IMG/VR virus record: IMGVR_UViG_3300005095_000015
Span: 31,676-95,675 of that record
Reading direction: 5' to 3' (one strand)
DNA from: a virus
Length of the DNA stretch: 64,000 bases
Part shown: in pieces, positions 1-64,000 of the stretch
How the letters are laid out: every line of letters starts with the position of its first letter
Numbering within the stretch: the stretch's first letter is position 1
Made by a program: the position numbers and the translations under genes
Notes under the pieces: generated by a model
The model's input: only the letters and a program-made list of their open reading frames with translations
The model's database searches: none
Told to the model about the DNA's origin: nothing

Positions 1-1
1 A

Positions 2-799
2 TTTCTTAGCAGTTCTGCTAGGCTCAGTGCTCCTGGCAAAGTTACTACAGTTGATACCAGCGAGTTAGAACCTTATGTTGATAAGCTTTATTATGTCACG
101 GCTATCAAATCTGACATCTCAAAGTCAGAGTTAGCGAAGAAGATCCTTGAGGAAGCAAAATACTTTTTCATTCCTGGGTCCAAAGAAGGAAAAGGTCAAG
201 TATTTTGTTTTGGTGAAATGGAAGATGTTAAGTATAAGAAGATAAACACAAATCTTGGTATAATTATAGAGAAGTTCCAGAAAGAAAAAGACGGGCTCAA
301 GCTTTCATTCTCCCTTTTGAAAACAAAAGCCACAATCTATAGGATTGACGATATCTACAATCACCTTGCTTTCTGGGCAAACCTAAGAGATGTTTTTAAG
401 TTATGTAGAATAAGCAATTGGAAGGAACTTTACGACCAGAAAGTTGCAGAGTTCCAGAAAGAGATAAAGAAATCCCAAAAGAAAACCAAAAAGAAGAAGA
501 AGGGAGGCAAAGTCCTTTGCTACAAACTAATTCAAATCAAAGGGTTCAGTGATTTGAAAAAAGTTGATTATGATTGGATGGAAGACGAGGGAGTCGATTG
601 GACAGATCTTATAGATTGTTGGGTGGAGGCTCCTAACGAGATGCGTACCATAGATACAAGAAAAGCAAAAGCAGTTAAAGTTACCTACGCTTACTACGAT
701 AACAGGGCAGATGCAATTGGTAAAGTTGAAGTTACTGCGTACAAGAAAGGTTCAAGTTACTACATTCCTGTAGAGACAGTTGATAACATAACTGGGTAG
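2..799 (+). CDS. Hypothetical protein, 5'-truncated (frame is open from position 2; includes the 218..799 ORF)
   Basis: No stop codon in frame from position 2 to TAG at 799; Lys-rich linker; no recognisable family. Confidence 0.7.
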   Translation, partial: FLSSSARLSAPGKVTTVDTSELEPYVDKLYYVTAIKSDISKSELAKKILEEAKYFFIPGSKEGKGQVFCFGEMEDVKYKKINTNLGIIIEKFQKEKDGLKLSFSLLKTKATIYRIDDIYNHLAFWANLRDVFKLCRISNWKELYDQKVAEFQKEIKKSQKKTKKKKKGGKVLCYKLIQIKGFSDLKKVDYDWMEDEGVDWTDLIDCWVEAPNEMRTIDTRKAKAVKVTYAYYDNRADAIGKVEVTAYKKGSSYYIPVETVDNITG

Positions 800-810
800 G
801 ACTGGAGGAA

Positions 811-1089
811 GTGATGAGTAAAGCTAAAGAGCTACTTGAATCGATCAGCCGATTGAAACTAAGTCGTGATTTTGAGCTTGATATTGAGGAGTTGTTGAAA
901 GACTTAGCAGACGACACTGTTGATGAGCTAAAGCATCAAGAGTTACTTGATGATAACTCAGTAGACGAAATGGATCTTGAAAAAGCTTTTGAAGAGGTAA
1001 TAAGAGACAACACTGAAAAAATAACCAAAACTTTACTGAAAGGCGTCATCGAAATTTTATCGTCTGAGTACAAGATCAAGGTGGAGTAA
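811..1089 (+). CDS. Small acidic protein with MSKAKELLE leader, putative internal head protein
   Basis: GGAGG RBS; ATG at 814; shared N-terminal motif; directly upstream of the prohead protease. Confidence 0.75.
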   Translation: MMSKAKELLESISRLKLSRDFELDIEELLKDLADDTVDELKHQELLDDNSVDEMDLEKAFEEVIRDNTEKITKTLLKGVIEILSSEYKIKVE

Positions 1090-1119
1090 AACATTAAGAT
1101 AGAGATAGAGGGTAAAGCA

Positions 1120-2466
1120 ATGGCTGAGCGTTTAATTGACATCTTCCAACCAGAGATCAACTTTACGGTTGAGGAAGCCAGAGGCGAGGTTGACGGTAAG
1201 CACATACTTGCTAAGGTGAAGGGGCAGTTCTTTGTTCCTGAAGGTGTTTCTCGCAATCGTCGTTACTACTCAAAACGCCTCTGGGAGAAGGCAATAGCAA
1301 AGGTAAAGCCTAAACTAGAGAACAGAACCTTGTTTGGTACTATTGGGCATGAGCAGGAACTTACTGACACAGCTTTACTTGAAGGTAAAGTGAGTCACAT
1401 CGTTACCAACCTTTATATTGATGAGAAGGGGAGAGGTATTGGTGAGGCTCTTATCCTTAACACACCAGCTGGACGCATCCTAAACACCTTACTCAGGGCA
1501 GGTTCAAAGCTTTATGTTTCAAGCAGAGCTGAGGGTAAGTATAGTGGAACTAAAAATGGTGTTCCAGCTGTTGATGAGGATGCATACGACTTGAAAGGTT
1601 TTGACTTTGTTATAGATCCTGGCTTTCTTGAGGCTCAGCCCACTTTGGTTGAGTCTTTACAGAAGGATCTAAGTTACTGTTTTCCAAATCTTTGCAGAAC
1701 CAAAGACGAAAAACAATCTGAAGGAGGTAGTGAAATGCCTGACACCGCATTACTCGAAGCTAAGGTTAGGGAGAATTTAAAGCTACAGGAAGACTTGAAC
1801 AAGGCTTTAGAGCAGCTTGAGGAACTCAAGAAGCAAGTTGCAGTGCTTGAGAGCAAGAACAAAGAGCTTGAGAAAGAGGCTGAAGTGAAGAAAGAACTCG
1901 AAGCAAAGGTAAAAGAACTCTCTGACAAGCTTGAAGCTTACGAGAAGCTTGGCTCTGTTGATGAGTTAAGCAAAGCACTTGACGAAGCTAAGAAAGCTTT
2001 AGAAGCTTATAAAGAACTCGGTACTCCAGAGGAGATACAGGAAGCATTAGACAAGGCAAAAGAAGCACTTGAGGCTTACAAGGAACTTGGCTCACCTGAA
2101 GAGCTTGATGAGGCTATAGAGAAGGCAAGGGAGTTGCTTGAGAAGTACAAAGAACTCGGTACTCCAGAGGAGATAGAACAGGTATTTGAAAAGGCCGAGG
2201 TTCTTATCTCTGAGTCTCTTGAAGCAGCTAAGGAGAAGAAGATTGAAGAGCTGGCCAATGAGCTCGGTGTGGCTAAGGAGATGGTTGCTAAAGTGTATGA
2301 CAAGATGAGTGAGGGAGAGATTAGAGAGTTTTTCAAAGAGTTTTCTGAGCATCTCAAGATAAAGGAAAAGTACGAAAAGAAAGACGAAAGCAAAGAGCAC
2401 GAGCCAGCAAAGAAACCTTTATGGGAGAGCAGAGGCGAAAGACTTTTGTCTTATTTCAGCAAGTAA
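1120..2466 (+). CDS. Prohead maturation protease (T4 gp21-like) fused in frame to a coiled-coil scaffold
   Basis: gp21-type motifs NRRYY, GTIGH, VSH, VSSRAEG, FDFVIDPG; C-terminal E/K-rich coiled coil; upstream of the major capsid gene. Confidence 0.9.
   Translation: MAERLIDIFQPEINFTVEEARGEVDGKHILAKVKGQFFVPEGVSRNRRYYSKRLWEKAIAKVKPKLENRTLFGTIGHEQELTDTALLEGKVSHIVTNLYIDEKGRGIGEALILNTPAGRILNTLLRAGSKLYVSSRAEGKYSGTKNGVPAVDEDAYDLKGFDFVIDPGFLEAQPTLVESLQKDLSYCFPNLCRTKDEKQSEGGSEMPDTALLEAKVRENLKLQEDLNKALEQLEELKKQVAVLESKNKELEKEAEVKKELEAKVKELSDKLEAYEKLGSVDELSKALDEAKKALEAYKELGTPEEIQEALDKAKEALEAYKELGSPEELDEAIEKARELLEKYKELGTPEEIEQVFEKAEVLISESLEAAKEKKIEELANELGVAKEMVAKVYDKMSEGEIREFFKEFSEHLKIKEKYEKKDESKEHEPAKKPLWESRGERLLSYFSK
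1735..2466 (+). CDS. Nested in-frame scaffolding protein (internal start)
   Basis: AAGGAGGT at 1721-1728 precedes an in-frame ATG at 1735, at the protease/coiled-coil boundary. Confidence 0.7.
   Translation: MPDTALLEAKVRENLKLQEDLNKALEQLEELKKQVAVLESKNKELEKEAEVKKELEAKVKELSDKLEAYEKLGSVDELSKALDEAKKALEAYKELGTPEEIQEALDKAKEALEAYKELGSPEELDEAIEKARELLEKYKELGTPEEIEQVFEKAEVLISESLEAAKEKKIEELANELGVAKEMVAKVYDKMSEGEIREFFKEFSEHLKIKEKYEKKDESKEHEPAKKPLWESRGERLLSYFSK
1927..2200 (+). repeat. Four tandem ~23-aa (69-bp) repeats in the scaffold (LEAYKELGTPEEI...)
   Basis: Repeat visible in the protein; 27 identical bp at 2011-2037 and 2149-2175 (offset 138 = 2x69). Confidence 0.85.
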
Positions 2467-2481
2467 GAGTGGAGGTAGACG

Positions 2482-2832
2482 ATGAGTAAGGCTAAGAAGT
2501 TACTGGAGTTAATAGAGGGGTTATCTGAGAGTGAGAAAGTGGAATTAACCTTTTGGCGTTTATTGGAAGTAACTACTCCTGACGGTGTGCAGGTTGTCTT
2601 AGCAGTATACCGAGACAAACAAGGTAACAAGTATCTAAGCTGTTGTGGATGGGGTACGGACGAAGGTTACAAGCTAAGAAACGATTATCCTGAAGTCGAA
2701 GTAGTTTATGACGGCAAAGATGCTGACGGTGACGATCTTTACAAAGGAGAGAAAGGTATCTACTTTTCTAAGGTGAAAGATCCAAGGAAAGCAGCTAAGG
2801 AAGCCTTTGGTGGAAAGGCTAAGTATCTTTAG
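2482..2832 (+). CDS. Hypothetical protein with MSKAKKLLELIE leader, putative internal head protein
   Basis: GGAGGT RBS; shared leader; between scaffold and major capsid genes. Confidence 0.75.
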   Translation: MSKAKKLLELIEGLSESEKVELTFWRLLEVTTPDGVQVVLAVYRDKQGNKYLSCCGWGTDEGYKLRNDYPEVEVVYDGKDADGDDLYKGEKGIYFSKVKDPRKAAKEAFGGKAKYL

Positions 2833-2837
2833 TTAGA

Positions 2838-2867
2838 CTGCCTCCCTGCACTTCAGGGACTGAGCAG
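2838..2867 (+). promoter_or_regulatory. Stem-loop in the 5' leader of the major capsid gene
   Basis: TCCCTG/CAGGGA stem extended by CTGC/GCAG; no U-tract, so possibly an mRNA stabiliser or processing site. Confidence 0.4.
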
Positions 2868-2911
2868 AGAACTTCAATCCAAAACTAAGACTTGAGAGGA
2901 GGTTGTTAGCA

Positions 2912-4318
2912 ATGGCTGACATGGTAGAAAGCAGAGTTAAGAAGATGGAACAGGAGGCAGAGATACTCTACGAGCGTTATCGTCCACAGATGGACTTGTT
3001 TGAAAAATCCATTGTAGCTCAACTCAGAGGAGGTTTACAGCCTTACGATGTGTACGCATTAGGAAAGCAACTCGAGGCATTCGATGTTTACAAGCAAATT
3101 TGTGAAGAGGACGGTAATGTTAATCAGCTTGGTAGAATTCCTGACATTGCTTACGATGTCATCACAGTGGCTTACGGAACATCTGTAATACCTGTTATTG
3201 CTTCTGTTCAGCCTGTGGATGACGAGAGAGGAACTGTATACTTCAAGAATGTAAAGGCTGGAACTACGAAGGGTGCAGTAACTGAAGGTGAGACCTTAGC
3301 GTCTCCGACTTCTGGTGCAACTACGCCTTCTGGTTATGCTTCTAACTACATTGAGGGTGAGGTTGTAGGAACTGGAGATACCGCTGGAACCACAACCTTC
3401 AGTGCAACCTTAGCACAGGCACCTGTTAGGTCTCAGACTGTAAAGGTAACTGTTTCTGGAGTTGCTAATGTCTTTGGACAGGATGATGGAAACGGAAACA
3501 TCATAGGTGCAGGTGTAAGTGGTACTATTGATTACACTACTGGTGCAATTACTCTTAACTTCCTCAATGCTCCACCTGCAGGAGCACAGATTCTTGTAAG
3601 CTATCAGACCAACTACGAGCTCGCAGAGGACATTCCTTCCATCTCCACATTCTGGGACAGCACTTCTATAATGGCAAGGGTCTATGCACTCAAAGGTACA
3701 ATTGGAATGCTCCAGAGCTTCGGAATGAGAAAGAGGTTTGGAATTGTTGCTGAGGACGAGCTTGCAAAAGACCTTGTTGCAGAGATCAATGCAGAGGTAG
3801 GAGGAGACCTCATCAGAAAGCTCAATGCAAACGCACCTGGGTCTGTAACCTGGAGCAAAACTCCTCCAGCCGGTGTTTCCTACTATGAGCATAAGCAGAC
3901 CTTTAAGGATGCATTAGCAGATGTTGAGTCTACCTTAGTTGGACAGGCTGGAAGAGGTGTGATTAGTACTCTTATCGCTGGAAGAAATGTGGCTGCAGTA
4001 ATTCAGACTTTACCTGGATTTACTAAACTTACTGATGGTTCCACAATAGGTGCACACATCTTTGGAACGCTTGACGGAATGACAGTGGTAAGAGTAACTG
4101 ATGCATCTGTGCTTGATCCTAATAGAGCAATTGCAATCTATAAGGGAGCTAACCCATTTGAGGCTGCAGGAGTGTATGCTCCTTATATGCCACTTACAGT
4201 AACTACAACCTTACCTGCAGGAAAGAATCCTCTTGGTAACCAGAGAGCTGCTGCTGTTTGGGCTGGTGTTGAGGTGCTCGTACAGAACTTTGTTGTTGCT
4301 CTTGTTATGACTTCTTAA
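2912..4318 (+). CDS. Major capsid protein (T4 gp23-like) with an inserted beta-rich module
   Basis: gp23-like motifs SVQP, LVAEINAE, YKG..FEAAGVYAPYMPL; GAGGAGG RBS before ATG 2912; followed by a strong terminator. Confidence 0.93.
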   Translation: MADMVESRVKKMEQEAEILYERYRPQMDLFEKSIVAQLRGGLQPYDVYALGKQLEAFDVYKQICEEDGNVNQLGRIPDIAYDVITVAYGTSVIPVIASVQPVDDERGTVYFKNVKAGTTKGAVTEGETLASPTSGATTPSGYASNYIEGEVVGTGDTAGTTTFSATLAQAPVRSQTVKVTVSGVANVFGQDDGNGNIIGAGVSGTIDYTTGAITLNFLNAPPAGAQILVSYQTNYELAEDIPSISTFWDSTSIMARVYALKGTIGMLQSFGMRKRFGIVAEDELAKDLVAEINAEVGGDLIRKLNANAPGSVTWSKTPPAGVSYYEHKQTFKDALADVESTLVGQAGRGVISTLIAGRNVAAVIQTLPGFTKLTDGSTIGAHIFGTLDGMTVVRVTDASVLDPNRAIAIYKGANPFEAAGVYAPYMPLTVTTTLPAGKNPLGNQRAAAVWAGVEVLVQNFVVALVMTS

Positions 4319-4328
4319 TTCCTGACTT

Positions 4329-4362
4329 AACCCAGCCTGCCTAAAGTGGCGGGCTGGGTTTT
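4329..4362 (+). terminator. Rho-independent terminator after the major capsid gene
   Basis: AACCCAGCCTGCC-TAAAGT-GGCGGGCTGGGTT stem followed by T run. Confidence 0.85.
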
Positions 4363-4395
4363 ATGTGTTTACTCCAGCTATCTAAGGAGGTTACA

Positions 4396-4773
4396 ATGGC
4401 AAAGGTTAGAATTGTAAACAACACCAAAGGGCCTATCAGGATTAATAAGGTTGGGCGTTCTCCTCTGATTATTAGCCCAGGTGAGATGGTGGTAGATGTT
4501 AGTGTACTAGGACCTTACAATGACGCTCTTCTAGTTTGGCAAAAGGCAGGGGTTATACAGATTTTACCTGTTGAGGAAGAGATTGAGAAGTCAGCAGAAG
4601 TTAAAGTAAAAGAAGTGCCTACAAAGGTTGAAGCTGAAGCAGATGAAAAGGCAGAACAATCTGTAGCTGAAGAGCAAGAAGTAAAAGAAGAAGTTAAACC
4701 TGAAGAGGATAAAGAGGAAAAGAAGGAAAAACCTAAGAAGCGTGTAGTAAAACGCTCTAAGCGTAATAGATAA
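4396..4773 (+). CDS. Hypothetical head-associated protein with acidic linker and basic tail
   Basis: AAGGAGGT RBS before ATG 4396. Confidence 0.7.
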   Translation: MAKVRIVNNTKGPIRINKVGRSPLIISPGEMVVDVSVLGPYNDALLVWQKAGVIQILPVEEEIEKSAEVKVKEVPTKVEAEADEKAEQSVAEEQEVKEEVKPEEDKEEKKEKPKKRVVKRSKRNR

Positions 4774-4787
4774 AAGGGTAAAGCGAA

Positions 4788-5420
4788 ATGATCCCCCTTA
4801 CCGAACTTTGGGAAAGATTATTAGATGAGTCAGGACAGTACTTGTATGAGAACTTACCTGACACTACCTACGATCCAGCTAAGTTTGAACCTTTTGTTAA
4901 ACGGGTTCTGTCAATCTACAGCCAGTACCGTCCTATAGAGAGAACCTTCAATATAAGTGTAACAAACTTAAAGTTCGACTTTACTGATCACACTTACGGC
5001 GTACCTGAGTGGATCTCCAGAGCAGTTTGCGTTAGTTTTCCTTACGCACCGTTGCTTTGGAATATGCAAAAGAGCCCGGTAAGCCAACCACCTGAAATGC
5101 CTTGGACTTACAGAAAACCTATACTTTACACCTCAGCAAATGGAGAGTTTGAGGTCACAGCAGTCTATCACCACAGCATAGAGCAAGATACAGCTGGTAA
5201 CTATTACTTACCAACCATAGACTACAATGATGATTTATTCTTCAAACTCCTACTCGGTAAGTTTTTACAGAAGTTAGGTAGGTCAAGAAAAGCTTTCACC
5301 TTAAACGACTTACCCATAGCTTCAGATGCTGCTGATTTGGTAAGTGATGGTAGAGATTTGGAGCAGGAAGCATTGCAAGAGCTCGGTGAGCTTAGCAAGT
5401 GGTATTTAGCGTGGGGTTAA
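4788..5420 (+). CDS. Putative neck protein / head-tail adaptor (gp13-like)
   Basis: Position after capsid; C-terminal LGRSRKAF...LVSDG..LEQE resembles neck adaptors. Confidence 0.6.
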   Translation: MIPLTELWERLLDESGQYLYENLPDTTYDPAKFEPFVKRVLSIYSQYRPIERTFNISVTNLKFDFTDHTYGVPEWISRAVCVSFPYAPLLWNMQKSPVSQPPEMPWTYRKPILYTSANGEFEVTAVYHHSIEQDTAGNYYLPTIDYNDDLFFKLLLGKFLQKLGRSRKAFTLNDLPIASDAADLVSDGRDLEQEALQELGELSKWYLAWG

Positions 5421-5426
5421 GGTTAA

Positions 5427-6173
5427 ATGCATGCAAAAGAGGTTTTAGCATTGGTAGAAGCAATAAAACCTAAACTTACTCTTTACGATCTGTATAAAAA
5501 TACAGCTGAGTTTCAAAGAAGACAGCCTTCACGGATAGGAAGAGTTCCTCCGCCTCATCAGGAGCTAAGGATACTTGAATGGAGTGTAGTTCCTTTTGTG
5601 GGAACTAAAAGCTTGCTTGTTACAGCATTGGTTGAGCCAGGAACTCCAGGAAGACTTCCCAAAAAAGCAATCATCAAGTTTTACAATGTTGAATTTGCTG
5701 AAAATCCTGCTGAGGTAAGGCACGATCCCGACTGGTATAACTTTGTGAGCTATGTGAAGATTCCTGTTAGAACAGGTGGCTTTGTTACTGAGCCGCAGGA
5801 AGTAGCTTTCAAAAAGATAAATGCTAAGTGGTGTCCAGTACAGGTTAGATGTAACTGTGAAGATTTTTACTTCAGGTTTGGTTGGTACTTGAAAGAGTTT
5901 GGTTCTTTTTATGGTAAAGGACCTAAACCTTACCAGAGGAAAACTACCTGGTGGCCGTCTCAGAACAGATATCACATACCTGCAATGTGCAAGCATCTAT
6001 GGAACCTAGCTAGGGCTTTAGAAAGAGCAGGTGTACTTTATGGGTTACCACCAATTAGACACAATGCGCCACCACCTAATGTAAGCAAGCCTACTACGGG
6101 TGGTAAGGTTGAAATGAGTGCACAAGCGTTTGTTAAGTTTATGCAGAAGATTTTAAGCGGAGATGTTAAGTAA
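5427..6173 (+). CDS. SWIM zinc-finger protein with leader-like N-terminus
   Basis: CNCEDF...CKH SWIM signature; N-terminus MHAKEVLALVEAI. Confidence 0.7.
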   Translation: MHAKEVLALVEAIKPKLTLYDLYKNTAEFQRRQPSRIGRVPPPHQELRILEWSVVPFVGTKSLLVTALVEPGTPGRLPKKAIIKFYNVEFAENPAEVRHDPDWYNFVSYVKIPVRTGGFVTEPQEVAFKKINAKWCPVQVRCNCEDFYFRFGWYLKEFGSFYGKGPKPYQRKTTWWPSQNRYHIPAMCKHLWNLARALERAGVLYGLPPIRHNAPPPNVSKPTTGGKVEMSAQAFVKFMQKILSGDVK

Positions 6174-6577
6174 TGAGTGTTCTAGATGTGCTTGAGAATT
6201 ACTTAGAGATAGTAAGCAATGTTCTTACTAATACTTTTGGCAAGGTTTACGGAGTAGATTTTGAGCTGTATAGAGCTGATCCAGTTGATCCTTATACAGT
6301 ATATGGAGCTGATCCCGATGAAACTTCTTACAACCTTGTTACGACTGCTAAGGGAATACTTGTTCCTGCTTATGGCTTCGTTGATTATTCAAGTGAGGAA
6401 GCTGGTGTACTTGACGAGGCTTATCTCTATGCATCTGAAAACCTACAGCCTGGTGATATTGTGAAAATCCTGCGAAGTGATACAGCGACAAAGCGCTATA
6501 GGGTCTACGCAATGGAAGCTATTGGTATCACATCTCCTGTGATAAAGAGGTATAGGTTGAGACCTTTGGTGGATTAG
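6173..6577 (+). CDS. Putative head-closure/stopper protein
   Basis: Size, synteny, beta-rich with QPGDIV motif. Confidence 0.5.
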   Translation: MSVLDVLENYLEIVSNVLTNTFGKVYGVDFELYRADPVDPYTVYGADPDETSYNLVTTAKGILVPAYGFVDYSSEEAGVLDEAYLYASENLQPGDIVKILRSDTATKRYRVYAMEAIGITSPVIKRYRLRPLVD

Positions 6578-6581
6578 CACT

Positions 6582-7217
6582 ATGGCTGCAACTGTTGCGT
6601 ATGTAATGAAACATTGGGCAGATCTGGTTGCTGAGGTTGAAGGTGTTAAAGTGCTCTATGCTCCTGACCTTAGCCTGCCTGATCCTATAAAGAGTGTTCG
6701 CAGGTTGCAGGTTAAGACTATTGCTGGTGTACCTATGCTCAGCGGCGGTGAACCTTTTATCGTTTTTTCGAGGAGACCTCTTACAACCAGCGATACAGCA
6801 CAACCAAGAATATTCAAGGTGAGTGGTCCTGTTGACACCACAGGAAGTGTTGCTATCTACAAAGCAAAGATGGCAAGCTGTGATTTTCAGTGCCTTTATC
6901 TTAGCAAAGACATTCGCAAAGTTGAAGAGTTTGAGCTTAAGTACATCACTCAGTCAGGCATAACTGAGAAAATGACAATGGAAGTCGATTACGGAGATCC
7001 AATAGGTATTATCAACTACAGCTTGCAATGGAAGGAGATTGACGATTTGCAGATCACAGGTGATGGGTTAGATGTAAAAGCTTTGAGTTTTACCTGTACG
7101 GTAAGCGGTTGGTTTGTATCGGCTCCAGTTGATACAGGTAAGATAATAACTGAAATTGATATATTTTACAAAGACTATGTAACTGAAATTGACATAGACT
7201 ACGACATAGTCACTTAG
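6582..7217 (+). CDS. Putative tail terminator / tail completion protein
   Basis: Synteny upstream of the sheath; C-terminal 'GWF..PV..GKIITEI' resembles gp15-like proteins. Confidence 0.5.
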   Translation: MAATVAYVMKHWADLVAEVEGVKVLYAPDLSLPDPIKSVRRLQVKTIAGVPMLSGGEPFIVFSRRPLTTSDTAQPRIFKVSGPVDTTGSVAIYKAKMASCDFQCLYLSKDIRKVEEFELKYITQSGITEKMTMEVDYGDPIGIINYSLQWKEIDDLQITGDGLDVKALSFTCTVSGWFVSAPVDTGKIITEIDIFYKDYVTEIDIDYDIVT

Positions 7218-7230
7218 AGGAGGAGAGCTG

Positions 7231-7425
7231 ATGGCTAAAAAGAAGGCAAGAAAAGCCAAAGAAGTCAAACCTATAGTTCTCGTTTCAAGAGTAGATTACC
7301 CAATCAGATTATCACTTTCTGATGGAACTGCACTTATGCTCTCTCCAAGAGCAAAGGTAACACTTCCCAAGGGCACTGAACCTGCAGGGGAGTTACCAAG
7401 TGGTGTGATCAAGCTGAATGTGTAA
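7231..7425 (+). CDS. Small hypothetical tail-associated protein
   Basis: GAGGAGG RBS; compact ORF. Confidence 0.65.
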   Translation: MAKKKARKAKEVKPIVLVSRVDYPIRLSLSDGTALMLSPRAKVTLPKGTEPAGELPSGVIKLNV

Positions 7426-7447
7426 AACTTAGGTGGAGGTGAAAGAT

Positions 7448-9214
7448 ATGGGAGCTCCTGCAGTAACACTAAGAGAACAAGACATATCTACCAGGGTACC
7501 AAGTTTCCCTGGTATTTACGGTGGAATTGTTATTCCAGCTAAGAAAGGACCAGTAAACAAGCCAACACTTGTTACTAATGAATCAGACTTGCTTAAGTAT
7601 TTTACTCCTAACGAAAGAATAGAGGTTGGTTACGATCTTAGCTACTACTCTGCTCTAGCTTTCCTTCAGAAGAGTAATAAGCTTTGGGTGGTGAGAGTTG
7701 TTAACGGTGCTAAGTACGGTGGAGCTCAGATTGTAACTAGTACTTCAACTAACAGTAACTATCAAGCTGTCCAAGCTATAAGCGATTTAACCGCTTTCGA
7801 TTTCGGTGCAAATGCAAGCACCTGGTCTCCTGGTACAGCTTACACTGTAGGACAAGAGGTTGTGCCAACTACTGCTAATGGTTATTATTATGTATGTGTC
7901 ACTGCTGGTACTTCTGCCTCTGTTGAACCAACCTGGCCAACCACTTTGGGAGACACTGTAACAGATGGTGGTGTAACTTGGCTTTGTGTCGGAACATTAG
8001 ATAGCTGCTTACTTATAACAGGAGCAAATGAAGGTGCTTGGAATAATGACATAGGTATTACCATTATAACTGATCCTGATGTAGTGAAAGTTGATAACGC
8101 TTTTATAGTACAGGTGTATAGGAAAAACGGAGATGTTGTGGAGCAAGTTGAAGAGTTTCTCTGCTCCAGAACCCCAGGTGCTAAGGATGGTTATGGTAGA
8201 AACATCTATGTAGAAGATGTGACCGAAGGTTCTAATTACATTAGAATTCGGAATAATCCAACTATTGACTCAACTGTCTTACCAAAGGCTCAGGATACAA
8301 TTCTTTATCTTGCTCAGGGGACAGATGGTGATGCAGTAACGAGTGCTCAGATGATAGCTGGTGCTGACTTGCTAGCTAACCCCGATGATGTCCCTCTTAC
8401 TTTGCTTATGGATGGTGGCTGGGCTGTACCAGAGTATCAGCAAAAACTTTACAGTGTAGCTGAGTCGAGGAAAGATTGCGTAGCTATTTTGTCTACTCCT
8501 TATGACGCTGAAGACAGTGCTGATTATCTCAATGAAATTGTAAACTATAGAAAAGTTGACCTGAATGCAAACACAAGCTACGCAGCAATCTTTACTCCGC
8601 ATCTTAAAATCTATGATAAGTACAATGACAGGTACATCTATGTGGCACCTGACGGCTATGCGGCTGCAGCTATCTCTGAAACCGCTTCTAACTATGAGAT
8701 TTGGTTTGCTCCTGCTGGACCAAAGAGAGGTGTGCTCAATGTACTTGATGTGAAGAGAAGATTTGCTCAAGGTGAAATGGATTATCTCTACGATAACGGT
8801 ATCAACCCAATTAGGTTCAAGCCAGGTAAGGGTATAGCGATTTGGGGACAGAAAACCTTGCTCAGTACTCCAAGCGCACTTGACAGATTGAATGTAAGAT
8901 TGCTGTTTATAGTTATTGAGCCTGCTATTAAGGAAGCTCTTGATGGATTTTTGTTTGAGGTGAATGATGAGGCAACAAGGGCTTTGGTAACAGCTATGAT
9001 ACAATCTTATATGGACGGTATTAAGGCAAGAAGAGGAGTATACGATTATTACATTGTTTGTGACAGTACAAACAACACACCTGAAGACATAGACAATCAC
9101 AGACTTAATGTTTGGTTGTTTGTGAAGCCGATCCAGGTTGCTGAGTACATACAGTTCACCACTATTATCACAAGAACAGGAGTTGACTTCAAAATAGCAG
9201 CACAAACACTGTAA
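7448..9214 (+). CDS. Tail sheath protein (gp18-like)
   Basis: PAVTLREQD, KGPVNKPTLV, WFAPAG..RG, INPI...IWGQKT, RLNVRLL; GGAGGT RBS before ATG 7448. Confidence 0.95.
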   Translation: MGAPAVTLREQDISTRVPSFPGIYGGIVIPAKKGPVNKPTLVTNESDLLKYFTPNERIEVGYDLSYYSALAFLQKSNKLWVVRVVNGAKYGGAQIVTSTSTNSNYQAVQAISDLTAFDFGANASTWSPGTAYTVGQEVVPTTANGYYYVCVTAGTSASVEPTWPTTLGDTVTDGGVTWLCVGTLDSCLLITGANEGAWNNDIGITIITDPDVVKVDNAFIVQVYRKNGDVVEQVEEFLCSRTPGAKDGYGRNIYVEDVTEGSNYIRIRNNPTIDSTVLPKAQDTILYLAQGTDGDAVTSAQMIAGADLLANPDDVPLTLLMDGGWAVPEYQQKLYSVAESRKDCVAILSTPYDAEDSADYLNEIVNYRKVDLNANTSYAAIFTPHLKIYDKYNDRYIYVAPDGYAAAAISETASNYEIWFAPAGPKRGVLNVLDVKRRFAQGEMDYLYDNGINPIRFKPGKGIAIWGQKTLLSTPSALDRLNVRLLFIVIEPAIKEALDGFLFEVNDEATRALVTAMIQSYMDGIKARRGVYDYYIVCDSTNNTPEDIDNHRLNVWLFVKPIQVAEYIQFTTIITRTGVDFKIAAQTL

Positions 9215-9215
9215 C

Positions 9216-9289
9216 GCCGGCGTAGCTCAACTTGGCAGAGCAGGGGATTTGTAATCCCTTGGGTGTGGGTTCAACTCCCTCCGCCGGCT
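9216..9289 (+). tRNA. trnT: tRNA-Thr(TGT), no encoded CCA
   Basis: Acceptor stem GCCGGCG/CGCCGGC, D-stem GCTC/GAGC, anticodon stem GGGGA/TCCCT with loop TTTGTAA (TGT at 9250-9252), TTCAA T-loop; one T-stem mismatch. Confidence 0.9.
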
Positions 9290-9315
9290 CTTAATCCAAG
9301 AGGAGGTGTTTAACG

Positions 9316-9834
9316 ATGGCAGTAACTATAGACCAAATTAGAAACTTGGGAGACTTTCTCCCAGTTTACAAGTGGGATGTGCAAATTTCCAAAGTGCCGA
9401 ATGGTGTCACTATTGACTCAAATGCCTTAAACTTTAGAATGCTTACCTCTGAAATACCAAAGATGACAGGCCAGTCTATTGAGATTAACATAAAAGGACA
9501 CAAGGTGAAGCAGCCCGGTATTTATAACTATTCTAACACCTTGAACATGACCTTTGCTGAGACAGTCGATGCTACAATACTTGACTTTATTAAACAGTGG
9601 AGAGAGTTGTGTTGGGAGACCAAAACGGGTAAGCAGAAAAAGTCAGAGGATGTAAAGGCTGAGTTCCTGATGTTTTTGCTTAACAGACAAGACGAGGCTG
9701 TTTGGAAGTTTAGACTAATTGGCTGCTATCTTGAAGACTACGACTTAGGTTCTCTTGATGGTTCCTCTAGTGACATAGTTAGACCTTCCATTACCATAAG
9801 CTACGATTACTTTGAGGATGAGAAGGTAGCATAA
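9316..9834 (+). CDS. Tail tube protein (gp19-like)
   Basis: Follows sheath; gp19-like pattern (..QWREL..., L.GCY....LG.LD, TISYDYF). Confidence 0.85.
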   Translation: MAVTIDQIRNLGDFLPVYKWDVQISKVPNGVTIDSNALNFRMLTSEIPKMTGQSIEINIKGHKVKQPGIYNYSNTLNMTFAETVDATILDFIKQWRELCWETKTGKQKKSEDVKAEFLMFLLNRQDEAVWKFRLIGCYLEDYDLGSLDGSSSDIVRPSITISYDYFEDEKVA

Positions 9835-9844
9835 GGTTTGAGCG

Positions 9845-10333
9845 ATGCCAGTATCTATAGATAAAGTTCGCAACATAGAATGGAGCAGGAGTTATCTTTG
9901 GGATGTTAAGTTTCCTGATGCACCTGCTCCGTTCAATGACTGGTTTCCGGCTATAGATGTTGAGCTCAACCTTGCAACTCTTAATTCTTACGAGTTTCAA
10001 GGTGGTGCGTCCACTTATAAGGTACCTCAGCTTTCATCAGCATTTGACTTAAAAATAACCTATGTTGATGATATCAATGACAGTTTGACTAGATGGATTA
10101 GTGATTGGATAAATGCTGATATTCTTTCAGAGAATAACACTTTGAAACCGTTAAAACAGATTGTAAAAATGGTTCAGATTATGACTTTAGACCTCGACAG
10201 GACTCCACTTCATGTCTATTCACTCTGGGTGTATCCTGAAGGCAGCATCTATTTTCACGGCGATTCAAATGCAGATCCTCATACTTACACAGTTGATTTT
10301 GTAATAGTTGGTAAGGCAAAAACTACTCATTAG
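9845..10333 (+). CDS. Tail tube paralog / baseplate-tube junction protein
   Basis: N-terminus parallels the tube protein (SIDKVRN vs TIDQIRN; WDV); similar length. Confidence 0.65.
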   Translation: MPVSIDKVRNIEWSRSYLWDVKFPDAPAPFNDWFPAIDVELNLATLNSYEFQGGASTYKVPQLSSAFDLKITYVDDINDSLTRWISDWINADILSENNTLKPLKQIVKMVQIMTLDLDRTPLHVYSLWVYPEGSIYFHGDSNADPHTYTVDFVIVGKAKTTH

Positions 10334-10345
10334 AGAGGTGCTTAA

Positions 10346-11125
10346 ATGAGATTAGAGAGAGTAACTCAAGAGCAGAATGTCCAGCAAACCACTGTTCAGT
10401 CTTTACCTAAGTTTGAAGTTACAACTTTGCCTTCCCGAGGTATCCCTTATCCTAATGGATGGAAGATCTATTACTATCCTTATACTTACGGAGATTTGTT
10501 AAAACTTTCTCAATCTAAACTTGATCCTGTGTCTGAAATAGAAGAGGTTTTAAAAGGTATAGAGTGTCAAGGTTTTGATAAGTATGATTTGACTATTTTT
10601 GACTTTCAATATCTATCTATTTTACGACAGCTTTCCTTCTCTGATGATATCCAGGTTTTACTTGAAGCTCCTTGTCCTAGCTGTGGACAAATGGTTCAGA
10701 AGGCGGTATCTGCAAGCTCCGTACAGTACAGTGAGCTTGAAGTTCCCCAACTACCAGTAGTGGTTGAGATTGCTGGACAAGAGCTGGAGTTCTGCCCTCT
10801 TACTGTGGGAAAATTTGTAGAAGCAGTAAAGGTAAAGAAACATACAGATTTGATTTACCTCTTTGCTTTACAAGTTAGTAACCTTGACATCAATAAAGCG
10901 TATAGCCTTATCACTAATGCCTTTGGTGAGGATTTAGTAAAGCTAAAAACAGTTGAGGAAGTGCTTGACCACGGTTTACTACCAGTTGAACTGATCTGCA
11001 AGTGCGGCCACAAGTTTAGTGTGTTGTTTGGGAGAGATGCTGAGAACTACTTTTTTCGTCCCACATTTACCAACAAAAGAGCTGCTGGAACTTGGCTACG
11101 ATTTGGCAAGGTATCAAATAGTTGA
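10346..11125 (+). CDS. Baseplate hub / tail assembly chaperone (gp26-like)
   Basis: TLPSRG.PY, CPSCG and CKCG motifs, FFRP near the end; directly upstream of the tape measure gene. Confidence 0.75.
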   Translation: MRLERVTQEQNVQQTTVQSLPKFEVTTLPSRGIPYPNGWKIYYYPYTYGDLLKLSQSKLDPVSEIEEVLKGIECQGFDKYDLTIFDFQYLSILRQLSFSDDIQVLLEAPCPSCGQMVQKAVSASSVQYSELEVPQLPVVVEIAGQELEFCPLTVGKFVEAVKVKKHTDLIYLFALQVSNLDINKAYSLITNAFGEDLVKLKTVEEVLDHGLLPVELICKCGHKFSVLFGRDAENYFFRPTFTNKRAAGTWLRFGKVSNS

Positions 11126-11219
11126 TTTCTATCATGTACAGTTTCTTGATGCAGGTATTCTCAGAGCTTTGCATGCAATGCTCATGAAGGAGTTAAAGGG
11201 AAAAGAAAATGCTCGGTGA
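11052..11219 (+). CDS. Probable frameshift extension of the chaperone (G-T type), entered at TTT TTT CGT
   Basis: Overlapping +1-frame ORF with no RBS; T6 run at 11051-11056; ends overlapping the tape measure start. Confidence 0.55.
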   Translation, partial: FFVPHLPTKELLELGYDLARYQIVDFYHVQFLDAGILRALHAMLMKELKGKENAR

Positions 11220-12846
11220 AACCTTTAACAGAGTTAAAGGTAGATTTGTTTCAGTTGTAGCTACCCCTTTGTCAAAACTTAAATCATCAGGGCTATCAAG
11301 TACATTTGCTCCAGGGGTGGCTGAGAAGTATCATAATGAGCTGGTAAATACTCTAGTCCAAGCAAAACAAACTGCTTCAATTCTTACTTACAATCAAAAG
11401 ATACTTCAGGAGCTTGCTATAAAGGGAGATAAGCAGGCTATTGAAACGCTTAAGGTGCTAGAAAGCGTAAAGGAAACCAATACGATATTTGACAAGATTC
11501 TGAACCGTGAAAAGATTAGTAAAGAGGAAGCTGATCAGCTCGTTAATGTGCTAGAGAGGTTCACCGAGGTATTGCAAAACTTTGATAAGAATTTGGAAGT
11601 CAATCTAGGGCAGATTCTTGATGCATACAAAGAGCTTATTAAAGATGAGAGAGTTTCAAGAGAAACAAGAGAGCAGATTGTTGAAGAGATTAAGCAGGTT
11701 GTAAAAGAGTCGCAGTTAACAGACGAAGCTGCTGAAGCTATTCTCAAGGCAGGAACAGATGAGTTTGACAGAATAAGCCTTGCTTTAGATAGGTTGAGTT
11801 CTGATGCTACTAATAAAAAGATGTACGCTACATTGAGAGACTTAAACAAAAAATTTGATTTGTCTGTCCTTGAGAATAAAGAGCTTAAAGATTTACTTGA
11901 ATCTGAAGTTGAGAAAGGTAAAAGTTTCAAAGAAGCGTTTCTTGAACATCCCGAAATCTTCTCTACAGCTAAAGATGTTTCCCGGTCCTTGGTTGCTTAC
12001 GAAGCAGGAAGGATGTTCGGTCCAGTTGGACAGCTTATTGGCTCAATGTTTGGTGATAAATTTATAGAGTGGGTTGGTAAAGGGTTGTTTCGTGTTTTTA
12101 GTAGAGGTAGGATTGCTGGTTTGTTTGATAAAGTATTAGAGAAGATTCCTTTCGGCGGAAGGATAGGTGGTGTTGTAGAAGGAATGATACCTGCAGCTGG
12201 TGGCTTGGCTTCCGAGGCGGGAATCTTTGGCAAGATATTAGGTAAAGTTAAAGGACTTGGTGGTCTATTTAGCCTTGGTAAAATAGGAGATCTCCTGGGT
12301 GGTGTTACAAAGCTCGGTGGTGGATTAGTAAAAGGACTTGGTTCAGTTATGGACTTTGTACCTGGCTTAGGACAGCTCTTAGCAATAGGTACAGGTTTAT
12401 TTGGTGCTGTGAAGGGCTTCTTTAATGCCAATCAGATAGCAGGGCATAAGGTAGGCTTAGGTGGTAGGTTAGGTGCAGCTGGTGCATCAGCTTTGTCTGC
12501 TTTGACGCTTGGATTGATTTCACCAAAGAGCATTTACAAGTTTGGGGAATCTGTCATTGGTAAGATTTCAAACTTCTTTGGTTCTTTGTTTGGTGGAAGT
12601 ACAGAAGCCAAAGCTCAAACGAAACCCAAGTTAGTCCAAGAGAGTGCTACAGCAGTCAAGCAGATACAGCAAGCTAAAGGAGCGAAAACATTACCGATTG
12701 ATAAATCAGTAAAGAAAGAATCGCCAGCGGCTGGAGTAAGAGCTGAAGCTCCTACAGCTCAGTTTAACCTTACATTAGCAGCGCAGAGAAAGTTCTACAT
12801 TGATGACTACGGAATAGCTTTTGCTAATATGGTATTATTTGGGTAA
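11209..12846 (+). CDS. Tape measure protein
   Basis: Coiled-coil N-half, Gly/Leu-rich amphipathic C-half; synteny. Confidence 0.8.
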   Translation: MLGETFNRVKGRFVSVVATPLSKLKSSGLSSTFAPGVAEKYHNELVNTLVQAKQTASILTYNQKILQELAIKGDKQAIETLKVLESVKETNTIFDKILNREKISKEEADQLVNVLERFTEVLQNFDKNLEVNLGQILDAYKELIKDERVSRETREQIVEEIKQVVKESQLTDEAAEAILKAGTDEFDRISLALDRLSSDATNKKMYATLRDLNKKFDLSVLENKELKDLLESEVEKGKSFKEAFLEHPEIFSTAKDVSRSLVAYEAGRMFGPVGQLIGSMFGDKFIEWVGKGLFRVFSRGRIAGLFDKVLEKIPFGGRIGGVVEGMIPAAGGLASEAGIFGKILGKVKGLGGLFSLGKIGDLLGGVTKLGGGLVKGLGSVMDFVPGLGQLLAIGTGLFGAVKGFFNANQIAGHKVGLGGRLGAAGASALSALTLGLISPKSIYKFGESVIGKISNFFGSLFGGSTEAKAQTKPKLVQESATAVKQIQQAKGAKTLPIDKSVKKESPAAGVRAEAPTAQFNLTLAAQRKFYIDDYGIAFANMVLFG

Positions 12847-12852
12847 AGGACA

Positions 12853-13470
12853 ATGGCTGAGATAACTACATTCATAGAGCAAGAGCTACTGAATAATCCT
12901 TACTACAGGGTGTTAATTAACACTCCTGCAGGTGTGGTGAAAGGTTTTGTGATGACTGAGTTTCAGTTCTCTGCCCAAGCTGAGTACTCATCACCTTTTG
13001 AAAATATGGGACAGAGCGAAACTCTCAACATGGCAGCAACTGCTGTCTCAATGGCAACAGGTAAAGGGCAGTTTATGTTAAAGTCTTTGAGAACAACTGT
13101 AGCTACCTGGACAGGTACACAGAAACCAACCTTTACACTACCTTTATTGATGATTTCACTAAATGGAGAAGATGTCAAGCAAGAAGTAGCTAAACTACTC
13201 AAAGGAGTATTTCCTACAGGAGTTGATAAGTTGACTGCTCCTTATGGTTACGCAGTTGATGCTGAAGGTAATGTAAAGAGTGGAACTATATCGGTTCAGA
13301 TTGGACAATGGTTTTATGCAAGGAATCAGATATTACGCAGCGTTGATGTTCAGTTTTCCAAAGAGGTTTTGAACAACGGGCTACCTCTCTATGCAAGCGT
13401 AACTATCACTTTTGAACCATATAGACTGCCTAATGCAGATGAAATACTTAGGTATTTTAAGGTGAGTTAG
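12853..13470 (+). CDS. Putative tail tube initiator (gp48/gp54-like)
   Basis: Synteny; C-terminal '..VDVQFS...GLPLYASVTITF'. Confidence 0.6.
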   Translation: MAEITTFIEQELLNNPYYRVLINTPAGVVKGFVMTEFQFSAQAEYSSPFENMGQSETLNMAATAVSMATGKGQFMLKSLRTTVATWTGTQKPTFTLPLLMISLNGEDVKQEVAKLLKGVFPTGVDKLTAPYGYAVDAEGNVKSGTISVQIGQWFYARNQILRSVDVQFSKEVLNNGLPLYASVTITFEPYRLPNADEILRYFKVS

Positions 13471-13472
13471 TT

Positions 13473-13829
13473 ATGGCTGGATACTTTTACATAAATCTAG
13501 GCTATGATTCGCCGGTAAGATATGATGAAGCAAAGTTTATGGAATACGATACCGATGTGTACGATTCTCTCACTTCGTACTTTTTGGATGTACTAAGAAA
13601 ACTACCGGTTCACGGTGAGTATGTAGTGGTTGATGAGGAAGGAAGACCTGATCTGCTGTCTCACAGAATTTATGGATCTACACAGTACTGGTGGATATTA
13701 CTTGTGTACAACAATCTGGTAAGTCCTTTTGATGTACAAAGCGGAATGACTATAAGATATCCATCTATTGACGACTTAGAAGCTCTCTTCTTTAAACTAG
13801 CTGCCTTACAAAGAGGTAAGACCTTATGA
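13473..13829 (+). CDS. Baseplate wedge subunit, gp53-like / LysM
   Basis: GRPDLLSHRIYGSTQYWWILLVYN motif. Confidence 0.85.
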   Translation: MAGYFYINLGYDSPVRYDEAKFMEYDTDVYDSLTSYFLDVLRKLPVHGEYVVVDEEGRPDLLSHRIYGSTQYWWILLVYNNLVSPFDVQSGMTIRYPSIDDLEALFFKLAALQRGKTL

Positions 13830-14956
13830 TAGGTGTAGAAGGACAATATTTACTTAAAGTAAGTTTAGGCGACCTGGATGATTTCCTTAAAGAGGAGGAT
13901 TTGATATCTTTCACCTTGATAGAGGAAGTTGGTAATGTATTGCCACAGTTTGAGTTAATGTTTACTACCGCTGACGCTGATATTCTCTCGTACATAAGTG
14001 AAGGGAATAAACTGCAAATCTCTTTAGGAAGTCATCATTTAGAGCTACTTCCATCACCTTACATGATATTTAGTAAACAGATAGCAAAGGCTGGGCATCA
14101 GTTGTTTAGATTGAAATTGGTTGGCTTATATGACGCTCCTAGATATCTTTCTGAAGACAAAAGTCGTGCGTTTAGCGGAAACTCAAGTGAAGTTATTGTA
14201 CAAATAGCTCAAGAAAATGGTTTTACAGTAGACAACCAAGCAACGACTAACGATGCTCAGAACTGGTTGCAGTCTTCTATTTCTGATAAGCTGTTTGTAA
14301 ATAAAGTGTGGTTGCATTCGTGGATTGATAACTCGGTGCTTACTCTTGCTATAACATCTGATGGTTCTTTTCTACTCCGTGATATTAGAAAGCTCGCTAC
14401 AGAAGATGAAAAGTGGAAATTTGTACCTAATGATCCTAGAAGTGACAAAGAACATTCCTACGGCGGTGACTATGTGGTGATATCAGAGACAGGATTTTTG
14501 AATCAATATGCAGGCTACGGAAGACAGTTTGAGCAGATAAGCCTTTTAGATTCTACCATAGAGACTGTTGTGCCTGATATCTCACCAATCTTTGGACTTT
14601 CGCAAGCATTGGATAGGTTTGCTGAGCTGGTGGGTAAGAGGAAAAGTGTTCAGCTTCCTGTTAACGATAATGTGCACAGTAACTACTGGAAAGCTTACTT
14701 CAACAATTTAGCTTTTTTATCATCCTTAAGCTCAACGAGAATACAGCTTACGGTTGCAGGTTATTACTTACCAGTGCGCCCTTTAGACCTAGTTCACTTT
14801 TATGAGTATGATCCTAATAACAAAATCTCAGTTGGTGCTTATTCAGGTTTGTATGTTGTAACTAAGGTGTCAAGAGTTATTACCAACAAGTCCTTTCAAA
14901 CACATATAGAGATAAGTAGGGAAGTATTGAACTTCCTTAAAGGAGATATAGGGTAA
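13826..14956 (+). CDS. Baseplate hub protein (gp27-like)
   Basis: Synteny before the spike; C-terminal YSGLYVVTKVSRVI. Confidence 0.7.
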   Translation: MIGVEGQYLLKVSLGDLDDFLKEEDLISFTLIEEVGNVLPQFELMFTTADADILSYISEGNKLQISLGSHHLELLPSPYMIFSKQIAKAGHQLFRLKLVGLYDAPRYLSEDKSRAFSGNSSEVIVQIAQENGFTVDNQATTNDAQNWLQSSISDKLFVNKVWLHSWIDNSVLTLAITSDGSFLLRDIRKLATEDEKWKFVPNDPRSDKEHSYGGDYVVISETGFLNQYAGYGRQFEQISLLDSTIETVVPDISPIFGLSQALDRFAELVGKRKSVQLPVNDNVHSNYWKAYFNNLAFLSSLSSTRIQLTVAGYYLPVRPLDLVHFYEYDPNNKISVGAYSGLYVVTKVSRVITNKSFQTHIEISREVLNFLKGDIG

Positions 14957-15624
14957 TGTTTATCAAGTTACCTGAAGTGTTGAAAAAGAGAAACCCATTA
15001 GAGACAATCTGGCTTGGAACAGTGGTAGATAATAATGATCCAAAGAGGCTCGGCAGAGTAAAAGTTTCTATTCCTGGGCTGTGGGACGGTATAGAAACCG
15101 ATGACTTACCTTGGTGTAGTCCTATTAACCCTTACGGACTCGGTGGAAGTTCGAACTGTTCTTGGTTCTCTGTACCTGAAGTAGGAAGCGAGGTTTTAGT
15201 TTGCTTTCCTTACAAGGATCCGCACTTTCCTTTTTACTTTGGTTACTTCCAAACAAGTAAAACACACCAAACCAAGTTTGATGCTGACTATCCAAATAGT
15301 TATGGTTGGGTTGATAGCAAAGGAAACTACTTATTAGTAGATAAGTCGAGTGGGCAGGTAACGGTCAATCACTTCAGCGGCACAACCATAACGATAGATA
15401 GCAGTGGTAATGTGTCTATACAGATAGTGGGAAATGATACAGTGAATATAAGTGGGGATTGTAGCTTAACCGTTCAAGGATCTGCTTCGGTTAAGGCTAG
15501 CGGAGGGGTAACTATTGACGGAGGATCAGGTTCTTTATCTGGAGTTGTAACCCAGCAATGTATTTGTCCATTTACAGGTGCTCCTCACAGCGACTATTCA
15601 GGTGATGTCAAAGCAAGTAAGTAG
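14956..15624 (+). CDS. Baseplate spike, gp5/VgrG OB-fold
   Basis: GTVVDNNDP.RLGRVKV, VPEVGSEV; beta-helix repeats; Cys/His tip CICPFTGAPH. Confidence 0.9.
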   Translation: MFIKLPEVLKKRNPLETIWLGTVVDNNDPKRLGRVKVSIPGLWDGIETDDLPWCSPINPYGLGGSSNCSWFSVPEVGSEVLVCFPYKDPHFPFYFGYFQTSKTHQTKFDADYPNSYGWVDSKGNYLLVDKSSGQVTVNHFSGTTITIDSSGNVSIQIVGNDTVNISGDCSLTVQGSASVKASGGVTIDGGSGSLSGVVTQQCICPFTGAPHSDYSGDVKASK

Positions 15625-15635
15625 GAGGTAACGCA

Positions 15636-15848
15636 ATGGCAATGAGTGCTTCAAGTCTAAAATCAAGGATAGTTACAAATCTAACCAATGCTGGATTTGA
15701 TGTTACAGCAACCGGTAAAGACGGCATAACTTGGATGGATAAGTTTCTCGATGCTATCTCCCAGGCGATTATCGATGAGATAACATCAAATGCTGAGGCA
15801 GTAGGACAAGACAGTAACGGTGATACTCACGATCTTTCAATAATCTAA
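15636..15848 (+). CDS. Small baseplate-associated protein
   Basis: AGGAGGT RBS; between spike and gp25-like genes. Confidence 0.65.
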   Translation: MAMSASSLKSRIVTNLTNAGFDVTATGKDGITWMDKFLDAISQAIIDEITSNAEAVGQDSNGDTHDLSII

Positions 15849-15864
15849 TCGGTAGAGGTTAGCA

Positions 15865-16236
15865 ATGCCTATTTATTCAGATATAAATGTGCTGCCTGAA
15901 AAAGGTAAAAGCCCTGTTGTTTACGATGTAGAAGCTGTATACCAAAGCATAGAGCATATACTATCCACCAAACCGGGAGAAAGGCTTTTCCTACCTGACT
16001 TCTATGCAGAGCTTGAATCTTTGCTTATGGAGCCTATAGATGATGAAACCTCTTTTAAAATTCTTGATACCATCCTTGGTGCAATAGAGAAGTGGGAAAA
16101 CAGGGTGTATTTGCTTTATGCAGAATGTCAAGTTACTCCAAAGCCTGACGAGCATGCATACGATGTTAAGCTCGTATTCAGAATAAGAGGCATAGAAGGA
16201 CAAACATTTGAGTATAGAGGGGTGTTGAGGAAATGA
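15865..16236 (+). CDS. Baseplate wedge / sheath initiator, gp25-like
   Basis: YSDIN, SIEHILST.PGERLFLP.F, IEKWENRV. Confidence 0.9.
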   Translation: MPIYSDINVLPEKGKSPVVYDVEAVYQSIEHILSTKPGERLFLPDFYAELESLLMEPIDDETSFKILDTILGAIEKWENRVYLLYAECQVTPKPDEHAYDVKLVFRIRGIEGQTFEYRGVLRK

Positions 16237-18008
16237 TAAATCTAACTTCGTTATCATTTGAGAAGATAAAAGAAGACCTGCTTAACTACTTACAATCACG
16301 CCCTGACTATGAGAGGTGGAAAGACTTTTTTGAATCCTCTACAGGTACGATATTGATCGAATTGCTTGCGGGGCTAGGTTCTTTTCTATCTCATCTGCTT
16401 ACTGTTGGTAGAAGAGAGGCTTATCTATTTCCTGCTATGCTCAAGTCTTCAACAATAGCAATGGCACAGTTTCTTGGTTACTCAGCGTTTAGAGGTAAAA
16501 ACTCAACAGCCACTCTTACCATTACACCTGAGTATACTACCTCCGTAGCTCGATTTTCCTCTATCGGAACTTACAATGATTATGATTTGGTTATTTTAAG
16601 TGATGTATTTTTGACAGAAGGACAGAGCCAAAATGTAGAAGTTGTAATAGGTAAGAAAGGTGAAGAGACTTTATCAATAGACACAAACGGTATTCATCGA
16701 TTCTCTACCGCTTTTCTTAGTGAAGATGTCCGTCTCTTGCTTGACGGAGCTGAAGTGGAGTTAGGTACTTCGTTTGAAGATTTACTCAACGATAAGTGGT
16801 TGCTTGTTACTAACCCTCTAGAAAGTGTCGATGCAGTATATCTCGGAGAGATTACAGGTACTCACGAGTTGACTTTAGAGTATATCTTGTTTGCTCAAGT
16901 AGATAGTATAGACATTTCAAAAGCTCAATGCTACTACGGTACGATAGAAAGCCTTGTTGATTTCACTCGATATCAATCACCCGAGTCAATCGATAAAATT
17001 AAATCAGTTGCTCCAGCATATCACGATTTGCAAAAGGTAATAAGAAGTAGAGAGGATTATGTAAAGCTGGTTAAACAGTTATTACCAAACGCTGTTGATG
17101 TTGCAGGTAATGACCCTTCACCACCAGAAGTTCAAATCTCTTATGTATTAGAGGATGAGAGCTTGTTGAGTGACGATGACAAGACAAGTTTGCTTAACGA
17201 ACTTGACAAGTACAGACCTTTCGGTTTACCTGTACCAACGATTGTTGATCCTAAGAAGTTGAACTCTGAAATCATAGCACAGCTGAAAGTTTATTCAGGT
17301 TCAAACATGGATGAAATCAAAAGCACTGTTCAAAGCGTAGCTGGTTCTTTTAGTAAGAAACTCGGTATCACGGTGGATGTCGATGAGATTGAGTCAATGA
17401 TCGAATCAGATAGTGCTGTTAAGGTGGCTAGGGTGCAGTGGAAAGTACTCGGTGAGTTTCTAGGCGCTGGTAGCACCGCAACTTCAACCTTCACTGTTAG
17501 GTTCCCTCCCGTGGTTAGTGGTAGTGATATGGTGTACATAGATGGAACTCCAGCTAAAGAGATTACTTCGAGCGTGACAGGAGAAGTGGTTGGTACTGGC
17601 AGCACAGCAGGAACTACTGTTTTTACGGCTACTTTAGCTAATACCAACATCAAACCTAGCACAGTAACCGTTCACTATACCATAGGTACAACAAACTACA
17701 CGGCAGCCGATGATGGAAACGGAAACATAACAGGAACTTACTTGACAGGAACGATTAACTACACGACTGGTGACATTTCACTGACATTTTCCAGTGCTCC
17801 TGATGCTGGAACCAACATAACAGTTGACTATCTTTACTTTCCTTACTGGTACACAATGAACTACACGACAGGAGAGATCACCTTCAAATCTCCACCACCT
17901 GCTGGATCTTCTATAACTGCTGATTACATAACAACTTTAAACGAGGCTCAGCTAGAGTGGAATGAGTACACAACGATGAGTTATCAAATCTCAGTTGAGG
18001 TCGTATAA
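16233..18008 (+). CDS. Baseplate wedge protein (gp6 / baseplate J-like) with nested C-terminal modules
   Basis: SFEKIKEDL..YL, ESIDKIK..AP, REDY motifs. Confidence 0.85.
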   Translation: MINLTSLSFEKIKEDLLNYLQSRPDYERWKDFFESSTGTILIELLAGLGSFLSHLLTVGRREAYLFPAMLKSSTIAMAQFLGYSAFRGKNSTATLTITPEYTTSVARFSSIGTYNDYDLVILSDVFLTEGQSQNVEVVIGKKGEETLSIDTNGIHRFSTAFLSEDVRLLLDGAEVELGTSFEDLLNDKWLLVTNPLESVDAVYLGEITGTHELTLEYILFAQVDSIDISKAQCYYGTIESLVDFTRYQSPESIDKIKSVAPAYHDLQKVIRSREDYVKLVKQLLPNAVDVAGNDPSPPEVQISYVLEDESLLSDDDKTSLLNELDKYRPFGLPVPTIVDPKKLNSEIIAQLKVYSGSNMDEIKSTVQSVAGSFSKKLGITVDVDEIESMIESDSAVKVARVQWKVLGEFLGAGSTATSTFTVRFPPVVSGSDMVYIDGTPAKEITSSVTGEVVGTGSTAGTTVFTATLANTNIKPSTVTVHYTIGTTNYTAADDGNGNITGTYLTGTINYTTGDISLTFSSAPDAGTNITVDYLYFPYWYTMNYTTGEITFKSPPPAGSSITADYITTLNEAQLEWNEYTTMSYQISVEVV

Positions 18009-18010
18009 AG

Positions 18011-18649
18011 ATGAAGAAGCCTTGCAAAGATTACCTTCCTGATTATTTGAAAGAGAACGATTTCTTTGTATTGATAACGGACTTACTTGACTGGCTATTT
18101 GATGAGGAGTTGAGTATCGAGAATCTATCCCCATCCGAAAAGTACAATCTCGATGTAACTGATGAGGACGGACTTAAAGAGATAATGGCTGAGCTTGGTT
18201 TTGATTACATCAGTGATGTGGTAAATTTAACCAAAGAAGAGCTGAAAACTTTAGTTCAGCACACCTTTTTACTTCACTATCTTAAAGGAACTAGAACAGG
18301 ACTTGAACTTGCCTTAAAACTACTTGGAATAGAACACACAGTTGAAGAGTGGTTTGAAATGGATCCTCCTGGTGATCCTTATACCTTTAACCTCGTCATT
18401 GATATGCCGCTTAACCAGGTGCCTGAGCAGGTGCTTGATAAGCTTAGAACATTCTTTCGCTCCTATGTGTTTCCAAAGTGGATCATGTTCCTCACTTGGT
18501 ACGGAGATATAGCTCAGGTAAGCGGTGCTTTTGGTGGATTTTCAAAAACCGAAGTGAGTGCAGAGTTTACCAGTTACATACCAGTACCAAGTGGATGGTT
18601 AGGAACTAGTGTTACTTCAATACCTGTAACTTTCGAGGCTACTTTGTAG
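18011..18649 (+). CDS. Baseplate wedge / phage tail protein I-like
   Basis: LKGTRTGLE..L..LG..VEEWFE..PYTF motif. Confidence 0.75.
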   Translation: MKKPCKDYLPDYLKENDFFVLITDLLDWLFDEELSIENLSPSEKYNLDVTDEDGLKEIMAELGFDYISDVVNLTKEELKTLVQHTFLLHYLKGTRTGLELALKLLGIEHTVEEWFEMDPPGDPYTFNLVIDMPLNQVPEQVLDKLRTFFRSYVFPKWIMFLTWYGDIAQVSGAFGGFSKTEVSAEFTSYIPVPSGWLGTSVTSIPVTFEATL

Positions 18650-18662
18650 GAGGTAGGCTGAT

Positions 18663-19691
18663 ATGGCAATCATAGGAATAATCACAAACGCAGGACTTGA
18701 AGCTGCTCAGAAGGCTGCAACTAACGAAGGTTGGTACCTAAAACCAGTAAAGTTTAGCGTGAGTGAGCTGTCTGGTACTTTGGATCCGTCAAGAACTGAA
18801 CCTTACACTGAATGGTACAGCGGACCTGTATCACCACCAACAATCCGTTCAGCTTCTTACATAGAATTTCCTTGCCACATACCACCTGATGCAAGCACTA
18901 GCAGTAAGAACATAGCCGAGATTTATCTCTGGGTAGAAGATCCCGAGAATGCTGGTCAGTACATACTGTTCGGTATAGGACAACCAGATAATCCGATTCC
19001 TTACTATCCTGACTCAGATATTACGCTTAGATTGAGCATCATCATTCAAAATGTTAACCTTACTGAACTCTTTGAATTTAAGTACAGCCAGGCTTACGAA
19101 ATCTCTGAGCACAATTCTGATCTTTATGCTCATCCAGATATTCAAGACGCACTTGAGAAGGCAGGAATCTATGTAAGACCAGATAAGGATTTTAAGTACG
19201 CTGGGCAGTACTGGGATCAGTATGCAGTGTTCGATAGTACAGTATCCGACGGTGATGTTGTTTACAAAGGAAATGACGGAAAGTATTACCCAGCACTTGC
19301 TGATGGTAGTGAGAAGTCAAATGTAGTTGGTGTCGCTGATTTGAATAGAGGGTTGGTCATAGTTCAGGGGCTTATCCAGACCGCTTATACAACTTATCCA
19401 GCCAATGCAATGGTTTATCTCTCTGACACTCAGCCAGGCAGACTTACGACGGAACAGACAATTGTACCAATCGGTGTTTGCCTTGGCAATGGAGTGATCC
19501 TGGTTGCTGGTAGGGGCGGGGGCGGTGGATCGATAGGTTTGCCTTACAGGACAAAACTTAGCTTGACTTCCAAGTTCACTGTACCAAGTGACTACGGCTG
19601 TGTTGTTCCAGATAGGTTTGTGGTTGATACTGGCGGTGAGCTAATTGTAGAAGATGGTGGCGTGTTTATAGTAGTTGATAACGAAGTGTAA
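18663..19691 (+). CDS. Tail fiber / collar protein
   Basis: ITNAGL N-terminus and HNSDLYAHPDI motif typical of P2-like fibers. Confidence 0.7.
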   Translation: MAIIGIITNAGLEAAQKAATNEGWYLKPVKFSVSELSGTLDPSRTEPYTEWYSGPVSPPTIRSASYIEFPCHIPPDASTSSKNIAEIYLWVEDPENAGQYILFGIGQPDNPIPYYPDSDITLRLSIIIQNVNLTELFEFKYSQAYEISEHNSDLYAHPDIQDALEKAGIYVRPDKDFKYAGQYWDQYAVFDSTVSDGDVVYKGNDGKYYPALADGSEKSNVVGVADLNRGLVIVQGLIQTAYTTYPANAMVYLSDTQPGRLTTEQTIVPIGVCLGNGVILVAGRGGGGGSIGLPYRTKLSLTSKFTVPSDYGCVVPDRFVVDTGGELIVEDGGVFIVVDNEV

Positions 19692-19710
19692 AGGTAGGAG
19701 GTGCTAAGAT

Positions 19711-21840
19711 ATGAGCACTTTAAAGGATAATCAGCTTTTAGTCCAAGATGTTATAACTAAAGGTATTGTGAGAGACATCAGAGCATACAATGGGTCTTTA
19801 ACCGATGCTATAGCTGATATAGGTAGTGATGAGGTAACTCTACTCATCTCTGAGCCTATTACGGTCAATCAGGATTTGACTGTACCTGAGAATATATGTT
19901 TGAAAGTATTGAAAGGCTGTCCCATTACAGTTGGGGTTAAAGCTCAGGCAAACGAAGTTATAGGTACAGGAAGCACAGCAGGTACTACATCCTTCAGTAC
20001 CACCTTAAGTGATCCGCCTGTTGTTTGGAAATCGGTAACAGTGTCTTGGATAAGTGGAGGTGTAAGCTATACAGCAACTGATGATGGTAAAGGAAATATC
20101 AGCTCTCCCTATGTAAGTGGAACTATTGACTATGATTCAGGAGCAATCTCTCTCACTTTTAGCACTGTTGCAGTTCCTGATGCAGGAACTAATATAATGT
20201 GTACTTATACTCCTGCTCATGTACTGACTATCAATGGAGCAATAGAAGCTGGACTGTGGCAGATATTCGACGGTCAAGGCAAAGTTACCGGCAATCCAAA
20301 GATCGAAGCCGTTTATCCAGAGTGGTTTGGAGCTAAGGGGGATGGGATGACGGATGATGCTCCTGCAATACAGAAAGCTATAGATTTTTGTGCGCAAAAT
20401 CAAAAGGCTAAAGGCAGTTGTATTAAGCTTTCACGAAACCATTATAGGATAACTTCAAATATTTGTGTAAAAACCGATAATGTAACGATTGAAGGAGAAG
20501 GAGGCGGAAACTGGCAGAGCTCGGATATCAACAATTTTGACTCTGCCGAGACTGTTATTGAGTACACTGGTGCAGATTACGCTTTTGTATGCGGAGACAA
20601 CAGTGGAAGGACTTTCAGTGGTATATGTTTTAGAGGTTTTAAGCTACTTTTGACGGGTGGGGGAGGTGGGATAAACTATGTTCGGTTATGTCATGGTAAT
20701 TGCAATGTCGAAAATGTAGCTTTTTATGGAAATGACGCTACTCCTTATTCGGGAGTTGGTATACGATATGGTGATATGTGTCAAAGTAATAGGGTTATAA
20801 ACTGTTCTTTTTGGTATCTTGACTATGGCGTATACCTTTATGGGTTGAATGACAATTTGGTCTTCATTGGTAATAAATTTATAAGGACAGGGACAGCTGG
20901 AATAAAACTTGGTGATTCAGCTTCTACTTATACTGCTGGCAACAGTTTTCTTATTATAGGGAATCATTTTGGTAAGAATGGTAAAGCGGGAGTTTGGGTG
21001 TTCAAGAGCCCAAAGCCTGTTGCTATCATAGGAAACTACTTTGAGAACTCAACAGACCTTGATGAAAGAGCGATAATAGTAGGGGATACTGGATACACAG
21101 CCTACTCTGTTGAGATAAGAGGGAATGTTATATCGGGCTCTGGAATTTCAAATTATGGAATAGAATTGATAAATGTTGATGGTTGTGTGATCGAAAGCAA
21201 CGCTCACATGGCGTATCTTGCGAAGTTTATACTTGTGTCTGGAGGGTCTGATGTAAGAAATGTTGTAGTAAGAAATAATTCTCGATTTTCTGGGAGTTAT
21301 GGAGATTTGTCTGCCTATGATGGAGTTGTTGAATGGAAACCGAGCTCTACGAGTAATACTATCTATCTGAATACTCTAGGAGCAATTGTTTTAGCTGCAA
21401 GAGTGACGGGGAATAGCAACAACAACTTTGCTGTTACTGCTGATGGTAAGTTAGAATGGGGGGATGGTATTAATCCTTTAGATATCGTTCTCTATAGGGC
21501 TGCTACAAAAAGACTGAACTTAATTGGGCACTTGCGAACGGAAGGGGGGGCTTTTTCTTCTGTGATTCAAACTTTTGTTGACGGAGATACTACCCCAAGT
21601 GTGGCCAATTCTAATGTATTTAGGACAGCAAATACTTCAGCGACTTCAATTATACAGTTCGATGACGGTATAGATGGTCAAGAAATAACAGTTATTTTTG
21701 GCGATTCTAACACCACTATCGTTCACAACAGTACAGCTGCTACTTATCCTATCTTGCTTAAAGGAGGCGTAAGTATTACACCTTCTACTAATACAGCTAT
21801 AAAGTTTGTTTTCAGTGGAAACCGTTGGATAGAAGTGTAA
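19711..21840 (+). CDS. Tailspike 1, right-handed beta-helix (pectate-lyase-like)
   Basis: YPEWFGAKGDGMTDDAPAIQKAI; repeated I.GN.F strands; C-terminal domain shared with tailspike 3. Confidence 0.8.
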   Translation: MSTLKDNQLLVQDVITKGIVRDIRAYNGSLTDAIADIGSDEVTLLISEPITVNQDLTVPENICLKVLKGCPITVGVKAQANEVIGTGSTAGTTSFSTTLSDPPVVWKSVTVSWISGGVSYTATDDGKGNISSPYVSGTIDYDSGAISLTFSTVAVPDAGTNIMCTYTPAHVLTINGAIEAGLWQIFDGQGKVTGNPKIEAVYPEWFGAKGDGMTDDAPAIQKAIDFCAQNQKAKGSCIKLSRNHYRITSNICVKTDNVTIEGEGGGNWQSSDINNFDSAETVIEYTGADYAFVCGDNSGRTFSGICFRGFKLLLTGGGGGINYVRLCHGNCNVENVAFYGNDATPYSGVGIRYGDMCQSNRVINCSFWYLDYGVYLYGLNDNLVFIGNKFIRTGTAGIKLGDSASTYTAGNSFLIIGNHFGKNGKAGVWVFKSPKPVAIIGNYFENSTDLDERAIIVGDTGYTAYSVEIRGNVISGSGISNYGIELINVDGCVIESNAHMAYLAKFILVSGGSDVRNVVVRNNSRFSGSYGDLSAYDGVVEWKPSSTSNTIYLNTLGAIVLAARVTGNSNNNFAVTADGKLEWGDGINPLDIVLYRAATKRLNLIGHLRTEGGAFSSVIQTFVDGDTTPSVANSNVFRTANTSATSIIQFDDGIDGQEITVIFGDSNTTIVHNSTAATYPILLKGGVSITPSTNTAIKFVFSGNRWIEV
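20314..20367 (+). repeat. 54-bp perfect direct repeat, copy 1
   Basis: Identical to 28041-28094. Confidence 0.95.
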
Positions 21841-21858
21841 AGGAGGTAACTAACCATG
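21841..21858 (+). repeat. 18-bp direct repeat (RBS + ATG), copy 1
   Basis: AGGAGGTAACTAACCATG identical to 23744-23761. Confidence 0.85.
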
Positions 21859-23745
21859 TCAGTAAAAATAACCTCTGACTACATCAGCACTCCAAACATC
21901 ATCGATATCCGCCAGTACAGCACCTTATCCGAAGCTCTAACCCTCATAGGTTCCAACGAAGTTACCCTGCTTATTGCTGAGCCTTTTACAGTAGAGGAGA
22001 ATGCAACAGTTCCTGAAAATATTTGTCTGAAGTTTACCAAGGGTGGAAAGCTTGTAATCAGTGCTGGATATACAGTTACAATAAATGGCGGGATTGAAGC
22101 TGGATTGTGGCAAATATTTGATGGAGATGGAAAGGTAACAGGTTCACCTAAAATCGAAGCTGTTTATCCAGAATGGTTCGGTGCAGTTGGTAATGGAGTT
22201 ACGGATGATACATCCGCTTTTAACAAAGCAATTGATTTCGCTAAGACTTGTAATTTTGCTAAAGTTGAGTTAAGCGAAGCAGTTTATGTAGTGAGTAGTA
22301 CACTATCACCATTGAATAATTCCTTTAATTCAATATCAATCGTGGGTAGAGGAAGATCGACAACTATAGATGGATCTGCAATTGGAAGTGAAGTTCCAAT
22401 CTTTCAGCTAGTAGGAGGTTCCGGTGTCGTGACTTTGGGGTATATACAAGATCTTACAATCAAAGGAAGTGGAGCGGAAATAGGAATTGAAAATAAAGGA
22501 TGTTGTGGTTTCAAATTTTACAGAGTAACTTTCAAAGGTCTTAAATATGGTATAGTATTCAGCAACGATATCGCTGCTGGAACATTCACAGAATATTCAG
22601 TTGCAGAGGAGTGTTCTTTCGAGTCAGATGTAGAAACAGCTGTCTTTTATAAGAGAGGAGCTGGTGATCCTAGCTTTCATGGTAGTGGTCTTAGAAAGTG
22701 CACGATAAATAATGGAGACACAATAACAGCTCCTTCGATACGGATAGGGGATGCTATCGATACAGGTATTGTTTTGTATAACGCACCGTTGGACTTTCAA
22801 GTATGGACTCGCAATACTTATAATATTATTGAAGCAAACGCATCTTTGATAACTACTTACGGAACAATTACAATAGAAAGATTCAATGGTACACCAACTC
22901 TTTGTAGTGGAACAACAATACACCATGCAGGAGATGTATTGTTATGGGGTTCCACAGAAGGTGTGAAACTGGGGGATTTTGTCTTATGTGATCGACTTTG
23001 GACAAATTCAGACGGATCAATCAACGCATTTGAAAAAACTACAAATTACTATGCAGAAACAAATGCTAATGAAAGTGTAACTTTATGTAAAGTAGACGAA
23101 GAAGGTAGTTTAATTTTTGTTCATTTAATTTCCAACAATTACGACAAAAAGTATTTGATTTGTGCTCACAAAGATAACTATGGTGGGGTTGGTGATGCTG
23201 GTTTCTTTCACGAAACAGTAACAGCCTTTGGTAGTGGGAGTGCAGTGGCCAGTAGCACTGTTGATACAACAATACACGAATTTTTTCTATCTCAACCAGC
23301 AATCTTGCAGCGAATAGATGCTTACTTTCAATCTGCTTTTGCTCAGTATAATACGGCAGATTCAGCAGAGATTTTGATATTAAAAGGAACATCTGAAGTT
23401 GCATCACTCTCTTTGACACCAGGAAGCAAATATAATGCAAGTTGGGTGAATGTTGATCTTTCTACAGGAACTTACCAAATTGTTATTCGTGTAACATCTG
23501 CTGGAACAACTGCAGCAACACCTCCACAATCAGGGAACATAACTCTTCGTTTAGTTCATCCTTACATTACACTTAATTCGTTTGATGTTGCAGGCTTAGG
23601 AGATCCCACTTTTAGCATAGACAGCGCAGGAAATCTGATAGTATCAAACCCAAACTGGGCAACTACCGCTGTCAATGTTTCTATCCGTGTAGTAAAAATA
23701 GGTACTATGCGTACTCCTTATTTTAATAATTTTGTACAACAGTAG
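21856..23745 (+). CDS. Tailspike 2, beta-helix
   Basis: Same N-terminal domain as tailspikes 1 and 3; YPEWFGAVGNGVTDDT. Confidence 0.8.
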   Translation: MSVKITSDYISTPNIIDIRQYSTLSEALTLIGSNEVTLLIAEPFTVEENATVPENICLKFTKGGKLVISAGYTVTINGGIEAGLWQIFDGDGKVTGSPKIEAVYPEWFGAVGNGVTDDTSAFNKAIDFAKTCNFAKVELSEAVYVVSSTLSPLNNSFNSISIVGRGRSTTIDGSAIGSEVPIFQLVGGSGVVTLGYIQDLTIKGSGAEIGIENKGCCGFKFYRVTFKGLKYGIVFSNDIAAGTFTEYSVAEECSFESDVETAVFYKRGAGDPSFHGSGLRKCTINNGDTITAPSIRIGDAIDTGIVLYNAPLDFQVWTRNTYNIIEANASLITTYGTITIERFNGTPTLCSGTTIHHAGDVLLWGSTEGVKLGDFVLCDRLWTNSDGSINAFEKTTNYYAETNANESVTLCKVDEEGSLIFVHLISNNYDKKYLICAHKDNYGGVGDAGFFHETVTAFGSGSAVASSTVDTTIHEFFLSQPAILQRIDAYFQSAFAQYNTADSAEILILKGTSEVASLSLTPGSKYNASWVNVDLSTGTYQIVIRVTSAGTTAATPPQSGNITLRLVHPYITLNSFDVAGLGDPTFSIDSAGNLIVSNPNWATTAVNVSIRVVKIGTMRTPYFNNFVQQ

Positions 23746-23761
23746 GAGGTAACTAACCATG
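23744..23761 (+). repeat. 18-bp direct repeat, copy 2
   Basis: Identical to 21841-21858. Confidence 0.85.
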
Positions 23762-24343
23762 AAACCGCTTTGGTCTGATTGGCGTAAAGTTGGCTTTTCT
23801 TTGATGAGATGGGGAATTAACATTGCCAAGCCTTTACTTACAAACAACCAATTTTGGCTACTTGAAACAGTAACCTCCGATACTCAGCTTGAGCTTGCAA
23901 GGAAGCTTACCATCACTCAAGTTACCGCAAACGAACTTTCACAGCTCACCAAGCGGCAGCTAAATGTTGAGGCTTGGTGTTGGGATAGTAAGTATAACTG
24001 TATTAAACTAACCGATTTTCAGGCAATCATAGCTTCCGACTTTACCAACCGAATGAAATGGCTCGCTGAGACCTGGGATTGTGATAACTTCGCATCATTA
24101 TTCTCCTCACTTATGAGCCTTATCTACAACTTCAATGGAGCAGGCATAGCACTTGGAGCTGTTGTAAATAAGCAAACGAAACAGATAGAAGGTTACCATG
24201 CCTACAACTGCGTGATACTTGACACTAACAACACCAAGAAACTCTATCTCTACGAACCACAAGCCGACATACTTAAGCCAGCAGCAAAAGAAACAGACAT
24301 GGAATGGGGTGTTTATAGAACCGATTTAGTTATCTATCACTAA
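23759..24343 (+). CDS. Papain/transglutaminase-fold cysteine protease-like protein (agglutinin C-terminal type)
   Basis: DCDNFA...HAYN...YEPQ Cys-His-Glu pattern. Confidence 0.65.
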   Translation: MKPLWSDWRKVGFSLMRWGINIAKPLLTNNQFWLLETVTSDTQLELARKLTITQVTANELSQLTKRQLNVEAWCWDSKYNCIKLTDFQAIIASDFTNRMKWLAETWDCDNFASLFSSLMSLIYNFNGAGIALGAVVNKQTKQIEGYHAYNCVILDTNNTKKLYLYEPQADILKPAAKETDMEWGVYRTDLVIYH

Positions 24344-24353
24344 GGAACCAAAG

Positions 24354-25025
24354 ATGACAACCTTCATCATTCTAGGTTTACATAGAAGTGGCACCTCGCT
24401 GACAGCTTGCTTGTTGCATCATCTAGGTGTTCATCTAGGTGACACCCTCATCGGTGCTAATGAAGGTAACCCCAAGGGACATTATGAAAATATTGACATA
24501 ACTCTTACCCACGAAGAGTGGTTGAGAGAGCTTGGCGGTTCTTGGTGCGAGGTGCCCTCTGTTGCTAAGGTTTGTAATAGCCTGGAGCGATTTGTTCCAA
24601 AGGCAAAGGAATTGGTTGAAAAACATAAGAAGGATGGGTTATGGGGATGGAAAGATCCAAGGAACACTATCTTTTTACCTGTTTACTTAGAACTCTATCA
24701 GCAAGGACTTTTAGGGAATCTAAAGGTAATGGTCTGTACACGCAACTTTGTTTCTGCAGCAAGGTCAGTTTGTATAAGAGATAAATTTGATCAGCAAAAA
24801 GCATTCAAAGTTGTGTTTGCTTACCTCGAACACCTACAACATAACTTAAATCTGCTTTTCTTAGAAAAGATACCAGTGTTGTTTGTTGAATTTGAAAAGT
24901 ACTTCAATCCAAAGTTTGCCAGAAGTCAGGTAGAAGAGATTGTGAGGTTTGTGTTAGGAAGACGGGATGTACAGCTTACTGATAAACTACTAACCTTGAT
25001 TGATCCTACTCTCTGGAGGAGTTAA
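24354..25025 (+). CDS. Sulfotransferase-family protein
   Basis: GLHRSGTS 5'-PSB loop, NPKGHYE, WGWKDPR, RN..S. Confidence 0.85.
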   Translation: MTTFIILGLHRSGTSLTACLLHHLGVHLGDTLIGANEGNPKGHYENIDITLTHEEWLRELGGSWCEVPSVAKVCNSLERFVPKAKELVEKHKKDGLWGWKDPRNTIFLPVYLELYQQGLLGNLKVMVCTRNFVSAARSVCIRDKFDQQKAFKVVFAYLEHLQHNLNLLFLEKIPVLFVEFEKYFNPKFARSQVEEIVRFVLGRRDVQLTDKLLTLIDPTLWRS

Positions 25026-25741
25026 TGGATAAGGTAAGAGTGGTAATACCTACTGCTTTCAAGCATGAAAATGTTAGCTATGCAATACATTCCTTCATTG
25101 ACCATAATGCACCTTGGATTGATAGCTTAGAAGTAGTGAACAGGGGAACATTTGCTGAGAACTGCAATTACGGAGCTGAGAAGTGTAGAGCTCCTTGGTT
25201 GCTTTTTCTAAACGACGACACTTATACGAGAAACTCTATCCTGAAGTTGATGCTAGACACCGCTAAGCAGTTTGATGCTCAAGTTGTAGGTGCTTATTTA
25301 CAGTTCCCTGATGGTTCAATCCAACACTACGGAGTGTATTACACAGACGCTGGTTTACCTTTTCACTTGTTTTACAAACAGTACTTAGAAAGTGCTCTGC
25401 ATTTTGGTGTGAAGCCTAGATTGGAACCACACCTTGTTCCTTCTGTCACTGGAGCTTGCATCCTGATTAGAACTGAGCTTTTCTTTGACCTTGGTGGATT
25501 TGACACAGTATTTGTTAACGGATTTGAAGATGTAGATTTTAATCTAAAAGCCTTAAATGTTGGAGCAAAGATAGCTCTTTGCACAGAGACAAGTATTGTG
25601 CATTACGAGAAGGTTTCAAGGGGCGACCCGAATAAAAAGAACAAAATGGATAACAGATTCCATGAGAACTTAAAGCTATTGACAAATAGATGGGACAGAA
25701 ATAAGGTTCGTAGACTTGTCAAGGAGTATCAACCGTGGTAA
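25025..25741 (+). CDS. Glycosyltransferase family 2
   Basis: FAENCNYG, LLFLNDD, VTGACILI, GGFD..F.NGFEDVDF. Confidence 0.9.
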   Translation: MDKVRVVIPTAFKHENVSYAIHSFIDHNAPWIDSLEVVNRGTFAENCNYGAEKCRAPWLLFLNDDTYTRNSILKLMLDTAKQFDAQVVGAYLQFPDGSIQHYGVYYTDAGLPFHLFYKQYLESALHFGVKPRLEPHLVPSVTGACILIRTELFFDLGGFDTVFVNGFEDVDFNLKALNVGAKIALCTETSIVHYEKVSRGDPNKKNKMDNRFHENLKLLTNRWDRNKVRRLVKEYQPW

Positions 25742-26370
25742 GGATTCTTATCCATACTCCTGTAGTGAAACCAAATTGGCTGAATATTATTTCGACTTTA
25801 GAACTTAGGAAACCTGTAAGGTTTGCTTGGTACATCACGAAGGGGCAGGATAATCAAAATATCTATGATATAAGGGGGCAAGAGACAGATGGTAGGTGGA
25901 GAAAGTTTGTTGCTGACAAGATGAACAGAGCTAGAGAGTTGGTTCTTTCTGAAGGCTACGATTACATGCTCAACATTGAGCATGACCACATGTTTACACC
26001 AAATACTTTAGAGTTGCTCCTCAAACACGCAAAGCCTGACATCTATATCTCAGCTCTCTACAGACCAAGACCAAGCAGAAACCCAAGATCAGTGTACTGT
26101 TTACATATAAAAGCTCAAAGAGGTGGAAGGTTTCCTGATAAAGAGTTTGTTGACAGTAATGAATTAATCAAAGCGTTTACCGTGGTATTTGGCTTCACCT
26201 TATTTGGCAGAAAGGTTCTAGAGAGGTTAGATTTTGATGAGGGTTTAGACGGAACATTTGCTTGGAAAGCTGAAAGAGTAGGTATAAAAAGGTATGTCTT
26301 AACTACCGCAAGAATAGCTCACATAGACAGAGACGGGAAGGTGTATTGGGCATGGTTAGACGAATCTTAG
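25735..26370 (+). CDS. GT-A fold glycosyltransferase-like protein
   Basis: GYDYMLNIEHD (DxD-like), C-terminal HIDRDG; paralog of 26789. Confidence 0.7.
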   Translation: MVRILIHTPVVKPNWLNIISTLELRKPVRFAWYITKGQDNQNIYDIRGQETDGRWRKFVADKMNRARELVLSEGYDYMLNIEHDHMFTPNTLELLLKHAKPDIYISALYRPRPSRNPRSVYCLHIKAQRGGRFPDKEFVDSNELIKAFTVVFGFTLFGRKVLERLDFDEGLDGTFAWKAERVGIKRYVLTTARIAHIDRDGKVYWAWLDES

Positions 26371-26792
26371 TTTCAGCTAAGGTTACCTTTACCATTACTG
26401 CTTTCTTTCTCACAGTTTTGTCATTGGATGCAAATGGATTTTGGGTAGATTACTTGTTTGTAGAGGACAAGGAGGTGCAAACAGTTTACCGAACAGCTAA
26501 GAACTACGATTACTTGCTTTGGTTAAGAGAAGATTTGCTTCCTTCTGCGGATTGCTTACATAGGATGGTTGCTAAGGGACACCCTGTAGTGACTGGTATT
26601 TGGAGAGGATGTGAGCATAAAGATACAGAGGTTGAACTAGGCTGCTTGCTAATTCAAACAAACTTACTCTCTACTATAGATTTGAAAAGCAAATTTGTTA
26701 AGCTACCAGTTAATCCCTTCATTGCCAAAGATGTTGTTTGCGGTTTAATCTCAGACAACGGGTCAGTAGTTTACCCTAGAGGTGAGCTATGA
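26346..26792 (+). CDS. Degenerate GT-A-like protein
   Basis: YDYLLWLRED, VVTG, GCLLI echo the flanking glycosyltransferases but the protein is shorter. Confidence 0.5.
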   Translation: MGMVRRILVSAKVTFTITAFFLTVLSLDANGFWVDYLFVEDKEVQTVYRTAKNYDYLLWLREDLLPSADCLHRMVAKGHPVVTGIWRGCEHKDTEVELGCLLIQTNLLSTIDLKSKFVKLPVNPFIAKDVVCGLISDNGSVVYPRGEL

Positions 26793-27400
26793 CAAAGGTA
26801 CTTATCCATGTACCTATCTTCAATAATTGCCCGCAGTTTTGGGAAAGTTTTTGGAAGTTAGACATTGAAGGGCTTGAAGTTGACTACTTTTTCACTAAGA
26901 CAGATAAAGTCAAGACAAGGCTAGATGATAAAGGCAACTATGATGCAAGAGATGTAGGAGTAAACTTACCCTGGAAAATGGAGAAGGCCAGGAAAGCCGC
27001 ATTGGAAGGTGGTTATGATTATTTGTTTAATATAGAAGACGATCACATCATACCCAGTGACGCTTTAAAGAAGCTGCTTAGCTTCGGCAAAGATGTCATT
27101 TCAGGAGTTTACAGGTTGAGACCAAGCAAGTTTCCAGCCAAGCCTATTGCTGCTACGAAAACAGATAGAAAGTCTTGGGTTACAGTTGAGGATTTAGAAA
27201 AGACTCCTTTGCTAGAGTGTCATCTCGTGCCTTGGGGATGCTTATTACTCAGCAGGAGGGTACTTGAATCTGTTTCATTTGAAGGTGCTTTAGACGGGTT
27301 GTTCGTGGATAGGCTTGACAAAGCTGGATTCAAAAGATGGCTTGCAACTGAGGTAAGGTTGGGACATATAGATAGAGATGGAACTATTATTTGGGTTTAA
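26789..27400 (+). CDS. GT-A fold glycosyltransferase-like protein
   Basis: GYDYLFNIEDD, DVISGVY, GCLLLSR, GHIDRDG. Confidence 0.75.
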   Translation: MTKVLIHVPIFNNCPQFWESFWKLDIEGLEVDYFFTKTDKVKTRLDDKGNYDARDVGVNLPWKMEKARKAALEGGYDYLFNIEDDHIIPSDALKKLLSFGKDVISGVYRLRPSKFPAKPIAATKTDRKSWVTVEDLEKTPLLECHLVPWGCLLLSRRVLESVSFEGALDGLFVDRLDKAGFKRWLATEVRLGHIDRDGTIIWV

Positions 27401-27413
27401 GGAGGTGTAAAGT

Positions 27414-29501
27414 ATGGGAAGAGCTAAACTCACAGCAACTGGACTTAACTATGTAGATGACAATCAGATAGAGCATACTGTGGTGGACTTAACTAAGCAG
27501 AGCTTAATCTCTAAGTTTCCGCTTGTCGATATAAGGGCTTACGGAGCCAAAGGAGATGGAGTGTATGATGATGCTCAGGCTATAACAGCCGCTCTTAATG
27601 AGATAGGGGCAAACGAATCTACCTTGCTGATACCTATTCCTATCTATCTTATGTCAGATGTAACTATCCCTGAAAATGTATGCTTAAAGTTTACCAAGGG
27701 CGGAAAGTGCGTAGTTGAAACGGAAGATATAAAGAGTGAACAGATTGGAGTAGGAGATACTGCTGGAACAACAACTTTTTATTTGAGCAGAACACCTGTG
27801 CTCAAAGATTCTGAGAAGATTTATGTAGATGGTGTTTTGCAAACAAGAGATACAGATTACGCAATTGATTATGAGACAGGAGAGATTGTGTTTACTACTG
27901 CTCCCTCGGCTGGAGCTGTTATTACAGCTGATTACACACACAGATTCGTGTTGACAATAGATGGAGGGATACAAGCTGAACTCTTTCAGATCTTCTCTGG
28001 AAACGGAAAGATAACAGGTTCTCCAAAGATTGAGGCGGTGTATCCAGAGTGGTTTGGAGCTAAGGGGGATGGGATGACGGATGATGCTCCTGCATTTCAC
28101 AAGTTGATAGAATTTGCTGAGAATGCGGTGAGAAGAATAGCATTGCAGAGCAAAACTTACTTATTGGCCTCGTACCAAGTAAGCACTTACATTCTCTACA
28201 TTACATTCCCCGTTGTAATAGAAGGAAATGGTACAGTTATCAAGAAAGGACAGACTGGCTACTGTATAGTGATCGAAGGAACTGATGTCAGTCCTTTGGA
28301 TTTTGTAGAAATATCAAATCTCGAAATTGATGGAAACTCTTTAGGGCTACAATGCCTGACGATAAATTATGCTAAAAAAGTGATTTTAAAGAATGTTAAG
28401 GCTCACAATACAAGTTCTGACGATTGTATTTCTATTGCAAGAACAGAACAGGCTGATTTGACTAACATAGAAGCATACACAGCGGGGGCTTGGCCTTTGT
28501 TCTTCTATATGGTCGACGATGTCAGAATAAACGGATTCAGAGGATACAACTCTGCGAACAATGTAGATGTCATAGATGTTAAAGGAAGTTCCAATATTTT
28601 TATCAGAAATGTTGTAATAACAGGATCTGCAAGGTACGGTATTAGAATCCGCAACAATGGAGTCAAAGTTTTAAAAACCTTGCTCATAGAAAATGCCGAT
28701 ATAACAAGTGACTGGGATGGTATTTCGATAGAAGCTGATCAAACTGACGGAACAACATCCGATATCTACTGTGTCATGTTAAACAACATCGCAACGAAGC
28801 GTATAGAGGCTACGGGATATTCAACTACTCCAATTAAGTGCATCTATGTTAATAACCTGAAGGCAGAAGACTGGGGTGGAGACTATGCAACCGCCTTCAA
28901 CTACGCCGAGCTTGTTAAGATAGAAAATAGCTACTTCGACATAGGATTCTACGGAATTTGTAATGCGCAGAATTGTAAACTGGTTATTGTTGAAGGTAAT
29001 GTCATCAAGAATATAGGAGCAGGTAGTACGATAACAAGACCTGTTATTAGAATATACAACACGGAACATTTATATGTCAAAAACAATTTAGTAGAAGGTG
29101 GAACTTATACAGGATACTTAGTGGAAGATGACAGTACTTCAAAGATCGTACCGGTGTTTGAAAACAACAAGCTCTTTAATGTTCCTTCTTTGTTCAATGG
29201 TGACTTATATGTTTCCTTTCCTGATGGAGACACAGCTCCCTCAGTTGCAAATGGAAATTACTTCAAAACGGTCAATACCAACACAGCAGGGACAGCTATC
29301 ATTGAATTTAAAGACGGAATCCCCGGGCAGCGCATTACTGTAATCTTTACTGATGGGCTTACGACAGTAGTACATAATTCAGCTTCCGCTACACATCCTA
29401 TTATTCTCAAAGGCGGAATTAACGCAGCTCCTCCGGCTGATTCAACTATGGAATTTGTATTTGACGGTAGCAAATGGTACGAAGTAAGTAGGAGCTTTTA
29501 A
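27414..29501 (+). CDS. Tailspike 3, beta-helix
   Basis: Two GAKGDG..DDA motifs; beta-helix repeats; C-terminal domain shared with tailspike 1. Confidence 0.8.
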   Translation: MGRAKLTATGLNYVDDNQIEHTVVDLTKQSLISKFPLVDIRAYGAKGDGVYDDAQAITAALNEIGANESTLLIPIPIYLMSDVTIPENVCLKFTKGGKCVVETEDIKSEQIGVGDTAGTTTFYLSRTPVLKDSEKIYVDGVLQTRDTDYAIDYETGEIVFTTAPSAGAVITADYTHRFVLTIDGGIQAELFQIFSGNGKITGSPKIEAVYPEWFGAKGDGMTDDAPAFHKLIEFAENAVRRIALQSKTYLLASYQVSTYILYITFPVVIEGNGTVIKKGQTGYCIVIEGTDVSPLDFVEISNLEIDGNSLGLQCLTINYAKKVILKNVKAHNTSSDDCISIARTEQADLTNIEAYTAGAWPLFFYMVDDVRINGFRGYNSANNVDVIDVKGSSNIFIRNVVITGSARYGIRIRNNGVKVLKTLLIENADITSDWDGISIEADQTDGTTSDIYCVMLNNIATKRIEATGYSTTPIKCIYVNNLKAEDWGGDYATAFNYAELVKIENSYFDIGFYGICNAQNCKLVIVEGNVIKNIGAGSTITRPVIRIYNTEHLYVKNNLVEGGTYTGYLVEDDSTSKIVPVFENNKLFNVPSLFNGDLYVSFPDGDTAPSVANGNYFKTVNTNTAGTAIIEFKDGIPGQRITVIFTDGLTTVVHNSASATHPIILKGGINAAPPADSTMEFVFDGSKWYEVSRSF
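28041..28094 (+). repeat. 54-bp perfect direct repeat, copy 2
   Basis: Identical to 20314-20367. Confidence 0.95.
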
Positions 29502-29546
29502 GAAACAGAGAGTATAGTAAATTAACAACCACAAGGAGGTGTTACT

Positions 29547-29726
29547 ATGAAGTTTAACTTTACAGTTATTTTAGCAGTAGTGATGGCAATTGCAACTAAG
29601 CTCCAGCAGGCAACCGAAGATAATCAGATTACAGTGAACGAGCTTTTTGAAATTGCTCAGGGAGTTGTACAAGCACTTGGCATTGGGGATCATGTAGTTG
29701 TTAAGTTTGACAAGAAGGAGAACTAA
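29547..29726 (+). CDS. Small membrane-associated protein, 59 aa (not in the ORF track)
   Basis: AAGGAGGT RBS; MKFNFTVILAVVMAIATKLQ...KKEN. Confidence 0.7.
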   Translation: MKFNFTVILAVVMAIATKLQQATEDNQITVNELFEIAQGVVQALGIGDHVVVKFDKKEN

Positions 29727-29933
29727 ATGTTTTCCTTTGCTGAAGCATTAAAACTTCTAAACAAAGCTGTTAACATTCTACTCAAGGTCTATCGTAAGTA
29801 CCAACTCAAGGAAGTGGAGGAAACTTATGAAAAGATTCACGAGGATCCTGCTAATGCTTTTGCTGAGCACTTCGATACTAAGCTGCGCAAGATGCCCAAG
29901 ACCTCCAGCACAGATGATTCCTCCGAAGCCTAA
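29727..29933 (+). CDS. Putative inner-membrane spanin (Rz-like)
   Basis: Overlaps a lipoprotein ORF in another frame; N-terminus is amphipathic rather than a clear TM helix. Confidence 0.4.
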   Translation: MFSFAEALKLLNKAVNILLKVYRKYQLKEVEETYEKIHEDPANAFAEHFDTKLRKMPKTSSTDDSSEA

Positions 29934-30048
29934 CATTCATCCTTACAGCTGGAATGGAGGTATTTGCCTAGACAAGCAGGACACAGAGAACTTGTTGAAG
30001 TACATTGTTCAACTTGAAAACTGTTGCAAGGCTTGTATTACACAATAA
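29827..30048 (+). CDS. Putative outer-membrane lipoprotein spanin (Rz1-like)
   Basis: Signal peptide with lipobox ILSC; Pro-rich mature part; GGAGG RBS. Confidence 0.65.
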   Translation: MKRFTRILLMLLLSTSILSCARCPRPPAQMIPPKPNIHPYSWNGGICLDKQDTENLLKYIVQLENCCKACITQ

Positions 30049-30069
30049 CTCAAAGGAGGTGATTAAACT

Positions 30070-30291
30070 ATGAACGAAACAAAGAAATGGTGGCAAAGTA
30101 AGACAATTTGGGGAGCAATAGTTACTATACTTGCTATAATCTACGGACTTACAACAGGACACATGCCCTCCCAAGAAACCCAGCAAGCCATAACAAACAA
30201 CATTGGACAGATTGTCTCTGCCATAGTTGCCATTATAGGCGCTATTACTGCTATAATCGGACGGCTTAAAGCTGATAAGATTATAAAGTAG
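30070..30291 (+). CDS. Putative holin
   Basis: Two TM segments, WWQSKTIWG start, basic C-terminus. Confidence 0.7.
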   Translation: MNETKKWWQSKTIWGAIVTILAIIYGLTTGHMPSQETQQAITNNIGQIVSAIVAIIGAITAIIGRLKADKIIK

Positions 30292-30304
30292 CTTGCTAAT
30301 TCAA

Positions 30305-30324
30305 AGCCCGCTACCCAGCGGGCT
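30305..30324 (+). terminator. GC-rich hairpin after the holin gene (no U tract)
   Basis: AGCCCGCT-ACCC-AGCGGGCT. Confidence 0.45.
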
Positions 30325-30347
30325 ACTCCCCTAAAGGAGTTAGAGCG

Positions 30348-30650
30348 GTGAATGAATTTCAGTTTTTCGATAAGCATCCCTTTCTCGCAGGATTTGTGCT
30401 TATACTATGCATCCCACTTGCTTTAATAGTAAAAAACTTGCTTAAGTCTACAGGTATCGATTTGCAAAGATTTATTGAGAAGTTAACAAAAGTGGAATCA
30501 AACATAGACTTATTAGAAGAGAAACTGTCAAAGGAGTCTGACCTTGGTAAGTTGAGACACGAGCAAATTCTTTCCTCTTTGCGTGAGATAAAGGAAGAGA
30601 TCAGAGAGCTGAAGTCATCTATAAATAAAGGTAACTTCGGAGGACTGTAA
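30348..30650 (+). CDS. Single-TM coiled-coil protein (lysis-associated)
   Basis: N-terminal TM helix then coiled coil; GTG start with AAGGAG. Confidence 0.6.
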   Translation: MNEFQFFDKHPFLAGFVLILCIPLALIVKNLLKSTGIDLQRFIEKLTKVESNIDLLEEKLSKESDLGKLRHEQILSSLREIKEEIRELKSSINKGNFGGL

Positions 30651-31468
30651 TGCAACTTTGTAAACAGTGCAAAAAGCACTGCCTACCCATCAGTTTCTCA
30701 GACTACATAACTCAGTACTTCGGATTATTAGATGAGAATATAATTGTTCCTGACATAGAGATAGATAATGGTTTATTCAAACGAATGGCTAGGTTATCTT
30801 CAGCTACAGCTTCAGGACTTAGCTACTTCTACTCACTAAAAAGCGAAGTGATGAAGCAAATCTATAGCAGCACTATGTTTTTTCATGCTAGCACACTTTA
30901 CCTGATTGATATAGGTGTTGAATTGATTCTCGACTGGTACAAGGTTATCTCTGCTTGGAACAAGTTTCTTGGTATTAGGGATGAGAAGTGCAGGAATTTT
31001 AATTCTTTCTTAGTGTCGTCGTTTAAAGAACTGATTACGAAGGCAATAAAAGTGAAGAGAAAGCTCGGTGATGTATTGTCAGAGAGAGGGCAACTCATTG
31101 CCGAGTATACGATAAAAAGCCATAGCAAAGTTGGTGAGCAATGGTTTTACCCAAAGTTAAAAGAACTCGATCCTAGTAAGAGCGAGGATTTTTATGTAAA
31201 TTTTGTTTACGAAGTAACATCTTTGCTTTCAACCTTTATCAATGTATTTATAGGTGTTGCCTTGAGTGCTGATCAGCTATTAGAGAACAAAAGGATAATT
31301 TACACACAAGGATTTGCCCATCTGTTTTTAGACGGTGTTGATGTAGTAAAGATTTTAGTTAACACTATAGGGATTGAACCTAGAGAGGTTAGAGTGCTCA
31401 GACCTGACATATTGACCACAGCAAGGATAAATGTAGCTGAGCTGGGTTTGCATAGCCATGTGTATTAG
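30650..31468 (+). CDS. Hypothetical protein
   Basis: Long ORF translationally coupled to its neighbours; N-terminal CxxCxxxC. Confidence 0.65.
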   Translation: MQLCKQCKKHCLPISFSDYITQYFGLLDENIIVPDIEIDNGLFKRMARLSSATASGLSYFYSLKSEVMKQIYSSTMFFHASTLYLIDIGVELILDWYKVISAWNKFLGIRDEKCRNFNSFLVSSFKELITKAIKVKRKLGDVLSERGQLIAEYTIKSHSKVGEQWFYPKLKELDPSKSEDFYVNFVYEVTSLLSTFINVFIGVALSADQLLENKRIIYTQGFAHLFLDGVDVVKILVNTIGIEPREVRVLRPDILTTARINVAELGLHSHVY

Positions 31469-31943
31469 AATCGCTGCATTTAAGGGAATAACTCTTACCT
31501 CTAAAATAATCAGGTTCTGGACTAGAAGCTGTTACTCACATGTTGCTTATGTGTTTGATGAGGGAATTATAGAAGCGTGGAAATTTAAAGGTGGTATGAG
31601 ATGGGGTTACTCCGATTGGAGCTTGCACACTCCAGGCACTCCAGTTGAGATTTGGGAGAAAGAAGTTACCCCCGAGCAAAAGGCTATAGTTGAAGGTGTG
31701 CTTAAGGCTATGGCTAATGCTAAGACTAAGTATGACTGGAAAGGGATTCTGGGTTTTGTGGTTAAGTGTGATGATTGGAAGGATAAGTACTTTTGTAGTG
31801 AGGGTGTTGCTTATGCATTGGTCAAAGCAGGTATTTGGCCTAAAGAGTTAAACATCCATGTAATCCATCCAGGCTACTTTGTACAATTAGCCTTGGTTTC
31901 AGGATTTAAAAAGATAAAAGAGTTTACAGTAGGGAGGTGTTAG
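31458..31943 (+). CDS. Permuted NlpC/P60 (YiiX/YaeF-like) papain-fold enzyme
   Basis: YSHVA precedes YDW and FCSE (His-before-Cys order). Confidence 0.8.
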   Translation: MCIRIAAFKGITLTSKIIRFWTRSCYSHVAYVFDEGIIEAWKFKGGMRWGYSDWSLHTPGTPVEIWEKEVTPEQKAIVEGVLKAMANAKTKYDWKGILGFVVKCDDWKDKYFCSEGVAYALVKAGIWPKELNIHVIHPGYFVQLALVSGFKKIKEFTVGRC

Positions 31944-31946
31944 GTT

Positions 31947-32339
31947 ATGGCTATAACAGTGTACACTTGGAATGGTAGTGGATGGAACGATCCTGTTACA
32001 GCTGATACTTCACTGGTTTTTACACAGGAGACATTCCGTCAAGATGTAGTGCTTTTGTATGTCGATTACACCAAAGGCGATGAGATAGGTTTGTTTTTAA
32101 CAGCCTATTTCAAGGATTCTGATGTTGATGCGTTCTTTCAAGATAGCTATGTTGCTTCTGACATTTTATCAAACCGTACGATGTCCACTCCAGTGAGTGG
32201 AACATTTAGAGTACCGATTCCAGTCGGTATGAATGAAAGCGAGGTACAGATTAACATAGAATTGCAAGGAGCAACCACTTCTCCAGGCACAGTGAAAATA
32301 TGGGCTAAGCCTACAATCATAGGAGGAAACTATGCGTAA
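31947..32339 (+). CDS. Hypothetical beta-rich virion protein
   Basis: ORF with structural-protein composition. Confidence 0.6.
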   Translation: MAITVYTWNGSGWNDPVTADTSLVFTQETFRQDVVLLYVDYTKGDEIGLFLTAYFKDSDVDAFFQDSYVASDILSNRTMSTPVSGTFRVPIPVGMNESEVQINIELQGATTSPGTVKIWAKPTIIGGNYA

Positions 32340-33117
32340 ACTAAACTCTTTGCTTCCTGGGTTTTACTCTTACAAACCTTTGCAGAATGTAGCTCCATAT
32401 TGTACCGTTACAACTTCCGGTTGGACAGGCAGTAAAACAGGTGAAGTTTTAACAACTGTAACTACTGCTACTGCAAGTCCAATAACTGGAAAAATTTCAT
32501 TGCCCCCAGTTAATCCATTATCTTCTTTTACTGTCCACTATACTATTGGGACCGTTACTCATAGTGTTACAGCAGATGAAAACGGTAATTTGTCTGACGG
32601 TAATCTAACTGGAACAATTGCTCAGGATGGGACATACAGTTTAAGTTTTACCACATTACCAACTGCTGGAACTGATATTACTGCTGATTATAGTTATGGT
32701 ATTCCACCTGCAAATATTGAGAATGCTTTAGACCCTTCAAATCCAAATCCAAGTGACTGGGGGTGGAAAACTTTAATTGCAAGCGGTAGAATAGGAAGTA
32801 TTGGAATTACTCCACCAACTCCAGGACATTATCTAATAGGGATTGATAGTGGATTTTTAACCCTAGAAGCACTAGGATATACAGTTTGGTGCATTCCGTT
32901 ATATTCATGGATAACTGGAGGTACAGGAGATTGGGGAATCGCTACTATACAAGGAGGCTTAACTGCCCAAACTTATGAAAGACGAAGAACCTCTTTATTT
33001 GTATTTTATTCTTATGACCCTGCTGTTACTGACAAACTAATTTTACAATTTTCAACTAATGGAGGAAGTAGTTACAAAATACGCTTATACAATATAGTAG
33101 TTTATAAATTAAGCTAG
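32332..33117 (+). CDS. Putative virion protein carrying the shared beta module
   Basis: TVHYTIGT...ADENGNL...GTI...LSF..PTAGTDITADY matches the baseplate and capsid insertion. Confidence 0.7.
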   Translation: MRKLNSLLPGFYSYKPLQNVAPYCTVTTSGWTGSKTGEVLTTVTTATASPITGKISLPPVNPLSSFTVHYTIGTVTHSVTADENGNLSDGNLTGTIAQDGTYSLSFTTLPTAGTDITADYSYGIPPANIENALDPSNPNPSDWGWKTLIASGRIGSIGITPPTPGHYLIGIDSGFLTLEALGYTVWCIPLYSWITGGTGDWGIATIQGGLTAQTYERRRTSLFVFYSYDPAVTDKLILQFSTNGGSSYKIRLYNIVVYKLS

Positions 33118-33127
33118 GAGATAAGAA

Positions 33128-33625
33128 ATGCTTTATGACATAACAAATTTAGAAAAAACACCACATTATTCTTTTCAAAATTTGCCTCTTTATGTTTATC
33201 AAGACTTAGGAACTTTTAGAATTTTAACTGATGGTTATTATCTCTACAAAGAATTTCCAAACAGAAAAGGTATAGAACCATTTCCAATTGCAGAAGGTTT
33301 GCCAAACCATATTCTTGTAGAAGCTTCTCCTATTGATCAATTCTTTATGTCTTTAAAAGAAGATGTAAAACAACTTGCAATCGCTTTCATTAAAACTAAT
33401 CCTACTTGTCTACTTATGGATGTTATAGGTTATATAGAAGCTCAAAGAGACGAAACTTGTGCAGACCTTTGCAAAGTGTTACTTGAAGCTTACGGTAAAG
33501 TAGGAAATTCAAGGGGATTATTTACTTTTCCTGACAATGCTACAGCAGACCAAAAATTTGAAATATTAAGAGATTTTATAGTAAACACACCTTTAGAAGA
33601 TTTGGAAGATTTGTTAAACTCTTAG
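33128..33625 (+). CDS. Hypothetical protein (AT-rich gene)
   Basis: AGGAG RBS; intact ORF. Confidence 0.65.
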   Translation: MLYDITNLEKTPHYSFQNLPLYVYQDLGTFRILTDGYYLYKEFPNRKGIEPFPIAEGLPNHILVEASPIDQFFMSLKEDVKQLAIAFIKTNPTCLLMDVIGYIEAQRDETCADLCKVLLEAYGKVGNSRGLFTFPDNATADQKFEILRDFIVNTPLEDLEDLLNS

Positions 33626-33637
33626 GAGGTTGTGTAA

Positions 33638-34216
33638 ATGGGTAAGTACTCTGTGCAGTTTTTCATGGGTGATTATCCTTACAGGCAAATGCTTGCAAAC
33701 GAAGCTGGTGTAGATGTTTATATCGAGCAGCACTTCAATAGTGGACCAAAAGAAGCCGATTACTGTATGGCAGTTGTTGCTCACAATGCAAGTGAAAAGT
33801 CAATTGAGATTGCTGAGACTTACGCTGACTTTGTATCTAATCGATTTAAGATACCGAAGTTTAAAGGTAACCCCGAAGGGGTTAAAAAATGCAAGTTCAG
33901 AGAACGAGGAGATTTCAATCTAAGATTTACCAAAATGCCAGCCGTCTTACTTGAACCTCTGTTCGTTTCAAATGCTGAGCATGTAAAGATATTAATTGAT
34001 AAACAGGGTTATTATGACTTAGCTGAGATTTTAGTAGATACAATTCGTAAACACTTTCCGAATGGAGCGAAGGTAGGTTTCTCTGTAGGGCATAAGTATA
34101 AACGCAAATCCCCTTTAGATCGTGGAGCACCAGTGAGGGGATACCCGGAATTCTTCGAGGCAGACATTGCTGAGTGGGTATTATGGATAGCTAGGAGTAT
34201 GCTTGAGTTAATCTAA
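33638..34216 (+). CDS. Endolysin: N-acetylmuramoyl-L-alanine amidase (Amidase_3), circularly permuted
   Basis: R..AN....D.YIEQHFNS, MPAVLLEPLFVSN; the usual N-terminal VGH...DRGA...E motif is at the C-terminus. Confidence 0.8.
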   Translation: MGKYSVQFFMGDYPYRQMLANEAGVDVYIEQHFNSGPKEADYCMAVVAHNASEKSIEIAETYADFVSNRFKIPKFKGNPEGVKKCKFRERGDFNLRFTKMPAVLLEPLFVSNAEHVKILIDKQGYYDLAEILVDTIRKHFPNGAKVGFSVGHKYKRKSPLDRGAPVRGYPEFFEADIAEWVLWIARSMLELI

Positions 34217-34227
34217 GGAGGAACATA

Positions 34228-35550
34228 ATGTCTATCCTTGCTCTTTCAACAGGAATTGAACTTGGACTTATCACCGAGCTTGCTAAACACGATAAGGTTT
34301 ATCTCTTTGCTGATTACATTTCCCCTTTTCCTGAGTTTGAAGAGCTTGCTATAGGCAGAAATTTACCTAACATAGAACCTATAACGACTTTAGATATAGA
34401 GCTTAAACAAATCAGCAAGGTAGTTGCTTTTGACTGTTACTTTGGATTCATTATAGAGTTGTTCAAAAGGTTAAATATTCCAACTTTTGGCGCTGGTAAT
34501 GAGGCAGAGCTGGAGAACAATCGTAAGTTACAAAAACAGCTCATACCTAATCCATCTCCTTACGAAGAGACAACCTTTGACAATCTAAAACCAGGTAAAG
34601 TCATCAAGGTTAATCCTATCTACAGAGGCTCTTTTGAGACTGCCGTGGTAAGAACACAGGCTGAGCTCGACTTCTTCAAGGAAATGCTTAAGCGTAATGG
34701 TGGACCTCTGGCTGAGGAGATAACCTATTTTGAAGAGGATGTTCTTGACATAGAATTTGAGATTGGAATAGATACTGTGTGCCTTGGTAATGGTTTAGAG
34801 TTTCCCTTGTTCTTTGGTATAGAGCAAAGCAAGAGCACCTATATGGCTGTGGTTATATCTGACTGGGAATCTTTAAGTAGATTCCCACTCTATAAAAACA
34901 CTTTTGCCTTACATGAAGTGCTCAAAAAGTACGGTTACAAAGGATTCTTCAGTACAGAAGAGATTGTAACAAAAAGCCGTCCATCTGAGTCTTACCTCAT
35001 TGATATTTGCATGAGAGCTCCTTTCCCACTTGGATGTTCTTACCCAAAGTTCTATAACAACTTTGCTAACATAGTACTAAAAGAGAAAAAGCCAAGAATA
35101 GATGCTAAGTTTGTAGTTTCTATTCCTCTAACCACCAGATTAGCAAACGACTACTTTGTGCCAGCTATCTTTAAAGACCAAACTATGTTTAACAAGTACA
35201 TAACTCTACAAACTTTCTACAAACCGAAGAAGCAACCAAGAAATGCCATTCTGCTCTATTACATAAAAGGTTATAGCAATATAGGTACAGTAACTTTGCT
35301 TTACAACGAGATTCCACCCGCAGACAGAATACTTGAGGATTATAACAAAGTAGTACAAACCATAGAAATCCCAGACTTGGTTGATGAAACAGGTACTATT
35401 GCTGAAAACTACGAATCGTTTATTCAAGCTCTAAACTTCTATGGTTATAATACTAAAAACAAAACTCAAATCTTTATTAACCAGCCAGAGGAGTCTTTCA
35501 GACCAGCTATTAAGGCAAAGGATGTATTAAAACTCCTTGAGATGAGGTAG
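34228..35550 (+). CDS. ATP-grasp ligase, PurD-like
   Basis: IPTFGAG.EAELE.NR..QK and YKGFFSTE.IV...YLID...R..FP resemble PurD segments. Confidence 0.6.
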   Translation: MSILALSTGIELGLITELAKHDKVYLFADYISPFPEFEELAIGRNLPNIEPITTLDIELKQISKVVAFDCYFGFIIELFKRLNIPTFGAGNEAELENNRKLQKQLIPNPSPYEETTFDNLKPGKVIKVNPIYRGSFETAVVRTQAELDFFKEMLKRNGGPLAEEITYFEEDVLDIEFEIGIDTVCLGNGLEFPLFFGIEQSKSTYMAVVISDWESLSRFPLYKNTFALHEVLKKYGYKGFFSTEEIVTKSRPSESYLIDICMRAPFPLGCSYPKFYNNFANIVLKEKKPRIDAKFVVSIPLTTRLANDYFVPAIFKDQTMFNKYITLQTFYKPKKQPRNAILLYYIKGYSNIGTVTLLYNEIPPADRILEDYNKVVQTIEIPDLVDETGTIAENYESFIQALNFYGYNTKNKTQIFINQPEESFRPAIKAKDVLKLLEMR

Positions 35551-35555
35551 GAAAT

Positions 35556-35873
35556 ATGGCTAAAAAGATAGTTCTGAACAAAAAACAAAAGCTATACGGT
35601 TACCTCAAAACTGGACATTATGTAAGGCAGAAGCTTGCAAGCGATAAAGGTTGAAAGGAATATAGAGTAAAACCCGTGAAGCTGGGTGTGAAACTTCTGC
35701 TTTGTGTAACAGATAAGAAAGGACCTGAAGGTGGCAAAACAAAAGCTGTAGCTATCTTAAGAGACATCAAAGTTGACCTGCGTAAGTATAGAAAGAAAGG
35801 CAAGAAGATGATAGCTAAGGCTATAAAGAAAGCGAGAAAACTCAAGAGAAAGGAAAGAAAGGAGGAATCATTT
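35556..35873 (+). pseudogene. Basic protein interrupted by an in-frame TGA (35652-35654), continuing in frame into the next gene
   Basis: ATG 35556, TGA 35652, GTG 35676 and ATG 35874 are all in one frame; DKG*KEYRVK. Confidence 0.45.
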
Positions 35874-36326
35874 ATGTCAAAAGCAGTACAATTGCTCGCT
35901 CTCGTCGAAGCTATACAGCAGAGCAAACTTAACGAGCTTTATTTTGCCTATGTCCTGCTTGAATCTTATCTATCTTACAAAAACTACTCACTCAGCAAGT
36001 TAGAACATGGAATAGAAATAAGAATAAACAAAGAAATAGACTTTAGTAAAGATCTTCAAGATGCTATAGAGGAAAACGAATTTAAACAAGTTGCTGAGAA
36101 GTTTCTAAGCAAAGGTATAGAGATTGGAAGTGAGGATTATGGGGTGCCTGAGCAGTGGCCAGGTGGAATCGTAACAAAAGGTAAAGCAATGTCAATTCAT
36201 TACCACTTAACAGGTAAAGGTAGGTATTTAGGCGAATATAAGTTGCAACTTAACTCCGTTCTTGTTAAAGCAAAGCCAGGAAAGGAGGTGAAAGAAGAGG
36301 AGCTGGAGAATCCATTTAAAGCTTAG
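35874..36326 (+). CDS. Hypothetical protein with MSKAVQLLALVE leader
   Basis: AAGGAGG before ATG 35874; shared leader. Confidence 0.7.
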   Translation: MSKAVQLLALVEAIQQSKLNELYFAYVLLESYLSYKNYSLSKLEHGIEIRINKEIDFSKDLQDAIEENEFKQVAEKFLSKGIEIGSEDYGVPEQWPGGIVTKGKAMSIHYHLTGKGRYLGEYKLQLNSVLVKAKPGKEVKEEELENPFKA

Positions 36327-36332
36327 CTCTTC

Positions 36333-37263
36333 GTGGAGGGAACAACATTGAAAATTGCTCCTGAACTCTGGCGTAAGGCTTTGCTCGTATGGAAGAAACA
36401 CTTAGAAGTTGAAGGTAAGCCTATAGGTAGAAAGAAGTTTGCTGAGGTTCTTGAGATATCAGAGCAGTTGGCAAGAGGATTGCTTTTCGCTATAGAGAAC
36501 AAGGAGATCATCGGCTTACAACCAACAGAAGAGCAAATTGCAGGGCTTAGAACAGCACTTGTTTTGGCTGACCTTCACATTCCGTTCCTTGATAGATCAG
36601 CCCTAAGTGCTGTATTTAGTTATCTTGAGGAGCAAAAAGTAAAACCTGATTTGATGGTGTTGCTTGGTGATGTGCTTGACTTCTTTAAAATTTCGAGGTT
36701 TCCAAGGGCAAAAGACAACACGAAGCCTTCGGTGCTTGAGGAGATAACCCAAACACAAGTCTTTCTTAAAGAACTAAGGGGTAAGTTCCCTGAAGCAAAA
36801 ATCATTTACTACGAAGGTAACCATGAACGCAGGTTGACTACTTATATAATGCAAAATGCAAGTGAAATATATGGAGTTAGTAATGAATTTATTGGAGGAA
36901 AAACTTGGGCTTAAAGAGTTAGATATAGAATATCGCTCATGCCCTTTTAGAATTGGTAAACTTTGGTTTCTTCACGGGCATGAGCGTCCTGGCGGAAGCT
37001 ACAACCCTGAATACATCACAAATGTTATTTGGAAGTATGTACATGATCACTTCATTGTAGGGCATTTCCATAGAAACCAGGAAAAGGTATTTAAACGCAT
37101 AGACGGAGAGCTTTACTGGGGTGGAGCGGTTGGGCATCTTGCTACCACTTTTGAGTATGCTATTTTGAATAACTGGACGCAGGGTTTCGCTATAGTTAAA
37201 TATGATGAGCAAGGCAGATTTAAGGCAGAAATAAAAACTATTTACAACGGCGAGGTTTACTAA
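36333..37263 (+). pseudogene. Calcineurin-like metallophosphoesterase split by a +1 frameshift near 36870
   Basis: DLH, GD, GNHE in 36333..36914; HGH and GHFH in 36856..37263. Confidence 0.75.
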
Positions 37264-37569
37264 ATGACTTACCTAACTAAAGAAGAACTCAAGCTACTTA
37301 ATAGAATAAGAAGCAAAGTGTTACGGATCATAGAAAAGGAGTTTGAAAAGGCTGGTATTGATCAGGCTTACTATGAGTTTACGCTGAAAGTGGATTTGCT
37401 GGAAAGCGCGACTTTTAGGAAGCTTGGAGAGATAATTTTGATTGATGATCATGCTAGATTTTGCGCCTTTTGCGGTAGAAAGACCTACTACTATGATTAC
37501 AATCTGCATGCTCCTATATGCGCGGAATGTTATAGCAAAATCAACAAAACTGCTCAGGAGGTGAGATAA
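37264..37569 (+). CDS. Zinc-finger hypothetical protein
   Basis: CAFC...CAEC. Confidence 0.6.
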   Translation: MTYLTKEELKLLNRIRSKVLRIIEKEFEKAGIDQAYYEFTLKVDLLESATFRKLGEIILIDDHARFCAFCGRKTYYYDYNLHAPICAECYSKINKTAQEVR

Positions 37570-37570
37570 G

Positions 37571-37798
37571 ATGAGTAAGGCAAGGGAGTTGCTGGAGCTT
37601 GTGGAACAAATGGGAGGAAGCGGGCAAGGTGTAGGTAATCCAAGGGTTGGAGACGGTGGAACAGATGTTTGTGTTTGTCCTAACTGCGGATACGAAGAAC
37701 CGCACGAAAAAGGAGTACCTTGCAATCAGAAAAAGTGTCCCAAGTGCGGAACACCAATGGTAGGTAAGCGAGAAAACAGCGAAGGAGGTGAGGAGTAA
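37571..37798 (+). CDS. Small Cys-rich metal-binding protein with MSKARELLELVE leader
   Basis: CVCPNCG...PH..GVPC...CPKCG. Confidence 0.75.
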   Translation: MSKARELLELVEQMGGSGQGVGNPRVGDGGTDVCVCPNCGYEEPHEKGVPCNQKKCPKCGTPMVGKRENSEGGEE

Positions 37799-38067
37799 TG
37801 AGCAGGGCAAAACAGATCTTAGACCTTTACGAGAAATGGGTTCAAAAGGTTAAGGTTAAGCATCATCCGCCTGAGGGGCTCTTCAAGGAAGGATCAGCCG
37901 AAGACATCGCTAAGTGGGCTAAGAAGACTCACAAGGACTTAAAGTCTGCTATGGCTGCACTTAACTTCTTTTTAAATCGTGGTGGAAAGGGAGTTGATCC
38001 TAAAATCAAGAAAAAGGTTGAAAAGGCTAAGGAGTTACTTAGGAAGATGTTTGGAGAAAAGGAGTAA
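37798..38067 (+). CDS. DUF3175-like protein with MSRAKQILDLYE leader
   Basis: PEGLF, SAM..LNFFLNRGG, EKAKELLR; family recognised from memory. Confidence 0.65.
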   Translation: MSRAKQILDLYEKWVQKVKVKHHPPEGLFKEGSAEDIAKWAKKTHKDLKSAMAALNFFLNRGGKGVDPKIKKKVEKAKELLRKMFGEKE

Positions 38068-38079
38068 TGGTCTCATTTT

Positions 38080-38113
38080 GCCCAGTCCCGCTCGCCGGGC
38101 TGGGTTTCTTTTT
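38080..38113 (+). terminator. Rho-independent terminator ending the late region
   Basis: GCCCAGTCC/GGGCTGGGT stem then TTCTTTTT. Confidence 0.8.
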
Positions 38114-38199
38114 AGTAAAAATTCTTAAAAATTTGGAAAACCATTAGCGATCATCAAATAATTCCCTGTAATTAAGTTTAATCAACTTTATTTCAGATT

Positions 38200-38240
38200 T
38201 TTGAGACTTGTATTTTTAAAAAATCTTATTATATTTAAAA
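38200..38240 (+). promoter_or_regulatory. Possible sigma70-type promoter for the AAA+/VWA genes
   Basis: AT-rich; TTGTAT...TATATT candidates; spacing is not ideal. Confidence 0.35.
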
Positions 38241-38268
38241 GTAAGAACAAAATAAGAGGAGGACAAAG

Positions 38269-39165
38269 ATGAATAACATAAAAGAGTTTTTACTAAAATT
38301 AGCTGAGGCTGGTTACAAGGCCTCGGCTAAAGATGCCCTGGTTACCCAGGGCTGGCTTCTGTTGAATTCGAAGCCAGCCCAGCGGGTGCCAGGGCTTTTA
38401 TTATTAGGCCCCGCCGGGGCTGGCAAGACATTCTTCGTAGAATGTCTTGCCAAGGCTCTGAGCAGAGCTCTACTTCCCTACCAGTGCCATTACGGTACTG
38501 GTAGGGAAGAGCTTCTCTATGACCTTGATGTTAAGGGGGTCATAGAGAAGCTCAGTGGAGGCAAGGGAGATCTTGTCTCCTATCTCAGGCCTGGAATTCT
38601 CCCCCAGGCCATTCAAAAGGCAAATGAAGCAGGGGGGCACCCTGTTTTTCTGCTTCTGGATGAGTTAGATAAAACTCATCCGGAAGTGGACGCCTTCCTG
38701 CTTACATTCCTCCAGAGCGGGAGGGTATACGACCCGCATCTGGGGGAATTTGTCCTGGAGGAGGGAGCGCTGCTTTATGTCTGTGCTACCTCCAACCAGG
38801 AGCGCCTCCTCTCGGAACCTCTCATGAGGAGGTTCCGGAGGGTATACTGCAAATACCCTCCGGCCGAGGTGGAGGCGGAGATTATTCAAAGGGACTGCCC
38901 AGAGGCTCACCCTGCTTTTATAAAGGGTTTGGTTTCTGTGGCGGGCTGGCTCCGGAAGAGGGAGGATATTATTAAGCCTCCTTCTACTCCGGAGCTTATA
39001 AACCTTGCCCGGGATGTTCTTCTGCTGGACAATCCCGAGGCAAGGGCAGAGGTAGTCCTGTCCTGGCTTTGTGCTTATGAAGAGGATAGAGCTATTTTGG
39101 AACAGAAGTATCCCCGTTCTTGGTGGGTGGGGATGTTGCAGAACAAGGATATAAGGGGGGTTTAG
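38269..39165 (+). CDS. MoxR-family AAA+ ATPase
   Basis: Walker A GPAGAGKT, Walker B LLLDELDK, TSN, LMRRF. Confidence 0.9.
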   Translation: MNNIKEFLLKLAEAGYKASAKDALVTQGWLLLNSKPAQRVPGLLLLGPAGAGKTFFVECLAKALSRALLPYQCHYGTGREELLYDLDVKGVIEKLSGGKGDLVSYLRPGILPQAIQKANEAGGHPVFLLLDELDKTHPEVDAFLLTFLQSGRVYDPHLGEFVLEEGALLYVCATSNQERLLSEPLMRRFRRVYCKYPPAEVEAEIIQRDCPEAHPAFIKGLVSVAGWLRKREDIIKPPSTPELINLARDVLLLDNPEARAEVVLSWLCAYEEDRAILEQKYPRSWWVGMLQNKDIRGV

Positions 39166-40938
39166 ATGAAGTTCTATGTGGCATGGGGTGAACAAAGCAA
39201 AAGCTATTTAAGTTACTCTAGGAAAATCTCTGGACAGGTTATAATTAACTCGTCAAGATTGAAAACTTTATGCAGATTTCTACCCATAGAAAAAGATTTT
39301 CTGTACAAAGGTGTTATTTATCATTGGGACGGAGAGAATTTGTGGCTACAGGGAAAATTTAAATGTGAAAATCCAGATTACTTTCGTGAATGCTGGGGTA
39401 TCGATGACCCTTGGGGATACAAGAAAGCACCCGTAGAATGTCGCACTAAGTGCCTCATACAAAGAATAACACAATCATTATTTACCTATCTCGCTAAGAA
39501 GGCCAAGGAATCATCCGGTTTCTCCTGTACTCCTGAGAAGGAGGAAAGAGCTAAACCGGATGATTCCTTACACTCTCCTGCCTCTGCTGAGGCTGAGGAG
39601 CGAGAACAGCAGCAAAGTCATTCCGACTGCTCCAAAGCTGAGGCAGAGGGTACTGAGGATGCTCTTGAAACTTTACAAAGCGATGCTCAGAGCTCCTCGG
39701 AAAGTGCTGAGTACTCCTCAGGGGAGGATACTCAGCGCCAGGAGGGTGAGGGCTCTGCGGAAGCCCCGGACGCAGAGTCGCCAGGGTCTAACAGCGCAAT
39801 CGAGGAAATCGACGCACTGAAGATCCTGGAAGAAATTCTATCCGAGGGCACCGAGGAAGAGAGTTGCCAGGTTCGCTCTTCCTCGGACAGTACAGAGGCT
39901 GATGGGTCGCCCGCCTCTGCAGAGGCTGGGGCTGGCAAGGAGAAAGATTCCTCGCTGGATTCCCGCTCTGCAGGTGCCAGTGAAAGCAGGCAACAGGAGT
40001 CCCAGAAAAAAGATGAACCTGGCCGGGGCTCCTCTCCAGACGAGGAAGTCCTCTCTGACGAGGAGAGGGCTTCCAAAATTCTGGAGGAGTTTATATCTGA
40101 AGATAAAACGACTGACTCTTTAGATATAAGCTCCTCTGAGTCTAAATCTCTCTGGGAAATCAGTTACAACCCGAAAGAGGATCAACACTCCTACGGCGGA
40201 GGTGGCGGACAGGCAGGAGCACTCACTGCCAAGGATTCCTCTACTGCCTCTGAAAAAGAAGTCCTTTATCTCTTGAGAAGATTTTTCTCTGAAATAGAAG
40301 ATCTTTTTAGAAAGAAAGAAGGTTTTGACCGTTGGGATGCCAAGAAAGTAATTCGCTCTCTCACTATGGAACCTGGAGAACTTCCAAAAGCAAAGTTCTC
40401 CAGACAGAAATCGAGGAAAATCTCTCTCTGGGTCGATGTCAGTGGTAGTGTAAGTCATCTTACCAAATTTATAATCACCCTAATTACTGCCGCTTGCAAA
40501 GATAACGATGTCCAAGTAGTTATCGGTTCAGAAGCTCACCCAGAGAAAGTTCTCCCAAGAACATTTATCCACCAGGACAAAGACTGGTGGGATATAAGAG
40601 GAATGTGGGAGGCAGAATACATTTATGACTTTCATCTCCAAGTAAAGAAATTTCTAAAAGATAATTCTCTTCCAGCTGGCAGCACCATAGTTATCTGGAG
40701 CGATTACATGGATATTAATACAACAGATCTTAAAGAACTTTCCCGTCTACTCAAACCTTACAAGGTAGTCTGGCTCTGCTCCCACAATGGCAAGGATCCT
40801 GACTATAGAGGTAATGAGTCTTTCAAGATTGAAAGGTTTGCTAAAAAAGAAGGACATTTATTCCTCTGGGGTATTGACAGTCTCCAGGGAATTAAAAAAG
40901 CAATAAAGCAACTAAACATAAGGAGGTATAGGAGATGA
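39166..40938 (+). CDS. VWA-domain protein with long acidic Ser/Glu linker (MoxR partner)
   Basis: MIDAS DVSGS, VIWSD, VVWL; low-complexity linker. Confidence 0.8.
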   Translation: MKFYVAWGEQSKSYLSYSRKISGQVIINSSRLKTLCRFLPIEKDFLYKGVIYHWDGENLWLQGKFKCENPDYFRECWGIDDPWGYKKAPVECRTKCLIQRITQSLFTYLAKKAKESSGFSCTPEKEERAKPDDSLHSPASAEAEEREQQQSHSDCSKAEAEGTEDALETLQSDAQSSSESAEYSSGEDTQRQEGEGSAEAPDAESPGSNSAIEEIDALKILEEILSEGTEEESCQVRSSSDSTEADGSPASAEAGAGKEKDSSLDSRSAGASESRQQESQKKDEPGRGSSPDEEVLSDEERASKILEEFISEDKTTDSLDISSSESKSLWEISYNPKEDQHSYGGGGGQAGALTAKDSSTASEKEVLYLLRRFFSEIEDLFRKKEGFDRWDAKKVIRSLTMEPGELPKAKFSRQKSRKISLWVDVSGSVSHLTKFIITLITAACKDNDVQVVIGSEAHPEKVLPRTFIHQDKDWWDIRGMWEAEYIYDFHLQVKKFLKDNSLPAGSTIVIWSDYMDINTTDLKELSRLLKPYKVVWLCSHNGKDPDYRGNESFKIERFAKKEGHLFLWGIDSLQGIKKAIKQLNIRRYRR

Positions 40939-41321
40939 GCAAGTGGACAGACTTTGAAGTTAAACCAGAAGAAAAGAAAGCTATTGAGGTTCCTTTAGTT
41001 CCTCCTGGAAGTAGGATAGGCGTAAAACTGGAATTCCAGAAACCAAATCGTTGGGGATTTGGCTTGAAGCAAGTTATAAGACAAGCTTGCAAGGGATTTC
41101 CTGAGTATTTTCTTCCACTTGCAAATCCGTTTGAAGTCACTACTACAGAAGGGGAAAAGATAACCATTGATACTCTCGGCAAGTGGGCTTTTGGTACCCC
41201 TGGTTGGGCAAGTAGGTTGCTATTCGAGGGTGGCGAGTCAAAAAAGATTGTCATCTATGTACCTAAGAATGTACCGCAAGAGCTTGTTTCGCTACTGCAG
41301 AAAGCAGTAGAAAGTTTGTAG
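40935..41321 (+). CDS. Hypothetical protein
   Basis: AGGAGGT RBS; intact ORF. Confidence 0.65.
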   Translation: MSKWTDFEVKPEEKKAIEVPLVPPGSRIGVKLEFQKPNRWGFGLKQVIRQACKGFPEYFLPLANPFEVTTTEGEKITIDTLGKWAFGTPGWASRLLFEGGESKKIVIYVPKNVPQELVSLLQKAVESL

Positions 41322-41339
41322 ACGAAAGGAGAAGTAAAG

Positions 41340-41759
41340 ATGACAAAAGCAAAAGAACTACTTGAAGTAATGCCTATCACAGAAATGGCAAACTTTGCAC
41401 AGCCTGATGTAGATATTCCAGGGTGTATTCACATTTGGTCAGTAGGTGATAAAAAGATTTATCACGAACCAAGAATAAAGTATTATCTTCAAAAGTGTGG
41501 AAAAGGAGAATCAGTAGAAGTTACTATAGAAGAAAACCCAAGAATAATTGGAAAAGCAAAACTCAGAAAAAAGATTAGAAAATTCCTTATGAGGTTTGTT
41601 AAAGAAACCAAACCACTTCTGATAAAGTACTGGCACGAAGCCATCTATATGACCAGATCTGAACAAAATCAACTTTTGGATGAAATAGAAAAATTAATAA
41701 ACAAAGTTTGGTTAAGAAGGAGGCTTAGCAATGCTTATACATCCAGATCCAGCAGTTAA
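41340..41759 (+). CDS. DUF4160-like protein with MTKAKELLE leader
   Basis: EMANF...IHIW...HEPRIKY; shared leader. Confidence 0.6.
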   Translation: MTKAKELLEVMPITEMANFAQPDVDIPGCIHIWSVGDKKIYHEPRIKYYLQKCGKGESVEVTIEENPRIIGKAKLRKKIRKFLMRFVKETKPLLIKYWHEAIYMTRSEQNQLLDEIEKLINKVWLRRRLSNAYTSRSSS

Positions 41760-42057
41760 TAAATCAATAAACCGACTTATCAAATTGTCACAATCTAAAA
41801 AATTATATATTCTTAAATGTTCCTGGTGTAATGGTTCAGGAAGATTTTTCAACCAGCCTTGTCCTATCTGCAAAGGTAAGGGTTTTGAGATTAGAATATT
41901 CAAACCAAGTTGTATTAAAAGAGATACATGGTGGAAAAATTTAATTGCTTCCTTGCCGAGAACCACAGAAAATGAAAACTGGCTAGACAAAACTGTATCA
42001 CTTAAACAACTTTACAAAGAACTAAAAGCAAAGAAGATCCCTTATAAGGAGGTTTAA
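41731..42057 (+). CDS. DnaJ-type zinc-finger protein
   Basis: CSWCNGSG...CPICKGKG. Confidence 0.7.
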   Translation: MLIHPDPAVNKSINRLIKLSQSKKLYILKCSWCNGSGRFFNQPCPICKGKGFEIRIFKPSCIKRDTWWKNLIASLPRTTENENWLDKTVSLKQLYKELKAKKIPYKEV

Positions 42058-42059
42058 CA

Positions 42060-42170
42060 ATGAATGAGTTTTGGGAATGGGTTGAGATATTGGGCGGAAA
42101 CCTGTTAATTCTTGTATTCTTTTTGTTGTTACGATTTGTTATTCTTCCGTCATTAGGACTCGGAGGTTAA
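42060..42170 (+). CDS. 36-aa membrane peptide (not in the ORF track)
   Basis: AGGAGG RBS; MNEFWEWVEILGGNLLILVFFLLLRFVILPSLGLGG. Confidence 0.55.
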   Translation: MNEFWEWVEILGGNLLILVFFLLLRFVILPSLGLGG

Positions 42171-42173
42171 TTC

Positions 42174-42434
42174 ATGAGCAAAATAAGCCCAACTTACAAA
42201 CTCTCCCTGCTAAGACTTTTGAAAGAAGAACCAAAGGATGTCACAACTCTTGCTTACCTTACCAAATCCTCCATCTCACTATGTCATACGGCTCTAAAAG
42301 AGCTCATCGAAGAGAATAAAGTCGTAAAGTTTATTGATGGTATAGTAGTAAAGTACAAAATAAAGAGATCAAAACTTAGGAAAAGAAACAAAAGAAAACT
42401 ACTCAGAAGGAGGTGTAAAAATGAGGCTAAGTAG
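42174..42434 (+). CDS. Winged-HTH DNA-binding protein
   Basis: ArsR-like pattern (TLAYLTKSSISLCHTALKELIEENKV); basic tail. Confidence 0.6.
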   Translation: MSKISPTYKLSLLRLLKEEPKDVTTLAYLTKSSISLCHTALKELIEENKVVKFIDGIVVKYKIKRSKLRKRNKRKLLRRRCKNEAK

Positions 42435-42816
42435 AAAAGAAAAGGAGCTTTATCAACTCAAGTATGCACTTACTGTTATCAACAATGTTCTTAGCAATCA
42501 AGGAATCATTTACTTTGACGACCCGAATGTTGGTTGGAATGCTCCGTGCTATGACACACCTGAAGATTATCTGCTTCGCAAAGAGCGAGACAGACATTTC
42601 AAACAACTTGAAGGGTTAAGTGAAGAAGCAAAGCAGATTGTCCGTTTGATATTTAACTCACCAAAGGAAATCTTTACCAACGGTGAGTACAGAGGTTGGA
42701 ACGGCAAGATCACAAAAAAGTCTATCGAACGATTTGTCTATAATGAGTGGAAGTGGTCTTACAGAAAAATCTGGAAAGCTTTTAAAGAGATAAAGGAGTG
42801 GCTTAACAACCTTTAG
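42421..42816 (+). CDS. Hypothetical protein, weak sigma region 4-like pattern
   Basis: TPEDYLLRKE...LSEEAKQIVRLIF. Confidence 0.45.
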   Translation: MRLSRKEKELYQLKYALTVINNVLSNQGIIYFDDPNVGWNAPCYDTPEDYLLRKERDRHFKQLEGLSEEAKQIVRLIFNSPKEIFTNGEYRGWNGKITKKSIERFVYNEWKWSYRKIWKAFKEIKEWLNNL

Positions 42817-42829
42817 TAGGAGGTTTGTT

Positions 42830-44392
42830 ATGTATCACTACGAGGTGTATGATGATTGTATACAAATTCAGTTGTTAAAATACTCACCTGAACTAAACGA
42901 ACTTTGCAAAAATGCACCAACAAGAAAATACTTAGGTGATGGTAAGTGGGAATTTCCTGCTACCGCTGAGAATCTTGAATATCTAAAAACCTGGCTACCC
43001 TCTCCCGAGCTGGACAAAGTGCAGGAATGTTATGACATAGTACAAACAAGCTATGTTTGGGCTAAAGTTGTCAATCCTGCCGTCAAAGAACAGCTTAAAA
43101 AAGAACTAGGCTATTACAAAGTTTTTTGGGAGAGAGATTCTTGGGGTAGAATGATCAAGCATAAGGAATGGGTAAGTTGTATTACCTATACAGGTTACTT
43201 CTTTGCCGGACTAATCCCAGAGATAGGATCAAAATGGAAGTTAAAAATAAAGAAATTAAACTACAAACCAAAAATCAGAGAACCTCAGCTCAACGGTATA
43301 TCACTCAGACCTTATCAGAAAAGGGCTGTTCAATCAGCACTTACCAAACAACGAGGCATCATTCACTCCCCAACCGGTAGCGGCAAAACAGTAATCGCTG
43401 CTGGTATTATTTCCTCACTACAAAATCCAAAAGTCCTGTTCCTTGTACATACCAAAGCACTTCTCAATCAAACAAAGAAGACTTTTAGAAAGCTCTTACC
43501 TGAACTCAGTATAGGTATGATAGGAGGTGGTAAAGAAACAATAGGTGATATTACGATAGCTATGGTGCAAACCTTAGCTAAGTGGGAAAAAAACAAACTA
43601 AGGCAGTTGGGAAAGCAACTGAAATTAATAATTGTCGATGAAGCCCATCACAGTCACGCTGACTCTTATAGGAAAGTACTGGCTCATCTTGAAGTACCTC
43701 TTCGAATAGGACTAACTGCTACACCGCACAAACTTTGGACTAAAGAAGAATACATGAAAGCCACAGGTATTCTCGGACCAATTATTGAATCTATCAGCTA
43801 CAAAGAACTAGCTAAATACGGTTTTGTTGCTCTACCGCAAGTTATCATAGTATATTGTAAAGCTGATGTTAGTGGCTCCTGGTATACAGTATACAGAGAT
43901 GGAATAGTTTGTAACAAAGAAAGGAACTTAGTAATTGCGACTATGGCAAGGAAACTTGCTCAGCAAGGTACTGTTCTAATACAAGTAGCTCAAGTTGAGC
44001 ACGGAGAGATCATCAAGAGTATGTTATCTGAAGCTTACTTAGTCACCGGAAAAACAAGTGATGAGCTACAAACTAAGATAAAAGAAAGCCTTCAAAACAA
44101 AGAGATCAGAATAGTTATAGCTACAACTGTGTGGAAAGAGGGGGTAGATGTTCCATCTCTCGATGCTGTTATAAACGCAGCGGGGAAAAAGAGTGAAATA
44201 AGTACTATACAAGCAGTGGGTAGAGCACTTAGACCATCAGGCAGCACACCTGTGGTCGTTGATTTTTACGACTACAGCAACAACATACTAGAAGACCACA
44301 GTGATCAACGCCTTGCTGTCTATCAAGCATTTGAATGGCCCATAAAGACTATAGACGCAAAGGAGGTCATACAAAATGAGCAGGCGTCGTAA
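42830..44392 (+). CDS. Superfamily II DEAH helicase (UvsW-like)
   Basis: LRPYQ, PTGSGKT, DEAHH, TAT, EGVDVP, QAVGRALR. Confidence 0.93.
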   Translation: MYHYEVYDDCIQIQLLKYSPELNELCKNAPTRKYLGDGKWEFPATAENLEYLKTWLPSPELDKVQECYDIVQTSYVWAKVVNPAVKEQLKKELGYYKVFWERDSWGRMIKHKEWVSCITYTGYFFAGLIPEIGSKWKLKIKKLNYKPKIREPQLNGISLRPYQKRAVQSALTKQRGIIHSPTGSGKTVIAAGIISSLQNPKVLFLVHTKALLNQTKKTFRKLLPELSIGMIGGGKETIGDITIAMVQTLAKWEKNKLRQLGKQLKLIIVDEAHHSHADSYRKVLAHLEVPLRIGLTATPHKLWTKEEYMKATGILGPIIESISYKELAKYGFVALPQVIIVYCKADVSGSWYTVYRDGIVCNKERNLVIATMARKLAQQGTVLIQVAQVEHGEIIKSMLSEAYLVTGKTSDELQTKIKESLQNKEIRIVIATTVWKEGVDVPSLDAVINAAGKKSEISTIQAVGRALRPSGSTPVVVDFYDYSNNILEDHSDQRLAVYQAFEWPIKTIDAKEVIQNEQAS

Positions 44393-44813
44393 AAAGAAAA
44401 GACTCAGAAGAAGACCTTTTAAATGTAGAGTTGTTATCGACGGTATCAAAATAGGAACTAGCCTGAAAGAAAAACAAATTTTATGGCATTGCCTAGTTGA
44501 TCTCATTCCTCAGCTAAAGTACATGCATCCAGAAGCTATAAGATTCTGGCTTTTGTACTCAGTTCAAACTGCTTTCTATCGTCAGCTTCATCACTACCGT
44601 ATTAGAAGGCTGTGTAAAATTATAGAAAGACTTGATTCCTGGGAAGCACTGGCAAAAAAGGCTTGTGAGTTGTTTCTATACACTGAAGGATATAGCTTGC
44701 TGTCTGGGTTTAGGATAGGTGTCAAGAAGGGCGCAGATAGAGGGCGACTTAAAGCAACTCCAACAAACTATGATGCTGAAAGAGTATCAATTTGGAAATT
44801 TTCACAGAGATAA
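44376..44813 (+). CDS. Hypothetical basic protein
   Basis: AAGGAGG RBS; intact ORF. Confidence 0.6.
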   Translation: MSRRRKKKRLRRRPFKCRVVIDGIKIGTSLKEKQILWHCLVDLIPQLKYMHPEAIRFWLLYSVQTAFYRQLHHYRIRRLCKIIERLDSWEALAKKACELFLYTEGYSLLSGFRIGVKKGADRGRLKATPTNYDAERVSIWKFSQR

Positions 44814-44820
44814 ATAACTC

Positions 44821-45768
44821 ATGATGGCCTTCTCCTTATTGATTGAAAATTTTGATGTAGTTGCCTACCTTGATGACAAAGGTATAGAATACCATACTCA
44901 CGGTAAGAATGTATCTTATGGCTGGATAGAGGTTAACTGTCCATGGTGCGATGACCCAAGCTTCCATCTTGGTATTAGTCCTCAGAAAAGACTTAATTGT
45001 TGGAGATGCGGTCCTCATGGTAGTGTCATCAATTACATAAAAGTTATCGAGAAGTGCTCCACCAAAGAAGCAAGAAGAATCCTTGCAAAGTATCAGCAGT
45101 TTGGTGCTATAATACCACTGGAAGAGATTGCTGAGGAAGAGGGCGAGCAAGATAAACAGGTAGTTATACCTAAAAGTGCAGTAACCCCTTTGCCCGAAAT
45201 GCACAAGGAATATTTACTAAGCAGAGGTTTTAACCCCGATTATCTTACGAGGAAATACTTACTCAGAGGTTGCGGACCCGTTGGAAAATACAAGTTTAGG
45301 ATTATTATTCCAGTTTTTGTTGAGAATAGACTCGTAACTTTTACTTCAAGAGATGTTACAGGAAGAACTGAAATAAGGTATAAAAACTATCCAAATGACT
45401 TATCAATTATCCCTGTAAAAGAATCTATCTATAATATAGACTCGGTAAAACCTGGTGGTAGAATGATTATTGTAGAAGGGCCTTTTGATGTCTGGAGAAT
45501 AGGTGATGGGGCAGTTGCTACCTTTGGTACAAACTTCACCGATGAGCAAGTAAAACTTATCATTAATAAAAAACCGAGCAGTGTTGCTATTATGTATGAT
45601 CCGGAACCAGAAGCATTGGAAAAGGCTGAAGAGCTTGCTTATAAGCTATCGCCTTTTGTTGATAAAGTAGAGATTGTTGAGATTGACGCTGAAGACCCAG
45701 CAAGTCTAACTGAGAAAGAAGTAAGGAAAATCAGGAGGATATTTTTAGATGATTTGTTTCATCTCTAA
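44821..45768 (+). CDS. dnaG: DNA primase (Zn finger + TOPRIM)
   Basis: CPWC..H..CWRC; IIVEGPFD; MYD.E. Confidence 0.85.
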   Translation: MMAFSLLIENFDVVAYLDDKGIEYHTHGKNVSYGWIEVNCPWCDDPSFHLGISPQKRLNCWRCGPHGSVINYIKVIEKCSTKEARRILAKYQQFGAIIPLEEIAEEEGEQDKQVVIPKSAVTPLPEMHKEYLLSRGFNPDYLTRKYLLRGCGPVGKYKFRIIIPVFVENRLVTFTSRDVTGRTEIRYKNYPNDLSIIPVKESIYNIDSVKPGGRMIIVEGPFDVWRIGDGAVATFGTNFTDEQVKLIINKKPSSVAIMYDPEPEALEKAEELAYKLSPFVDKVEIVEIDAEDPASLTEKEVRKIRRIFLDDLFHL

Positions 45769-45785
45769 AGTGCAAAGGTTATAAT
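45755..45785 (+). promoter_or_regulatory. Conserved 31-bp phage promoter, copy 1
   Basis: TGTTTCATCTCTAAAGTGCAAAGGTTATAAT; TTTCAT-N17-TATAAT. Confidence 0.85.
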
Positions 45786-45808
45786 TAAAATGAGGGGAGG
45801 TGTAAGCT

Positions 45809-45994
45809 ATGAACAAGATGGGAAGACCAGTAGAGATTAAAGATGGGAGAAAGCCAGTCCAGGTCATTGTGGACTACAAAGTTTGGAAGAAAGTAAGGGA
45901 AGAGGCGGTTAAGAAGGACACGACTACAAGTAGGTTGGTAGAGCAGATTCTGAGAGATTACTTTGCTGAAAAGAAGCAGGAGGTTAAATCTTAA
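45809..45994 (+). CDS. Ribbon-helix-helix DNA-binding protein
   Basis: VQVIVD strand followed by helices ending TTSRLVEQILRDYF. Confidence 0.75.
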   Translation: MNKMGRPVEIKDGRKPVQVIVDYKVWKKVREEAVKKDTTTSRLVEQILRDYFAEKKQEVKS

Positions 45995-46055
45995 GATGTT
46001 AAGTACTTTAACCTATAAACTTATAAAAATTCGCTTTTCTTAATGGGGGTGGACT

Positions 46056-46310
46056 ATGGATAGAAATTGCCAACATAAAACCAAGATCCTTCTGCAAGTT
46101 GATACTGCTAAGTGGAAGACAGTAGCGAGTATAACTGAACTGATTGGTAAATCTCGTGTCGTTCTTGCTGAAGAGCTTTTAGAAAAAGCACTTGATAGCA
46201 TCATTAGGCAATACCAATTAGAACCGCTCTATGAACAACTTTGCAACCTGATACAAAAAACAAAGGAGGTAGAACATGGGAAAACGCAAGAAGAAAAGAA
46301 CAAAGATTAA
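46056..46310 (+). CDS. Putative second ribbon-helix-helix protein
   Basis: ILLQVD..KW.....GKSRVVLAEELLEKAL. Confidence 0.55.
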   Translation: MDRNCQHKTKILLQVDTAKWKTVASITELIGKSRVVLAEELLEKALDSIIRQYQLEPLYEQLCNLIQKTKEVEHGKTQEEKNKD

Positions 46311-47157
46311 GCACAAACACCTATCGCTGAATGACATGATAGATCATTCAACTTACGAAGCTTCTCAATCTACATCAATTGAGGACAACGATGATACAAT
46401 AGAGATTCATGATGATAAAATTATTCATATTGACTTTCAGCGATATACTCAGTATCAAGAAGCAATCAAATCCTATAGGAACATTGAACAGCAGATCCAA
46501 GAGTGTATCAAGTATGGCAATGAAAACAATATTATAAGTGCTTGTGCTTGGATGGAAGAATTTTCACCGCTTGTAGTTCCTATATCGTGGAGTATAGCAC
46601 ATTTGGTAGGATTTGAAGGGGCATTGCTTGTTGGTTTGCTTCTTTCTTTTTGGCGCTATAAGAAAAAGGAGCGTCCTCCTGAAGGCGCAAGAATTATATT
46701 TCGTCTACCTAAGCGACTTCTACGCAAACTGCTCAGTATAAGTGAAAGCAAACTTGAGACTTTACTTGAAAACATGGAGCTATATTTACTTGTAACCTAT
46801 GGTAAGGCTTACAGTCCTGGGAGTAGGAAAGCGAAGGATATTATCATTGAGCTTCACCTAAACATGATCAGAAAATACGCTATGGCTGATTATGCAAGGT
46901 TGTTAAAGTTGCCTGAAGAGATAGCTTGTGATCTTGCTGATGTACCGCACGACCTTCTGAGCTTAGGTAATTGTAATTTGAACATTGTTCAACTTGAAAG
47001 CGTCATAAGAGAAACGCAGATGGTTACTAATGCAGATGAAAATGATAAGCGTATATTTGATAGATGGGATTTAGAAGTTGATATATTCAAAGAGGAAGAG
47101 TTTGAAAGAGAAATCGAGGAACTTGCAAATGAAAGCTTAGAGGAGGAAGAGATATGA
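46276..47157 (+). CDS. Hypothetical replication-associated protein (possible wHTH)
   Basis: Position; AHLVGFEGALLVG.L...LSISESKLETLL pattern. Confidence 0.5.
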   Translation: MGKRKKKRTKIKHKHLSLNDMIDHSTYEASQSTSIEDNDDTIEIHDDKIIHIDFQRYTQYQEAIKSYRNIEQQIQECIKYGNENNIISACAWMEEFSPLVVPISWSIAHLVGFEGALLVGLLLSFWRYKKKERPPEGARIIFRLPKRLLRKLLSISESKLETLLENMELYLLVTYGKAYSPGSRKAKDIIIELHLNMIRKYAMADYARLLKLPEEIACDLADVPHDLLSLGNCNLNIVQLESVIRETQMVTNADENDKRIFDRWDLEVDIFKEEEFEREIEELANESLEEEEI

Positions 47158-49490
47158 TAAAACCTTGTACAGTCCTACTACAAGTAACAAGACATCTCAA
47201 AAAGCTCAAACCAAATTTTCACTTCTACCGCCTTTACAAGCCTTTCTACACTCCACAAAAGGAAGGTAAGAGAATTCCCATCTGGCAGTACAAATTCGGT
47301 TACTTATATGGAGTGCTTCTAAGTTGGTTTGAGATTGATGATGATTTAGTGATAGATCAACTCATGGAAAAAGGTAAAGAATGGTTTTCACTTAAGCTAA
47401 ATGCAAAAATGATAAACATCACAAGAGAAGCTCTTTCCCAAAGGTCAGGACTCAGCTTAGATGAAGTAGATAGAGGATTAAAGTGGCTTAGTGAAAAAGA
47501 TCTGATTCATATAAGTCCAAGATACGATGATAAAGGATTCAACATAGGTTTATCTATTTTAGTAAAGGGAGATTATGTAACCGCTTACTTCGCTACTATA
47601 CCCAAACCAATGAATGAGATAGAGCAGACCTCATCTAGATGGAGAAACTTTTATCTCCAAAGTTGGATAGTACTGAGTGAACTTCTACAGAACAGACTCT
47701 ATAGTTTACTCAACAAGAATTATAGCTGGACAGCGTCTTTGCATCAATTGAACCTGATGGATAAGCTTGGAATGACTCCTTATAGGTTTAAACAATGTTT
47801 AGAGTTTCTTAAAGAGACAGGCCTCATAACGCTCAAAAGGGAAAAGAAAAAGACAACTATAAGAATTGAGCTCAAGAACTTTTTCAGTAACCCCGTACAT
47901 ACAGGTATGCTGTGTGACTCACTGATAAGGCTGCTTGCAAGAATGGGAGGTATATTCAAGAAAGTAGAAAATGCATCAGAAGAATGTGTAAGAAATCAAT
48001 GGAAACTTTTGCAAAGAGTTCTAAGTAGAATCAGTAACCTGGTTGGAGGTGAAGGATGTGAACTTATTAGCCCGTCTGCCAAGGTGTATATATACCTTCT
48101 AAATTTAGGTAAAAATTTCCGGAGGCCTGTTTTCAAAAAATTTCCGGAAGCATTAATATATAGCATAAGAGAGATATATGGTAAAATATATAAGCTAGGT
48201 AATGTTATTGATTCTATAGAATCAATAAATAAGGAACTTGATAGTTCCTTTGAAGAGATTTCAAAAAAGTTCTATGAAAGAAAATTCAATAAAGTTGCTT
48301 ATCTTAATTTGCTTATTGAGCAAGACCTTTCATCTTTCCCTACCACTTTTTACAACCCTGAAAGGGAAGTAGTGGTGGCAGGGGATGATAAGAGATTTAT
48401 AAATCAAAACATTTCTTATTCATCTGTTCAGAAAGCAAAAGCACAGGGCGAACCTGTGCAGGTGCTTCCTGATAAGAAATATAGTAAACGAGTTTCTTTA
48501 TTGTCAAACAAGAAAGATTCAGTTTACTCGCTTCGTCACAGGAAGGTTGTTGAGCCGCCTGCACCACCCTCCTCCACCCCTGTGGTGAGGAAGGTTGATA
48601 GGAAAGCATTAAGCAAAAGTCTTAAGGAAACATTAAAGCGCAACAAGATAGAAGCAGTTCGTAAGCGTTATTCTAAGCGAGTTAATGAGATTCTTGATTA
48701 CTGGTTATCTATAAGGTCGAAAGATGGTAAGAGGCTTTGGCATCCAGTTAAAGATACGACTTACAGAAGAGCGCTTGAGGCTATAAAGGCAGCGCTTAAT
48801 GGAACTCATACAGGGCTTGGTGGGAGGAAGGTGTCAGTTGAGGAGATAAAAAAAGCTATAGATTATTTTACAAAGAAGGTATTTGATCCTGCTTATCCAC
48901 CATTTGACGAGGTAAGAAAGCATAAGTTAAGATCAACTCCAATCGATATTTTTATTTATGATTCTTTCAATCAGTATAGCCTTATGCTTAAGGTACTTGA
49001 AGAGTTAGAAAAGGGAACATTGAAACAAGTTAGTGAAAACAGAGATATCTATCGAGGCTTGGTAAAGGAATGGGACAAGAGAGTTAACACAAAGCTTACC
49101 CCAATACAGGAAAGATATCTATTACAAATTGCTTCTAAAGTGGTTGACGCTTTTGAGAAGATAAACGAGAAGATAGACGATGTTCTTCGTATTAAGCGTG
49201 AGTATTGGCCAAGGCTTTGGTTTGATACGATTTGCTATACCCTTTACAGAGATGATGAGGAGCTAATGCGTAAACGAATCAACTTAGGTTTTATTGCGAA
49301 GAGGGATGATTACTTCGAACTTATCAAAAGCTACTTAAAAGCAATCAAACGCTGGGCAGTGAAAGGTGATAGTTACTGGTCTATGCTATTCCTTCAAAAT
49401 TCTTTATTTCCTACCAAGACTCAGAAAGAGTTTCTCAAGCAATGGGAACATCCTTATGATTCTAATGTTTCGGTCGTTACGGACTGGTAA
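47154..49490 (+). CDS. Putative replication initiator (tandem wHTH)
   Basis: LSQRSGLSLDEVDRGLKWL and KLGMTPYRFKQCLEFLKETGLI helix-turn-helix patterns; upstream of the replicative helicase. Confidence 0.55.
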   Translation: MIKPCTVLLQVTRHLKKLKPNFHFYRLYKPFYTPQKEGKRIPIWQYKFGYLYGVLLSWFEIDDDLVIDQLMEKGKEWFSLKLNAKMINITREALSQRSGLSLDEVDRGLKWLSEKDLIHISPRYDDKGFNIGLSILVKGDYVTAYFATIPKPMNEIEQTSSRWRNFYLQSWIVLSELLQNRLYSLLNKNYSWTASLHQLNLMDKLGMTPYRFKQCLEFLKETGLITLKREKKKTTIRIELKNFFSNPVHTGMLCDSLIRLLARMGGIFKKVENASEECVRNQWKLLQRVLSRISNLVGGEGCELISPSAKVYIYLLNLGKNFRRPVFKKFPEALIYSIREIYGKIYKLGNVIDSIESINKELDSSFEEISKKFYERKFNKVAYLNLLIEQDLSSFPTTFYNPEREVVVAGDDKRFINQNISYSSVQKAKAQGEPVQVLPDKKYSKRVSLLSNKKDSVYSLRHRKVVEPPAPPSSTPVVRKVDRKALSKSLKETLKRNKIEAVRKRYSKRVNEILDYWLSIRSKDGKRLWHPVKDTTYRRALEAIKAALNGTHTGLGGRKVSVEEIKKAIDYFTKKVFDPAYPPFDEVRKHKLRSTPIDIFIYDSFNQYSLMLKVLEELEKGTLKQVSENRDIYRGLVKEWDKRVNTKLTPIQERYLLQIASKVVDAFEKINEKIDDVLRIKREYWPRLWFDTICYTLYRDDEELMRKRINLGFIAKRDDYFELIKSYLKAIKRWAVKGDSYWSMLFLQNSLFPTKTQKEFLKQWEHPYDSNVSVVTDW
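48081..48230. other. Candidate replication origin inside the initiator gene
   Basis: Clustered palindromes, 13-bp direct repeat, AT-rich tract. Confidence 0.4.
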
Positions 49491-49502
49491 GGAGGCTAAC
49501 TT

Positions 49503-51035
49503 ATGGTATTACGCAAAAGACAAATTGACACAACAATTGAGCAAAGGATACTCACCGGATTTATTGTTAGTACTGCTTTCTGTAAAAAGGTATTACCAAT
49601 TGCAAAGGAAGTGTATTTCACAAATTCTTATGGGAGGAGAGTATTTGGGTGGGTAAAGGAGTATTTTAACAAGTATGAGAAAGCACCCTTTCGTGATATA
49701 CAACTTATCTTTGAAACTGAACGCAGTAAGTTGAAGTCTGATGAGGCAGAGCTTATTGAGCAATTCTTGCTCAAGCTTTCAGAACAATATGAGAACGAAG
49801 AATCTATAAATTATGACTATTTTGTTGATCAGGCTTTAACTTATTTTCGTAAGCGTTCACTTGAGGTTTTGGCTGATCAGTTGAAAGTAGCTTTGATGAG
49901 AGATCATGTAGAAGAAGCAGAGAGGCTTCTGGATAGCTACAAGGATATAGCAAAAGAGGTAAGTGGGTGGGAAGACCCGTTTGCATCTGAAAGTATTTGG
50001 GAAGTATTTGAGAAGGAATCAGACCAGTTGTTTACATTCCCTGGTGCGTTGGGTGAGATGGTAGGGCCTTTGGAGCGAGGACAATTGGTCGGTGTTATGG
50101 GCTCTATGAAAAAAGGCAAGAGTTGGGTTTTGCAAGAGTTTGCTATACAGGCAGTAGCTGCCAAGCTTAGAACTGTTTATATCTCATTGGAAATGCCTTC
50201 AAAGCAGGTGAAAGCTCGTTTGTTAAAGAGAATAGCTGGAAAAGGGTTTCAAGAGATCTTATACTATCCTTGTTTTGATTGTAAGAAAAACCAATCAGGT
50301 TCTTGTATGCGATCAGAGCGAACAAGCACAGTACCTTTACTTGTTAATGGGAAACTACCCAGCCCAGAGGAAGCCCCACCTGATTATCAACCATGTACTT
50401 ATTGTCGTGACCGTGGATTATCTGAATGGGATCCAGCAGTTTGGTATACTTTTGTCAAGATACCACCTTTAACTTATCCAGAAGCAGTTAGAAAGGTTAA
50501 GTCTTTCAAAACCATGTTTGGAGATAGAATAAGAGTAAAATCTTATCCTTCATTTTCAGCAACTTTACGGCAAATTTTGTCAGATTTGGAAAATCTTGAA
50601 TATACTGAGGACTTTCCACCAGATGTAATAGTTGTAGATTATGCTGATATTATAGCTCCCAGCAGATTTGTAGGTGAGGAGAGAACCGGAATAAACGAGA
50701 TTTGGAAGCAGTTAAAAAGGTTAGCAATGGAGAAGAAATGTCTTGTTGTTACAGCTACACAAACAAACCGTGGTGGTATTCGTAAAGCTGTGGTTACGGA
50801 AGAGGATACAGCAGAGGATATTAGAAAGCTTGCTCATGTAGATTTGCTCCTCACTTTAAACCAAACCCCTCTGGAGAAAAGGTTAGGTATGTTGAGGATA
50901 GGTGTGTTGGTAAGGCGTGAAGGTGATTTTTCTCATGAGAAGCAGGTTGCGGTGTTAACGAATTGGAAAGCGGGACAACTGCTGCTTGATAGTGAGTGGT
51001 GGGATGCTCCTGAAGAGGAAAAGAATGAAAATTAG
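49503..51035 (+). CDS. dnaB: DnaB-like (SF4) replicative helicase with Cys-rich insertion
   Basis: GSMKKGKS, ISLEM, VIVVDYAD, TATQTNR, AEDIRK. Confidence 0.88.
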   Translation: MVLRKRQIDTTIEQRILTGFIVSTAFCKKVLPIAKEVYFTNSYGRRVFGWVKEYFNKYEKAPFRDIQLIFETERSKLKSDEAELIEQFLLKLSEQYENEESINYDYFVDQALTYFRKRSLEVLADQLKVALMRDHVEEAERLLDSYKDIAKEVSGWEDPFASESIWEVFEKESDQLFTFPGALGEMVGPLERGQLVGVMGSMKKGKSWVLQEFAIQAVAAKLRTVYISLEMPSKQVKARLLKRIAGKGFQEILYYPCFDCKKNQSGSCMRSERTSTVPLLVNGKLPSPEEAPPDYQPCTYCRDRGLSEWDPAVWYTFVKIPPLTYPEAVRKVKSFKTMFGDRIRVKSYPSFSATLRQILSDLENLEYTEDFPPDVIVVDYADIIAPSRFVGEERTGINEIWKQLKRLAMEKKCLVVTATQTNRGGIRKAVVTEEDTAEDIRKLAHVDLLLTLNQTPLEKRLGMLRIGVLVRREGDFSHEKQVAVLTNWKAGQLLLDSEWWDAPEEEKNEN

Positions 51036-51066
51036 TGTTTCATCTCTAAAGTGCAAAGGTTATAAT
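51036..51066 (+). promoter_or_regulatory. Conserved 31-bp phage promoter, copy 2
   Basis: Identical to copy 1; upstream of queD. Confidence 0.85.
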
Positions 51067-51102
51067 AATAAGTGAAAGGGAATACAGTTAGGAGGGTTAG
51101 TT

Positions 51103-51645
51103 ATGGAAACAAAATTACCACTCAAATGTCCCGATTGTAGTTGTGATGATATAAAAACATGGACACTTATGCATAATGGTAAGTATTTACTAACAGTGTT
51201 TTATTGTCCTGAGTGTAATCACTTTGATGTTATACCATTGACTGCTTCACCAAGGAAACAAGGCGCTTCATCAGAGATCAAAGTTACGGTTACTAAGAAG
51301 TTTGCTTTTGATTTTGCTCACAAGCTCCCAGGTTACAAGGGATCATGTGGTAAACTTCATGGGCATAGAGGGATTCTAGAAGTAGAAGTCAGTGGGCCTC
51401 CAAAGAATTCCGGGGAAGTTTATGCTACAATGGTGCTTGATTTCAATGATTTGAAAAAGATTATTCATGAAAAAGTTATTTCTAAATTTGATCATGCTTA
51501 TTTGAATGATTTCTTTCAATACCCTACAGCTGAAGAGATGGTTAGATATGTGGTAAAAGTCTTGAAAAGCGAGTTTGATGACAATCTTGTAAGGGTTAGA
51601 TTCTATGAGACGCCGGATAGCTATGCTGAATGGAAGAAGGAATAA
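51103..51645 (+). CDS. queD: 6-carboxytetrahydropterin synthase with N-terminal zinc ribbon
   Basis: AH.L....C..LHGH, DF..LK, DH.YLN, PTAE, ETP. Confidence 0.92.
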   Translation: METKLPLKCPDCSCDDIKTWTLMHNGKYLLTVFYCPECNHFDVIPLTASPRKQGASSEIKVTVTKKFAFDFAHKLPGYKGSCGKLHGHRGILEVEVSGPPKNSGEVYATMVLDFNDLKKIIHEKVISKFDHAYLNDFFQYPTAEEMVRYVVKVLKSEFDDNLVRVRFYETPDSYAEWKKE

Positions 51646-51648
51646 CCA

Positions 51649-51897
51649 ATGAGTGAACAAAACAGATTTTACCAGTATCTGAAGGACTCTGAAGGTATTC
51701 CGTTAAGCGATGTAAGGTTGCTCTATCCGTACTATGGCGGAGTGGATGGAACCAAGATGCATATTAGTTTGAATTATGTTGATATAGAGTGCGAAGAGTG
51801 CGGTTACGGTTCTGAGGCAGATATAACTATTAGAGTTTTATGTGATAATCGTCAGAGGGTTATACATTGGCGCAAAATAACTCTCTACGGAGGATAG
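51649..51897 (+). CDS. Hypothetical protein
   Basis: AAGGA RBS; CEECG. Confidence 0.55.
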   Translation: MSEQNRFYQYLKDSEGIPLSDVRLLYPYYGGVDGTKMHISLNYVDIECEECGYGSEADITIRVLCDNRQRVIHWRKITLYGG

Positions 51898-51899
51898 CT

Positions 51900-52589
51900 A
51901 TGCAGCACTTTCCGGTAGTAGAAGCTTTCAAGTCTATACAGGGAGAAGGTCCCTTTGCGGGACATCCTGCATTCTTCCTGCGGGTTAAGAAGTGTAATTA
52001 CAATGGTGAATGCATTGTCGGTTGCGATACTATTCCAAGAACTAGGAATTTGGAAGAGTTGCTTATTCCTTATGATTCTGTCTTGCAGAAGGCTAAAGAA
52101 GTGGGCAGGATCGTAATAACAGGCGGCGAACCTACTTTGTACTATGCGGAGGTAGTCAATTTGCTTAAGTATCTCGATACTTGGTTAGAGCCAGATAAGC
52201 AAGTGTTTGTGGAGATAGAAACTAATGGTTACTTGTTACACGAACTTCTTTCTGAGCTTCCTCATTTCACTCATCTCAAGATATGGATCAATTGGAGTCC
52301 TAAAGAATACAGCATAAATAACTTTCGGCTCAAATATGATCAATGCAAACAACTTCGTGCATCTTATATTACAGGTTATTGTATCAAAGTTGTGGTTTGG
52401 GATTCTATGAAAGTTAAAACTTTTGTCATTGATTTAGTTGAAGCAGGTTTCAGTAAAGCTCTTTGGCTTATGCCGAGAGGAAAGACAGCAGAAGAACTTA
52501 AGCAATCTTGGCCTGTAGTGTATAAGCTTGCAATGGAGTATAATCTAAAGATTTCGGGTAGGTTGCAAATTGAAGGACAAATTTTATGA
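51900..52589 (+). CDS. queE: 7-carboxy-7-deazaguanine synthase (radical SAM)
   Basis: F.SIQGEG, FLR, ITGGEP, IETNG, SPK; Cys motif CX5CX3C; GGAGG before ATG 51900. Confidence 0.9.
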   Translation: MQHFPVVEAFKSIQGEGPFAGHPAFFLRVKKCNYNGECIVGCDTIPRTRNLEELLIPYDSVLQKAKEVGRIVITGGEPTLYYAEVVNLLKYLDTWLEPDKQVFVEIETNGYLLHELLSELPHFTHLKIWINWSPKEYSINNFRLKYDQCKQLRASYITGYCIKVVVWDSMKVKTFVIDLVEAGFSKALWLMPRGKTAEELKQSWPVVYKLAMEYNLKISGRLQIEGQIL

Positions 52590-52594
52590 TATTT

Positions 52595-52633
52595 TGTTTC
52601 ATCTCTGATGTCGATATCATATTATCATATAAT
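52595..52633 (+). promoter_or_regulatory. Divergent copy of the conserved promoter
   Basis: TGTTTCATCTCT conserved; TATTAT at 17-bp spacing and a TATAAT downstream. Confidence 0.6.
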
Positions 52634-52670
52634 ATAAGATGAAGGAGAAAATAGTAAGGAGGTAGGAGAG

Positions 52671-53288
52671 ATGAAGGATGCAAAAGAGATCAGCGTAAGA
52701 GCTTTACTTAAAGCCATAAAGGATTTTAATGAATTGGAAATCATGGAACCTATTGAGATTCCCAACAAGAAGCGCCTTACGAGAAAAGATATAGAGCGTC
52801 TTAGAGATGAGTTTGTTGATGCGATTGAGAGTCTGACTGAAGATGAGGAAGAGTTGCTGCCTGATAGTGTGGTGGACATGTATCATGATATAGTTGCTGA
52901 TGAGTTAGAGGAAGAATATGATGAGGAGAAAGTCGAGGTTCAGGCTGAAGAGATTCCGGTTGGTCCTGCGGGGCAGAAAGCTAAAGAAGAATTTAAACAG
53001 CAGAGTGCAAAGCTTCGATCTTCTGCTATTCAGGTCAATATTGTGAAGGAAAAATCTAAAAGTGAGCAAAAGGTTAAGAAAGGTAAAGGTGAAAGGTTAG
53101 CCTTTTTAGAAACACTTATTGCGGAGGGTAAACACACGGTAGAAGCTATTGTTGAGATGTATGTGAAGAAGTTTGGAACTTCTCCTAATACAGTTAAAAC
53201 CTATATCTATGATGGAAAGAATCCCAAATACTGTAAGTTTTCTAAGCTTGTTAAGATTGAGAATGGTATTGTTAAGTTTGAAGAATAA
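52671..53288 (+). CDS. Hypothetical acidic protein with C-terminal HTH-like region
   Basis: AAGGAGGT RBS; intact ORF. Confidence 0.65.
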   Translation: MKDAKEISVRALLKAIKDFNELEIMEPIEIPNKKRLTRKDIERLRDEFVDAIESLTEDEEELLPDSVVDMYHDIVADELEEEYDEEKVEVQAEEIPVGPAGQKAKEEFKQQSAKLRSSAIQVNIVKEKSKSEQKVKKGKGERLAFLETLIAEGKHTVEAIVEMYVKKFGTSPNTVKTYIYDGKNPKYCKFSKLVKIENGIVKFEE

Positions 53289-53310
53289 AGTAGATAAGAG
53301 GAGGTAGGTC

Positions 53311-54036
53311 ATGAATGATTTGTTAGGAAAACCGAAAAGGGCTTTGGTAGTCTTGTCAGGAGGGCAAGACTCTACCACCACACTTTTCATTGCTATTCAT
53401 AGGTATGGGTTTAAAGACATTTTAGCTCTCACATTTGATTACAAACAGCGCCATAGGATTGAGATTGAGGCGGCTAAGAAGGTGGTAGAGGTTGCGAGTG
53501 AGTATTGCGATAAGATTGAGCACAGAATTATCAACACAGAGATTATGAGAGAGATTGGTGAGTCTGCTCTTTTGAATACTGAAGATGATATTTCTGTGGC
53601 GCACAAAAGGGATAGCAATTTGCCTGCAAGCTTTCTACCAGGTAGAAATCTTATCTTTCTTACTGCCGCAGCTATGATTGCTTATAGTGAGAGGATCCAT
53701 GATATCTTCACTGGTGTATGCCAAACAGACTATTCTGGTTATCCTGATTGTCGCGACGCTACAATCAAAGCCCTCAATGTTACTTTAGATCTTGGAATGG
53801 ATTATCAATTTAGGATTCATACTCCTATGATGTGGATAACTAAGAAGGAAGAGGTAGAGCTTGCTACCACTTTGCCCGGTTGTATGGAAGCACTCGCTTA
53901 TAGCCATACTTGTTACAATGGTAAGTTCCCACCTTGTGGTGAATGTCCTGCGTGTAAACTTAGAGCAAAAGGGTTTGAGGAGGCAGGAATTGAAGATCCT
54001 TTGATTACAAGAGTTAAAAAAGAAGGATTGTTCTAA
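53311..54036 (+). CDS. queC: 7-cyano-7-deazaguanine synthase
   Basis: SGGQDS, FDYKQRH, PGRN, YPDC, CY...CGECPAC. Confidence 0.95.
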   Translation: MNDLLGKPKRALVVLSGGQDSTTTLFIAIHRYGFKDILALTFDYKQRHRIEIEAAKKVVEVASEYCDKIEHRIINTEIMREIGESALLNTEDDISVAHKRDSNLPASFLPGRNLIFLTAAAMIAYSERIHDIFTGVCQTDYSGYPDCRDATIKALNVTLDLGMDYQFRIHTPMMWITKKEEVELATTLPGCMEALAYSHTCYNGKFPPCGECPACKLRAKGFEEAGIEDPLITRVKKEGLF

Positions 54037-54046
54037 GGAGGGGCAA

Positions 54047-54646
54047 ATGAAAAGAGTGTCTCTGTTTGAGAAAGATATTGAGGATACACTTAAAGGATTT
54101 ATACGGTTGCTTTTTGAATGGGTAGGAGAAGATCCGGCAAGGGATGGTTTGAGGGAGACTCCTGATCGTATAGTGAGGATGTGGAAGGAAATTTTTAGAG
54201 GATATGATCCTGCACAGAAGCCGAAGGTTACTGTGTTTGAGAATGGCGGGGATGTAAAGTATTCTGGTATGATTATAGACCATGGTTATTTTTTCTCTAT
54301 TTGTGAGCATCATATGGTACCTTTCTTTGGTCATTACTATTTTGGTTACATACCTGATAAATGGCTTGTAGGTGCGAGTAAGATAGGAAGAGTGGTTGAT
54401 TATTTCTCTGCGAGGCTTCAGGTTCAGGAGAGGCTTTGTGAGCAGATTGCGGATTTCTTTGATGAGGTGTTGAAGCCCAAAGGATTGATTGTACTCATGA
54501 GAGGTAGACATCTCTGTAAAGAGATGCGTGGGTTGAGAAAGTACAATTCTCCTTTTGAAACCATAGCGGTGAGGGGGGTGTTTGAGAGAAATGAAGATGG
54601 TTGTAAGGATGAGTTTATGTCAAGAGTTTTAAATATTAGAGATTAG
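54047..54646 (+). CDS. folE: GTP cyclohydrolase I
   Basis: GL.ETP.R, CEHH, SKIGR, RLQVQERL, HLC..MRG. Confidence 0.95.
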   Translation: MKRVSLFEKDIEDTLKGFIRLLFEWVGEDPARDGLRETPDRIVRMWKEIFRGYDPAQKPKVTVFENGGDVKYSGMIIDHGYFFSICEHHMVPFFGHYYFGYIPDKWLVGASKIGRVVDYFSARLQVQERLCEQIADFFDEVLKPKGLIVLMRGRHLCKEMRGLRKYNSPFETIAVRGVFERNEDGCKDEFMSRVLNIRD

Positions 54647-54654
54647 GTGGGTTT

Positions 54655-55131
54655 ATGAGTGCAGAAGTAAAGATAGTTTATGGAAAGGATAGGCACTTAG
54701 AGGCTGTATGTGATATTTTTGATGATGATTATGTGATCCTTGGGCTTCCGAACTTGCCAGCTTTGAGGGAAAGTATTGAGAGGAAGGAGCTTCTTGTAGC
54801 AGAAGTGAAAGGAGAAGTTGTTGGGTTTGTGGAATTTCATATTAGAAAGGACAAAAAAGCCACTCTTTATCATATTGGGGTGAGAAAAGATTGGAGAAAG
54901 AAAAGCATAGGCAAAAAACTTATTCAGCGTCTCATAGAGGTATGCAAGGAAAGAGGATGTCATGAGATTAGATTACTTTGTCCAGAATGGGGTGAAGCGG
55001 ATAAGTTTTATAAGCGGGTTGGGTTTGAGTGTATAGGAAAAGAGAGTAGAGTGAATAGAAAAGGAGTCAAGAGAAATTTTACAGTTTGGAGGTACAAGTT
55101 AAGTTTTGGTAAAGTACACCCTCTATTCTGA
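54655..55131 (+). CDS. GNAT-family N-acetyltransferase
   Basis: VVGF, IGV..DWRKKSIGKKLI (motif A), FYKRVGF. Confidence 0.9.
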   Translation: MSAEVKIVYGKDRHLEAVCDIFDDDYVILGLPNLPALRESIERKELLVAEVKGEVVGFVEFHIRKDKKATLYHIGVRKDWRKKSIGKKLIQRLIEVCKERGCHEIRLLCPEWGEADKFYKRVGFECIGKESRVNRKGVKRNFTVWRYKLSFGKVHPLF

Positions 55132-55172
55132 ACTCTACATAAAGACTAAAATACAAATAAAAGGAGGTAAAG

Positions 55173-55616
55173 ATGGAAGAAAAGAAACCGCTTGAGGAGA
55201 AGCTTCTTGAGGATGAGAAAGCACTTCTACCAGGAAGTAAAGTGAAATGGTATCAGTTTTCTGAACCAAAGAAAGAAATCTTAAGGACTTTTCCAAGTCC
55301 TAAGCCTGAGGCTGAGTTTGAGGTTGTAATTGAGACAGAAGAAATGACAGCGCTTTGTCCTTTGACTGGCCACCCGGATTTTTATTATGTGAAGGTATCT
55401 TATGTGCCTGATAAACTTTGTGTAGAGTCTAAAAGTATTAAGTTCTACTTTGGTGCCTTTCGCAACTACAATGGATTCATTGAGACAATTGCTAATAAGA
55501 TTCTTGATGATCTTGTAGAGGTTTTGAAACCAAGAAAAGCCTCTGTTTGTATCCGTATGAAACCTCGTGGTGGTATTCCTATTACTGTTGTTAGAGAGTA
55601 TAAGGCAGAGAAGTAA
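55173..55616 (+). CDS. queF: NADPH-dependent preQ0 reductase (type I)
   Basis: CPLTGHPDF catalytic Cys/Asp; QueF motif ESKSIKFY; PRGGI. Confidence 0.9.
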   Translation: MEEKKPLEEKLLEDEKALLPGSKVKWYQFSEPKKEILRTFPSPKPEAEFEVVIETEEMTALCPLTGHPDFYYVKVSYVPDKLCVESKSIKFYFGAFRNYNGFIETIANKILDDLVEVLKPRKASVCIRMKPRGGIPITVVREYKAEK

Positions 55617-55675
55617 GGCTTAAAAGGGGCGGTGATTTTGCTCCTCCTCACCTTTTTGTTTGGGAGGTAAAAAGT

Positions 55676-56635
55676 ATGGGGCAACATCCCTTCATATTAT
55701 ATTTTGCAAGTACATCACCTACGAAGAAAGAACTTGAGATGATAAAAGTGAAGAACCGACTATTCTCTTATTTCTATAAAGAAGGGATTCTATCTTGGGT
55801 TAAGTACTGTAGAGAGTGTTCATTTGAAGGTGGAAAGGTGGTTCTTGATTCTGGTGCTTTTTCTGCATGGAGTAGAGGAGAGGAGATTGACCTTGATAAG
55901 TACATTGAGTTTGCCCATCAGATGAGAAAGGAGTTTAGGAAGCTTGGAATGGAGCTTTTCATTGTCAATCTTGATGTGATTCCAGGAAAGAAAGGAGAGA
56001 CAAGTTCATTGAATAGGGGATTTAATCAGGAGATAATTGATCAGGCAGCGGCTAAGGGGTTTCAGAATATGCTTAGGATGATTGAGAATGGAATTAAGCC
56101 AATTCATGTCTTCCATCAAGGTGAGAGTTTCAAGTGGTTGGATAAGATGGTTGAACATGTAGACTATATAGGGATTTCGCCCGCAAATGATCTACCTACT
56201 ATACAGAAAAGGCGCTGGATAGATTCAGTGTTTGATTATTTAGTGAAGAATGGGATCAAAGTTAGGACGCATGGGTTTGCTGTCACATCACCGAGTATGA
56301 TGCGTGATTATCCTTGGACAAGTTGTGATTCCTCCACCTGGAGAGTGCTTGCAGGCATGGGCGGAATTTACTATCCGGTTGGTGGTTTCAAGAACGCTGA
56401 TTATTCAAAACAGCCTCTAATGATTCATATGGGTCGTAAAAGGGATTTGTCTCCTGGTGAGGAGAAAAGGTTGAAGGCAATGCTTGAAGCTGATGGTTAT
56501 CAATGGGAGAAAGTTATTGAAGATGCTAATGTGAGGGCGGCCATAAACGCTCGGTATTTTTTAGGTCTTGAGGAGTATATCAATAAGCAAAGGAAGAAGT
56601 CAGCTTTTAAAGTAAGAAAAGGATTCTTCAAATAA
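55676..56635 (+). CDS. dpdA: DNA 7-deazaguanine transglycosylase (DpdA / TGT-like)
   Basis: LDSGAFS, NLDVI, HVFHQGE, HGFA, SCDSSTW; located in the que cluster. Confidence 0.85.
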   Translation: MGQHPFILYFASTSPTKKELEMIKVKNRLFSYFYKEGILSWVKYCRECSFEGGKVVLDSGAFSAWSRGEEIDLDKYIEFAHQMRKEFRKLGMELFIVNLDVIPGKKGETSSLNRGFNQEIIDQAAAKGFQNMLRMIENGIKPIHVFHQGESFKWLDKMVEHVDYIGISPANDLPTIQKRRWIDSVFDYLVKNGIKVRTHGFAVTSPSMMRDYPWTSCDSSTWRVLAGMGGIYYPVGGFKNADYSKQPLMIHMGRKRDLSPGEEKRLKAMLEADGYQWEKVIEDANVRAAINARYFLGLEEYINKQRKKSAFKVRKGFFK

Positions 56636-56656
56636 ACTCTACTGGGAGGAGACAAA

Positions 56657-57682
56657 GTGAAGTATAGAAAAGATAAACTAGCAGGTCTGCTAAAACTTTT
56701 ACGACGCCTTGTGGATAAAAGTAATGTTTTAGGAGAGACAATCTGTTTTCTTCCCGGAAAGCTTGTCGGATATGATGGAATGGTTTCTATGCAGATTCCT
56801 TTTGATACTGATCTTTCTTGTGGAATAGAACCAGATAAGTTACTTTCTGTGTTGAATGGGGTGAAGGATAGTGAGGTAGATTTATCACTTAGAGATGGTG
56901 TGCTTAAACTCTCCTCCGCAGATACCAAGGCTGAACTTAAGGTTAATACTGATATTGAGATGTTTGAGGTGTTTGATACTTCAAGCATAAAATTCAAACC
57001 TCTACCAAGGGATTTGCCTGATGCTATGTATTTGGTTTCATTTTCAACCTCAAGAGATATCACAAACAAAGTATTTTCTTGTGTTTATGTAGATGGGGAT
57101 ATGCTCTTTGCTACTGATAATTTTAGAGTTAGTAAATATACCTTAGCGGAACCAGTTGATGCCTCTTTTTTAATTCCTGCTCCTTCTATAGTTAAACTAA
57201 TATCTTTCTCTAAAGAGTTTCCATTAAAAGGATTTACTTGGGATGGTGCTTGGATTCATTTTACAGGTAAAGGAGGAGCGATGTTTAGTTGTCGTCTGTT
57301 TTTAGATGAGGAGTTCCCTAAGAGAGATGCGATTTTGCCTCTTTTTGAGATTGAAGGAAAAGAATTTTGTTTTCCTCCAGAAGTTAAGGAAGCAGTAGAG
57401 GTGGTATCTTTTCTTGTTAAAGATCAGTTTGAGCTTGACAGAATCGTTTCTATTACAATAAGAAAGGATAAGGTTATATGTCGGGCGGAGAGAGAAGGAG
57501 AATGGGTTGAGAAGATAGTCCCATTTCAAGGAAATGAAGAGTTTCAATTTTTGTGTAATCCAACTTTTATGATAGAGGCACTTGGGAGGGCTTTTGAAGT
57601 GGTTGTAGGTGAAAGGAGTATTTTGTTTAGATCTCAGTCTGGCAGTTTTGAGCATCTTGTGGCGCTTTGTATAGAAGAGTAG
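56657..57682 (+). CDS. dnaN: DNA sliding clamp (Pol III beta-like)
   Basis: ATDNFRV, FSCRL..EEFP, NPTFMIEAL; three-domain length. Confidence 0.8.
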   Translation: MKYRKDKLAGLLKLLRRLVDKSNVLGETICFLPGKLVGYDGMVSMQIPFDTDLSCGIEPDKLLSVLNGVKDSEVDLSLRDGVLKLSSADTKAELKVNTDIEMFEVFDTSSIKFKPLPRDLPDAMYLVSFSTSRDITNKVFSCVYVDGDMLFATDNFRVSKYTLAEPVDASFLIPAPSIVKLISFSKEFPLKGFTWDGAWIHFTGKGGAMFSCRLFLDEEFPKRDAILPLFEIEGKEFCFPPEVKEAVEVVSFLVKDQFELDRIVSITIRKDKVICRAEREGEWVEKIVPFQGNEEFQFLCNPTFMIEALGRAFEVVVGERSILFRSQSGSFEHLVALCIEE

Positions 57683-57692
57683 GGAGGATGGA

Positions 57693-60440
57693 ATGAGATT
57701 AAAGGGATTTTTTATTAAAGAGGAGAAACTTTCTAAGACTAAAAAACCTACTCTTACCACCCGAAGAACCATCTCTTCTAAAACGAGAAAACAGAGAGTT
57801 ACTCATATTGCTGATCCATGTGAGGTTTGTGGTCTTTATAAAAACTGTCTCTCTCCTAAGATGAACTACACCGGAAAAGGTGGACTTGGTGTATTGATTG
57901 TTGCTGAAGCTCCTGGAGAAGAGGAGGATAAGAAAGGCATGCAGCTCATCGGTCCAGCGGGTCAGGTGTTAAGAGAGAAACTTGCTAAGTTTGGGCTTGA
58001 TTTAGATAGAGACTTTTGGAAGATAAACGCTGTAAATTGCCATCCTCCAGGCAATGCAAAGCCTACCAGGAAGCAGTTGGAATGCTGTCGCCCAATGGTT
58101 GAGAAAGCTATACAGGAACTTAAGCCAAAGTTCATTTGGCTGCTTGGCGGTAAAGCTATTGAAAGTTTCTATATGGGCAGGTTCCGTGATCATTCTGTTA
58201 CTCGTTGGCGTAGACTTTGTATTCCTGATAGAAGGTATAATGCTTGGATAATTCCTCTCTTCCATCCTTCTTACCTTCTTCATAGTCGGGGAAATGATCT
58301 TGTTGAATCTCTTTATGAGAAGGATCTTAGATGGGCAATTAGTTGTTTACGGCGAGGAGAACCTGAGTTTGTAGATCCTGAGGATTATGTAGAGATCTTG
58401 ATTGAGTTTGATAAGGTAGCGGAGGTACTTGAAGAGGTTTTAAGGAGAAAACCTGTTCTGGCGTTTGACTACGAGACAACAGGATTGAAACCTTATAGAG
58501 AAGGCCATAAAATCTTGTCAGTGTCTCTTTGTTTTGATAAAGAGATTGCTTATGCTTTCCCTTTGTATTATCGTAACCATTGGGATCAGAAGCAACTAAA
58601 GGTTATTGTTGATTTATGGAAAAGAGTTCTTAGAGAGGTTCCACTTGTTGCTCATAATTTGAAGTTTGAGGATCGTTGGAGTAGAGTAATTCTTGGTATA
58701 GAGCCAAAGAATTGGATTTGGGATACTATGGTCACTGCCCATGTGCTTGATAGCCGTCCTGGGTTCACTTCACTTAAGTTTCAAGCTTATCTGCATTGGG
58801 GGATTTTAGGGTATGATGACGAGATAAAGTCCTACATAAGAAGCAAAGATGCTCATTCATTCAATAAGATGGAGCAGGCCCCGCTTGACAAATTGCTCTT
58901 CTACAACGCAATTGACTCTTTAGTGACTTATTGGTTGTATGAGAAACAGAAAAAGGAGCTTAGGGGAGACTTAAAGCGAGCCAATGCTTTCTTTCTCAAA
59001 GGGCTTAAAGCATTAGCTGATGCCGAGAATCACGGAATCAGGATGGATGAAGAGCACTACGAACAGCAATATGTTGAACTTACAAGGGAGATCAAGGAGC
59101 TTGAACAAGAGCTTTTGAATTCTGAAGAGGCTTTGCTGTTTAGAAAGAAGACAGGTAGGGCAATAAAGCTAACCTCTTCTACTGATCTTAGGATTCTCTT
59201 CTATGATATTCTAAAGATTCCTCCTATTAAGTACACTGAGAAGGGAGAGCCTTCGGTAGATAAGGAGGTTCTGGCTAATTTAGAGAATGAGTTTGCGAAA
59301 AAGCTTGCAAGGTTAAGGAAGTTGTTGAAAGTCAGAGATACTTACTTGGCTCAGTTTAGACGCGAGATTGTAAATGGCAAAATGTATCCGGTGTTTAACC
59401 TGCATATAGCCAGAACTTATCGTTCGAGTTCTGAGACGCCTAACTTTCAGAACATACCTGCAAGGGATGAGGATGCCAAAAGAGTTACTCGAGGAGGAAT
59501 TATTCCCTCTCCCGGGTTTAGAATATGTGAAGTTGACTATAGTGCAATTGAGGTTAGGATCATTGCCTGCTACACAAAAGATCCAGTTTTGATTTCTTAC
59601 ATACATGATCCGTCTTCAGATATGCATCGAGATCAAGCAAAAGAGATATTCATTCTTACCGATGAACAGGTTACAAAAGAGCTTCGTTCTTATGCTAAGA
59701 ATAAATTTGTCTTTCCAGAGTTCTACGGTTCTTACTATAAGAGCTGTGCAAGGGATCTTTGGGAGTTTGTGGTAGATGCGGGGCTATTGACGGCAGAAGG
59801 TATCACTGTGAAAGAGCACCTTGCCCGCTATGGAATAAAGACTTATGAGCGGTTTGAAAGGCATATTCAAGAGGTAGAAGCTAAGTTTTGGGACAGATTT
59901 AGAGTAGTAAGGGAATGGCAAGAAGAAATGATAGAGTTTTACAAGCGTCGCGGGTATGTCAGTACATACTTTGGGTTCCGCAGAACAGATCCTCTGGATA
60001 GAAACCGTATCATTAACTCTCCTATTCAGGGCACAGCGTTTCATTGTTTGCTTTGGTCCTTTATTAGGTTGAATGAGATCAGGAAAGAGGAAGGCTGGAG
60101 GACAGCTTTGATAGGTCAGATTCATGACTCTATTGTGTCTGACTTAGATCTGGATGAAACAGATCATGTGCTTACAACTTATCGAAGGGTTATGTGCGAG
60201 GATATCAGGAAAGAATTTGATTGGATCATTGTTCCGCTCGAGATAGAGATTGAAATGTCCCCTATTGATAAGAGTTGGTATGATAAGAAAGAAACTACAA
60301 AGGATAAGGTTGAATTTCCTGACGGCGAGGTTAGAGAAGAATGGATTATGCTTTTGGATAAAGAGAACGGCGTTCTTGCTACTAAGGATGAGCCTGAGGT
60401 AGTGAAGGAAGGAGATGTTTGGAAAGTTGTTCCTTTTTAA
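57693..60440 (+). CDS. polA: Family A DNA polymerase with N-terminal family-4 UDG-like domain and 3'-5' exonuclease
   Basis: CEVC/AEAPG/HPS; DYETTG; motifs DYSAIEVR, R..AK..YG, HDS. Confidence 0.95.
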   Translation: MRLKGFFIKEEKLSKTKKPTLTTRRTISSKTRKQRVTHIADPCEVCGLYKNCLSPKMNYTGKGGLGVLIVAEAPGEEEDKKGMQLIGPAGQVLREKLAKFGLDLDRDFWKINAVNCHPPGNAKPTRKQLECCRPMVEKAIQELKPKFIWLLGGKAIESFYMGRFRDHSVTRWRRLCIPDRRYNAWIIPLFHPSYLLHSRGNDLVESLYEKDLRWAISCLRRGEPEFVDPEDYVEILIEFDKVAEVLEEVLRRKPVLAFDYETTGLKPYREGHKILSVSLCFDKEIAYAFPLYYRNHWDQKQLKVIVDLWKRVLREVPLVAHNLKFEDRWSRVILGIEPKNWIWDTMVTAHVLDSRPGFTSLKFQAYLHWGILGYDDEIKSYIRSKDAHSFNKMEQAPLDKLLFYNAIDSLVTYWLYEKQKKELRGDLKRANAFFLKGLKALADAENHGIRMDEEHYEQQYVELTREIKELEQELLNSEEALLFRKKTGRAIKLTSSTDLRILFYDILKIPPIKYTEKGEPSVDKEVLANLENEFAKKLARLRKLLKVRDTYLAQFRREIVNGKMYPVFNLHIARTYRSSSETPNFQNIPARDEDAKRVTRGGIIPSPGFRICEVDYSAIEVRIIACYTKDPVLISYIHDPSSDMHRDQAKEIFILTDEQVTKELRSYAKNKFVFPEFYGSYYKSCARDLWEFVVDAGLLTAEGITVKEHLARYGIKTYERFERHIQEVEAKFWDRFRVVREWQEEMIEFYKRRGYVSTYFGFRRTDPLDRNRIINSPIQGTAFHCLLWSFIRLNEIRKEEGWRTALIGQIHDSIVSDLDLDETDHVLTTYRRVMCEDIRKEFDWIIVPLEIEIEMSPIDKSWYDKKETTKDKVEFPDGEVREEWIMLLDKENGVLATKDEPEVVKEGDVWKVVPF

Positions 60441-60471
60441 TGTTTCATCTCTAAACTCAAAAGGTTATAAT
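60441..60471 (+). promoter_or_regulatory. Conserved 31-bp phage promoter, variant copy
   Basis: TGTTTCATCTCTAAACTCAAAAGGTTATAAT. Confidence 0.85.
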
Positions 60472-60493
60472 CCTTAATGAAGGGAGGAAGTGG

Positions 60494-60688
60494 ATGAAAG
60501 CTAAGGATGTTTTTGTAAGGTATATTAAACAGTTTAAGGAGGACGAAGTAGCTATAATCGATGACTTCAAAGTTTTAACCATTATCAAGAATATAGCTGA
60601 GTATTGTCTTACAAATGTGGACATCGCAAGAAAGCTTACCAATTTTCTGCAAGACTTAATGATTGAACTTGGGGAGAAGGAGGTTTGA
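60494..60688 (+). CDS. Hypothetical protein
   Basis: GGAGG RBS downstream of the promoter. Confidence 0.65.
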   Translation: MKAKDVFVRYIKQFKEDEVAIIDDFKVLTIIKNIAEYCLTNVDIARKLTNFLQDLMIELGEKEV

Positions 60689-60689
60689 T

Positions 60690-61151
60690 ATGAGTAATGG
60701 TTTCGAATGTAAGGCTAAGACTGAAGTAGAGATGGTAGAGGAGAAAGTCCCTTGGCTTGACACCGAAGAGCAGCTTTTGTCTTATATCAGAAGCCTGATT
60801 GATAGGAGTCACGACTACGGTACTGCAGCGAGAGCGGCAGGTATGGCAGCAACAGCGGCTTTCTATTATGTTTCTAAGGAGCTCGGTCTTACTGCCTTTC
60901 AAGCTTCCTGTGCTGCCTTAGATTTCATCCGTAGGGTGTTTGGATTCGAGCACGGCTTTCGTATTCTTGACTATGGCAATTCGCTTTATCCGCAATATTG
61001 CAATTCTGAGGAGTTTCCTTCTTGGCGGGAGTTGATCGAGCAGAATAAATCTTGGTTGGCTAAGGAAGCTAAGAAGATGTTGGAGGAGAGCCCAGATGCT
61101 GCGCCAGAGGTAAGAGAACATTGGGAATGGTTGGCCAGTTTGGACTCTTAG
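60690..61151 (+). CDS. Hypothetical phage protein
   Basis: AAGGAGG before ATG 60690; HDYGT..., LTAFQA. Confidence 0.7.
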   Translation: MSNGFECKAKTEVEMVEEKVPWLDTEEQLLSYIRSLIDRSHDYGTAARAAGMAATAAFYYVSKELGLTAFQASCAALDFIRRVFGFEHGFRILDYGNSLYPQYCNSEEFPSWRELIEQNKSWLAKEAKKMLEESPDAAPEVREHWEWLASLDS

Positions 61152-61155
61152 GGGT

Positions 61156-61461
61156 TTGGGTATGGTTGAGATTGAAATCCTTAAGGAACTGATTGGTCTT
61201 TTAGATGAGAAACAGAAGAAGGAGGTATCATCGACTCTTTGTGAGGAGTTGAAGAAAGCAATTAAGTTGTTTGATTGGAATCAGATACTTGGGGAGGTTT
61301 TCCGTCCAGACACTATATGGGATAACATCATTGAACCGGAATTTCAAGAGCTTGACAGGGAGGGCGGCATGTTGGATTCTGAATGGGTAAAGAGCTTGTT
61401 TCGCAGAGCTCTTCTCTTAGGTTTAGCTGAAGCAGTTGAAGAGGAGTTAGAGGAAGAGTGA
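61156..61461 (+). CDS. Hypothetical acidic protein
   Basis: Intact ORF; start uncertain. Confidence 0.55.
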   Translation: MGMVEIEILKELIGLLDEKQKKEVSSTLCEELKKAIKLFDWNQILGEVFRPDTIWDNIIEPEFQELDREGGMLDSEWVKSLFRRALLLGLAEAVEEELEEE

Positions 61462-61503
61462 GATGAGTCTGATCATTCGTTGTATTACTAGAGGAGGGCT
61501 ATT

Positions 61504-61767
61504 ATGGCCAAGAGATTCATTTTGTATAGTGAGGGCTTAGGAGTGTTTCTCGGGACTTGCTTTGGCTTGTGTTTCTGGAGCAAAGTTGATCCTGTAGGAC
61601 AGCCAGCTGCTATTACCTTTGCTTCTAAAGCTGAAGTGCTGGAGGTAGTTAAAGCGATGCATAATCTGCCGGATGATTGGAGAATTGTTGAGGTGGAGGT
61701 AAGTGAGCCACCTTATGCTACGGTGAAGGAATGTGTTGACGCAGGGTTACCTGCTTGGAGCGTATAA
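61504..61767 (+). CDS. Hypothetical phage protein
   Basis: GAGGAGG RBS. Confidence 0.65.
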   Translation: MAKRFILYSEGLGVFLGTCFGLCFWSKVDPVGQPAAITFASKAEVLEVVKAMHNLPDDWRIVEVEVSEPPYATVKECVDAGLPAWSV

Positions 61768-61785
61768 GCAAGGGAGGCGAGTACG

Positions 61786-62058
61786 ATGTTTATTAAGTAT
61801 GGATTTGAGCTGTTTAGCATTGTTAAGATTTACTACGATTGGACAGAGGAGTGTTTAGTGTTTGAGAGTATAGGGATTAAGTTTAAGCTTAAGAGTAAGC
61901 CTAAATGGTCAACTGTGGTGGATGAGATTATTCATCCTATCTGCAACTGTTTTAGGGTAGTGGACTTAGTAGAACTTGAGTCTATGGTTTCAGGTTGTAT
62001 GGGGATGCAAGGTTGGAAGGTAGAGGTAAAGGGGGGAATAAAAAATGCAGGAAACTAA
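61786..62058 (+). CDS. Hypothetical protein
   Basis: GGGAGG RBS. Confidence 0.6.
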   Translation: MFIKYGFELFSIVKIYYDWTEECLVFESIGIKFKLKSKPKWSTVVDEIIHPICNCFRVVDLVELESMVSGCMGMQGWKVEVKGGIKNAGN

Positions 62059-62737
62059 GTTTTTCAACCTTGGAGATGAACACCCAAACAGGGTAGTGGA
62101 GCCTATTAGGGATCTTCTCTTAGATGTAGCCAAGAAGTTTAATTTGCAAAGATTGTTTATAGCAGGCTCATCTGCTTTACCGTCTGTTCCTTACAGAGAT
62201 ATTGATGTTTTCTTTGATCGTAGGGCCAGTTTTGATCATAAGGCAGATTTATCGGATTGGAAAGATTTCATTATCTACACCACAAGGAATGCAGTGTCTT
62301 TACGCTTTAATGGTAAGGTAGTTCAGCTTTGCAAGTACTATAAGTCATCTTTAGAGGAGTTATTGCTGTCTTTTGACTTTGCTCACATCCAGGCAGGATT
62401 TGAGGTTAAGTTTGATAAAGGGGTTATTACCGCGGGCGATCTACTGGTAACTTACGATTGTATGTTAGCTCATTTTAAAAAGACTACTTGGTATACAGGC
62501 TCGGAGTATCCGTTGTCTTCTTTGTTGCGGTTGTTTAAGTATGCAAAGAGGTTGAACCTACCAAGTAAAGTGATAAGGCTTGAGGCAATTAAGATAGTTA
62601 CAGATATTATGACAAGGGGATTCTATAGTTACGAGGACTTAAAGGATCAACTTGATGCAGTCGACTTGCTTTTGAAAAACTTACCGCAGGAAGTTATGGA
62701 TAAATTAATCAGTTGCCTAAAGGAAAAGGAGGAGTAA
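62045..62737 (+). CDS. Pol-beta superfamily nucleotidyltransferase
   Basis: FIAGSS...DIDVFF, FDF, R.FKY..R. Confidence 0.7.
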   Translation: MQETKFFNLGDEHPNRVVEPIRDLLLDVAKKFNLQRLFIAGSSALPSVPYRDIDVFFDRRASFDHKADLSDWKDFIIYTTRNAVSLRFNGKVVQLCKYYKSSLEELLLSFDFAHIQAGFEVKFDKGVITAGDLLVTYDCMLAHFKKTTWYTGSEYPLSSLLRLFKYAKRLNLPSKVIRLEAIKIVTDIMTRGFYSYEDLKDQLDAVDLLLKNLPQEVMDKLISCLKEKEE

Positions 62738-62738
62738 T

Positions 62739-63674
62739 ATGAGTGAACCTTTGCATCTTAAGTACAGACCTAAGACCTTGGACGAAGTTGTGGGCAATGA
62801 GTCAGTTGTGGAAGCCTTGAGAAACATCTTATCTCGCGAAGAAGGCATACCGCATGCTTTCCTATTTCAAGGACCCTCAGGAACGGGTAAGACGACACTT
62901 GCTCGTATTGTAGCAAGGGAGCTTGGATGTGATGATAGAGAGTACTACGAGTACAATATTGCTGATTTGAGAGGGATTGATACTATAAGAGAGATTATTA
63001 AACACTGCAAGTTTGCCCCTATTAGGGGAAAGTGTAAAGTGTATGTACTTGATGAGGCACATCAGCTTACAAAGGATTCAATGAATGCTTTGTTGAAAAT
63101 TCTTGAGGACACACCAAAACATGTTTACTTTATTCTTTGTACCACTGATCCCGAGAAGTTACTCAAAACTATTAGAACCAGATGTACAACTTTTTCTACT
63201 TCTTTATTACCTATCCCCAAGCTCATCTCTCTTCTGAAAAGGGTCTGCAAGAGCGAAGGAGTTGAGCTTTCTCCTAAAGTTTTAAGGGAGATTGTCAAGG
63301 CTTCTGGTGGTTCTCCGAGGAAAGCCCTTGTTATTCTTGACACTGTTATAGACATGGAAGACGAAGAAGAGATTCTTGCCGCTGTTGAAGAGTTTGTGCC
63401 TGATGAGGTTCAAGCGGTGGAGATATGCAGGAAGCTACTTGATTGGAAGTTGTCCCCTGCGGTTAAGTGGAAAGAGATTAGCAAAATATTGAAAGGATTG
63501 GACAATGACCCAGAGCAAATTCGTTATATGATTCTCAACTACATGGCAAAGGTGTTGATTGACAGACCAGATGATAGAATAGCCGAGATTATGTCTTTGT
63601 TCCAAGATTCTTTTATGTACACTGGAAAAGCAGGGCTTGTGTATAATCTGTATTTAGCTTGCAAAATTAGATAA
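62739..63674 (+). CDS. dnaX: Clamp loader, DNA Pol III gamma/tau-like
   Basis: KYRP...VVG, GPSGTGKT, DEAH, NALLKILE, TRC. Confidence 0.92.
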   Translation: MSEPLHLKYRPKTLDEVVGNESVVEALRNILSREEGIPHAFLFQGPSGTGKTTLARIVARELGCDDREYYEYNIADLRGIDTIREIIKHCKFAPIRGKCKVYVLDEAHQLTKDSMNALLKILEDTPKHVYFILCTTDPEKLLKTIRTRCTTFSTSLLPIPKLISLLKRVCKSEGVELSPKVLREIVKASGGSPRKALVILDTVIDMEDEEEILAAVEEFVPDEVQAVEICRKLLDWKLSPAVKWKEISKILKGLDNDPEQIRYMILNYMAKVLIDRPDDRIAEIMSLFQDSFMYTGKAGLVYNLYLACKIR

Positions 63675-63679
63675 ACTTT

Positions 63680-63710
63680 TGTTTCATCTCTAAAGTGCAA
63701 AGGTTATAAT
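63680..63710 (+). promoter_or_regulatory. Conserved 31-bp phage promoter, copy identical to copy 1
   Basis: TGTTTCATCTCTAAAGTGCAAAGGTTATAAT. Confidence 0.85.
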
Positions 63711-63743
63711 TATAAGTGAAAGGGAAAATAAGAGGAGGCAGAG

Positions 63744-64000
63744 ATGAGCGGGCAAAGCATTAAGGAGCAACTAAAGATCGACAAGTATGATTTAGATAGG
63801 GAATGGGAGCTTCAGCCACAGCTCTATCTTGATTGGGCTGACAAGTGTGCTAAGGCTATAGAAGAAAAGGATAGAGCAGAGTTTAGGCTTAAGGTTATAG
63901 AAGCAGAGCTCTTTGAGAAGATCAAGAAGAACTGGAAAGAGTTTGGTTTAGATAAAAGCCCATCGGATACAATGGCAAAGCAGCTTGTGCTATTGCAGCC
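63744..64000 (+). CDS. UvsY-like helical protein, 3'-truncated
   Basis: GAGGAGG RBS; LKID..DLD.EW..QP.LY..WA pattern. Confidence 0.5.
   Translation, partial: MSGQSIKEQLKIDKYDLDREWELQPQLYLDWADKCAKAIEEKDRAEFRLKVIEAELFEKIKKNWKEFGLDKSPSDTMAKQLVLLQ

Follow-up and report, generated by a model that had tools for sequence, protein, structure and literature searches.

In T4 and other T-even phages, a capsid-targeting sequence (CTS) is present on the internal proteins IPI, IPII and IPIII and on Alt, and the ip loci are polymorphic (Mullaney and Black, 1996; Repoila et al., 1994, as cited in PMC9026906, PMC3012670 and PMC12373910). In T4, the leader marks the proteins delivered to the host along with the DNA, and all three internal proteins of T4 disarm type IV restriction enzymes (PMC12373910). 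The cleavage rule of the T4 head protease gp21 is L/I-x-E (PMC9026906). Propeptides are also known from head and ejection proteins of phages phiKZ, 201phi2-1 and SPN3US, where they are cut by gp175- or gp245-type proteases (PMC9026906, PMC5694885, PMC7411985).

The genome of this study is that of an uncultured phage with a T4-type head. It is 95,675 bp long, 100% complete and has terminal repeats. The window, the whole stretch of DNA analysed, comprises 64,000 nucleotides (genome bases 31676–95675), and the motif scan was taken over the whole 95,675-bp genome. Coordinates are those of the window unless they are marked as genome positions.

As far as the T4 CTS is described in the sources cited above, the leader of this phage is similar to it in several respects. 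In both cases an N-terminal leader of about 10 residues is the only thing common to unrelated small proteins, the leader ends in what would be an L/I-x-E site of a gp21-type protease, the genes are found beside the head genes as well as elsewhere, and the cargo set is hypervariable among related phages. Different from the T4 CTS, however, sequence similarity between the leader and that of IPII/IPIII in the T4 record was not significant, the clade is far from Straboviridae, and protease and scaffold are encoded by one gene with a nested scaffold start. The numbers also differ, with 11–12 tagged genes in this phage and 56 in a relative, compared with the 3–4 given for T4 and about 10 across the T-evens in those sources. 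The general shape and the terminal x-E are all that it has in common with the T4 leaders, so it counts as an analogue of these or as very remotely related to them, and not as a sequence homolog. Similarly, T4 gp24, gp21, gp22, gp67 and gp68 have short N-terminal propeptides that end in [LI]-x-E (T4 record), of which that of gp24 (10 residues, ending in L-R-E) is, by eye only, the closest to the leader. These, however, are part of structural or core proteins, and unrelated cargo does not carry them as a portable tag. In phiKZ, 201phi2-1 and SPN3US, many proteins are packaged and many head-internal proteins are cut after Glu by a diverged gp21 homolog, but the propeptides are long, lack a single common short leader and are cut at S/A-x-E.

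The leader array and its statistics

Seven otherwise unrelated proteins of the window had been proposed, in a sequence-only reading of this DNA, to start with one shared leader. All seven N-termini were present, each with a Shine-Dalgarno site before it. For the first of these genes, the ATG at 814 is a likelier start than the GTG at 811. The motif search of the whole genome and its relatives that this reading had suggested identified four extra leader starts (genome positions 27372, 29674, 29908 and 31566), two of which are just upstream of the window, and the same arrangement in the relatives. The leader array is therefore bigger than that reading had stated, with 11–12 of the 141 genes, all for otherwise unrelated small proteins. 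The leader spans the 12–13 N-terminal residues, and its consensus is M-[ST]-K-A-x-x-L-L-x-[LIV]-[LIVM]-E. That of the gene starting at genome position 31566 is of the type M-S-K-V-E-E-L-L-S-L-I-F-E. The leader-bearing genes of the window and the genes discussed with them are as follows.

1..799, + strand: leader-bearing gene, 302 aa, 3' part in the window; start 109 bases before the window (genome 31566), N-terminus matched by an out-of-sample PSSM, GGAGG upstream, de novo cluster member
814..1089, + strand: leader-bearing gene for a very acidic 91-aa protein (net charge -12), adjacent to and upstream of the protease gene; de novo cluster member
1120..2466, + strand: prohead protease (Peptidase_S77, gp21 type, residues 28–167) fused to a coiled-coil scaffold; protease domain from 1120 to about 1730; Pfam PF03420, E 2.1e-8
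1735..2466, + strand: probable nested scaffold-only gene, 243 aa; in-frame internal ATG after GGAGG
2482..2832, + strand: leader-bearing gene for a 116-aa protein, flanked by the scaffold and capsid genes; de novo cluster member, no family match
2912..4318, + strand: major capsid protein, gp23 type; Pfam PF07068, E 6e-17
5427..6173, + strand: leader-bearing gene for a basic 248-aa protein that contains a CxC...CxH pattern; leader one residue shorter than the others, Shine-Dalgarno site
35874..36326, + strand: leader-bearing gene, 150 aa, second cluster; ATG at 35874 with a strong Shine-Dalgarno site, de novo cluster member
37571..37798, + strand: leader-bearing gene, 75 aa, zinc-ribbon type; weak Pfam zinc-ribbon matches
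37798..38067, + strand: leader-bearing gene, 89 aa, C-terminal half of DUF3175; Pfam PF11373, E 4.6e-10
38269..39165, + strand: AAA_5 (MoxR-like) ATPase with a borderline leader-like N-terminus; Pfam AAA_5, E 1.8e-14
41340..41759, + strand: leader-bearing gene, 139 aa, basic; de novo cluster member, no family match

The pattern [STG][KR]A..[LI]L, which was chosen post hoc, was found at residue 2 of 9 of the 141 N-termini and was absent from all 28,397 internal positions (Fisher p 1e-21). A motif no more frequent at N-termini than expected had been named beforehand as a possible refutation; the frequency found was far above chance. Moreover, de novo all-against-all comparison of residues 2–13 yielded 37 pairs with a score of at least 20, which formed one 11-member cluster, compared with means of 3–4 and a maximum of 9 in the controls (internal windows and column shuffle). 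The AAA_5 ATPase was in the cluster at the threshold of 20, but it is probably not a true leader gene and was probably included by chance. The gene at 5427, whose leader is the shorter one, fell outside the cluster.

The codons of the leaders diverged, with 19–78% nucleotide identity over 36 nt and Leu encoded by CTT, CTA, CTG, TTA and TTG. Conservation is thus at the peptide level and not at the DNA level, and the leader is under peptide-level selection. The remaining parts of the proteins (residue 16 to the end) had no BLAST similarity among them, with a best E of 0.007 in a 12-sequence database. This result bore out the claim that the cargo is unrelated and ruled out paralogy of the cargo proteins. 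The leader was carried by 7 of 17 genes of the head module and by 4 of 124 genes elsewhere (p 2.6e-5). These latter four are located 30 kb away from the head module, among genes of uncertain timing, and the promoter motifs listed for the genome did not settle the timing of this second cluster.

Head protease, scaffold and the end of the leader

As had been noticed from the sequence, a gp21-type protease is encoded here. Its His77 and Ser134 were invariant in the alignment with relatives, and the scaffold part of the same gene contained YKELG[TS]PEE repeats and, at its C-terminus, a conserved ESR..RL...FSK motif. The internal ATG at 1735 is the probable start of a nested scaffold product, as its Met was aligned in 10 of 10 lineages and a Shine-Dalgarno site, encoded by differing residues, was found in 8 of 10. 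In lambda C/Nu3 and P2 gpO, protease and scaffold also come from one reading frame. Similar to these, the protease here is N-terminal and the scaffold C-terminal in one ORF, and an internal start with a ribosome-binding site predicts a scaffold-only product. Different from these, the protease is of the S77 type, compared with S49 for lambda C and the gpO type for P2. The predicted maturation site of the capsid protein is I63-C64-E65, of which Glu65 was invariant in the relatives; the site of T4 gp23 in the T4 record, L63-T64-E65, has the same residue number. A T4-type portal was matched weakly (Portal_T4).

Among 78 leaders from 9 lineages, a hydrophobic residue was found at position 7 in 100%, at position 8 in 81% and at position 11 in 82%, and Glu was found at residue 12 (54%) or residue 13 (36%). 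A [LIVMFY]-x-E motif ending at residues 9–15 was present in 68 of the 78 leaders and in 78 of 328 other proteins (24%). The Glu/hydrophobic statistic is partly circular, because the clusters were defined on residues 2–13. With its conserved [LIVMFY]-x-E at residues 10–13, the end of the leader agrees in sequence with the [L/I]-x-E site of T4 gp21.

It had also been claimed that the leader mimics a repeat of the scaffold, and this part fared less well. The 17-bp identity between 2122 and 37577 is exact, but it is one of about 20 repeats of at least 17 nt in the genome and reaches chance level alone, and the likeness to the KARELLE repeat was not conserved in relatives. As a mimic of the scaffold repeat the leader was rejected, since its own-lineage rank was poor and no better than for the repeats of other lineages (permutation p 0.06). 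Comparison of the leaders with the N-terminus of the nested scaffold gave p 0.005, with lineages that lack independence, and the scaffold N-terminus of this phage itself was not more leader-like than the average scaffold window. Scaffold mimicry is kept as a weak lead.

Related phages and their cargo proteins

Relatives with 30–78% capsid identity had the same arrangement with lineage-specific leader types, and every lineage found had its own leader type on many small ORFs of the head module. In three cargo families, the leader type of an ortholog was that of its own genome (own lineage at rank 1 in 11 of 12 cases). This speaks for co-evolution of the leader with a partner that the phage encodes. 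For instance, orthologs of the 5427 gene in lineages L001, L022 and L027 had the canonical leader of their lineage. Those of the 37571 gene (L019, L022, L024 and L027) are located just 3' of the capsid gene with the leaders of their own lineages, and homologs of the DUF3175 gene at 37798 (L001, L022 and L024) are in the head module, also with the own lineage's leader. The cargo set as a whole was mostly replaced between relatives. In a relative of 237 kb, the leader was found on 56 of 403 genes, including 37 of the 76 genes around its protease, and on 55 unrelated cargo families. Fifty-six cargo species in one capsid would far exceed anything documented.

Among cultured phages, the highest capsid identity was 52% (Kleczkowskaviridae). 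T4 was absent among the tblastn matches listed (best 25 of 162 records), and megablast of the head region against cultured phages yielded no match. Among the papers searched, none dealt with the leader or with processing in Kleczkowskaviridae. Rhizobium phage RHph_TM30 is a cultured carrier, with five leader ORFs at positions 75828, 82018, 135143, 138478 and 197990–198307 of its record. The capsid protein of phage YerA41 is 30% identical to that of this phage, and its leader differs in sequence, with K-F-E in front of the predicted cut. Five YerA41 ORFs start with this leader; all are late genes, and the products of all five were found by LC-MS/MS in purified particles (PMC7354516 Table S2). 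The particle list contains 63 proteins, including polymerases (PMC7354516), so some of its entries may be carry-over.

Searches with Pfam, PHROGs and PADLOC for cargo function identified only DUF3175, weak zinc-ribbon matches and phrog_1053, and the protein of 814..1089 had neither a Pfam nor a PHROG match. Four domain labels had been put on the cargo in the sequence-only reading. That of DUF3175 was confirmed. For the Cys-rich label, Pfam weakly supported a zinc ribbon. The SWIM label had behind it a CxC...CxH pattern seen by eye, with no Pfam match even at E 5, and the DUF4160-like label was not reproduced with Pfam. The phrog_1053 family, of unknown function, matched the basic tail of the protein encoded at genome position 29908. 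In the AlphaFold model of this protein, the leader is a separate helix (residues 3–12) that is followed by a loop and a confidently folded domain. Foldseek with this model against BFVD yielded no match at E ≤ 0.001. Relatives of the protein numbered 351 in an exhaustive profile search, compared with only 3 by word-based search. The family was present in all lineages at the same place, and in its fused long forms the leader is located at the far N-terminus, not beside the domain.

Possible roles of the leader

The leader is probably a capsid-targeting propeptide of the T4 kind that is clipped by the head protease, and the array is most likely an enlarged version of the T4 tag by which proteins are loaded into the capsid and then clipped. 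The sequence-only reading of a T4-like leader cut after Glu by a gp21-type protease was upheld in every comparative test run, apart from its scaffold mimicry, which is weak. Weighing against it are the four leader genes 30 kb from the head module, the 56 cargo species that the 237-kb relative would have to pack and the dissimilarity to the IPII/IPIII leader. From these comparisons we infer docking, cleavage, packaging and injection in the following order. The short amphipathic helix would dock a newly made protein on the assembling prohead core, which would consist of the protease-scaffold fusion and the scaffold-only product of the nested start. The capsid shell would then close around the core, and the S77 (gp21-type) protease would cut after the Glu of [LIV]-x-E and set the cargo free within the head. 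Part of the cargo would finally go into the next host along with the DNA. The cargo proteins may be injected effectors with putative anti-defence roles. By analogy with T4 gp67 and gp68, some of them may be core or assembly proteins.

That the latter holds for most of the tagged proteins is unlikely. The leader would then still be a prohead-core address with a cleavage site, and the proteins, similar to gp67 and gp68, would mainly be degraded and expelled before DNA packaging and not be delivered. Seven of the tagged genes are grouped around those of the portal, protease and capsid, the very acidic 91-aa protein encoded at 814 is gp67-like, and the constant place of the genome-29908 family is that expected of a structural part. 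However, most of the cargo is replaced completely between relatives, which is not typical of assembly factors. Several cargo proteins also consist of a compact domain of the zinc-ribbon or DUF3175 type that lacks clusters of internal [LIV]-x-E, and the YerA41 counterparts occur in mature particles.

Given that the concerted evolution within genomes needs only some common phage-encoded partner, the leader could also be a recognition peptide for another one, such as a RiPP-like modifying enzyme, a chaperone or a hub protein, with no capsid role. We consider this improbable, since the conserved Glu in [LIV]-x-E, the location in the head module and the virion data of YerA41 all favour the head protease as the partner. 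A radical-SAM/SPASM-linked tag was also checked and was not supported: the 100% complete genome had no SPASM match, and its sole radical-SAM match (window 52080–52262) is in a preQ cluster.

Still less probable is an N-terminal stability or degradation signal for small accessory proteins, for example of the ClpX type. The N-motifs recognized by ClpX, such as those of lambda O and Dps, can be short, partly basic and hydrophobic, and the leader type of lineage L003 is loosely similar to the lambda O N-terminus. Such a signal, however, leaves unexplained the conserved Glu12/13, the clustering in the head module, the lineage-specific leaders across surely different hosts and the presence in YerA41 particles. 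Finally, an effect of mRNA or start-codon context, in which A-rich second and third codons aid initiation, or chance among K/E/L-rich N-termini, is effectively refuted, although M-S-K starts are frequent in the genome without the leader too (four other genes), because the conserved Leu and Glu are encoded by freely varying codons, the column shuffle retains position-specific composition yet yields about 4 pairs compared with the 37 observed, and the hydrophobic and Glu pattern persists in other lineages whose residues at positions 2–5 are wholly different.

With the leader as a capsid-targeting propeptide, a wider proposal can be put forward tentatively, although we regard it as somewhat less likely to hold than to fail. 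In a broad clade of phages with T4-type heads, mostly uncultured and including Kleczkowskaviridae and YerA41-like phages, a lineage-specific N-terminal label that co-evolves with the phage's own protease-scaffold may direct into the capsid, for co-injection, a large and rapidly changing arsenal of small proteins unrelated to each other. This arsenal would comprise 11–12 proteins in the present phage (96 kb) and about 56, or 14% of the genes, in the 237-kb relative, and in phages with modified DNA many of the proteins would be inhibitors of modification-dependent restriction. The concerted evolution of the tag within genomes provides a clean handle on its putative prohead receptor. If the T4 logic holds here, a simple N-terminal signature would reveal, from sequence alone, which proteins are injected by a large group of phages that is nearly all uncultured. 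It would also provide hundreds of unrelated candidate anti-defence or host-takeover proteins, as well as a natural tag, tunable by lineage, with which foreign proteins could be packed into capsids other than that of T4.

Leader genes and the head module

The seven N-termini that a sequence-only reading had taken for a common leader were all present in the genome, each with a Shine-Dalgarno site before it. The leader is an N-terminal helix of about 12 residues with the consensus M-[ST]-K-A-x-x-L-L-x-[LIV]-[LIVM]-E, ending in hydrophobic-x-Glu; the remainder of each protein is termed cargo here. A motif search of the whole genome, which that reading had suggested and in which every possible start was scanned, added four leader genes. 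The window covers bases 31676-95675 of the virus record (95,675 bp; estimated completeness 100%), in which a single strand bears every gene. The two ends of the record (genome 1-91 and window 63910-64000) are exact direct repeats of 91 bp, in keeping with a complete, terminally repeated genome.

Added leader genes and neighboring features (genome coordinates refer to the whole record)
Genome 27372: added leader gene, between the putative terminase and portal genes
Genome 27872: weak match to the T4 portal, upstream of the window
Genome 29674: added leader gene
Genome 29908: added leader gene
Genome 31566: added leader gene, identical with the 5'-open ORF at window 2..799
Window 1120-2466: Peptidase_S77 (gp21-type) protease fused to a coiled-coil scaffold
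Window 2912-4318: capsid protein, gp23-type
Window 38269-39165: AAA_5 (MoxR-like) ATPase directly after the second leader cluster, with a borderline leader-like N-terminus

At window 5427, a 248-residue protein has a leader one residue short of the usual length; it was counted because its ortholog in L001, the closest relative (capsid protein 78% identical), has a canonical leader. The ATPase was treated as a chance inclusion. The head module (terminase through head completion) had a leader on 7 of its 17 genes vs 4 of the 124 elsewhere (p 2.6e-5). The four distant genes (window 35874, 37571, 37798, and 41340) form a second cluster, and in other lineages the orthologs of window 37571 and 37798 immediately follow the capsid gene. 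The DUF3175-like protein of this cluster (window 37798-38067) also contains a second leader-like peptide at residues 73-84, near its C-terminus, which was among the top three internal PSSM matches in the whole proteome. Of the other cargo labels in the sequence-only reading, DUF4160 failed to reproduce and SWIM had no Pfam match, its sole basis being a CxC...CxH pattern seen by eye.

Glu65 of the capsid protein, in I-C-E, was invariant, and its residue number is that of the T4 gp23 site. At the protease-scaffold junction, an in-frame internal ATG preceded by GGAGG was found at window 1735. Its Met was aligned in 10 of 10 lineages and its Shine-Dalgarno site was kept in 8 of 10, encoded by differing amino acids and codons. 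As judged from sequence, this is probably a nested scaffold gene, predicted to give a scaffold-only product. In lambda, the C/Nu3 region likewise uses an internal start to make its scaffold alone.

Several other features were noted. A tRNA-Thr gene (anticodon TGT, window 9216-9290) lies between the putative genes for tail sheath and tail tube, and two large genes (window 20314 and 28041) share a 54-bp exact repeat. Two elements, TTTCATCTCTAA and, about 12 nt further on, GGTTATAAT, make up an intergenic motif that recurs at window 45769, 51036, 52590, and 60441 and at genome 3776 and 9010, and likely represents a sigma-70-type early or middle promoter family. A second motif, (T)TCCGCTTTTCTTAGTGAA, precedes genes for packaging, head, and tail (genome 24710 and 30795; window 16708 and ~46020) and is a candidate late promoter; none was seen ahead of the second leader cluster.

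Chance, nucleotide, and scaffold likeness

That the motif is commoner at N-termini than expected by chance was borne out. In its simple form, it began at residue 2 in 9 of 141 N-termini vs 0 of 28,397 internal positions. When residues 2-13 of all 141 proteins were compared pairwise with no motif imposed, 37 pairs scored at least 20, vs a mean of 3-4 and a maximum of 9 such pairs in the controls (protein-internal windows or shuffled columns, the latter preserving the general M-S-K bias of N-termini). No mutual similarity among the leader proteins was found past residue 15. The leader codons differed synonymously, with nucleotide identities of 19-78% over 36 nt; it is therefore the peptide, rather than DNA or RNA, that is under selection.

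The leader had also been proposed to mimic the scaffold repeat, which did not hold: its likeness to the repeat lacked lineage specificity (p 0.06). Leaders resemble K/E/L-rich scaffold helices generally, and their likeness to the scaffold N-terminus was marginal. The scaffold and window 37577 do share 17 identical bp, but this was one of about 20 repeats of such length. A radical-SAM/SPASM enzyme does not fit as the partner that recognizes the leader, as the SPASM domain is absent from the complete genome, whose single radical-SAM match lies within the preQ cluster.

Leaders of related phages

About 20 related viral contigs were gathered by capsid-protein and protease-scaffold alignment searches. 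Among the matches listed, the nearest cultured phages by capsid were Kleczkowskaviridae Rhizobium phages (52%), E. coli phage IME392 (37%), and YerA41 (30%). Every lineage had many small ORFs with a common N-terminal leader around its own protease, and the leader type varied by lineage.

Leader types (L numbers denote related contigs)
M-S-K-A: analysed phage, L002, L025, L030, and RHph_TM30
M-G-K-F: L020
M-x-L-I-x-E-L: L022, L024, and L027
Further types: L028 and L003

In the 78 pooled leaders of 9 lineages, a statistic that is partly circular because the clusters had been defined on residues 2-13, hydrophobic residues occupied positions 7, 8, and 11 in 100, 81, and 82%, respectively, Glu was at position 12 (54%) or 13 (36%), and 87% had a hydrophobic-x-Glu ending at residues 9-15 vs 24% of other proteins. 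The hydrophobic/Glu pattern persisted across leader types differing at positions 2-6. In the complete 88.7-kb genome G003, 8 of about 10 leader genes were no more than 7 kb from the protease. In G001 (237 kb, 95% complete), the strict motif was found in 56 of 403 genes vs 0.11% of internal positions, and 37 of the 76 genes around the protease had a leader; by BLAST, the G001 cargo fell into 55 unrelated families.

Comparison of the leader with genome and cargo is the most informative test. For three cargo families (genome 29908, the zinc-ribbon type of window 37571, and the DUF3175-like type of window 37798), several lineages had an ortholog. The leader of an ortholog was, in 11 of 12 cases, closest to the leaders of non-homologous tagged proteins in its own genome, which excludes vertical descent of the cargo as the source of leader likeness. 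The leaders within a genome must therefore have evolved in concert, with one shared partner encoded by the phage. For the genome-29908 family, an exhaustive profile search returned 351 cluster representatives, of which most normal-length members begin with a leader-like helix. In fused forms of 540-640 residues (P0013, P0020, P0030, P0045, and others), the head-protein domain is C-terminal and the leader starts an N-terminal region of about 340 residues. With the leader thus at the far N-terminus, away from the conserved domain, it is a positional N-terminal module. In line with such a module, AlphaFold predicts residues 3-12 of the genome-29908 protein as a separate helix of modest confidence, followed by a loop, a confidently folded domain (residues 19-128), and a basic C-terminal tail.

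Parallels with T4 and YerA41

The capsid-targeting sequence of T4, comprising 10 N-terminal residues, is both required and sufficient for loading IPIII or foreign proteins into the prohead core, is cut off by gp21 after L/I-x-E, and is the sole common feature of T-even internal proteins (PMC9026906, PMC3012670, PMC12373910). IPII, IPIII, gp22, gp21, and gp24 in the T4 record all start with a short peptide ending in [LI]-x-E; among these peptides, that of gp24 is closest to the present leader. YerA41 has a leader of its own, ending in K-F-E, on five ORFs that lie upstream of its portal gene; these were matched by length and order to genes 004, 005, 006, 008, and 009 of Table S2 (PMC7354516, 2020). 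All five are late genes with products detected by LC-MS/MS in purified particles, in a list of 63 proteins that includes replication enzymes and whose N-termini are unmapped (PMC7354516). Two small unannotated ORFs of IME392 (L060; 8185-8439 and 12807-13094) share an [LV][LM]..V-D-E-[AS] N-terminal motif with its capsid protein, possibly a leader system in a tractable coliphage.

Overall, the leader likely serves in T4-like capsid targeting and is likely clipped by the protease. We infer that the cargo may be injected; by analogy with T4, it is an attractive guess that the cargo proteins would act as inhibitors of modification-dependent restriction.

Follow-up and report, generated by a model that had tools for sequence, protein, structure and literature searches.

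In the phage genome described here, a GNAT acyltransferase encoded within a 7-deazaguanine gene block is probably responsible for an acetylated base in DNA of which no measurement exists, since members of its family lie beside or are fused to the transglycosylase DpdA in many genomes. The window analysed is a stretch of 64,000 nucleotides (positions 31,676 to 95,675 of IMG/VR record IMGVR_UViG_3300005095_000015), and the genome from which it comes is 95.7 kb in length and complete, with direct terminal repeats and a rating of 100% completeness in the record data. The phage is known as an uncultured IMG/VR genome.

The block spans positions 51103-56635 on the plus strand and encodes QueD, QueE, QueC, FolE, a GNAT of 158 aa, QueF in its unimodular form and DpdA (Table 1). 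A sliding clamp gene comes next, and lies directly 3' of dpdA in most related clusters as well. All seven enzyme assignments had been made in a first-pass annotation from the sequence, and comparison with Pfam, NCBIfam and PHROGs bears out each of them, on the same strand and at the same positions. The tight placement of the GNAT gene between folE and queF likewise holds, as 8 nt separate the folE stop from the GNAT start, served by the ribosome-binding site GGTGGG, and 41 nt separate the GNAT stop from the start of queF. The queD product carries an N-terminal extension of 60 aa with four Cys residues. Two further reading frames inside the block, orf82 and orf205, had gone unmentioned, and searches of Pfam, NCBIfam and PHROGs give no match for either; at least 14 related loci carry the C-terminal domain of orf205 at the equivalent position, between queE and queC.

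Table 1. Features of the gene block and the adjoining clamp gene, in window coordinates
Feature	Position	Strand	Supporting matches and remarks
queD (6-carboxytetrahydropterin synthase)	51103..51645	+	PF01242 3e-28, TIGR03367 4e-24, phrog_2389
orf82, no assigned family	51649..51897	+	overlaps queE start
queE (radical-SAM 7-carboxy-7-deazaguanine synthase)	51867..52589	+	phrog_2076 3e-30; TIGR03963 and PF04055 weak
orf205, conserved cluster member without assigned family	52671..53288	+	acidic, Lys-rich; C-terminal ~65 aa conserved
queC (7-cyano-7-deazaguanine synthase)	53311..54036	+	PF06508 3e-68; TIGR00364 222 bits, above cut-off
folE (GTP cyclohydrolase I)	54047..54646	+	PF01227 2e-54; TIGR00063 181.7 bits, at cut-off
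GNAT acyltransferase, candidate preQ1/dPreQ1 N-acetyltransferase	54655..55131	+	PF00583 1.8e-18
queF (unimodular NADPH-dependent preQ0 reductase)	55173..55616	+	TIGR03139 132 bits against a cut-off of 86.9
dpdA (DNA guanine transglycosylase)	55676..56635	+	phrog_887 2e-55; TGT fold
sliding clamp (beta-type)	56657..57682	+	phrog_947 4e-25, TIGR00663 1e-9

The roles of the FolE, QueD, QueE, QueC, QueF and DpdA families are well established, and with all of these proteins identified the block is, judging by its gene content, a dPreQ1-type 7-deazaguanine DNA modification cluster. The catalytic Cys of QueF (in ALCPLTGHPDF), its Asp, its ESKS motif and its Glu all align with those of Bacillus subtilis QueF (4F8B). 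With the Cys, the Asp and the NADPH motif E(S/L)K(S/A) all present, the protein is assigned as a nitrile reductase and not QueF-L, as the first reading of its Cys and ESKS motif had proposed. The position equivalent to His96 is occupied by Ile, and Met, Ile or Gln are found there in DpdM-linked QueF proteins, that of phiSM included. DpdA shares 31% identity over 97% of its length with a Dp-1 homologue annotated as a queuine tRNA-ribosyltransferase and approximately 31% over 84% with 9g-like homologues, some of which are annotated as '7-deazaguanosine inserting enzyme'; across the Dp-1, 9g-like and Vibrio phage homologues the identity ranges from 29 to 31% over 84-97% of the length. The protein has no Pfam match (PF01702 is absent) and no sequence match among solved structures, and the best PDB matches of its predicted model (pLDDT 93) are all tRNA-guanine transglycosylases.

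The AlphaFold model of the GNAT (pLDDT 93, pTM 0.86) displays a GNAT fold, with at least 500 PDB GNAT matches at probability 1.0 and a disordered C-terminal tail ending in HPLF. Its CoA pyrophosphate loop, R81-K-K-S-I-G86, is of the Q/R-x-x-G-x-G/A type in which Ser replaces the first Gly, and F118-Y119 provides the conserved Tyr of the FY(K/R)xxGF helix when aligned to YpeA and the family consensus. As both loop and Tyr align to solved GNATs, the features associated with acetyl-CoA are present, and so are FH.R(R/K)D...T.Y.I.V and LKCP...A(N/D).FY..GF...VW, the motifs of a DpdA-associated GNAT family that is defined in this analysis and overlaps the GNATs of known GNAT/TGT modules (PMC12839542). 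Structure and sequence matches are generic (ArsN, phosphinothricin acetyltransferases, RimI and YpeA) and uninformative on substrate, the best NCBIfam match being RimI at a score well under its cut-off. Searched across the whole 95.7-kb genome, PF00583 has a single match, the window GNAT, and neither PF03692 (DpdM type) nor PF00551 (DpdN type) has any. Among characterized enzymes the nearest is gp48 of phage PaMx11, a GNAT that N-acetylates 5-aminomethyl-2'-deoxyuridine in DNA during thymidine hypermodification (Lee et al., NAR 2021/22, PMC8989533). This protein shares 35% identity over 88 aa with the window GNAT (hhalign probability 98.6%) and scores 62.6 bits against the family profile, where the window GNAT, itself included in the profile alignment, scores 174.7 bits, divergent cluster-linked GNATs 55-67 and two bystander GNATs 27-34. 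In the tree, gp48 sits on a long branch outside the DpdA-linked GNAT family.

When 1.84 billion representatives were searched exhaustively, a single close relative of the GNAT emerged, P0002, which shares 69% identity and lies on a contig of 931 bp; the P0003 cluster comes next at 41%. The P0003 GNAT resides in a locus ordered folE-queC-GNAT-orf204-DpdM-like-queE (contigs L007/L009) and groups with the window GNAT in a clade supported at SH-aLRT 95. A search of 50,697 phage records gave a single match, the GNAT of Thermocrinis Great Boiling Spring virus (TGBSV), which lies beside DpdA; its stop overlaps the start of the DpdA-like gene by 4 bp, and a clamp gene follows. A survey of 80 IMG/VR DpdA loci with 10-kb flanks, scanned with the GNAT family profile, matched three loci (L013, L039 and L050), in each case inside the DpdA cluster; in L039 and L050 the GNAT gene overlaps dpdA. 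The window GNAT lies one gene from dpdA and those of L013, L009 and L130 lie inside the cluster, L130 having the order queC-queE-queD-folE-GNAT-queF-dpdA, reported as the same order as in the window. The two also occur in one polypeptide, with the GNAT fused to a DpdA-like domain in the cellular loci L117-L129. Cyanobacteria and Fervidibacter have proteins of 460-490 aa that begin with a GNAT domain of this family and whose C-terminal part matches the TGBSV DpdA with E-values of 1e-57 to 1e-66. In all, GNATs in or beside DpdA clusters belong to at least four separate phage GNAT clades, and they are rare, being found in 3 of 48 dereplicated DpdA clusters.

Lack of linkage to queF and dpdA in other genomes had been named as grounds for rejecting the proposed role of the GNAT, and that role is not refuted, given the recurrence of the family at DpdA clusters, the fusions and the exchange with DpdM described below. 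TGBSV and the complete 60-kb L050 phage each encode the GNAT-dpdA pair with no queF, so that DpdA and not QueF is the conserved partner of the GNAT; their base must be host-derived, and preQ0, which lacks an amine, is one candidate. The GNAT occurs in 2 of 25 dereplicated clusters with queF and in none of 10 with que genes and no queF, and a GNAT-QueF link is not statistically supported by these counts. A single common activity need not extend to every family member, as the L039 and L050 GNATs have a degenerate CoA loop (the canonical loop glycine is lost) and Trp in place of the Tyr, and those of L002 and L130 are missing the first ~35 residues.

In five syntenic relatives of the window (L020, L028, L035, L038 and L033) the gene directly 5' of queF-dpdA encodes DpdM, the validated dPreQ1 N-methyltransferase (PMC10516641), and the contig of a sixth, L029, starts within DpdM in the same slot before queF-dpdA. 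The slot follows folE wherever the contigs reach that far, and its genes match the phiSM DpdM (CEPG_00054) with E-values of 1e-41 to 1e-10. A second pair of syntenic loci, L050 (GNAT-dpdA) and L051 (DpdM-dpdA), encodes DpdA proteins that are 51% identical. The GNAT thus takes the slot otherwise held by DpdM in two unrelated syntenic phage groups. The two are not strict alternatives, as the L009 lineage carries a GNAT together with a DpdM-like gene. Taken with the recurrence at DpdA clusters and the fusions, comparative genomics identifies the GNAT as an enzyme dedicated to tailoring in the 7-deazaguanine pathway, and the role first suggested for it is in this respect upheld.

In the proposed pathway, complete in this block, FolE, QueD, QueE and QueC would convert GTP to preQ0, QueF would reduce this to preQ1 (7-aminomethyl-7-deazaguanine), and DpdA would exchange guanine in the phage DNA for preQ1. 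The GNAT would most likely acetylate the primary amine at the expense of acetyl-CoA, giving 7-(acetamidomethyl)-7-deazaguanine in DNA, or dPreQ1 + 42 Da. N-acetylation of the preQ1 aminomethyl group is the best reading and, on balance, a probable one, given the linkage to DpdA, the fusions, the replacement of DpdM in its slot, the presence of a sole GNAT in a genome with neither DpdM nor a formyltransferase, and the profile score of gp48. Of the two possible substrates, DNA after insertion is somewhat favoured over the free base, since gp48 acts on DNA, DpdM is proposed to do so by the authors who validated it (PMC10516641), and members of the family occur as fusions with DpdA-like domains. 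The amide would remove the positive charge and enlarge the major-groove substituent, which would change how the base is recognized by restriction enzymes and by those defence glycosylases that sense the C7 side chain.

That the GNAT is an unrelated accessory gene, lodged in the cluster by chance, is very improbable. GNATs are common phage accessory genes, and 45 of the 48 related DpdA clusters are without one, but the family has recurred independently in its several clades and always within the cluster, its genes overlap dpdA or are fused to DpdA-like domains, and the window GNAT is the only one of its genome, one gene from dpdA. The enzyme might instead acetylate a protein, be it DpdA, the clamp or some factor of the host, for instance its TGT, and thereby regulate insertion or block a competing host activity. 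A regulator of DpdA would likewise show tight linkage or fusion to it, and the structural neighbours of the GNAT include RimI, Ard1 and NatC, which are N-terminal or ribosomal-protein acetyltransferases, with RimI also the top NCBIfam match, albeit well below cut-off. Alternation with the base-modifying DpdM at the same locus in two phage groups, and a family score near that of a DNA-base acetyltransferase (gp48), nevertheless make a protein target unlikely. No protein-acetylating phage GNAT is known to track DpdA either.

Closer to the preferred N-acetylation is the proposal that the GNAT tailors the preQ1 side chain with some other group, whether aminoacyl from a charged tRNA or a propionyl, malonyl or succinyl group from the corresponding CoA, the product being aminoacyl- or acyl-dPreQ1. 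The GNAT-DpdA linkage fits this equally well, the L039/L050 branch no longer has the Tyr or the canonical glycine of the CoA loop, and the GNAT Mom of phage Mu modifies dsDNA with Gly-tRNA(Gly), a co-substrate not predictable from its structure (PMC13219725). The window GNAT, however, retains the R-x-x-S-x-G loop and FY motif typical of acetyl-CoA users, and gp48, its nearest characterized relative by profile score, uses acetyl-CoA, so that a non-acetyl donor is rather improbable. More doubtful still is a general two-enzyme DNA-marking module that bypasses the preQ1 amine and acylates another position or base, to which the window queF would be incidental. Consistent with such a module are the two complete phages with GNAT-dpdA and no queF, the GNAT-DpdA fusions of cellular genomes, and the treatment of BRC (BREX-related capture) systems in the literature, which leaves their chemistry open, assuming dPreQ0 and an unspecified acyl mark (PMC12839542). 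Yet the DpdM-dpdA phage G005, which must use preQ1, is also without queF, and the absence of this gene therefore does not exclude preQ1. Most bacterial hosts, moreover, make their own preQ1 in the queuosine pathway. It also counts against bypass of the amine that queF is present in every GNAT phage cluster with a readable que region (the window, L013, L039 and L130, leaving out the truncated contigs L007-L009), and that the aliphatic amine of preQ1 is, on chemical reasoning, by far the best nucleophile available.

Extended to the family, the proposal is that a GNAT and a DpdA-type transglycosylase, whether encoded separately, by overlapping genes or as a fusion, write an N-acylated 7-aminomethyl-7-deazaguanine, most simply N-acetyl-preQ1, into DNA, and that this module is shared between phages of diverse kinds and the defence loci of cells; the chances of this wider claim are about even. 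If true, it would add a previously undescribed natural DNA base. Phages would then have three interchangeable ways to 'cap' the amine of preQ1, the acyl group joining the methyl of DpdM and the formyl of DpdN, and their copies of the module might mimic a host self-mark. A literature search found no report of acetyl-dPreQ1, in agreement with the first-pass annotation, which knew of no acetylated form.

The closest precedent by position is that of DpdM and of DpdN, a predicted dPreQ1 N-formyltransferase (Cui, Hutinet et al., NAR 2023, PMC10516641), each being the one additional enzyme of a FolE/QueD/QueE/QueC/QueF/DpdA cluster and directed at the aminomethyl nitrogen of preQ1, as is predicted for the window GNAT. 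The GNAT has no homology to either and is an analogue by position, its fold and predicted cofactor (acetyl-CoA) differing from the CxxCxxCC metal protein DpdM and the PurN-like DpdN, and its predicted product being an amide with a two-carbon acyl group not reported before. PaMx11 gp48 is likewise a small phage GNAT, and in polymeric DNA it acetylates an aminomethyl group that a base carries in the major groove, but its substrate is a 5-hmdU-derived pyrimidine and it has no DpdA partner, whereas the window base would be a 7-deazapurine inserted by transglycosylation. Mom, as described, is also a GNAT-fold phage enzyme that modifies a base of dsDNA after replication and counters restriction; it differs in targeting N6 of adenine by way of Gly-tRNA(Gly) and in needing no transglycosylase. 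The pairing of a GNAT with a TGT is already known from BRC systems as a modification module delineated computationally and without chemistry (NAR 2026, PMC12839542). There the GNAT is paired with, and sometimes fused to, a DpdA/TGT homologue, much as cellular relatives of the window GNAT include fusions. BRC loci, however, are cellular defence systems with PglZ, HerA/FtsK, STAND and DUF6079 components and no que genes (PMC12839542), whereas the window pair sits in a preQ1 operon of a lytic phage that encodes its own QueF.

The source record, an IMG/VR virus genome 95,675 bp long with direct terminal repeats and rated 100% complete, of which the window covers bases 31676-95675, encodes the full deazaguanine pathway together with a single GNAT, and all long ORFs of the window lie on the + strand. 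The region at 51103-57682 comprises, in order, queD, orf82, queE, orf205, queC, folE, the GNAT gene, queF, dpdA and a sliding clamp gene, followed by a family-A DNA polymerase (PolA). Curated profiles back six of the seven genes named in the first-pass annotation, the seventh, DpdA, having been identified otherwise. The complete genome contains neither a gene of the DpdM type (DpdM being the validated dPreQ1 methyltransferase) nor one of the formyltransferase type, and a megablast search with the cluster found no near relative among 50,697 phage records.

Positions in the window of the GNAT gene and of the neighboring genes considered here
Feature	Positions	Strand
orf205	52671-53288	+
queC	53311-54036	+
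GNAT	54655-55131	+
dpdA	55676-56635	+
Sliding clamp	56657-57682	+
Family-A DNA polymerase (PolA)	57693-60440	+

A GGTGGG ribosome-binding site precedes the GNAT gene, which begins 8 nt past folE and stops 41 nt short of queF. A promoter and terminator scan of 50900-57800 gave no more sites than shuffled sequence, and transcription units can therefore not be inferred from it; by eye, the 59-nt spacer between queF and dpdA (55617-55675) holds a short GC-rich inverted repeat and then a T-run, uncalled by the terminator scan. Elsewhere in the region, QueD bears a 60-aa N-terminal extension (51103-51282) with two CxxC pairs (CPDC...CPEC) resembling a zinc ribbon, which is missing in the relatives examined. 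The product of orf205 is acidic and Lys-rich, and at least 14 related clusters have its C-terminal stretch of about 65 aa conserved between queE and queC; the protein looks like an unrecognised, conserved member of such deazaguanine clusters. PolA carries an N-terminal extension of about 250 aa with a GE.PG-type motif that is reminiscent of family-4 uracil-DNA glycosylases.

The window DpdA has no Pfam match, but it matches phrog_887 at 2e-55 and shares 29-31% identity, along most of its length, with homologues in Streptococcus phage Dp-1, 9g-like coliphages and Vibrio phages. An alignment profile of DpdA found zero matches among PDB sequences and a fold search was used in its place, in which the top PDB matches to the predicted model (pLDDT 93) were all tRNA-guanine transglycosylases. 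The DNA of Dp-1 carries dPreQ1 (PMC6884629). QueF had been proposed to be a reductase, and this assignment holds, as the protein scores above the equivalog cut-off that NCBIfam sets for the unimodular reductase and keeps the Cys and ESKS motif of B. subtilis QueF, along with its PDF Asp and its Glu. The equivalent of His96 is Ile, but Met, Ile or Gln stands there in QueFs from DpdM-carrying phages, including Cellulophaga phage phiSM, whose DNA contains methyl-dPreQ1 (PMC10516641), and the replacement is thus no argument against preQ1 synthesis. In related phages, QueF is split by an intein with an HNH endonuclease (PF14890, PF13392; locus L003 at 6541-7989, also L018 and L030), and a long queF is found in L019.

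The GNAT itself is confidently predicted to adopt the GNAT fold. It is basic (pI 9.5), retains the R-K-K-S-I-G CoA loop and the FY..GF tyrosine, and ends in a decapeptide, disordered in the model, that terminates in HPLF. The nearest solved structures by fold and sequence comparison are generic GNATs that do not indicate a substrate, and a protein atlas search likewise reached only generic GNAT clusters. Short hydrophobic peptides also end QueC (...EGLF), DpdA (...KGFFK) and PolA (...VVPF), the last of which begins with MRLKGFF, as well as two relatives of the GNAT, P0002 (...HSLF) and that of locus L050 (...GGKLF); judged from sequence, these peptides of the block proteins could dock to the clamp.

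The product of QueF is a primary aliphatic amine, and amines are acylated by GNATs. A precedent is provided by gp48 of phage PaMx11, a GNAT that uses acetyl-CoA to convert 5-aminomethyl-dU to 5-acetylaminomethyl-dU in oligonucleotides (PMC8989533). This enzyme shares 35% identity with the window GNAT over the core and scores 62.6 bits against the GNAT family profile, compared to 55-67 bits for divergent DpdA-linked members and 27-34 bits for two bystander GNATs from the same loci; in the tree it branches just outside the DpdA-linked family, on a long branch. By analogy, the window GNAT would, on a modest balance of the evidence, acetylate the aminomethyl nitrogen of preQ1 to give 7-(acetamidomethyl)-7-deazaguanine in DNA. 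The gp48 precedent, the proposal made for DpdM by its authors and the existence of GNAT-DpdA-like fusions together lead us to lean towards DNA, rather than the free base, as the substrate.

Close relatives of the window GNAT are few. HMMER, run exhaustively against 1.84 billion representatives, recovered only one, P0002, at 69% identity on a 931-bp contig, followed by the P0003 cluster at 41% and then by generic-looking GNATs at 30-45%. The contigs carrying the P0003 GNAT (L007-L009) are arranged as a clamp-like gene, folE, queC, GNAT, orf204, a gene for a CxxCxxCC protein and queE, and the only phage-database match of the CxxCxxCC protein is DpdM of phiSM (CEPG_00054). Between the GNAT and this DpdM-like gene lies a Cys-rich protein of 204 aa (L009 3903-4517; L008 671-1285), assigned to no family and unmatched in the phage database. 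The window GNAT, P0002 and the P0003/L009 group form a supported clade (SH-aLRT 95). Searches of viral contigs for related loci with the window GNAT and with P0003 returned nothing, and three alignments (A1, A3 and A6) had diverged too far to be scanned by pattern. Among 50,697 deposited phage genomes the single match was in Thermocrinis Great Boiling Spring virus (TGBSV), where the GNAT gene and a DpdA-like gene share 4 bp and are followed by a clamp gene. Directly upstream of this pair, TGBSV encodes a SAVED-domain protein (PF18145, 6e-15; L011 3246-3956); a viral SAVED ring nuclease is the subject of a 2025 preprint (10.1101/2025.07.01.662501) that reportedly mentions Thermocrinis and Great Boiling Spring. 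The pyrovirus paper describing TGBSV mentions neither an acetyltransferase nor queuosine.

Linkage was also surveyed from the DpdA side. The 74 best relatives of the GNAT supplied a profile, with which every ORF was scanned in 80 IMG/VR loci encoding DpdAs related to that of the window, each taken with 10-kb flanks. Three of these loci matched, each inside a deazaguanine cluster: in L013, a 125-aa GNAT lies between orf197 and queC; in L039, the GNAT overlaps dpdA and is followed by queF-queC-queD-queE-folE; and in L050 it again overlaps dpdA. A further locus, L130, came from scanning prokaryote genomes; it is a phage-like contig in the bin of a Zixibacteria genome, with the order queC-queE-queD-folE-GNAT-queF-dpdA, which we equate with that of the window. 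The phage GNATs fall in at least four separate clades (window/P0002/L009, L002/L130, L039/L050 and TGBSV) interleaved with cellular members, and the GNAT-DpdA linkage therefore arose or was kept repeatedly. The GNAT very probably works with DpdA in DNA modification.

The strongest argument that its task is analogous to that of DpdM comes from the alternation of the two enzymes. Syntenic relatives of the window cluster, with DpdAs 33-48% identical, share the arrangement queD-queE-(orf205)-queC-folE-[X]-queF-dpdA-clamp, in which X is a clear DpdM in L020, L028, L035, L038 and L033 (E 1e-41 to 1e-10 against phiSM DpdM) and a GNAT in the window and L130; in L029, DpdM directly precedes queF-dpdA at the contig start. 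The 147-aa ORF in the folE-queF slot of L003 proved not to be a GNAT. A second, unrelated phage group (L050, L039, L051, L058, L042, L045) is syntenic around a polymerase-[X]-dpdA junction, where X is a GNAT in L050 and L039, DpdM in L051-57, an unknown 197-aa ORF in L058, a QueC-like gene in L042 and QueT in L045. That two unrelated enzymes alternate at one position before DpdA points to an analogous role for the GNAT in derivatising the preQ1 amine, and suggests that phages diversify the C7 side chain as a cassette, which is plausible because defence glycosylases tell 7-deazaguanine variants apart (bioRxiv 10.1101/2025.10.29.685425). The 197-aa ORF just upstream of dpdA (L058 9375-9968; also L060, L061 and L067) and an unknown 536-aa ORF in the same slot of another group (L059 8382-9992) are candidates for further tailoring enzymes.

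Several observations weaken the more specific reading. The GNAT had been expected to be linked to both queF and dpdA in other genomes; it does recur in DpdA clusters, but its conserved partner is DpdA, not QueF. Both TGBSV and the complete 60-kb phage behind L050 carry GNAT-dpdA and lack queF. These cases are not decisive, since queF is likewise missing from a complete phage with DpdM-dpdA (G005), which has to obtain preQ1 from its host. Across 48 dereplicated DpdA clusters, the GNAT occurs in 2 of 25 with queF, 0 of 10 with que genes and no queF, and 1 of 13 without que genes, counts too small for a correlation with QueF. The L009 lineage holds a GNAT and a DpdM-like gene together, the L039/L050 branch has a degenerate CoA loop, and the GNATs of L002 and L130 lack the N-terminal third. 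As Mom illustrates, the donor of a GNAT is not readable from its fold (PMC13219725). Acetylation of preQ1 nonetheless remains the reading that we favor.

A PurD/PurK-like ATP-grasp protein (34228-35550) was considered as a third member of the module and dropped, being absent from the complete L050 phage and from the other GNAT loci examined. It has no Pfam family and is 38% identical to a 'phosphoribosylaminoimidazole carboxylase' of TGBSV (L012 10023-11213); no other protein matches as strongly between the two GNAT-dpdA phages, which are otherwise dissimilar.

DNA is known to contain eight derivatives of 7-deazaguanine. An acetylated form, if true, would be a new natural base and the purine-side counterpart of 5-acetylaminomethyl-dU, and a neutral, bulky guanine analogue installed by an enzyme could serve in DNA protection or labelling. 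The first-pass annotation knew of no acetylated form, and literature searches bear this out, with no report of an acetylated 7-deazaguanine, acetyl-preQ1, acetamidomethyl-deazaguanine or a GNAT in phage dpdA clusters.

Chloroflexota and Cyanobacteria supply most of the cellular relatives fetched for the GNAT family. Proteins of 460-490 aa in Cyanobacteria and one Fervidibacter genome have the GNAT as their N-terminal domain, and the remainder matches the DpdA-like protein of TGBSV (E 1e-57 to 1e-66); one Chloroflexota locus has a DpdA-like gene with a weak PF01702 match 5 kb upstream. In a paper of 2026, GNAT and TGT homologues that are 'occasionally fused' are put forward as the putative modification apparatus of BREX-related BRC systems, with the chemistry left open (PMC12839542). 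The cyanobacterial GNAT-DpdA-like fusions share the GNAT/TGT pairing with these modules. Since cyanobacteria have members of this GNAT family joined to DpdA-like domains, acetylation of preQ1 by the phage enzyme, if it occurs, would provide a candidate chemistry and suggest what the proposed GNAT/TGT modules of BRC systems do.
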